A stretch of DNA of 22,500 nt, from positions 1-22,500 of the forward strand of contig CAYVSA010000031.1 of the NCBI GenBank assembly GCA_964454175.1. The letters are read 5' to 3'. The notes under the pieces are model-generated. The model was not told where the DNA came from and ran no database searches. It worked only from the letters and a program-made list of their open reading frames with translations. Position numbers and translations under genes: made by a program. Position 1 is the first letter of the stretch. Every line of letters starts with the position of its first letter. This stretch comes from an uncultured Pseudomonadota bacterium. GTDB taxonomy: Bacteria > BMS3Abin14. Of the stretch, positions 1 to 22,500 are shown piece by piece.

Positions 1-361
1 TGGTGGAGGCGGCGGGAGTCGAACCCGCGTCCGGAAGCTTTCTGCCTCGCGGTCCTACATGCTTATTCCGTGTTTTATGTCTCCCGAAGCGATCCCACGG
101 ACAGGACAACTGCGGGATGAGCCCGACTGAGTGTCTTCCCTGAAGGCCGGGCGGCGACAGGGAACAAGCCCGAGCTTATGACACTGCGGTCTAACGTTAC
201 GGGCGCCGTCAGGGCAGTGCTGACGTACCTAAGTATTAGTTAGGCAGCCAGAGCGTAGCCAGATTCATTGGCAGCTATAATATCCGGTTTTTTACGAGGC
301 CACCGGATCCTCGGCATGCACCACGGACGTCAATGACCCCCGTCGAAGCCAGCTCGCCCCC
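1..361 (-). ncRNA. ssrA: tmRNA (transfer-messenger RNA)
   Basis: Minus strand begins GGGGGCG...TTCGAC and ends GGTTCGACTCCCGCCGCCTCCACCA, giving an Ala-type acceptor stem with G3-U, a T-loop and an encoded CCA. Internal tag reading frame 272..240 encodes ANESGYALAA-stop. Confidence 0.97.
240..272 (-). other. tmRNA proteolysis tag reading frame ANESGYALAA*
   Basis: Reverse complement reads GCC AAT GAA TCT GGC TAC GCT CTG GCT GCC TAA; the YALAA C-terminus is typical of ssrA tags. Confidence 0.92.
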
Positions 362-369
362 ACACCTTT

Positions 370-397
370 ATTTTAACCTCAATACCTTTTTATTCAA
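370..397 (-). promoter_or_regulatory. Putative sigma-70 promoter of ssrA
   Basis: Minus-strand TTGAAT (397-392), 16 bp spacer, TAAAAT (375-370), just upstream of the mature 5' end at 361. Confidence 0.55.
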
Positions 398-515
398 GAG
401 TAAAGAGAGGGTCGTTGGATTTGATTCGCCTTTAGACGGTTATTCAGAGGCAATAGTTGTCCAGCAGTTTTCTACCGCTTAAGATCATGTCAGTGGGTCT
501 GTCGCCATAGAGATC

Positions 516-2132
516 CTACGGTTTTTTAAGTTCCATTCTCTTGATACGGCTAACAAGGGTCGTCGGCCTTAATCCCAAAAGTTCTGCGGCTCCCCCTGAT
601 CCATAGATCTTCCAGTTTGTCCGCCTGAGAGCCGCGATTGTGTTTTCCCTGTTTAACTTGATCATTTCCGCCTCAGGCTTAACTTCGACCGTTACTTCTT
701 CCCGGTCTCTGGATGTTGGGGTGTAATGGGTGGTGTCCCCGGAAATATTTTGAAGATCCAGCGCTATCAAACCTGACCGGGATCTGATCATTGCTCTTTC
801 CAGGACATTTTGCAATTCCCTGATGTTGCCTGGCCAATCATAGCTTTGCAGCATGGTGATCTGCTTCTGGGTCAGGCTCGGTTTGGGCCTGTTCATCTTT
901 CGGGCTATCAGATTGAGGAAGTATTCCGCGAGAAGGGGGATGTCCTCCACCCTGCGGCGCAGAGGGGCCACCTCGATGGGGAAGACATTCAAACGGTAAT
1001 AAAGGTCCTTTCTGAATTGAGTCAGCTCTACTGCCCTGTCAAGGGGTCTGTTCGTTGCTGAAATAAAGCGGATATCTACTCTTTGGGTTTTCTCCTCCCC
1101 GACCCTTTCGAATTCACCCTCCTGTATGATCCTGAGGAGTTTACTTTGATGTTCAAGGGGCGTTTCGCCAACCTCATCCAGAAACATTGTGCCTCTGTCA
1201 GCAGCCATGAGACGGCCCATTCGGTCTTTAACGGCTCCGGTAAAGGCCCCCTTGACATGCCCTAAAAATTCACTGTTCCATAGTTCCTTCGGGACCGCCG
1301 CGCAATTCACTTTGATCAAAGGTTTGTCCTGGCGAAGGCTTCTTCGGTGAAGCTCTCGTGCGACGAGTTCTTTTCCCGTTCCGGTTTCACCCAGGATAAG
1401 GACGCTGGCGTTTGTGGGCGCCACCAGCTCGATCTGTTGAACGACTTTCTGGTGATCAGGGCTCATGCCGATAAGGTCGCCGTATGCCTGGGCAGTGTTA
1501 AACTCCTCCTTGAGATAAATGTTTTCGACCTCAAGTTGGCTTTTGAGCTGGCTGATCTTTTCAAAGGCCCGGGCGTTGGCTATGGCTATTGCCACATGAT
1601 CGGCCACCATTCTGAGCATTGGGAGGAGTCCCTCCTTCAGATTTCTACGTGAGAAGATTGCGAGGACACCCAGGATCTCACCGCGAAAGATAAGAGGCTG
1701 GCCGCCGAAACTGCTTATCTGTTCGTTCCTTGCCCATTCGATGTCCGCAAAGGTTTCCGTATCCTTGTCTACATTGATGGCCTCAAAGGGCTGACCGTCT
1801 ACACCGATGCGGCCGACTTTTCTGTGGCCGAATGGGATTCGGCGATAACTCCCGTCGGTGCGGGACCAATTTTCGCCATCTGGGCGGACGGATCGTCCTG
1901 AACTGGCCATGAGGTGGAGACACTTGTTGTTGTCCACGCATTGAGCGGCCATCGGACAGGAGGGACAGATGTCACCCGGCAGGATCAGCCATATGCGGGA
2001 AAGGGCTATCTCCTCATAATCAGCCAGCCGCTCGACTATAAGCTTGAGAAGAGCGTCGAGAGACAGCTGCTGGGCCATCTCAAACAGCAGTTCTTGAAAG
2101 GCCTGAAATTCACTGTTCAACAGGTTTACCAT
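516..2132 (-). CDS. Sigma-54-dependent transcriptional activator (GAF - AAA+ - HTH; FhlA/NifA-like), positional equivalent of NitA
   Basis: Walker A GETGTGKE, GAFTGA loop, Walker B FLDEVGE, WPGNIRELQN, C-terminal HTH (GAAELLGLRPTTLVSRIKRM) and an N-terminal GAF. Start at ATG 2132 preferred because the extension to 2204 covers the putative UAS repeats. Confidence 0.93.
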   Translation of the reverse strand: MVNLLNSEFQAFQELLFEMAQQLSLDALLKLIVERLADYEEIALSRIWLILPGDICPSCPMAAQCVDNNKCLHLMASSGRSVRPDGENWSRTDGSYRRIPFGHRKVGRIGVDGQPFEAINVDKDTETFADIEWARNEQISSFGGQPLIFRGEILGVLAIFSRRNLKEGLLPMLRMVADHVAIAIANARAFEKISQLKSQLEVENIYLKEEFNTAQAYGDLIGMSPDHQKVVQQIELVAPTNASVLILGETGTGKELVARELHRRSLRQDKPLIKVNCAAVPKELWNSEFLGHVKGAFTGAVKDRMGRLMAADRGTMFLDEVGETPLEHQSKLLRIIQEGEFERVGEEKTQRVDIRFISATNRPLDRAVELTQFRKDLYYRLNVFPIEVAPLRRRVEDIPLLAEYFLNLIARKMNRPKPSLTQKQITMLQSYDWPGNIRELQNVLERAMIRSRSGLIALDLQNISGDTTHYTPTSRDREEVTVEVKPEAEMIKLNRENTIAALRRTNWKIYGSGGAAELLGLRPTTLVSRIKRMELKKP

Positions 2133-2145
2133 GTAGTAATCGCTA

Positions 2146-2198
2146 AACGAAAATTCGTTTATTGTCAAACGTAATTTCGCTAATAACGTAATCTCGTT
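2146..2198. promoter_or_regulatory. Three imperfect palindromes (AACGnAAnnTCGTT-like), putative upstream activator sites
   Basis: AACGAAAATTCGTT 2146-2159, AACGTAATTTCGCT 2168-2181, AACGTAATCTCGTT 2185-2198; about 65-120 bp upstream of the -24 box. Confidence 0.65.
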
Positions 2199-2262
2199 GT
2201 ACACTTTTACAATAATCCTTCCAATAACGATTTGTTTTCAATGGATTAGCCCTGACGTCATG

Positions 2263-2279
2263 TTGGCATATCGTTTGCT
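2263..2279 (+). promoter_or_regulatory. Sigma-54 (-24/-12) promoter of the large operon
   Basis: TTGGCAT-ATCGT-TTGCT with GG 2265-2266 and GC 2277-2278 separated by exactly 10 nt; adjacent to a divergent enhancer-binding protein gene. Confidence 0.88.
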
Positions 2280-2352
2280 TCGTTCTCATATTATTAACTG
2301 TGCACCGCTCAGTGATATTTCCTGCGGTGCACCAGAGAAAAGGAGTAGAGAT

Positions 2353-2838
2353 ATGGCTAAGGTAGAAATTCCGAGACCGAAGGCAGGCGACAGTATCGTT
2401 AACATGAATCCGAAACTGTACGAGGATTACAAAGCGAAAGATGGGGAAAAAGCATTGATCACGATGCACACAGTACCCTATGAGGGTTCGGTTGGACTGA
2501 TTAATATGCTCACCTGTACTCGTCTGGTGCGCAAAGGTTACGATACGACCCTTCTCCTCTATGGGCCCGGTGCTCTAATGGCCGCTTCCTCTCGAGGTTA
2601 TCCGAATGTTGGTGATGAGGCTTTCCCTGGCCACCTGGCGTTTAACAAACAGCTTCAGGTTATCATGAATGAGGGGGGACGAGTCCTCGCGTGCCGGTTT
2701 GCCCTGGCTGCTCTATACGGCCACAGGGAAGAAGACGTGATGGAAGGCGTGACCCTCATTGATCCTCTGGATGTTCTCGATTGTGTAATTGAACATCAGA
2801 GGGCAGGTGGACTGATCCTGGCAACGTGGACAGTGTAA
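2353..2838 (+). CDS. MSMEG_0572/Sll0783 (NitB)-family DsrE-like protein, 161 aa
   Basis: Motifs TVPYEGSVGLINML, RLVRKGYDTTLLLYGPG, GDEAFPGH and ACRFALAALYGH match my recollection of this family. AGGAG RBS at 2341-2345 supports ATG 2353 rather than 2197. Confidence 0.88.
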   Translation: MAKVEIPRPKAGDSIVNMNPKLYEDYKAKDGEKALITMHTVPYEGSVGLINMLTCTRLVRKGYDTTLLLYGPGALMAASSRGYPNVGDEAFPGHLAFNKQLQVIMNEGGRVLACRFALAALYGHREEDVMEGVTLIDPLDVLDCVIEHQRAGGLILATWTV

Positions 2839-2911
2839 TTCTGTTCGCAAGCAGGGTAATGTGGTCACCTTAACAAGTGCATTGCATTAGCCAAGAAACG
2901 GAGGGGTATTT

Positions 2912-3781
2912 ATGGGACGCTTTAACAGGGGACTTAAACTTGAGCGCAGGGTTTTTGACGCCCATTGTCATATCGGCGCCATGGACGGGTTCCCTTATTA
3001 CGGTATTCCTGATCCGGTTAGTCCCACGGTTTTCGATGACCCTGATCGAGCCTCGAAGATTATGCTTATGGATGAATTGGGAGTGGATAGGGCAGTTGTG
3101 ATGTCCAATTATGGTATTCCGGATCCCAGCCAACCTTTCGGTCTCAACCCTGTGGTTCTGGAGGCCTGCGAACCTAAGGACAAGAGGATTCTTGGAGGGA
3201 TATGGTTTTCACCAATGGGTAAAATGAAGGAGGCGACCCTGGAAGCGCTCAAAAGCGCTGGAGCACCTGGAATCAGAGTTCTCAAATCAACCTGTCTCCT
3301 TGGCGGGAACTGGGACCCGGATGAGTGGGATGACGATGATAAAGAGGCTTGGGATGCTGTCCTTGAAGTGGCAAAAAAGCATGACTATGTCCTTCATCTT
3401 CACACCAGCCCTGGCGGAGGGTCCGATGTGAACAACTGCATCAAATTTGTCAGGAAGTTCGGAAAAGAAGTAAAGGTCCATGTAGTTCATGCCGGCGGAG
3501 GAGTATCTGGACATATTAAGTTCATACCAGAGTTTTTCAACCTGATTCGGGAGGGTTTCCAGGTATACACTGATACCTCCTGGGCTGTGGGTTTCGGTCC
3601 CCGATGGTTGTTTGACGAAATTGAAAAACAGGGCATTGGCGAGGATCGCGTCTTATTTGGGTCAGATGAACCCTGGAGCGATTTCTGGGGTGAATATTAT
3701 AAGATCGATGGCCTGGAGATGTCCGAGGAACTGAAGGACAACGTCTTCTGGAACAATGCTGAGCGCCTGTTCGGGATATAA
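2912..3781 (+). CDS. Metal-dependent TIM-barrel amidohydrolase (Amidohydro_2-like)
   Basis: DAHCH (HxH), LHLHTS, HVVHAGGG, DTSW, VLFGSDEPW and NAERLF; GGAGG RBS upstream. Confidence 0.88.
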   Translation: MGRFNRGLKLERRVFDAHCHIGAMDGFPYYGIPDPVSPTVFDDPDRASKIMLMDELGVDRAVVMSNYGIPDPSQPFGLNPVVLEACEPKDKRILGGIWFSPMGKMKEATLEALKSAGAPGIRVLKSTCLLGGNWDPDEWDDDDKEAWDAVLEVAKKHDYVLHLHTSPGGGSDVNNCIKFVRKFGKEVKVHVVHAGGGVSGHIKFIPEFFNLIREGFQVYTDTSWAVGFGPRWLFDEIEKQGIGEDRVLFGSDEPWSDFWGEYYKIDGLEMSEELKDNVFWNNAERLFGI

Positions 3782-3852
3782 TCTCGCTACAGTTAACAGC
3801 AACGCATGATTTCAACGGAATTTGAATTAGTATTCTGGAGACTGTCAGGGTG

Positions 3853-4965
3853 ATGGATAAGAGACTGAAAGACTTTATTGAGTTGCAGAGGTGTGGCGTC
3901 CGGGATAGCAACAAAATTATGTCCCGCAAAGGCGGAGCCGGGCCGACGGACGATAAGGCTTTCATTTTTTCGAACGGCATCACCCTGATGGTCCCGACTT
4001 TAAACGAATCTGCCAGGAACTCACAGTATGTCATAGAAAATCTCGGCGACCGGCGTATCCTGAGGAAAAACGGGGAAGTTATAGACACTGTACAGCAGGT
4101 CAGTTCCCCTGCGTTTTACAAATTGAAAACAAAGGATGGCATTCCCTATAAACAGATAGCCAGGCTGCACGGCACCAACTGCCTCGCTTCTACTGTGGTC
4201 CAGGAATGCGTTCGATACAACAATATCGACATGAGATGCCGCTTCTGCGGTGTAGGACTCTCACTGAAGAACGGGCTCACAATTCACACAAAGACCCCGG
4301 CCCAGCTGGCGGAGGTTGGTGCAGCCGCAAAACGTCTCGATGGTGTCACACACGTTACATTGACTACTGGAACCACTGATCTTGTCAACAAGGGTGCCGA
4401 TTATCTCGCCCAGTGCGCATTCGCAGTCAAGAGGGAAACTGGTCTTCCGATCCAGGCCCAGTGCGAACCACCGGAAGATTTGGGGGTTTTCGCGAACATG
4501 AAGAAGATGGGTGTTGATGACATCGGCATTCATGTCGAGAGCTTTGATCCTGTGATCCGCTCAAGATTCACCCCGGGGAAATCATCCATCAATATCGAGA
4601 CCTACTTTAAAACCTTCGAAGATGCTGTGGCTGTTTTTGGGAAGGGCAGAGTAAGCACTTTTATTATTCTGGGTCTGGGTGAGGATGAGGAACTCACCCT
4701 GTCCAGGTGTGGTGAAGCTATAAAAATGGGAGTTTATCCTTTCCTGGTTCCCCTGCGGGCCATTTCAAGCACATTTGTGGCGGGTGCGGTACCTCCCGAC
4801 GCAGAATACCTCTACAGGATGTACGTTAAAGTCGGTAAAATGCTTGAACAAAACCGAATGAATGCTGACCAGAGCAGTGCCGGATGTGTCAAGTGCAAAG
4901 CCTGTTCGCTGCTCCAGTTCACCGAGGGTGGTAGTAATTCGTCTGGCGCTGTAGAGGAGCACTGA
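3853..4965 (+). CDS. MSMEG_0568/NitD-family radical SAM protein
   Basis: RKGGAGPTD, IARLHG..CLASTVVQEC, C-x9-CxxC (CVRYNNIDMRCRFC), IQAQCEPPED, VYPFLVP and C-terminal AGCVKCKACS. GTG 3850 is an alternative start. Confidence 0.9.
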   Translation: MDKRLKDFIELQRCGVRDSNKIMSRKGGAGPTDDKAFIFSNGITLMVPTLNESARNSQYVIENLGDRRILRKNGEVIDTVQQVSSPAFYKLKTKDGIPYKQIARLHGTNCLASTVVQECVRYNNIDMRCRFCGVGLSLKNGLTIHTKTPAQLAEVGAAAKRLDGVTHVTLTTGTTDLVNKGADYLAQCAFAVKRETGLPIQAQCEPPEDLGVFANMKKMGVDDIGIHVESFDPVIRSRFTPGKSSINIETYFKTFEDAVAVFGKGRVSTFIILGLGEDEELTLSRCGEAIKMGVYPFLVPLRAISSTFVAGAVPPDAEYLYRMYVKVGKMLEQNRMNADQSSAGCVKCKACSLLQFTEGGSNSSGAVEEH

Positions 4966-5471
4966 TGTTAGAAAGAGAAAAAATCGAAACCAGGTTATCA
5001 GCTACCCATCAGTTCTCGACGCCCAAGCTGGAACTCAGGATTGCCTCGGAGCCCTGGGAGTTGGAAGCATACTTCACGATCCGGCACCAGGTTTTCGTGG
5101 AGGAACAGGGAATATTCGAGGATTCCGACCGGGACGAACACGACGAGATCAGCATCCCCATCATCGCTTGCTGTGACGGACGGATTGCCGGAGTAGTAAG
5201 ATGCTACCAGGAGTCGGAAGGCATCTGGTACGGTGGTCGACTGGCCGTCCACATGGACTATCGGAGATACGACCTTGGCACCCGCCTGGTTCAGGAGGCT
5301 GTTGAAACGATGAAGAGGCATGATGATGTCGACCGTTTCCTTGCCAAAGTCCAGATCCAGAATGTCCGGTATTTCAGGAGGTTGGGGTGGTTCCGGGTGG
5401 GAGAGCCGTTTGCCTACAACGGCGTAAGGCATCAGTTAATGGAAAACCCCCTTGACCGGGGTACTCAATGA
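4965..5471 (+). CDS. GNAT N-acetyltransferase, MSMEG_0567 N-terminal/Sll0786 (NitE)-like
   Basis: VFVEEQGIF..SDRDEHD, WYGGRLAVH and FLAKVQIQNVRYFRRLGW; TGATG coupling to the radical SAM gene. Confidence 0.87.
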   Translation: MLEREKIETRLSATHQFSTPKLELRIASEPWELEAYFTIRHQVFVEEQGIFEDSDRDEHDEISIPIIACCDGRIAGVVRCYQESEGIWYGGRLAVHMDYRRYDLGTRLVQEAVETMKRHDDVDRFLAKVQIQNVRYFRRLGWFRVGEPFAYNGVRHQLMENPLDRGTQ

Positions 5472-5863
5472 AGGTTACGGCGAAGTTTCTGGAAGATTAT
5501 AAATTCGAGATGGTTTCAGACCATCTCACAATAACATCCGATCAGGCTGAACAGTACGGCGGAGATGGGGCGGGGCCGATGCCTAGTGAGCTGTTTCTCT
5601 GGGCCATAGCTTCCTGTATGGGCCAATCCATCGTCCACATCATTGGGAGATTCCGGGAGAGCATAGAGAATCTCACATTGAGTGTTGAGGGAAAAAAGCA
5701 TCCCGAAAAGTTCCGGTACAGGAAAATTATCATCAGTATCCAGGGAGACTACCCTGATGACCGCCTGAAGGAGGTTGTAAAGATGGCCTCAGACTACTGT
5801 TTCATCTCTAATTCACTTGCTGAGGATATTGAGATCGAGATCCTCGTTGATGGCAGCGCATGA
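5468..5863 (+). CDS. OsmC/YhfA-family protein
   Basis: DQ..YGGDGAGPMPSELFLWAIASC and YCFISNSL, with the two conserved Cys; ATGA overlaps at both ends. Confidence 0.85.
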   Translation: MKVTAKFLEDYKFEMVSDHLTITSDQAEQYGGDGAGPMPSELFLWAIASCMGQSIVHIIGRFRESIENLTLSVEGKKHPEKFRYRKIIISIQGDYPDDRLKEVVKMASDYCFISNSLAEDIEIEILVDGSA

Positions 5864-7263
5864 ACGAACTTGATCGTGAAGTCAGAGTAATCAACATTGG
5901 CCTGAAGGAATTTTACCATGACCTCAAGGCTCTGAACGTCCCTTCGGTCCACGTGGATTGGCGTCCGCCAGCGGGTGGGGATCACCATCTGGCCGAGTCT
6001 CTGGTACGCTTGAGAGGCGCAAAGTACGATAGGGCTAACGCCAACACCATAGCCAGGATGCTCAAAAGCAATCCTGTTTGGATCGACGTAGGAGAAGCGA
6101 AAGACGAGATCCCCGGCATGCTGCCAAACCATGTGCTGCACTCTGGCCCGCCTATCGATTTCGACGATATGTGTGACCCTCAACAGCGCGCTGTGGAAGG
6201 TGCGGCAGTTTTTGAGGGATGGGTAAGGGACAAATCAGAGCTGAAAAAGAAGATACGCAGCGGGAAGATCGTGCTGGCACCAAACTACACGTTAAACAGC
6301 ATTGGACCTATGTGTGGCGTCATAACTCCATCCATGAGCGTTATCGTCACCCAGAATAAATCCTTCGGGAACAGGTCCTGGTCCACCTTTAACGAGGGGA
6401 AAGGAAATGTTCTGTGGATGGGCACATATGACGATGGAAGCATCCAGAGGCTCAGGTGGATCAAGGATACTCTGGGACCAGGTCTCAAGGAAGCACTGAA
6501 GCACAGCGAAGGCGGCATCGACCTGCATGCCATCCTTTCTGAGGCGGTCCAGATGGGCGATGAAGCACATGCAAGAAGTGCGGCATGTACGTCGCTTTTG
6601 CTGCAGCGGCTCTATCCACTCCTTCTCAAAACCTGTCTGGACAGAAGATCTATTCTGGAAATAGTGGAATTTATCGGCAGCAACAACCACTTTTTCCTGA
6701 ACCTGACCCTTACCGCGTGCAAAGTAACCGCCGATGCTGCCCACGGGATAAAGAACTCCATGATCGTTACGGCAATGTCCCGCAACGGTGTTGATTTTGC
6801 ACTCAGGGTAGGGGGTGGTGGAGGTCGATGGTTCATCTCTCCTGCTGCTCCCATGGACGAGGCAATTTACTATTCGGGGTATTCCTTTGAGGATGCCGCC
6901 GGTGACATCGGTGACAGTGCCATTGTGGAAACGGCGGGGCTTGGTGGAATGGTCATCGGTGCAGCCCCCTCAATATGTTCTTTCGTGGGAGGCACCATGG
7001 AAGACTCGGTCAGGGCCATGAAGACAATGAAAAGCATCTGCGCGGGGAGCAATCCCAAATTCGCACCTGCTTCTGCGGATTTCATGTCCGCGCCGTTAGG
7101 GATCGATATTCGCAAAGTCGTACAAACGGGGATCACACCGATAATAGATACAGGTGTAATACACAAATCCTCAGGGGTTGGTCAGATTGGAGCCGGGATT
7201 GCCAGAGCGCCAATAGAAGCGTTCGAGAAAGCTGTCACCCATTTTGGAGGAAATAATGAGTAA
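5860..7263 (+). CDS. ylbE: YlbE/YahG (DUF1116; AllG-type transcarbamoylase subunit) with an N-terminal FdrA-tail-like segment
   Basis: LHSGPP, GPMCGVITPSM, NEGKG, QMGDEAHAR, NNHFFLNL, TAMSRNG, GDIGDSAIVETAGLGG and PLGIDIRKVVQTGITPIIDTG...GQIGAG. Confidence 0.88.
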   Translation: MNELDREVRVINIGLKEFYHDLKALNVPSVHVDWRPPAGGDHHLAESLVRLRGAKYDRANANTIARMLKSNPVWIDVGEAKDEIPGMLPNHVLHSGPPIDFDDMCDPQQRAVEGAAVFEGWVRDKSELKKKIRSGKIVLAPNYTLNSIGPMCGVITPSMSVIVTQNKSFGNRSWSTFNEGKGNVLWMGTYDDGSIQRLRWIKDTLGPGLKEALKHSEGGIDLHAILSEAVQMGDEAHARSAACTSLLLQRLYPLLLKTCLDRRSILEIVEFIGSNNHFFLNLTLTACKVTADAAHGIKNSMIVTAMSRNGVDFALRVGGGGGRWFISPAAPMDEAIYYSGYSFEDAAGDIGDSAIVETAGLGGMVIGAAPSICSFVGGTMEDSVRAMKTMKSICAGSNPKFAPASADFMSAPLGIDIRKVVQTGITPIIDTGVIHKSSGVGQIGAGIARAPIEAFEKAVTHFGGNNE

Positions 7264-8215
7264 GCCAGTTGCTGTTGTTGCCTTTGGTGGAAACGCGATA
7301 CTCAGTTCCAATGAAGATATGGCCTTCGAGACCCAGTTGAGGAACGCCCAGGAAACCTGTCGCCAGATGCTGGCTATCCTCCACAAGCGGTATGAACTTG
7401 TCATCGTGCACGGCAACGGACCCCAGGTTGGGAACCTGCTCATCCAGTTCGAGAATGCCCGTGACTTAATCCCCGTTCCCCCTCTCGATGTGGCAGTAGC
7501 GTCTTCTCAGGGGCTTTTGGGTCACATGCTGCTCATCAGCATGCGATCAGTTCTGGAAGAGGAATGTCTCCAGAAGGAGGTTACTGCAATCCTGACCCAG
7601 GTTGTGGTGGACGAGGACGATCTTGCCTACCAGGAGCCCACGAAGCCCATCGGGCCCTTTTACACTGTAAAGAGGGCCGAGGAACTGAGGAATGAAAAAG
7701 GATGGCATATAGTAGAGGATTCCAGCCGCGGGTATCGCAGAGTTGTATTTTCCCCGCGCCCAAGAAAAGTGCTGGCCCTGAACGTTATAAGAAAACTGCT
7801 TGATAGCGGTATAATAGTAATCGCCTGCGGCGGAGGGGGGATCCCGATTAACTACAAGACTGGTAAGATAATCGGTACCGAAGGAGTAATTGATAAGGAT
7901 TTTACCGCCTCGCTTCTTGCTTATAATCTTGGTGCAGAACTGTTCATGATCCTGACAGGAGTGAACAAGGTCAGCCTGGATTTCGGGAAGCCGACTCAAA
8001 GTGAAGTTGACGTCATGACAGTGGAGGAAGCCAGGAAGTGGTTCGAAGAGGGCCAGTTCCCGTCCGGAAGCATGGGCCCGAAGATCGAAGCGGCCGTCGA
8101 ATTCGTTGAAAGGGGAGGCAAAGAGGTTATCATAACTGGCGAAAGGAATGTCGTGGATGCGCTCAATCATGGTGCCTGCACCAGGATTGTCAGCGAAAGG
8201 CTGCTTGACGATTAA
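7256..8215 (+). CDS. arcC: Carbamate kinase (ArcC/YbcF-AllK family)
   Basis: AFGGNA, HGNGPQVG, PTKPIGPFY, RGYRRVV.SP.P, GGGGIP, VIDKD and GSMGPKIEAA; GGAGG RBS at 7246-7250 supports ATG 7256. Confidence 0.95.
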   Translation: MSKPVAVVAFGGNAILSSNEDMAFETQLRNAQETCRQMLAILHKRYELVIVHGNGPQVGNLLIQFENARDLIPVPPLDVAVASSQGLLGHMLLISMRSVLEEECLQKEVTAILTQVVVDEDDLAYQEPTKPIGPFYTVKRAEELRNEKGWHIVEDSSRGYRRVVFSPRPRKVLALNVIRKLLDSGIIVIACGGGGIPINYKTGKIIGTEGVIDKDFTASLLAYNLGAELFMILTGVNKVSLDFGKPTQSEVDVMTVEEARKWFEEGQFPSGSMGPKIEAAVEFVERGGKEVIITGERNVVDALNHGACTRIVSERLLDD

Positions 8216-8227
8216 AGGGGCCTAGCG

Positions 8228-9733
8228 ATGGCTTTCAAGGCGATCATAAGAAGAAATCAATATCACGACTCTGTGCGCCTGATGAAGATATCCCAGCAGG
8301 TCAGCTCCCTTGAGGGGGTTGAAAAGGTCCTGGCTATCCTGGGAACCGAGGGCAACAAGAAGATTCTGAAGGACCTGGGTCTTTTTAACAGGGACGTGGA
8401 GTCTTCCACTCCCAAAGACCTGGTTATCTGTATCGACGCTGAATCCGGTAAACACTTTGATACTGCTCTAATCGAGGTGGACAGGCTCCTTGGTGAGGCC
8501 ATCCGGGGTACTGCACAGGAAAGAGATGTGCAGTCTATGGACGAGGCGATGGGTGAGCTGCCTGAAGCCAACTATACACTGATATCTGTTCCCGGCGAGT
8601 TCGCCAAGCTGGAAGTAATGATGGCCATTGACAGGGGACTTAACGTGATGCTCTTTTCCGACAATGTTTCCATCGAGGATGAACTCTTTTTGAAGGAAAG
8701 GGCTCTCAGAAAAGGTCTGCTGATGATGGGACCTGATTGCGGCACATCCATCATCAACGGAGTTCCCTTTGCTTTTGCCAACGTCGTGCGGCGAGGTGAG
8801 GTCGGTATTGTCGGCGCCTCCGGAACCGGCATCCAGGAGATCACGTGTCTGATCCACAAGATGGGAGGTGGTATCTCCCATGCTGTCGGAGTGGGAGGCC
8901 GCGATCTAAGTGAACAGATAGGGGGAAAAATGATGGCGGCGGCGATCAGGAAGCTTTCGGAAGACCGATCGACGCGATCACTCGTACTCGTCTCCAAGCC
9001 GGGTGCCCCTAACTCGATCAGGCGGGTGCTGAGGGAAGCCGGAAAAAGTGGGCTGCCAGTGGTGATGTGTCTGCTCGGCGAGGGGAAGTTGCCCAGAGAC
9101 AAAGACAGTATAATCTTTGTGAACACACTCGAAGAGGCTGCATTTCTTGCCATGGGTAAGGAACGGCCGGCAATGGACCTTCCGCCTGGGTTGGCTGAAC
9201 GGGCTGGCTCGATGCCTGAATCCAGAAAATTCCTCAGGGGCCTTTTTTCAGGTGGCACCCTTTGCAGTGAGGCCCTGACGATTTTTACTGGAGCGCTGGA
9301 GGTCGGATCAAACATCGGGAACACGAAAAAAACTGCTGGAGAAGATCTCTTCCGTAAGAACTATTGCATCGATCTTGGGGATGATCAGTTCACTCGTGGC
9401 CGGCCTCATCCCATGATAGATTCAACGCTGCGTGGTGAATATATTGTGGATGCCCTGGTGGACCCGCAAACAAGAGTTCTCCTTCTGGATGTGGTGCTGG
9501 GATACGGGTCAAATGCTGATCCAGCAGGAGATATCGCCTCCTCCCTGGAAGAGGCCGGATCGGGTCACGATAAGGAAGGCCCGGTTGTCCTTGCCCATGT
9601 ATGTGGTACCGAACAGGATCCACAGTCCCAGTCTGCACAGGAAAACCGATTAAGTGAAGCCGGTGTTTTCCTCTTCCAGACGAACGCTGAAGCGGCCCGT
9701 GCTGCTATGAATGTTACACTTTCTACAAGTTGA
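8228..9733 (+). CDS. fdrA: FdrA/YahF (AllF-type, succinyl-CoA-synthetase-like) protein
   Basis: Y.DSV.LM, ISVPGEFA, MLFSDNV, MMGPDCGT, GASGTGIQE, GLFSGGTL, DLGDDQFTRGRPHPMID, DVVLGYG and VCGTEQDPQ. Confidence 0.93.
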   Translation: MAFKAIIRRNQYHDSVRLMKISQQVSSLEGVEKVLAILGTEGNKKILKDLGLFNRDVESSTPKDLVICIDAESGKHFDTALIEVDRLLGEAIRGTAQERDVQSMDEAMGELPEANYTLISVPGEFAKLEVMMAIDRGLNVMLFSDNVSIEDELFLKERALRKGLLMMGPDCGTSIINGVPFAFANVVRRGEVGIVGASGTGIQEITCLIHKMGGGISHAVGVGGRDLSEQIGGKMMAAAIRKLSEDRSTRSLVLVSKPGAPNSIRRVLREAGKSGLPVVMCLLGEGKLPRDKDSIIFVNTLEEAAFLAMGKERPAMDLPPGLAERAGSMPESRKFLRGLFSGGTLCSEALTIFTGALEVGSNIGNTKKTAGEDLFRKNYCIDLGDDQFTRGRPHPMIDSTLRGEYIVDALVDPQTRVLLLDVVLGYGSNADPAGDIASSLEEAGSGHDKEGPVVLAHVCGTEQDPQSQSAQENRLSEAGVFLFQTNAEAARAAMNVTLSTS

Positions 9734-9798
9734 AGTAATATTCGCAAGGTGATGGTTGTGCGCGTTTCACCGGATACCTCGACCCTTTAGGAGAGATT

Positions 9799-11247
9799 AT
9801 GGACAAGAGGGCCTGTGAACTTCTTGAGAAAAAACTGGCAGAGAAGGTCAGTTTCGATGCCGAGATCCTCGCCACTTACGATCATGACATCGGAGAGATA
9901 CCCTCTCTGGTCATGAGCCTTATCGACAACGTTCCTGAAGCTGTCGTCATCGCACGCTCAGCACAGGATGTGAAGGAGACCCTTGCAGTTGCGGGGGAAT
10001 TTCGGATACCGGTCACCCCCAGGGGGCAGGCCAGTTCGGGTTACGGCGGTGCCATCCCAACAAGGATGGGAATCCTTCTGGATCTGGTCGAGATGAACCG
10101 CATTATTAAGGTAGACAAAGGAGACATGACGGTGGATGTGGAACCCGGCGTCATCTGGAAGCAGCTTTCCCACGAGTTGAACAAAGTTGGGCTGGATAAC
10201 TGCATAGTCCCTACGAGCGCTCCTTCTTCTACCGTAGGTGGGTGGTTTGCTATGGGAGGGGTAGGGCTCGGCAGCCTTCAGTACGGCAGTATCCGGGATG
10301 TGGTCCTTGCAATAGACGTTATCGGGCTGGACGGCCAGCTGAGGACTTTTTCCGGAGACGATCTTGTCCTCCATTACCAGGCCTGCGGGATACTGGGTGT
10401 CATCACACGGCTGAGGCTTCGGTGCAGGAAGCTTGAAGAACAGCGGCCCTATGCCATCGCCCTACCTGATGCTGATGCTGTTGAGGGGTTCGTCATGGCT
10501 GTCTGCGACGATCTGCACCCCTACACCGTAATACTTCACTCGCCTGGATATGTGGAGATGAAAAAAGACATGGGTGAAGAGGAATCGGTTCCGAAGGGCT
10601 CGTTTTTGGCGATAGTAGTCCTTTCAGGAAGTGGGGTCGACGAATCTGCTTTAACCAATATCACTTCGCGGTTCAGTGGCGTGATTCTTGATGAGGCTGT
10701 TGCGAAACACTCATGGGATGACAGGTTCTACCCTATGCGCATTAAAAAGCTGGGCCCTTCCGTCCTGGTAAGCGAGTTTTTTCTCCCCGCTGAGAATTTC
10801 CGAAAAACCTGGAAAGGGATAGAGGACGACCTCTCACGAGAACTTCTGGGCATGGAGGCGGTAGTCATTCACGAAGGGAGAATGGCGGTGCTGGTATATA
10901 TCCTGGACGATGCAAACAGATTTCTCTACCAGCTTCGAATGGCAAAGGCACTCAGACCTATTCGGGTTGCAGAGAGATACGGAGGGTCCGTTTACACAGC
11001 CGGTCTCTGGTTTGCTTCCAGTTCCCGCAAGATTTTCGGGCAGGAAAAATTAGACGCCCTCCTTCGGGAAAAGAGGAGGACGGATCCGGGAGGTCTCCTC
11101 AATCCGGGCAAGATCTTCTCACCGAAGGTGAAACTTCTCCCGTTTGTTAAAGTTGGTTCACTGATCGACCTGGCCTCCAGCATCACATCACCCCTTTCAA
11201 AGGCACTGGTGTACAGGCGCTCTGCCAGGGAAAGGATGGATAACTAG
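9799..11247 (+). CDS. FAD-linked oxidoreductase (GlcD/D-lactate dehydrogenase-like, VAO/PCMH fold)
   Basis: PVTPRGQASSGYGG, VEPGV, STVGGW, GILGVIT and C-terminal DPGGLLNPGK. Confidence 0.85.
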   Translation: MDKRACELLEKKLAEKVSFDAEILATYDHDIGEIPSLVMSLIDNVPEAVVIARSAQDVKETLAVAGEFRIPVTPRGQASSGYGGAIPTRMGILLDLVEMNRIIKVDKGDMTVDVEPGVIWKQLSHELNKVGLDNCIVPTSAPSSTVGGWFAMGGVGLGSLQYGSIRDVVLAIDVIGLDGQLRTFSGDDLVLHYQACGILGVITRLRLRCRKLEEQRPYAIALPDADAVEGFVMAVCDDLHPYTVILHSPGYVEMKKDMGEEESVPKGSFLAIVVLSGSGVDESALTNITSRFSGVILDEAVAKHSWDDRFYPMRIKKLGPSVLVSEFFLPAENFRKTWKGIEDDLSRELLGMEAVVIHEGRMAVLVYILDDANRFLYQLRMAKALRPIRVAERYGGSVYTAGLWFASSSRKIFGQEKLDALLREKRRTDPGGLLNPGKIFSPKVKLLPFVKVGSLIDLASSITSPLSKALVYRRSARERMDN

Positions 11248-11251
11248 GACA

Positions 11252-12433
11252 ATGGAAAAAGACAAATTTGACCCACGGGCGAAAGTTGAGATCTCCAGCG
11301 AGCTCCTCCATTCCGTTGACACGTGCGCCCGGTGCGGATTCTGCAAGCCGGCGTGCACTACCCATCCCTTCGGGGGTGGATTCGAGGCGTTTTCACCACG
11401 TGCAAAAGTGCATTACATAAAGCAGGTACTGGAAGGAAAGGAAAAGCTGACCCCCGACTGGGTGGATCGCCTCTATCAGTGCACCACCTGCGAGAGGTGC
11501 GAGGAGGTATGTCAGACGGATATCCCGCTGGTCCCCCTTTGGGAGACGCTTCGTGCAATGTCGGTGGAACAGGGCATTGGCCCGATGCCGATGCACCGGA
11601 AACTCAGGGAAAGCGTGGACACCTACAGCAACCCCTACGGCGAACCCACCAACGAGAGACACCAGTGGATGCTCCCTGACCACCAGCCTGCCGGGGAGGC
11701 TGACATTCTGGTGTTCGGTGGATGCACAGCGTCCTACAAAATGCCGTTTATGCTTCAGACAGGTGTGACCATTCTGCAAAAACAGGGGATCTCTTATGCC
11801 TATGCGGGTAGCGATGAAGTGTGCTGCGGAAGCCCGATCCTGAGGACAGGCCAGATGGGGACGGCCCTGCAGTTGATCGAGTCGAACATCGACCTGTTCC
11901 ACAAGCTGGGTGTAAAAGAGATCGTCACTCCGTGCGGTGGCTGCTCGAAGACCCTCAAGGCAGATTACCCCAAGTTTGCCGGGATCCTGGGTAAGGAGTG
12001 GAGCTTTGAAGTCAAACATTTTTCAGAAGTATACGTTGACTTGATACGGTGCGGAGAGATTAAGCCTTCCAAGGTGATAAACAGAAAGGTAACCTATCAT
12101 GATCCCTGTCACCTGGGACGCTCCCAGAATATTTTTAACGAGCCCAGGGAGATACTCAAAGCTATCCCGGGCTTGACCCTTCTGGAGATGGAGAGCACCA
12201 TGGAGGACTCGCGGTGCTGCGGTGCCGGCGGGGGTGTTAAGGCCAACTATCCGGAAATGGCCGATGACATTGCAGACAGGAGGGTGCGGGAGGCAATTGC
12301 CACCGGTGCTGACACTCTGGTTACAATGTGCCCCTTCTGCCAGACGAGCTTTACTCAATCAATTAAAAGGTTGAGTGCCCCGCTGGAATTATTGGGGGTC
12401 GAGGACCTGCTGCTGCAGTCAGTGGAAGATTGA
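11252..12433 (+). CDS. Fe-S oxidoreductase (GlcF/HdrD-like; two [4Fe-4S] motifs plus two CCG domains)
   Basis: CARCGFCKPAC, CTTCERCEEVC, CCG, PCGGC, YHDPCHLGR, CCGAGGG and CPFC. Confidence 0.9.
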   Translation: MEKDKFDPRAKVEISSELLHSVDTCARCGFCKPACTTHPFGGGFEAFSPRAKVHYIKQVLEGKEKLTPDWVDRLYQCTTCERCEEVCQTDIPLVPLWETLRAMSVEQGIGPMPMHRKLRESVDTYSNPYGEPTNERHQWMLPDHQPAGEADILVFGGCTASYKMPFMLQTGVTILQKQGISYAYAGSDEVCCGSPILRTGQMGTALQLIESNIDLFHKLGVKEIVTPCGGCSKTLKADYPKFAGILGKEWSFEVKHFSEVYVDLIRCGEIKPSKVINRKVTYHDPCHLGRSQNIFNEPREILKAIPGLTLLEMESTMEDSRCCGAGGGVKANYPEMADDIADRRVREAIATGADTLVTMCPFCQTSFTQSIKRLSAPLELLGVEDLLLQSVED

Positions 12434-12437
12434 GGCT

Positions 12438-13298
12438 ATGGGTGGAAACATCGGCTGTGCCGTCCTGGAGATGGCGCGTAGGGGCGTCACCGGCAGTGTG
12501 GCCGCTGTATTTGACAGATCAACACACCTGAAGTCCGACGACACAACTATCACACTCGGGACACTGGATATCCCGAACCACCCCTTTACCATCAGAACTG
12601 TTCATTTCCCTGCCGCACTTCGGGTGGGATCGGGATTCAAACTTTTATTGAATAAGATCGTTATCTCGGATCTTTACCGGGAAGACCTGAGTACAATGGA
12701 AATATTCACGCCGCCAATGTGCGTCAACGACATGGTTGATGTTACAGCCATGTTTTCATGTCTCCAAGAGGCGCGCAGATTGGTAGCCACTACCACTTTC
12801 AAGGATGGATTCAGCTCCTTTGTTATCACAAGCCCCCTTCAAGGAATTATCACCCAGGCCGTAGTCCCTGTTCTAGACAGCGTGATGGAGACTATCCGCA
12901 AGAAAGATTGGCTGGGAATGGCAACCAGCGCAGTCGACCTTGCGGGAATAGGTGAAGGGCTCACCCCTTCAGGAGACGATTTCCTGGTTGGCCTGATAGC
13001 AGCCCTGCGCTTTCACCACAGTAGCGGAGGACCGGGCCCCGATACCGAACTTTTAAAAACCCTGGCCATGGAGGCGGGGAAAAGGACATCGCCATTTTCA
13101 TCACAGTGCATCCGGGCAGCAGCCGATGGCCTGGTTTCAGAGGACGTTTCGGATTGGCTTGTCTCCTTCCACGTCGGGGACATTGATGCCATGAAGGATT
13201 CCACGACCAGGCTGCTGAACCAGGGGCATTCCAGCGGGGTTGATACCTTCGCGGGTATGTCCATGGGACTGTCCTCCATTCTCGAGATTGGAAAATGA
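12438..13298 (+). CDS. DUF2877 / YlbF (AllH-type transcarbamoylase subunit)
   Basis: GIGEGLTPSGDDFLVG and GHSSGVDTFAG signatures; ATG 12438 chosen, directly after the preceding stop. Confidence 0.85.
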   Translation: MGGNIGCAVLEMARRGVTGSVAAVFDRSTHLKSDDTTITLGTLDIPNHPFTIRTVHFPAALRVGSGFKLLLNKIVISDLYREDLSTMEIFTPPMCVNDMVDVTAMFSCLQEARRLVATTTFKDGFSSFVITSPLQGIITQAVVPVLDSVMETIRKKDWLGMATSAVDLAGIGEGLTPSGDDFLVGLIAALRFHHSSGGPGPDTELLKTLAMEAGKRTSPFSSQCIRAAADGLVSEDVSDWLVSFHVGDIDAMKDSTTRLLNQGHSSGVDTFAGMSMGLSSILEIGK

Positions 13299-14263
13299 GC
13301 CGGCCCGGCCTTTCAGCGCTGGTGGAGGGGATTCGTGCTTCCAGGCAGTTCGCTCAGAAGAGATCCATCGGCACCATTGTAGGCTATAATGAACAAGACT
13401 CCCTGGATTCCCACATTCTCAATGGGGATGATGCTGCTGTCATTGCCGATGGCGATGAGTACCTGCTCCTGGCTGCTGAGGGGATTATTCCTTCCCTGGT
13501 TGAGTTGGACCCTTTTTTCGCTGGTAGAAGTGCTGTACTGGCAAATGTGAATGATATTTACTCAATGGGCGGCCACCCGACTGCTTTGGTCAATGTCATC
13601 GGCAGCAGTGACCCTAATACCGCTGGAGAAGTTCTAAGGGGGATGCGGAACTTTGCGGCGCGTTTCAACGTGCCCATTGTCGGGGGCCATACACTTATAA
13701 GCGAAGGAATGGCCTCAATCTCTCTCACGGTCCTTGGCAGGGCCAGGCGTTTGATCACCAGTTTCGATGCCCATCCTGAAGACAGGGTCGCTCTCGTGTA
13801 TAATCCCGAGGGCAGCTGGCTGGACGAACTGGGGTTCTGGAACTCCATCCCGGCCAGGAGCGCCCGGGACCACGTGGGGGATCTGGAGCTCCTTCCAAAA
13901 GCTGCTGAATCCGGGATGGTGTGCGCAGGAAAAGATATCAGCATGGCAGGAATCGCAGGCACAGCCCTGATGTTTGCCGAAGCCTCTGGTCTTGGAATGC
14001 GCATTGATCTGAACAGGGTCCCAGTCCCTGAGGGAATTGATCCTGGCAGATGGCTGCTGGCATATTTCTCCTACGGTTTTATACTTGCTGTAGCTGGAAA
14101 AAACTGGGGATTCGTATCGGAGCTTTTTGAAAACCGTTCTCTGGACATGTTGGACATCGGCCATTTCTGCAGCGGATCCCAGGTTCGTTTCTCAAAAGAT
14201 GGTGACACGCAGGTCCTGTGGGATTGGGCGAAGGATTCCTTTACGGGATTTTCTAAAAGATGA
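13295..14263 (+). CDS. sll0787/MSMEG_0567 C-terminal (NitF)-like AIR-synthase-related protein (PurM/SelD/HypE superfamily)
   Basis: NGDDAAVI, LLLAAEG, ANVNDIYSMGG, VPIVGGHT and AGKDISMAGIAGTALM. Confidence 0.87.
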   Translation: MSRPGLSALVEGIRASRQFAQKRSIGTIVGYNEQDSLDSHILNGDDAAVIADGDEYLLLAAEGIIPSLVELDPFFAGRSAVLANVNDIYSMGGHPTALVNVIGSSDPNTAGEVLRGMRNFAARFNVPIVGGHTLISEGMASISLTVLGRARRLITSFDAHPEDRVALVYNPEGSWLDELGFWNSIPARSARDHVGDLELLPKAAESGMVCAGKDISMAGIAGTALMFAEASGLGMRIDLNRVPVPEGIDPGRWLLAYFSYGFILAVAGKNWGFVSELFENRSLDMLDIGHFCSGSQVRFSKDGDTQVLWDWAKDSFTGFSKR

Positions 14264-15036
14264 TCGTTTCACAACCAATGTGGGGCCAAAAGAGCAGGTT
14301 TTTTCTGCCCAACGAAGATGCTCACGCGGTCCGGGAGGCAATTGCCATGCTCGGCGCTGCGCCGCGATTCCCTGTGTTCGTCGGTGGATCAGGATTGTTG
14401 ATCCTGGAGGTTGCAAGGACTCTTCCCGGGAAAACAGGGGCGGTGTATGTGGATATCTCCCTGTTTCAGGTGGAATATTTCGGCAAGATTCTGACGGCCC
14501 TGGGCCGACTCCATTCACCGGAAGAGTTAAGGGAGTGGTTTTCGCTCGAAGTCTATCCGGTCTTACGGGATCATTTTGTCGAGGCCAGGGACCGTCTTTA
14601 CCTTGAAGAGCAGGTTTATTACGCGATGGAGCACCTGTTCCGGATAAGGTTCTTTTTCGAGGACGATGCTTTCACGCAGGCCAGGGATGCAGGCAAACGG
14701 GTGAAAGTGTCTCAGGAGGACATTGTCGATTATCTCGGGAGGACACGAAACCGGCACGATTTCGTCTACCTTAGCAACATTCTGGATTATCTGCCGACTG
14801 AGAAGGTGTCGATCCTGGCAGGATACTGTATGTCCCTAGGTGCCGCTGTATACGCTCTCGTAACAGAGGCGTGTCCGGATCAGAGGTCTGTGGCCGGACT
14901 CTGGAAAGATGCCGGCTTTGAGGTTCATCCCGGAAGTGACGAGCTTTCAGCGATTAATCGAGGTCTCGGATCAAAGAGTCTTGATCGGCCGTGGAACCGG
15001 GTGGGCGAGGTGCTGCTGTTGACGCCCGGAAAGTAA
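14260..15036 (+). CDS. Hypothetical protein, probable class I SAM-binding fold (BtaA/DUF3419-like)
   Basis: PNED, VGGSG, YVDIS..Q and DFVYLSNILDY resemble BtaA-like SAM-binding motifs; ATGA coupling to the preceding gene. Family call tentative. Confidence 0.55.
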   Translation: MIVSQPMWGQKSRFFLPNEDAHAVREAIAMLGAAPRFPVFVGGSGLLILEVARTLPGKTGAVYVDISLFQVEYFGKILTALGRLHSPEELREWFSLEVYPVLRDHFVEARDRLYLEEQVYYAMEHLFRIRFFFEDDAFTQARDAGKRVKVSQEDIVDYLGRTRNRHDFVYLSNILDYLPTEKVSILAGYCMSLGAAVYALVTEACPDQRSVAGLWKDAGFEVHPGSDELSAINRGLGSKSLDRPWNRVGEVLLLTPGK

Positions 15037-15135
15037 GTACCCGGAAGACCTGAAAGCTCCAGCTACTTTCCGGCTGTGAAGCGGCTCGAATCAGAGCGAT
15101 AATCGGAATTCAGACTTGATCATAGTGAGGATAAG

Positions 15136-16125
15136 ATGAAAAAAGCAACATTTATGGTTATTGCAGTGATTGCTGTAGCAGGTGCCCTCTTCCTGACTCG
15201 TGACAACCCGTCCAGGGAGGGAAAATCCGAAGACACTCCTGTCAGGATGGCCTATCTTCAAAATGACATTCATCACCTTGCCCTGTGGGTTGCACTGGAG
15301 AAGGGTTATTTCCAGGAAGAGGGAGTCGAGGTTGAAATCGCGGGTATATTCAGAGCTGGACCAGAACTCATGAGCGCTTTTACCGCCGGCGCCCTTGATA
15401 TGGGTTACGTCGGAGAGGCTCCGTCCACTTTTGCTGTTGCCAACCGGACTGCCGATGTGAAGGTTGTAGCTCAGGTCAACACTGAGGGTTCGGCATTGAT
15501 GGTGTCCAGAACTTCAACGGATATCAATGCGGTCTCAGCTCTGGAGGGGAAAGTTGTCGGTGTGCCTGGTCACGCAACGGTTCAGGATTTTCTGTTGAGT
15601 AAAGCCCTGTCAAATGCAGGTATTGATCCCTCCAAAGTAAATATAGTGATCATCAAACCTCCAGAAATGATCGAGGCCCTCCGAGCGGGTCAGATCGACG
15701 CCTTTATCGCCTGGGAGCCCTATCCTTCTAAAGCCGAGGTAGAACAGGTGGGCAGGAACCTGGCAAGCTCAGGGGACATTTGGGCCGACCATCCATGCTG
15801 CGTTCTCGTATCTGATGCTGAATTCATGGAATCGGAACCCGGGAAGGTAAAAAAGGTAGTGCGCGCCCACATCAGGGCAACAGAGTTTATCAGGGCCAAT
15901 AACGAGGAGGCAATACGCATTGGCGTCAAGTACACCGGGATGGATGAGCCGTCGGTGCGCAGGGCCCTCAAGTCAGTAGAGTACACCTTCGTTCCAAGTG
16001 TAGCCGGTGAGAGGGAGTATGTCAGGTTCCTTTCTGAACTAGGATACCTTAGGGTTGATGATATCGATGCCTTCGTGTCTGATTTCATTAACGAGGATTT
16101 CCTGGGTGATATCGAGGCCCGATGA
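15136..16125 (+). CDS. ABC transporter substrate-binding protein (SsuA/TauA/NMT1/NrtA-like)
   Basis: N-terminal signal/anchor, GYFQEEG, G.LDMGYVG..P, GQIDAFIAWEPY and HPCCV. Confidence 0.9.
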   Translation: MKKATFMVIAVIAVAGALFLTRDNPSREGKSEDTPVRMAYLQNDIHHLALWVALEKGYFQEEGVEVEIAGIFRAGPELMSAFTAGALDMGYVGEAPSTFAVANRTADVKVVAQVNTEGSALMVSRTSTDINAVSALEGKVVGVPGHATVQDFLLSKALSNAGIDPSKVNIVIIKPPEMIEALRAGQIDAFIAWEPYPSKAEVEQVGRNLASSGDIWADHPCCVLVSDAEFMESEPGKVKKVVRAHIRATEFIRANNEEAIRIGVKYTGMDEPSVRRALKSVEYTFVPSVAGEREYVRFLSELGYLRVDDIDAFVSDFINEDFLGDIEAR

Positions 16126-16880
16126 GAGGAAAACAGCTTGTCCCGCCGCTTGTTCTGGTCGCTTTATGGCAGGCTGTGTGTTCAATCGGCCTGGTCCCGG
16201 TCTACAAACTGCCGTCTCCCGTTCAGGTCCTGATTGGTCTCGGTAATCTGATAACGGTTGGCCTGCCTCCGGGCCACCTACTACACACCCATATTCTGTA
16301 CAGTCTGGAAAGAGTATTTATAGGGTATGCAGCTGCGGTCTTGACTGCTATACCCTTGGGAATCTCCATAGGTTGGTCAAAGAGGGTCCGTTTCATGCTG
16401 GAGCCGCTGGTAGAACTCTTTAGGCCGATCCCTCCGCTGGCCTGGATCCCCATCGCTATTATGTGGTTCGGCATCGGGACAAAATCAGCAGCGTTCATCA
16501 TCTTCCTGGGTGCCTTTTTCCCGATCCTACTCAATACCTCCTCCGGTGTGCTCGGCATCGATCCCATTCTCATAGAGGCGATACTGACTCTGAATGCCAA
16601 AAAGAGGGACGTTGTGTTCAGGGTTCTCGTCCCCGGGGCCATTCCAACCATAATCACCGGGATGAGGATAGGCTTGGGTCTCGGGTGGATGACTTTAGTG
16701 GCAGCAGAATTTTCGGGCGTCAAAGAAGGCTATGGTTTGGGTTATATGATAATGACGGCCAGAGACATCCAGCGGCCAGATGAAGTTCTTGCGGGAATGA
16801 TGGTAATTGGTATGATCGGACTCGTCATTGACGGGCTGCTGCGGTTGGCGGAGAAAAAACTGATTAAATGGAGACACTGA
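16122..16880 (+). CDS. ABC transporter permease (SsuC/TauC/NitT family)
   Basis: LPSP, RPIPPLAWIP, WFGIG, EAA-like loop and LVAAE; multiple hydrophobic segments. Confidence 0.92.
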   Translation: MRGKQLVPPLVLVALWQAVCSIGLVPVYKLPSPVQVLIGLGNLITVGLPPGHLLHTHILYSLERVFIGYAAAVLTAIPLGISIGWSKRVRFMLEPLVELFRPIPPLAWIPIAIMWFGIGTKSAAFIIFLGAFFPILLNTSSGVLGIDPILIEAILTLNAKKRDVVFRVLVPGAIPTIITGMRIGLGLGWMTLVAAEFSGVKEGYGLGYMIMTARDIQRPDEVLAGMMVIGMIGLVIDGLLRLAEKKLIKWRH

Positions 16881-16893
16881 TGAGGGAGAACAA

Positions 16894-17649
16894 ATGGCAC
16901 TGAATCTCAGTTTGTCGGGATTGAAAAAAATATTTCCCGGTAACGGGACTCTCAATGAGGTTCAGGTAATTGAGCAGTTGGACTGCAGTATAGAGAAGGG
17001 CCAGTTTGTATCCATTGTCGGTCCCAGCGGCTGCGGGAAAACGACCCTGCTCAAGATCATAGCTGGTCTGGAAGCCGCGACAGAGGGGAGTATCCTCTTG
17101 GACGGGGAGATTATTTCCGACAACGATAACCGTGTGGGGCTGGTTTTTCAGGAGTTGGCCCTGTTTCCCTGGAGGACGACCGTCCAGAATATTGAGATGG
17201 GTCTTGAGATCCGTGGTGTACCCAGGATGCAGAGACGCCGGGAGGCCTTGAAATACGTGAAGGAGTTCGGGCTTTTCGGTTTTGAGGATACATACCCCAG
17301 AATGCTATCCGGTGGCATGAAACAGAGGGTAGCAATCGCCCGTACCCTCATCGCAAATCCCGAAGTACTGTTGATGGACGAACCATTTGGTTTCCTGGAC
17401 AGCCAAACGAGGATGGAGATGCAGAACTTTCTCCTTGAGGTCTGGGAGAGGAGGCAAACAACAGTTGTCTTTGTAACTCACAACGTGAACGAAGCCATAT
17501 ATCTTGGAGACCGTGTCATGGTCATGTCAAGCCGCCCATCCAGGATTATGGATATTTTCGACGTCGATATTCCCAGGCCAAGGGAGCGCTCCGATCCGAA
17601 GTTTTCGAGGCTCAGGGAGGAAGTCTTCGATCTGTGTGCCAAATTGTAA
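16894..17649 (+). CDS. ABC transporter ATP-binding protein (SsuB/TauB family)
   Basis: GPSGCGKT, LSGGMKQR, LLMDEPF and FVTH. Confidence 0.94.
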   Translation: MALNLSLSGLKKIFPGNGTLNEVQVIEQLDCSIEKGQFVSIVGPSGCGKTTLLKIIAGLEAATEGSILLDGEIISDNDNRVGLVFQELALFPWRTTVQNIEMGLEIRGVPRMQRRREALKYVKEFGLFGFEDTYPRMLSGGMKQRVAIARTLIANPEVLLMDEPFGFLDSQTRMEMQNFLLEVWERRQTTVVFVTHNVNEAIYLGDRVMVMSSRPSRIMDIFDVDIPRPRERSDPKFSRLREEVFDLCAKL

Positions 17650-17690
17650 TTTTATGAATTCGGTGTGTGCATGTATGAGAATAATTTGGT

Positions 17691-18347
17691 GTGTCGGGTA
17701 ATATTGGTGTGGATGTAGATGCTGCGGATGTAAGGGTTTTGCGACCGGGGATTTTGAGAAGGGCCCCTGATGGAACTATCCTGGATGCCAGGTCCTCGGT
17801 GACCCTGATAAGCACCATTGGACATAAAATAGTAGTCGATACCGGCCCGACGGATGAAGGTGAGAAAATACAGGAAAATCTGTCCCGAGCCGGTCTGCAG
17901 CTTCGTGACATAAGCATCGTCATCAACACCCACCCGCATCCGGATCATACGGGTGGAAATCATTTGTTCGAAAGGGCTGCTGTTTTATGCGGACGCCAGG
18001 GGTTATTATGGCTGGCTAAAAAGGCGGTGGTTACCAAAAAGTATCCCCTGGTCAGTGACGATGAGGTTTTGTTGGATGAAAGAGTATCCCTCATAAAGAC
18101 ACCTGGACATACATGGGACAGCATAAGTGTCATCATAAGAGGTGCCTCATCGGTTTTCAGTGAATCCCGCGAAACTATTGTAATTGCAGGTGACGCACTT
18201 CCCACCAAAAGTAATTATGTCAAATGGGTGCTTCCTGCTGTCCGCGTTTGCAGCAAGGAAAGTCTTGCAAGTATGAAAAAGATTGTTGAGATTTCTAACT
18301 GGGTGATACCGGGACACGATGAGCCATTCAGGGTAAAAGACTTCTGA
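17691..18347 (+). CDS. Metallo-beta-lactamase-fold hydrolase
   Basis: VVDTG, THPHPDHTGGN, TPGHT, AGDA and IPGHD; GTG start is uncertain. Confidence 0.87.
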   Translation: MSGNIGVDVDAADVRVLRPGILRRAPDGTILDARSSVTLISTIGHKIVVDTGPTDEGEKIQENLSRAGLQLRDISIVINTHPHPDHTGGNHLFERAAVLCGRQGLLWLAKKAVVTKKYPLVSDDEVLLDERVSLIKTPGHTWDSISVIIRGASSVFSESRETIVIAGDALPTKSNYVKWVLPAVRVCSKESLASMKKIVEISNWVIPGHDEPFRVKDF

Positions 18348-18421
18348 GTCCAGGTTTTCTTGCGAAAATGAGTGGTAATCAGATGAGCTAATTTTGCAGA
18401 ACAGCCAGCATTTCTCTGGCA

Positions 18422-19129
18422 TCACAGCCCGCACCTTTCAAGTAGTTCGCCATCGCTGAAGATCTCCCCGGTGGGGCCGTCGGCGGCCGATTTTCCCTCC
18501 GCTAGCACTATAGTCCTCTCACACAGGTTCTTTGCCAGGTCCAGGTCGTGGGTGGCGATTATCCTGGTGTGGGCGAAACCGCCCAGAAGCTCTACCAGCC
18601 TCCTCCTTGAGCGGGGGTCCAGGTTGGAGCTGGGCTCGTCCATGACAAGGATATCCGGGCTCATGGCCAGGACGGTGGCTATGGAAACGGCCCTCTTCTC
18701 ACCTCCCGAGAGACGGTGGGGAGGCCTGTTCCCCAGTGAGGCGGCGCCTACCCGGTCAAGTGAATCTGCCACACGGGCCTCGATCTCTTCTGCAGGTAGT
18801 CCGAGGTTCAGGGGCCCGAAGGCCACGTCCTCGGCAACTGTCGGCATGAACAGCTGGTCGTCCGGGTCCTGGAAGACCATACCGACTGTCCTTCGCACGT
18901 CATTGATGGTCCCCTTCGTCAGCGGAAAGTCGCCGATGCGTACCTGTCCCTCCTGGGGCGTCAGGTACCCGTTGAGGTGGAGCAGGAGGGTGGATTTGCC
19001 GGCACCGTTGGCTCCAACTACCGCAACTGACTCGCCGTGGGTGATCCTGAAGGAAACCCCGTTGAGCGCCCTGGTCCCGTCAGGGTAGGTGTAGGCCAGG
19101 GAATCGACCTCTACGATGTGATGGCTCAT
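18422..19129 (-). CDS. nikO: ECF transporter ATPase (NikO/CbiO)
   Basis: GANGAGKST, FQDPDDQLF, LSGGEK, DEP and THD; ATG 19129 overlaps the nikQ stop (ATGA). Confidence 0.92.
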   Translation of the reverse strand: MSHHIVEVDSLAYTYPDGTRALNGVSFRITHGESVAVVGANGAGKSTLLLHLNGYLTPQEGQVRIGDFPLTKGTINDVRRTVGMVFQDPDDQLFMPTVAEDVAFGPLNLGLPAEEIEARVADSLDRVGAASLGNRPPHRLSGGEKRAVSIATVLAMSPDILVMDEPSSNLDPRSRRRLVELLGGFAHTRIIATHDLDLAKNLCERTIVLAEGKSAADGPTGEIFSDGELLERCGL

Positions 19130-19938
19130 CCAGGAAACCTCATGACGACACTGCCAAGCAGAACTGGCAGGTCCCATAACCTGAAGGCTACGAAAAGACT
19201 GCACCAGCCGAGGATGAAAAACGCCTCGGCAGGGCCGGCAGAGAGTTCCGACATGGTCCGTATCTCGCCGGAAAAGCCACGGCTGAGCATGGCCAGATGG
19301 ATCCTGCGTGCCCGGTCCAGTGTCCTGACCAGCAGGCTGCCGGCAAGGCTCCCGTAGGCTTTAATGCCCGTTCCCCTCCTGCCGAAAGAGCGCAGAGCGC
19401 GAGCCCGGACCAGTCGCAGGGCTTCTTCGGCCAGGACGAACATATACCGGTAAAGGAACATGAGCTGAACGGTAAAGACGCGGGGCACGCCCAGACGCTG
19501 CAGGGCCATGCAGATGTCCTCGAAGCTGGTCACGGCCACGAGGATGACTGCTGTCCCGATGGTCAGGGCGAATCGGAGGAGGATGGAGGCGAAGGAGACC
19601 CATCCCCCGGTGACGGCAAGGGGCCCAGCCTGCATTAATACCTCTTTATCCAGGAGAGGGTTGAACATACCCACCATGATAGCGAAGGGCGCCACAACGG
19701 CGATGCGCCTGGCGACGTAACCTAAAGGCACCTTCCCTGCACCCGCCACGGCCAGGGGGTATACGAGGTAGGGCAGGAGGGCGGAGATCTCGTATTTGCC
19801 GAAGGACACGATACTGACTACAAAAACGGCCGTCGTGATGATCTTTGCCCTGGGGTCGATCCTGTGGATGGCGGTGTCCTGTCGGGCCAGACTGTCGAGC
19901 CTGCCAATGCTGAAAAGTGCTTTTTCCAGTACGGCCAT
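19126..19938 (-). CDS. nikQ: ECF transporter T component (NikQ/CbiQ)
   Basis: HRIDPRAK, FLYRYMFVL, ARALRS and AMLSRGF. Confidence 0.92.
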   Translation of the reverse strand: MAVLEKALFSIGRLDSLARQDTAIHRIDPRAKIITTAVFVVSIVSFGKYEISALLPYLVYPLAVAGAGKVPLGYVARRIAVVAPFAIMVGMFNPLLDKEVLMQAGPLAVTGGWVSFASILLRFALTIGTAVILVAVTSFEDICMALQRLGVPRVFTVQLMFLYRYMFVLAEEALRLVRARALRSFGRRGTGIKAYGSLAGSLLVRTLDRARRIHLAMLSRGFSGEIRTMSELSAGPAEAFFILGWCSLFVAFRLWDLPVLLGSVVMRFPG

Positions 19939-19942
19939 GAGG

Positions 19943-20362
19943 TCAGCGGAGGTTGCGGCCGGTAGTGGTTGTCACCAGTTTGCCGTGCTTCACGCCCTTG
20001 GTGCCAATCAGCTCATCGGCCAGCCGCTGCACATCGGACGACCTGCCCCTGACAACCACCACCTCCAGGCAGTTGTCGTGGTCAAGGTGGACGTGGAGGG
20101 CAGAGACTATGTTGTCGTGGTGGGCGTGCTGGTGTTCGGTGAGTTTATCAGCCAGGTCGCGGACGTGGTGGTCGTAGACTATCGTCACGGTGCCCACGGT
20201 CTGTTCGTTTCCCTTCGACCACTGTTCCTCCACCAGTGCGCTGCGAACCAGGTCTCGGATGGCCTCGGAGCGGTTTACGTATCCCTTGCGCTCAATAAGC
20301 TGGTCGAAACTGGCTAGCAGTGCGGCGTCCATCGATATGCCGAAACGGGTCAGTTCTGACAT
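19943..20362 (-). CDS. nikR: Nickel-responsive regulator NikR, 139 aa
   Basis: RFGISM ribbon-helix-helix, [13 protein letters not shown] and [20 protein letters not shown] supports ATG 20362 rather than 20548. Confidence 0.96.
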
Positions 20363-20392
20363 ATGCCCTCCGGTAACACGATTGTGAAAATG

Positions 20393-20421
20393 TTGACACG
20401 AAATCGAATGCGCTGTATGGT
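20393..20421 (+). promoter_or_regulatory. Putative sigma-70 promoter of nikMN
   Basis: TTGACA (20393-20398), 17 bp spacer, TATGGT (20416-20421). Confidence 0.65.
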
Positions 20422-20428
20422 TGAAATG

Positions 20429-20455
20429 GTAGCATAAATTTATAAAACGTAACAC
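20429..20455. promoter_or_regulatory. Putative NikR operator GTAGCAT-N13-GTAACAC
   Basis: Two 7-bp half-sites with an AT-rich 13-bp spacer between the nikMN promoter and its RBS; a second pair GTAACAC-N13-TTGACAC lies at 20373-20399. Confidence 0.6.
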
Positions 20456-20472
20456 CCAAATGAGGAGCCGCC

Positions 20473-21510
20473 ATGCACATGGCAGACGCCCTGCTGACCC
20501 CCGCAGTAGGCGGGAGCATGTGGGCAGCCACAGCCGCAGTAACGGCATACAGTTCCAGGAAAGTCCGGCAAGGCATGGACGATTTCCGTGTGCCCCTCAT
20601 GGGCGTCCTGGGAGCATTCATATTCGCCGCGCAGATGATTAACTTCACTATCCCGGGCACCGGCTCGTCGGGGCACCTGGCGGGAGGGATGATACTCGCC
20701 ATACTGCTGGGCCCCTGTGCAGGCTTCCTCACAGTTGCTTCGGTGCTCACCGTTCAGGCCCTGTTCTTCGCCGACGGCGGCCTCCTGGCCCTTGGCGCCA
20801 ACATCTTCAACATAGGTTTTTTCTCCTGCTTCGCGGCCTACGCGCTCATATACAGGCCGATCGCCGGAAGGGCGCCCACATCTTCCAGGACGACGACGGC
20901 CTGCATTGCGGCAAGTATAGTAGCCCTGCAGCTTGGATCGGCCGGAGTAGTCGTTGAGACTGTGGCCTCGGGTATTTCGGAACTTCCCTTCAGGTCCTTT
21001 TTTCTCTTGATGCAGCCTGTCCACCTGGTGATCGGAGTAGTCGAGGGTGTTGTAACCGCAGCGGTTGTAGCCTTTGTCTGGAGGGCCCAGCCTGAAGTGC
21101 TGGAAACTGCCGGAGTTTCCGGTCCTGTCCGCCCGCCCCGGATGAAAATCCTCTTGTCCGTCCTGCTTTCGGCGGCCCTTGTTATCGGGGGAGGGCTTTC
21201 CTGGTTTGCCTCGCAGAACCCGGACGGGCTGGAGTGGTCCATTGAAAAACTCACCGCAAACAAAGGATTAAAGGGTGCCGAAAGCAGCCTTCATGAGGAA
21301 GCGGAAAAGGCGCAGGACAAAACCGCCCTTTTCCCGGGATACAAGACAGAAAACAAGATTAGCGGAGCTGGAGACGGAGATGAGCCCGGCAGGATGTCCG
21401 AGGCCCCCTCCGGAAAGGGCACAGCCGGGCTGGTAGGCGGCCTGTTGACCTTCCTTGCCGCTGTTGCCGTGGGTCATATCATCAGGAAAAGACCAGGCCG
21501 TCCGGCCTGA
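20473..21510 (+). CDS. nikMN: ECF nickel S component NikM fused to NikN (PDGLE domain)
   Basis: N-terminal MHMAD metal ligand motif, [19 protein letters not shown] and [20 protein letters not shown]. Confidence 0.92.
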
Positions 21511-21531
21511 TACAGATTCAGGCAGACACTG

Positions 21532-22047
21532 CTAGATGTACTCGACGACCTCTGCGAGGGGTTTTCTCTTCTTCTCCCGCCTGGTGTAACCGGCCTTCGG
21601 GTATCCAATGGGCGTCAGGGAGTAGACGATCTCGTTATCCGCAAGGGACAGGGCGTTCCTGAGTGCGTCTGGGTCGAAGGCACCGATCCAGCAGGTTCCA
21701 ACGCCCTCGTACTCTGCGGCAAGGATCATGTGGTCCAGGGCAATCGTCACGTCGGTCTCGAGGGAGTTGTAGCCGTCGCTCTTCCTGACCCAGGCTTCAT
21801 CCCTCTTCCCGACGACTATCAGGATGTGCGGCGTATCGGCGAACCACTCCCGGGCATAACATGCCCTCACCTTTGCCAGCATCTCCGGCGAAGAGACAAG
21901 CAGGAACCGCCACGGCTGGTAGTTGACTGCCGAGGGGGCCAGGCGGCCAGCATTGAGGATACGTTCCAGTACATTCTTTTCCACCGGCCTGTCTGGGTCG
22001 TAGCTCCTCACGCTCTCCCTTTTCCTGACAAGCTTGTAAAAATCCAT
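21532..22047 (-). CDS. Nitroreductase family protein
   Basis: RESVRSY, APSAVNYQPWRF, GVGTCWIGAFD and IGYP; GGAGG RBS supports ATG 22047. Confidence 0.92.
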   Translation of the reverse strand: MDFYKLVRKRESVRSYDPDRPVEKNVLERILNAGRLAPSAVNYQPWRFLLVSSPEMLAKVRACYAREWFADTPHILIVVGKRDEAWVRKSDGYNSLETDVTIALDHMILAAEYEGVGTCWIGAFDPDALRNALSLADNEIVYSLTPIGYPKAGYTRREKKRKPLAEVVEYI

Positions 22048-22200
22048 GTTTCCTCCATTTCCCGGTGCTTTATATTCCATTTCCAACCACCTTGGTCATT
22101 GGTCTTTGGTCGCGATCGGCACCCATCAGGGTGCTACCAACTCCCACAATAGCACTTTCGCATGCCGCGTTCTCGGCGACAGTCTGCCTGGACGGAACTC

Positions 22201-22500
22201 TCAGGAACCCCGGATCGCACTACGAAAGGCCTCGACTGAAGGGACGTTTGCGAGCCTCCCGGACTCGTCTTCAAACATTCTTCAGGAAAATCCGGTCATG
22301 TCCCCGGCGGGGAAGGGATCCCGGCCGTTAATGAGGATAGTAGGAGAGCCGATCAGGCCCTTTTCAGCTGCGGTTTCGTTCCCGATCCTGCTGTAGGTTA
22401 CTTCGGCCTCCACCCCCTCTAACTCAATGGCCTCTGTGAGGTTCTCTCGGAGGCGGTCTTCAGTCATACACTGGTAGGAGAAATAGCAGTCGATCTTCAT
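22201..22500 (-). CDS. Small thioredoxin-like selenoprotein (DUF2703-like), 99 aa with Sec73
   Basis: The 72-aa ORF ends GSPTILINGRDPF...GFS-TGA, but the frame continues RMFEDESGRLANVPSVEAFRSAIRGS to TGA 22203-22201. The first TGA sits where this family has the Cys of a CR(V/L)Y motif, and a SECIS-like hairpin follows. Confidence 0.8.
22246..22276 (-). promoter_or_regulatory. Bacterial SECIS-like hairpin
   Basis: Minus-strand GTTTG-AAGA-CGAGTC-CGGGA-GGCTCG-CAAAC starts 5 nt after the UGA; the G-rich apical loop is about 21 nt downstream of it. Confidence 0.72.

Follow-up and report, generated by a model that had tools for sequence, protein, structure and literature searches.

A nitrilase-less Nit1C-like gene cluster with AllFGH-like and carbamate kinase genes belongs to a widespread carbamoyl-phosphate type

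Introduction

The nitrilase of Nit1C clusters is, according to PMC7815647, required to grow on cyanide as nitrogen source. In M. smegmatis, relatives of the core genes are reported to be induced about 100-fold by nitrogen starvation via GlnR, and the gpr phenotype there consists of resistance to peroxide and a changed NADPH/NADP ratio rather than the use of a nitrogen source (PMC6039565). One core protein resembles the PurM superfamily, which includes HypE in Podar's family description (PMC1199592). For its part, E. coli AllFGH is described as interconverting oxalurate and oxamate plus carbamoyl phosphate, in an assay that ran in the carbamoylating direction and with a reaction reversible in vitro (PMC11326118), and AllK is a catabolic carbamate kinase by its description (PMC9843812). 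The locus studied here contains genes of both groups. The initial annotation of this DNA regarded such a combination as possibly undescribed, and our literature search agrees: it found no paper on it, nor any publication joining Nit1C and carbamate kinase. As far as this search shows, the carbamoyl-phosphate type of Nit1C-like cluster is unpublished.

Organization of the locus

The window, that is the whole stretch of 22,500 nt analyzed, contains one ORF on the minus strand (516-2204) and 17 co-oriented ORFs on the plus strand (2353-18347), the latter separated by gaps of at most 99 nt and with eight overlapping gene pairs. The start codon of gene 1 is the ATG at 2353 and not the TTG at 2197, as previously given. 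Families were assigned with Pfam and NCBIfam HMMs and judged against curated cut-offs, and the completeness of the host genome is 98.5%. The regulatory elements are:

516..2204, minus strand, divergent sigma-54 enhancer-binding activator with GAF sensor, AAA+ and HTH (PF00158, 224.3 bits; GAF, 47.1 bits)
2264..2279, plus strand, sigma-54 promoter (-24/-12), TGGCAT-N5-TTGCT, 74 nt upstream of the ATG at 2353

The AAA+/HTH part of the activator is 49% identical to that of the activator adjoining a canonical Nit1C locus (L002), and the sensor domains of both are unalignable. By itself, the promoter motif is no better than chance, with 1.36 matches expected in the window; TGGCAT-N5-TTGC was kept in all five syntenic loci, the remaining spacer being 59% identical, and rpoN was found in the host genome. 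This invariance bears out the sigma-54 promoter that had been proposed ahead of the 17 same-strand genes. The ORF layout and the HMMs also confirmed the interleaving of Nit1C-type and AllFGH/carbamate kinase genes in one unit. None of the Nit-like and All-like genes named was reassigned, the ylbE, carbamate kinase, fdrA and DUF2877 families scored above their cut-offs, and the amidohydrolase, FAD/Fe-S pair, ABC importer and MBL hydrolase were recovered. Two genes had been missed, one OsmC-like (5468-5863) and another encoding 258 aa without family (14260-15036).

Nit1C-type core genes

Four genes correspond to the Nit1C core (HMM score versus cut-off in brackets):

2353..2838, plus strand, MSMEG_0572/Sll0783 (NitB) family protein with DsrE/YchN/TusD-like fold (TIGR04044, 216.9 vs 109.85)
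3850..4965, plus strand, MSMEG_0568-family radical SAM protein, NitD (TIGR04043, 424.5 vs 303.7)
4965..5471, plus strand, MSMEG_0567/Sll0786 GNAT acyltransferase, NitE (TIGR04045, 136.5 vs 68.45)
13295..14263, plus strand, sll0787-family PurM/AIR-synthase-like ATP enzyme, NitF (TIGR04049, 327 vs 321.3)

The structure model of the NitB-family protein (pLDDT 81) matched DsrE/YchN/Tus-type folds in its ten best PDB hits and in 12 of the best 13, and Cys114 was invariant in 11 of 11 homologues. In the radical SAM protein, C120, C130 and C133 together with a C-terminal CxxCxxC were invariant in 10 of 10 homologues. The only solved relatives to which its sequence led are lipoyl synthases, with weak similarity (PDB E=1e-4), and the LipS2 model scored 39.9 bits. 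The sll0787-family protein retains the GDDAA, NDIxxMGG and GGH motifs. Neither a Nit6803-type nitrilase nor members of the MSMEG_0569, 0570 and 0565 families exceeded the cut-off anywhere in the 98.5% complete host genome.

Carbamoyl-phosphate module

5860..7263, plus strand, AllG/DUF1116-like subunit (PF06545, 246.6 vs 27)
7244..8215, plus strand, carbamate kinase, arcC (TIGR00746, 359.4 vs 358.25)
8228..9733, plus strand, FdrA/AllF-like subunit, succinyl-CoA-synthetase-alpha-like (NF004760, 498.9 vs 433)
12375..13298, plus strand, AllH/DUF2877-like subunit (PF11392, 78.9 vs 25)

Compared with E. coli proteins, the AllG-like protein shows identities of 41% (YlbE) and 39% (YahG), FdrA of 41% (AllF) and 43% (YahF), and the carbamate kinase of 40% with each of YbcF/AllK and YahI; for the AllH-like protein, the identity with YlbF amounts to 30% across 125 aa. 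The AllF/G/H-like set is as distant from YahF/G/E as from the oxalurate enzyme. In the AllG tree, a 100/99 branch separates all 19 copies linked to the radical SAM gene, including that of the operon, from E. coli AllG, YahG and four more copies without this link. Orthology with the E. coli oxalurate enzyme was rejected on the basis of the identities (41, 41 and 30%) and the opposite position in the tree; oxalurate is therefore not to be presumed the substrate.

Other genes of the operon

2912..3781, plus strand, Amidohydro_2 metal hydrolase or decarboxylase (PF04909, 80.7 vs 26.4)
5468..5863, plus strand, OsmC-like protein (PF02566, 61.1 bits)
9799..11247, plus strand, VAO/GlcD-type FAD flavoprotein (PF01565, FAD_binding_4, 119.6 bits)
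11252..12433, plus strand, Fe-S protein with 4Fe-4S dicluster and two CCG domains, GlcF/HdrD/TfrB-like (PF02754, 134.5 bits, two stretches)
14260..15036, plus strand, 258-aa protein of a small unnamed family (no Pfam/NCBIfam match)
15136..17649, plus strand, ABC importer with SsuA/TauA-type binding protein, permease and ATPase (SsuA_fam, 180.6 vs 163.5)
17691..18347, plus strand, MBL-fold hydrolase, final gene of the unit (PF00753, Lactamase_B, 65.6 bits)

The Amidohydro_2 gene fills the slot held by the nitrilase in Nit1C clusters. Its product belongs to a small family (41 representatives at E<=1e-30 among 1.84 billion), and its HxH motif, H164, H193 and D252 were invariant in 8 of 8 homologues, as were C50 and C111 of the OsmC-like protein in 6 of 6. 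The FAD/CCG pair is located inside the AllFGH set, between the FdrA and AllH genes. The flavoprotein scored 94.5 with the GlcD model, well under its cut-off of 567.9, and matched solved structures well in the FAD domain only; the Fe-S protein scored 264.1 with the TfrB model, also under its cut-off (385).

The 258-aa protein has 40 homologue clusters, with weak Methyltransf_25 matches in 10 of 24 members, and its gene was confined to the four cluster-bearing genomes among 401 searched. An Atlas lead points to a DUF3419-like protein (0.94), and a class-I SAM-binding fold is possible; the structure model, at pLDDT 42, was of too low quality to be of use. The TauC and SaoA matches of the importer stayed under cut-off. 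The closest solved structures to its binding protein were the unnamed 4nmy (1e-13), SsuA (1.6e-13) and TauA (6.4e-13). Binders of nitrate and bicarbonate come close behind these, and the ligand is not readable from the sequence.

Distribution and relation to other Nit1C-like clusters

Among 16 genomes of the host phylum, four carry the cluster in conserved gene order. Synteny was complete in three further genera (G004, G009 and G014) except for the MBL gene, which follows the importer in G009 and G014 and was not found in G004 with the operon's MBL query. A distant genome, G284, carries the same combination in a rearranged order.

In metagenomes, the radical SAM gene has 516 relatives, and the loci of the best 80 were surveyed. 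AllG, FdrA or carbamate kinase appeared in 37 of these 80 loci and nitrilase in 11, and in none of the 80 did the two occur together. When only the 32 loci 10 kb or longer were counted, 21 had AllG, FdrA or carbamate kinase, seven nitrilase, none both and four neither. In the 55 of these 80 loci that extend far enough upstream, the immediate neighbours ahead of the radical SAM gene included Amidohydro_2 (13-14 loci), nitrilase (11) and a divergent carbamate kinase (16). By these counts, the operon is one branch of a widespread carbamoyl-phosphate type of Nit1C-like (Nit1C/gpr) clusters without nitrilase. The co-occurrence of both modules in three more genera, G284 and 37 of the best 80 metagenome loci does not sustain the description of the locus as a one-off hybrid. 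Furthermore, the radical SAM tree suggests that this type may predate the published one with nitrilase.

The operon differs from the common carbamoyl-phosphate type in several genes. Its importer occupies the place at which 13 of the 37 loci of this type among the best 80 have xcb-like genes for coenzyme-M synthesis, in soil clusters; a CoA-disulfide-reductase-like flavoprotein (14 of the 80) stands in place of the FAD/CCG pair, and an XRE-cupin regulator in place of the sigma-54 activator. Three parts of the operon are restricted to this lineage and so say little about the whole family: the FAD/CCG pair, the importer and the 258-aa gene. An MshA/BshA-like GT4 glycosyltransferase was present in 26 of the 80 loci. 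In G284, a CoA-disulfide-reductase-like flavoprotein adjoins AllH. The same genome has, each below cut-off, a decarboxylase, an aminotransferase and a protein similar to CysK/cysteate synthase; its cluster has neither ComA nor an importer, and no ComA turned up in the five genomes bearing the combination. In G016 a radical SAM gene is next to two CCG proteins. The Nit1C flavoprotein weakly matches the bacillithiol-disulfide reductase YpdA.

Possible function of the operon

We infer, as a favoured but tentative reading, that the operon releases nitrogen through carbamoyl phosphate. A small organic compound, possibly a sulfonate, would be imported by the SsuA-type system, and the core enzymes and hydrolases would convert the free or carrier-bound compound to an N- or S-carbamoyl intermediate. 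The FAD/CCG pair would contribute either an oxidation beside the carbamoyl group, a parallel to E. coli AllD acting ahead of AllFGH, or disulfide recycling. The AllFGH-like enzyme would then phosphorolyse the carbamoyl group to carbamoyl phosphate, from which carbamate kinase would yield ATP, CO2 and ammonia. The core (DsrE-fold, radical SAM, GNAT and PurM-like proteins) would so be partnered with Amidohydro_2, OsmC, the AllF/G/H-like carbamoyltransferase and carbamate kinase. That one transcription unit combines an importer with two hydrolases would fit catabolism. Against it, the xcb-like, GT4 and CoA-disulfide-reductase-like genes of sister clusters look biosynthetic or thiol-redox, the M. 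smegmatis gpr phenotype does not concern a nitrogen source (PMC6039565), and, as AllFGH was assayed carbamoylating and is reversible in vitro (PMC11326118), the reaction in the operon could run either way.

The self-contained catabolism of a nitrogen-rich substrate proposed in the initial annotation stands as one possible reading, but its ring-opening has no specific support in the operon, and the sister-cluster genes, the DsrE-fold cysteine and the OsmC cysteines point to sulfur or thiol chemistry, which it had not considered. Accommodating these, the main alternative, in our view rather unlikely, is that the operon makes or salvages and recycles a small sulfur metabolite (a thiol or persulfide cofactor) with a biosynthetic or thiol-redox role. 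Sulfur would be delivered by the DsrE-fold protein, inserted by the two-cluster radical SAM enzyme and the product tailored by the GNAT, PurM-like and methyltransferase-like enzymes; carbamate kinase would form the carbamoyl phosphate with which the AllFGH-like enzyme carbamoylates. OsmC would employ the product against peroxides and the CCG/FAD pair would re-reduce its disulfide, a step for which other lineages would use the MSMEG_0569 flavoprotein or a CoA-disulfide-reductase-like enzyme. Consistent with this are the DsrE fold and invariant Cys114 of the gene 1 product, the second invariant CxxCxxC of a radical SAM protein whose only characterised relatives, although weak, are lipoyl synthases, both conserved OsmC cysteines, the glycosyltransferase similar to MshA and BshA, and the peroxide resistance reported for gpr (PMC6039565). 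In addition, every cluster type has a disulfide-reductase-like partner (CCG/FAD, CoA-disulfide-reductase-like or Nit1C flavoprotein), a radical SAM gene again adjoins two CCG proteins in G016, and each variant has a possible source of a sulfur compound: xcb-like genes in soil, the sub-cut-off CysK-like set in G284 and the SsuA-type importer here. However, the operon has an importer and hydrolases instead of glycosyltransferase and synthesis genes, and the bacterial carbamate kinase roles described in PMC9843812 and PMC11326118 are catabolic. The mutual exclusion of nitrilase and AllFGH (none of the best 80 of 516 loci with both) is simpler if both release nitrogen, and the sulfur links are all family-level resemblances, several under cut-off.

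It seems improbable that the operon assimilates cyanide-type nitrogen on a carrier thiol while conserving energy. Here a cyano adduct (organic thiocyanate or cyanamide) would be hydrated to an S- or N-carbamoyl compound and phosphorolysed to carbamoyl phosphate, which is the HypF/HypE route in reverse. A sulfonate thiol similar to coenzyme M would serve as carrier, imported in the lineage of the operon and synthesised in soil lineages. The reported tie of Nit1C to cyanide assimilation (PMC7815647) and the presence of HypE in the PurM superfamily (PMC1199592) favour it. So do the alternation of nitrilase with the AllFGH/carbamate kinase module in the best 80 of 516 loci, the xcb-like genes of soil clusters, the SsuA/TauA-type importer and the failure to find ComA in the five genomes with the combination. 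Yet the proposal is inferential throughout. HypE has a C-terminal cysteine, whereas the sequence of the PurM-like protein ends without it, the operon has no rhodanese or cyanide-specific gene, and the G284 cluster lacks both ComA and importer. We regard as most doubtful of all, and disfavour, the idea of two independent pathways that are mere neighbours, in which a degenerate remnant of Nit1C adjoins an ordinary set for oxalurate/ureide catabolism. AllFGH and carbamate kinase sets do exist without Nit genes, as in G011 of the same phylum (TetR, TRAP transporter, AllG, FdrA, carbamate kinase, AllH and gamma-glutamyltranspeptidase), and AllG lacked a nearby radical SAM gene in all four other loci fetched. 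Nevertheless, genes of the two sets alternate (sll0787 and AllH follow the FAD/CCG pair) and are translationally coupled by 4-nt overlaps; the modules stay together despite rearrangement in G284 and in 37 of the best 80 of 516 metagenome loci, and the AllG tree sets the radical SAM-linked copies on their own side.

If nitrogen release through carbamoyl phosphate is true, this module would be an energy-conserving counterpart of the classical Nit1C nitrilase, both freeing ammonia from a C-N group when nitrogen is limiting.

Organization of the gene cluster and its promoter

The window corresponds to the complete contig C31 (22.5 kb) of a 2.17-Mb genome with a completeness of 98.5%. A total of 17 plus-strand ORFs occupy positions 2353-18347; eight overlaps occur between them, and no gap exceeds 99 nt. 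Families were assigned by Pfam and NCBIfam to 16 of the 17 genes of this operon.

Predicted features of the cluster. Profile scores are followed by the curated cut-off where one was applied.
516-2204, minus strand, sigma-54 activator with GAF and AAA+ domains, 562 aa
2264-2279, plus strand, sigma-54 promoter, TGGCAT-N5-TTGCT
Gene 1, plus strand, MSMEG_0572/Sll0783 protein (NitB), TIGR04044 216.9 (cut-off 109.85)
Gene 2, plus strand, Amidohydro_2 protein, Pfam/NCBIfam
Gene 3, plus strand, MSMEG_0568 radical SAM protein, TIGR04043 424.5 (cut-off 303.7)
Gene 4, plus strand, MSMEG_0567 GNAT protein, TIGR04045 136.5 (cut-off 68.45)
Gene 5, plus strand, OsmC protein, Pfam/NCBIfam
Gene 6, plus strand, AllG, PF06545 246.6
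Gene 7, plus strand, carbamate kinase, TIGR00746 359.4 (cut-off 358.25)
Gene 8, plus strand, FdrA, NF004760 498.9 (cut-off 433)
Gene 9, plus strand, VAO/GlcD-type flavoprotein, GlcD match far below cut-off
Gene 10, plus strand, dicluster-plus-2xCCG Fe-S protein, TfrB match far below cut-off
Gene 11, plus strand, AllH, PF11392 78.9
Gene 12, plus strand, sll0787 PurM-like protein, TIGR04049 327 (cut-off 321.3)
Gene 13, plus strand, 258-aa protein, no family match
Gene 14, plus strand, SsuA-family binding protein, SsuA_fam 180.6 (cut-off 163.5)
Genes 15 and 16, plus strand, permease and ATPase
Gene 17, plus strand, MBL-fold hydrolase, final gene of the operon

The Nit-type and All-type families proposed in the initial annotation were checked with profile HMMs, and every one of these assignments in the window exceeded its curated cut-off. 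The matches to GlcD, TfrB, TauC and SaoA were far below theirs, and these names therefore indicate likenesses only. The sigma-54 promoter that had been proposed ahead of 17 co-oriented genes was also borne out: although about one match to this motif is expected by chance per window, neither box varies among the five syntenic loci, in which the surrounding spacer is only 59% identical, and RpoN is encoded in the genome. A good ribosome-binding site and an ATG at 2353 follow the promoter. A scan of the window gave 27 terminator-like sites versus 18.5 ± 4.4 in shuffled sequences, none of them inside the plus-strand intergenic gaps of the operon, and a GC hairpin followed by a T run was located about 130 nt 3' of its last gene. 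We infer that the operon may be transcribed as a single mRNA.

Relationship with the Nit1C and gpr clusters

Four of the seven genes defining the Nit1C cluster, as outlined by Podar et al. (2005; PMC1199592) and represented by nitBCDEFGH in cyanotrophic Pseudomonas and by sll0783-0787, are common to the window. Each of the four (YchN/DsrE-like ORF1, radical SAM, GNAT and AIR-synthase-like gene) exceeded its curated cut-off. The opening genes are in the same order, and a divergent sigma-54 activator is likewise found in the canonical Pseudomonadales Nit1C locus (L002). However, an Amidohydro_2 gene takes the slot of the nitrilase and there are 13 additional genes. The radical SAM protein of the window scored 424 bits, in comparison with 553-594 bits for canonical Nit1C members, and fell outside the nitrilase-type clade in the radical SAM tree. 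No Nit6803-type nitrilase, the second gene in Nit1C, was identified in the window by Pfam and NCBIfam, and the best match to TIGR04048 (nitrilase) in the whole genome, on a different contig, was of 38.9 bits against a cut-off of 502.6. Similarly, in this 98.5%-complete genome there was no match to TIGR04042 (MSMEG_0570, the ORF6 of about 100 aa) or TIGR04046 (the MSMEG_0569 flavoprotein), and the best one to TIGR04047 (the MSMEG_0565 GT4 glycosyltransferase) was of 48.7 bits against a cut-off of 259.85.

The same core families are present in the gpr cluster of M. smegmatis (MSMEG_0565-0572), which responds to nitrogen starvation by induction (PMC6039565) and is the sole cluster of the family with a phenotype at cluster level, peroxide resistance. 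This cluster belongs to the nitrilase type and includes genes for a glycosyltransferase and a flavoprotein; unlike the window it lacks AllFGH, carbamate kinase, the importer and the CCG protein. Viewed beside its peroxide resistance, the OsmC gene of the window is a further redox hint; the encoded protein retains both cysteines.

The structure model of NitB (pLDDT 81) gave DsrE/YchN/TusD-type sulfur-relay folds as its top 10 matches and as 12 of the top 13, and the protein has one invariant cysteine. A YchN-like fold had already been suggested for the Nit1C ORF1 in the report by Podar et al. (PMC1199592). In the radical SAM protein, a variant CX9CX2C site is accompanied by a C-terminal CxxCxxC motif, which is invariant. 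The only characterised relatives of this protein are lipoyl synthases, which are weak matches. A search of genome contigs with this single protein yielded two loci, the canonical Pseudomonadales Nit1C and a relative in Ca. Methanoliparum. This archaeal relative (L003, 8352-12980) is 44% identical to the radical SAM protein of the window and is flanked by a CobB/CobQ-like amidotransferase gene and by a homocysteine-biosynthesis (HcyBio-CBS) gene with a ferredoxin.

The AllFGH-like enzyme and carbamate kinase

The three AllFGH subunit families and a carbamate kinase are also encoded in one operon in E. coli, where the AllFGH/AllK pair is described as catabolic in the accounts consulted (PMC11326118, PMC9843812). 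By analogy, similar chemistry might be expected in both cases, with carbamoyl/phosphate exchange followed by conversion of carbamoyl phosphate to ATP. Nevertheless, identity with E. coli AllF, AllG, AllH and AllK is only 41, 41, 30 and 40%, respectively, and the set of the window is equally far from the uncharacterised YahF/G/E/I proteins (43, 39 and 22% with YahF, YahG and YahE). By these identities and by the position of AllG in its tree (see below), AllF, AllG and AllH are not orthologues of the characterised E. coli enzyme. Moreover, allE, allC and allD adjoin fdrA in E. coli, whereas none of allB, allC, allD and allE was detected in the window by Pfam and NCBIfam.

In the window, the first 50 residues of AllG (5860-6010) match the tail at the C-terminus of FdrA from E. 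coli. In the distant carrier G284, a separate 161-aa protein (L009, 15918-16403) is composed of FdrA N-terminal-like and C-terminal-like pieces. From both observations, domain boundaries evidently shift between genes in this enzyme family.

The contexts of AllFGHK genes in the literature, as far as covered by the source consulted (PMC12625717), are allantoin or biuret genes. Genome G011, which is of the same bacterial family but lacks the radical SAM cluster, has a compact locus (L014, contig C14, 645-10683) encoding a TetR regulator, TRAP DctPQM, AllG, FdrA, carbamate kinase, AllH and gamma-glutamyltranspeptidase; this plain, catabolic-looking AllFGHK set offers a useful contrast to the radical SAM-linked clusters. 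An ORF of locus L081 (16318-17124) showed no likeness to the AllH of G284.

Other proteins of the operon

The Amidohydro_2 protein retains the full set of metal ligands and belongs to a small family, with 41 representatives at E ≤ 1e-30. The genes for the flavoprotein and the CCG Fe-S protein (the FAD/CCG pair) are placed between those of FdrA and AllH. For the 258-aa protein, the alignment comprised only four sequences and the structure model, with a pLDDT of 42, fell short of the quality needed to search for folds. That this protein and a Methyltransf_20 protein of G284 are mutual substitutes was considered and dropped, as no likeness between them was found (hhalign probability 0.5%).

The binding protein of the importer (15136-16125) exceeds the cut-off of the SsuA_fam subfamily model, and matches to the TauA, TauC and SsuC equivalog models were far below cut-off. 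Among its named relatives the solved SsuA and TauA proteins are the closest (E of about 1e-13); nitrate and bicarbonate binders come next, with E values of 1e-11 to 1e-10. That a sulfonate importer might serve dissimilatory sulfite reduction was considered and rejected, as the genome has no dsrA match.

Distribution and genomic context

The phylum is represented in our collection by 16 genomes, all of one family, and the cluster is present in four of them (G000, G004, G009 and G014), which belong to four of nine genera. Gene order is the same in the four carriers, with protein identities of 51-96%, except that no MBL gene was detected behind the importer of G004. Congeners G001, G003, G010 and G011 lack the cluster. 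Since it is absent from congeners and its flanks differ between carriers, the cluster is considered an accessory unit. The cbiO/cbiQ/nikR/cbiM genes downstream in the window were not found 3' of the cluster in G004, G009 and G014, and the flanking genes of locus L020 have no counterparts in loci L004, L005 and L006 or in the window. Recent horizontal transfer was tried as an explanation on the basis of composition and rejected: the GC content of the cluster is 0.521 and that of the genome 0.532, and since 9.8% of the 16-kb windows of the genome are as low, this composition is ordinary.

In the window the contig starts with a complete tmRNA gene (1-361, minus strand; Rfam RF00023, 200.1 bits) adjoining the sigma-54 activator, whereas neither a tRNA nor a tmRNA gene accompanies the cluster in L004, L005, L006, L020 or L009. 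Downstream, a nickel/cobalt uptake locus (18422-22086) comprises convergent cbiO and cbiQ, a nikR gene for which the listed ORF is about 60 residues too long at the N-terminus, and, in divergent orientation, cbiM with a fused PDGLE domain. The GC content of this region is 0.59, compared with 0.52 in the operon, and a nitroreductase/BluB-like gene follows it.

The radical SAM family was above cut-off in 8 of the 401 sampled genomes, and in half of them (G000, G004, G009 and G284) AllG, FdrA and carbamate kinase are encoded beside it. G284 has a complete 1.8-Mb genome and is of a different family, yet all the shared parts are present in a changed order. An Amidohydro_2 gene and one for a zinc-ribbon protein are on the minus strand. 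The plus strand carries the genes for GNAT, sll0787, an XRE-cupin regulator, AllG, FdrA, carbamate kinase, MSMEG_0572 and the radical SAM protein, then a CoA-disulfide-reductase-like flavoprotein, whose gene adjoins that of AllH, the MSMEG_0565 glycosyltransferase, OsmC and further genes. ComA was not found in G000, G004, G009, G014 or G284, which are all five genomes with the combination.

In the other four genomes (G016, G062, G229 and G377) the radical SAM gene is in different contexts. That of G016 (L008, contig C22, 4238-11069; 311.9 bits) is co-directional with genes for two CCG Fe-S proteins, a NarI-like membrane protein and an AFOR_N-domain protein, and no GNAT or PurM-like gene is nearby. 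In G229 and G062 (L011 and L012), a radical SAM gene above the family cut-off adjoins those of an OmpR-type response regulator and a histidine kinase. Further Nit-type genes are absent there, and therefore the family model also covers non-cluster members.

Metagenome relatives and exchangeable modules

A metagenome search with the radical SAM alignment gave 516 relatives. The best 80 loci, which are those most like the radical SAM protein of the window and not an unbiased census, were probed with 30 proteins by tblastn. AllG, FdrA or carbamate kinase were found in 37 of these 80 loci; together with G284, this shows that the two modules co-occur outside the window, as the neighbourhood search proposed in the initial annotation was meant to establish. 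A Nit6803-type nitrilase was present in 11 of the 80, both modules in none, and neither in 32, mostly short contigs. Among the 32 of these best loci with at least 10 kb, the corresponding numbers were 21, 7, 0 and 4.

Loci of the carbamoyl-phosphate type, that is, with the Nit core and AllG/FdrA/carbamate kinase and without nitrilase, tended to contain a GT4 glycosyltransferase (26 of the best 80), Amidohydro_2 (19), an XRE-cupin regulator (15), a CoA-disulfide-reductase-like protein (14) and OsmC (12). In the 55 of the best 80 loci with enough upstream DNA, the gene directly upstream of that of the radical SAM protein was a divergent carbamate kinase in 16, Amidohydro_2 in 13, nitrilase in 11, MSMEG_0572 in 5, another probe in 2 and none of the probes in 8.

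Genes like those of the bacterial XcbABCDE pathway for coenzyme M synthesis, as presented in the source consulted (PMC9457059), were found in 14 of the best 80 loci: 13 of the carbamoyl-phosphate type, one short and unclassified, and none of the nitrilase type. In the soil sister clusters the set consists of ComA, an XcbA-family protein (344.8 bits against 150), two Lyase_1 proteins and an XcbE-like protein below cut-off. The window shares with the carbamoyl-phosphate type (the 80 loci and G284) the core, Amidohydro_2, OsmC, AllG, FdrA, carbamate kinase and the lack of nitrilase. In contrast with the sister clusters, it has no XcbABCDE or xcb-like genes, so that the comparison with this pathway is only through the soil clusters, nor does it carry the GT4 glycosyltransferase, CoA-disulfide-reductase-like flavoprotein or XRE-cupin regulator. 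Its branch has instead the ABC importer, the FAD/CCG pair, the 258-aa protein, the MBL hydrolase and the sigma-54 activator. The module that could supply a small sulfur compound differs by variant, being the xcb-like genes in one and the SsuA-type importer in the window; the counterpart in G284 is a CysK/cysteate-synthase-like protein and a decarboxylase, all below cut-off. In L022, the closest outgroup of the clade of the window, a C_GCAxxG_C_C "putative redox-active" protein is encoded (589-1068) just 5' of MSMEG_0572.

Phylogeny

In the AllG tree (25 rows, careful method, unrooted), all 19 radical SAM-linked copies were on one side of a 100/99 branch, with E. coli AllG and YahG and the copies of G011, G028, G029 and G038 on the opposite side. 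The window forms a separate deep clade with G004, G009, G014, L020, L088 and L022.

The radical SAM tree was built by a quick method, its root was not inferred and it contains long branches; 32 of 90 rows were dropped because their contigs were too short to classify, leaving 58. The 12 nitrilase-type rows all group in a single clade (SH-aLRT 99). Rows of the carbamoyl-phosphate type are spread over three or more lineages, namely a soil clade with 33 rows, a separate deep clade of five (window, G004, G009, L020 and L022), and L081, which adjoins the nitrilase clade. G284 stands apart on a long, unsure branch. Within these limits of method and rooting, the tree suggests that the nitrilase type published to date may be a single derived clade in a larger undescribed family.

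Possible function

The cluster was shown to be a conserved functional unit and a member of a larger family, and a chance juxtaposition of the two modules is very improbable. Our favoured reading, although we hold it tentatively and give it somewhat less than even chances, is that nitrogen would be released through carbamoyl phosphate. It is favoured because the nitrilase and the AllFGH/carbamate-kinase module are strict alternatives, because relatives are induced by nitrogen starvation as indicated in the account of the gpr cluster (PMC6039565) and because the AllFGH/AllK pair is catabolic in the accounts on E. coli (PMC11326118, PMC9843812). The main rival is the synthesis and recycling of a sulfur metabolite, a possible but rather doubtful explanation, for which the sulfur and thiol clues in the cluster and the gpr peroxide phenotype speak.

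Nitrogen release and sulfur metabolism would be reconciled by a bolder reading, which we regard as unlikely: that imported coenzyme M, or a similar sulfonate thiol, serves as a carrier in this non-methanogenic, probably anaerobic bacterium. The SsuA-type importer would then scavenge this thiol; the core formed by the DsrE-fold protein, the radical SAM and the PurM-like enzyme would process a carrier-bound cyano or carbamoyl group; the AllFGH-like enzyme would phosphorolyse this group to carbamoyl phosphate, giving ATP and ammonia; and the Hdr-like CCG/FAD pair would recycle the carrier.

Significance

Members of the Nit1C/gpr family are found in several phyla and are induced by nitrogen starvation, with links both to the use of cyanide and to peroxide resistance; to our knowledge, no reaction has been assigned to any of the core enzymes. 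The suggestion that its combination with AllFGH and carbamate kinase was undescribed held within the openly searchable main texts of papers: no description of it was found there, nor any paper joining Nit1C with carbamate kinase.

The window represents a lean, importer-fed version without the only oxygen-dependent-looking component of Nit1C, the MSMEG_0569 flavoprotein; the lack of this flavin oxygenase-like gene would fit an anaerobic way of life. Its comparison with the soil versions sorts the invariant parts (DsrE-fold protein, Amidohydro_2, radical SAM, GNAT, PurM-like enzyme, OsmC, AllF/G/H and carbamate kinase) from the exchangeable ones, namely coenzyme-M synthesis or importer, CoA-disulfide-reductase-like enzyme or FAD/CCG pair, and the regulator. 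With this division, the range of candidate chemistry is reduced to steps that are coupled to carbamoyl phosphate and probably linked to sulfur, and concrete proteins for assay can be named. If the proposal of a carrier thiol were true, the 20-year-old puzzle of Nit1C would become a family of carrier-thiol-dependent pathways for C-N assimilation, from which the nitrilase form known from publications would have arisen as an offshoot.
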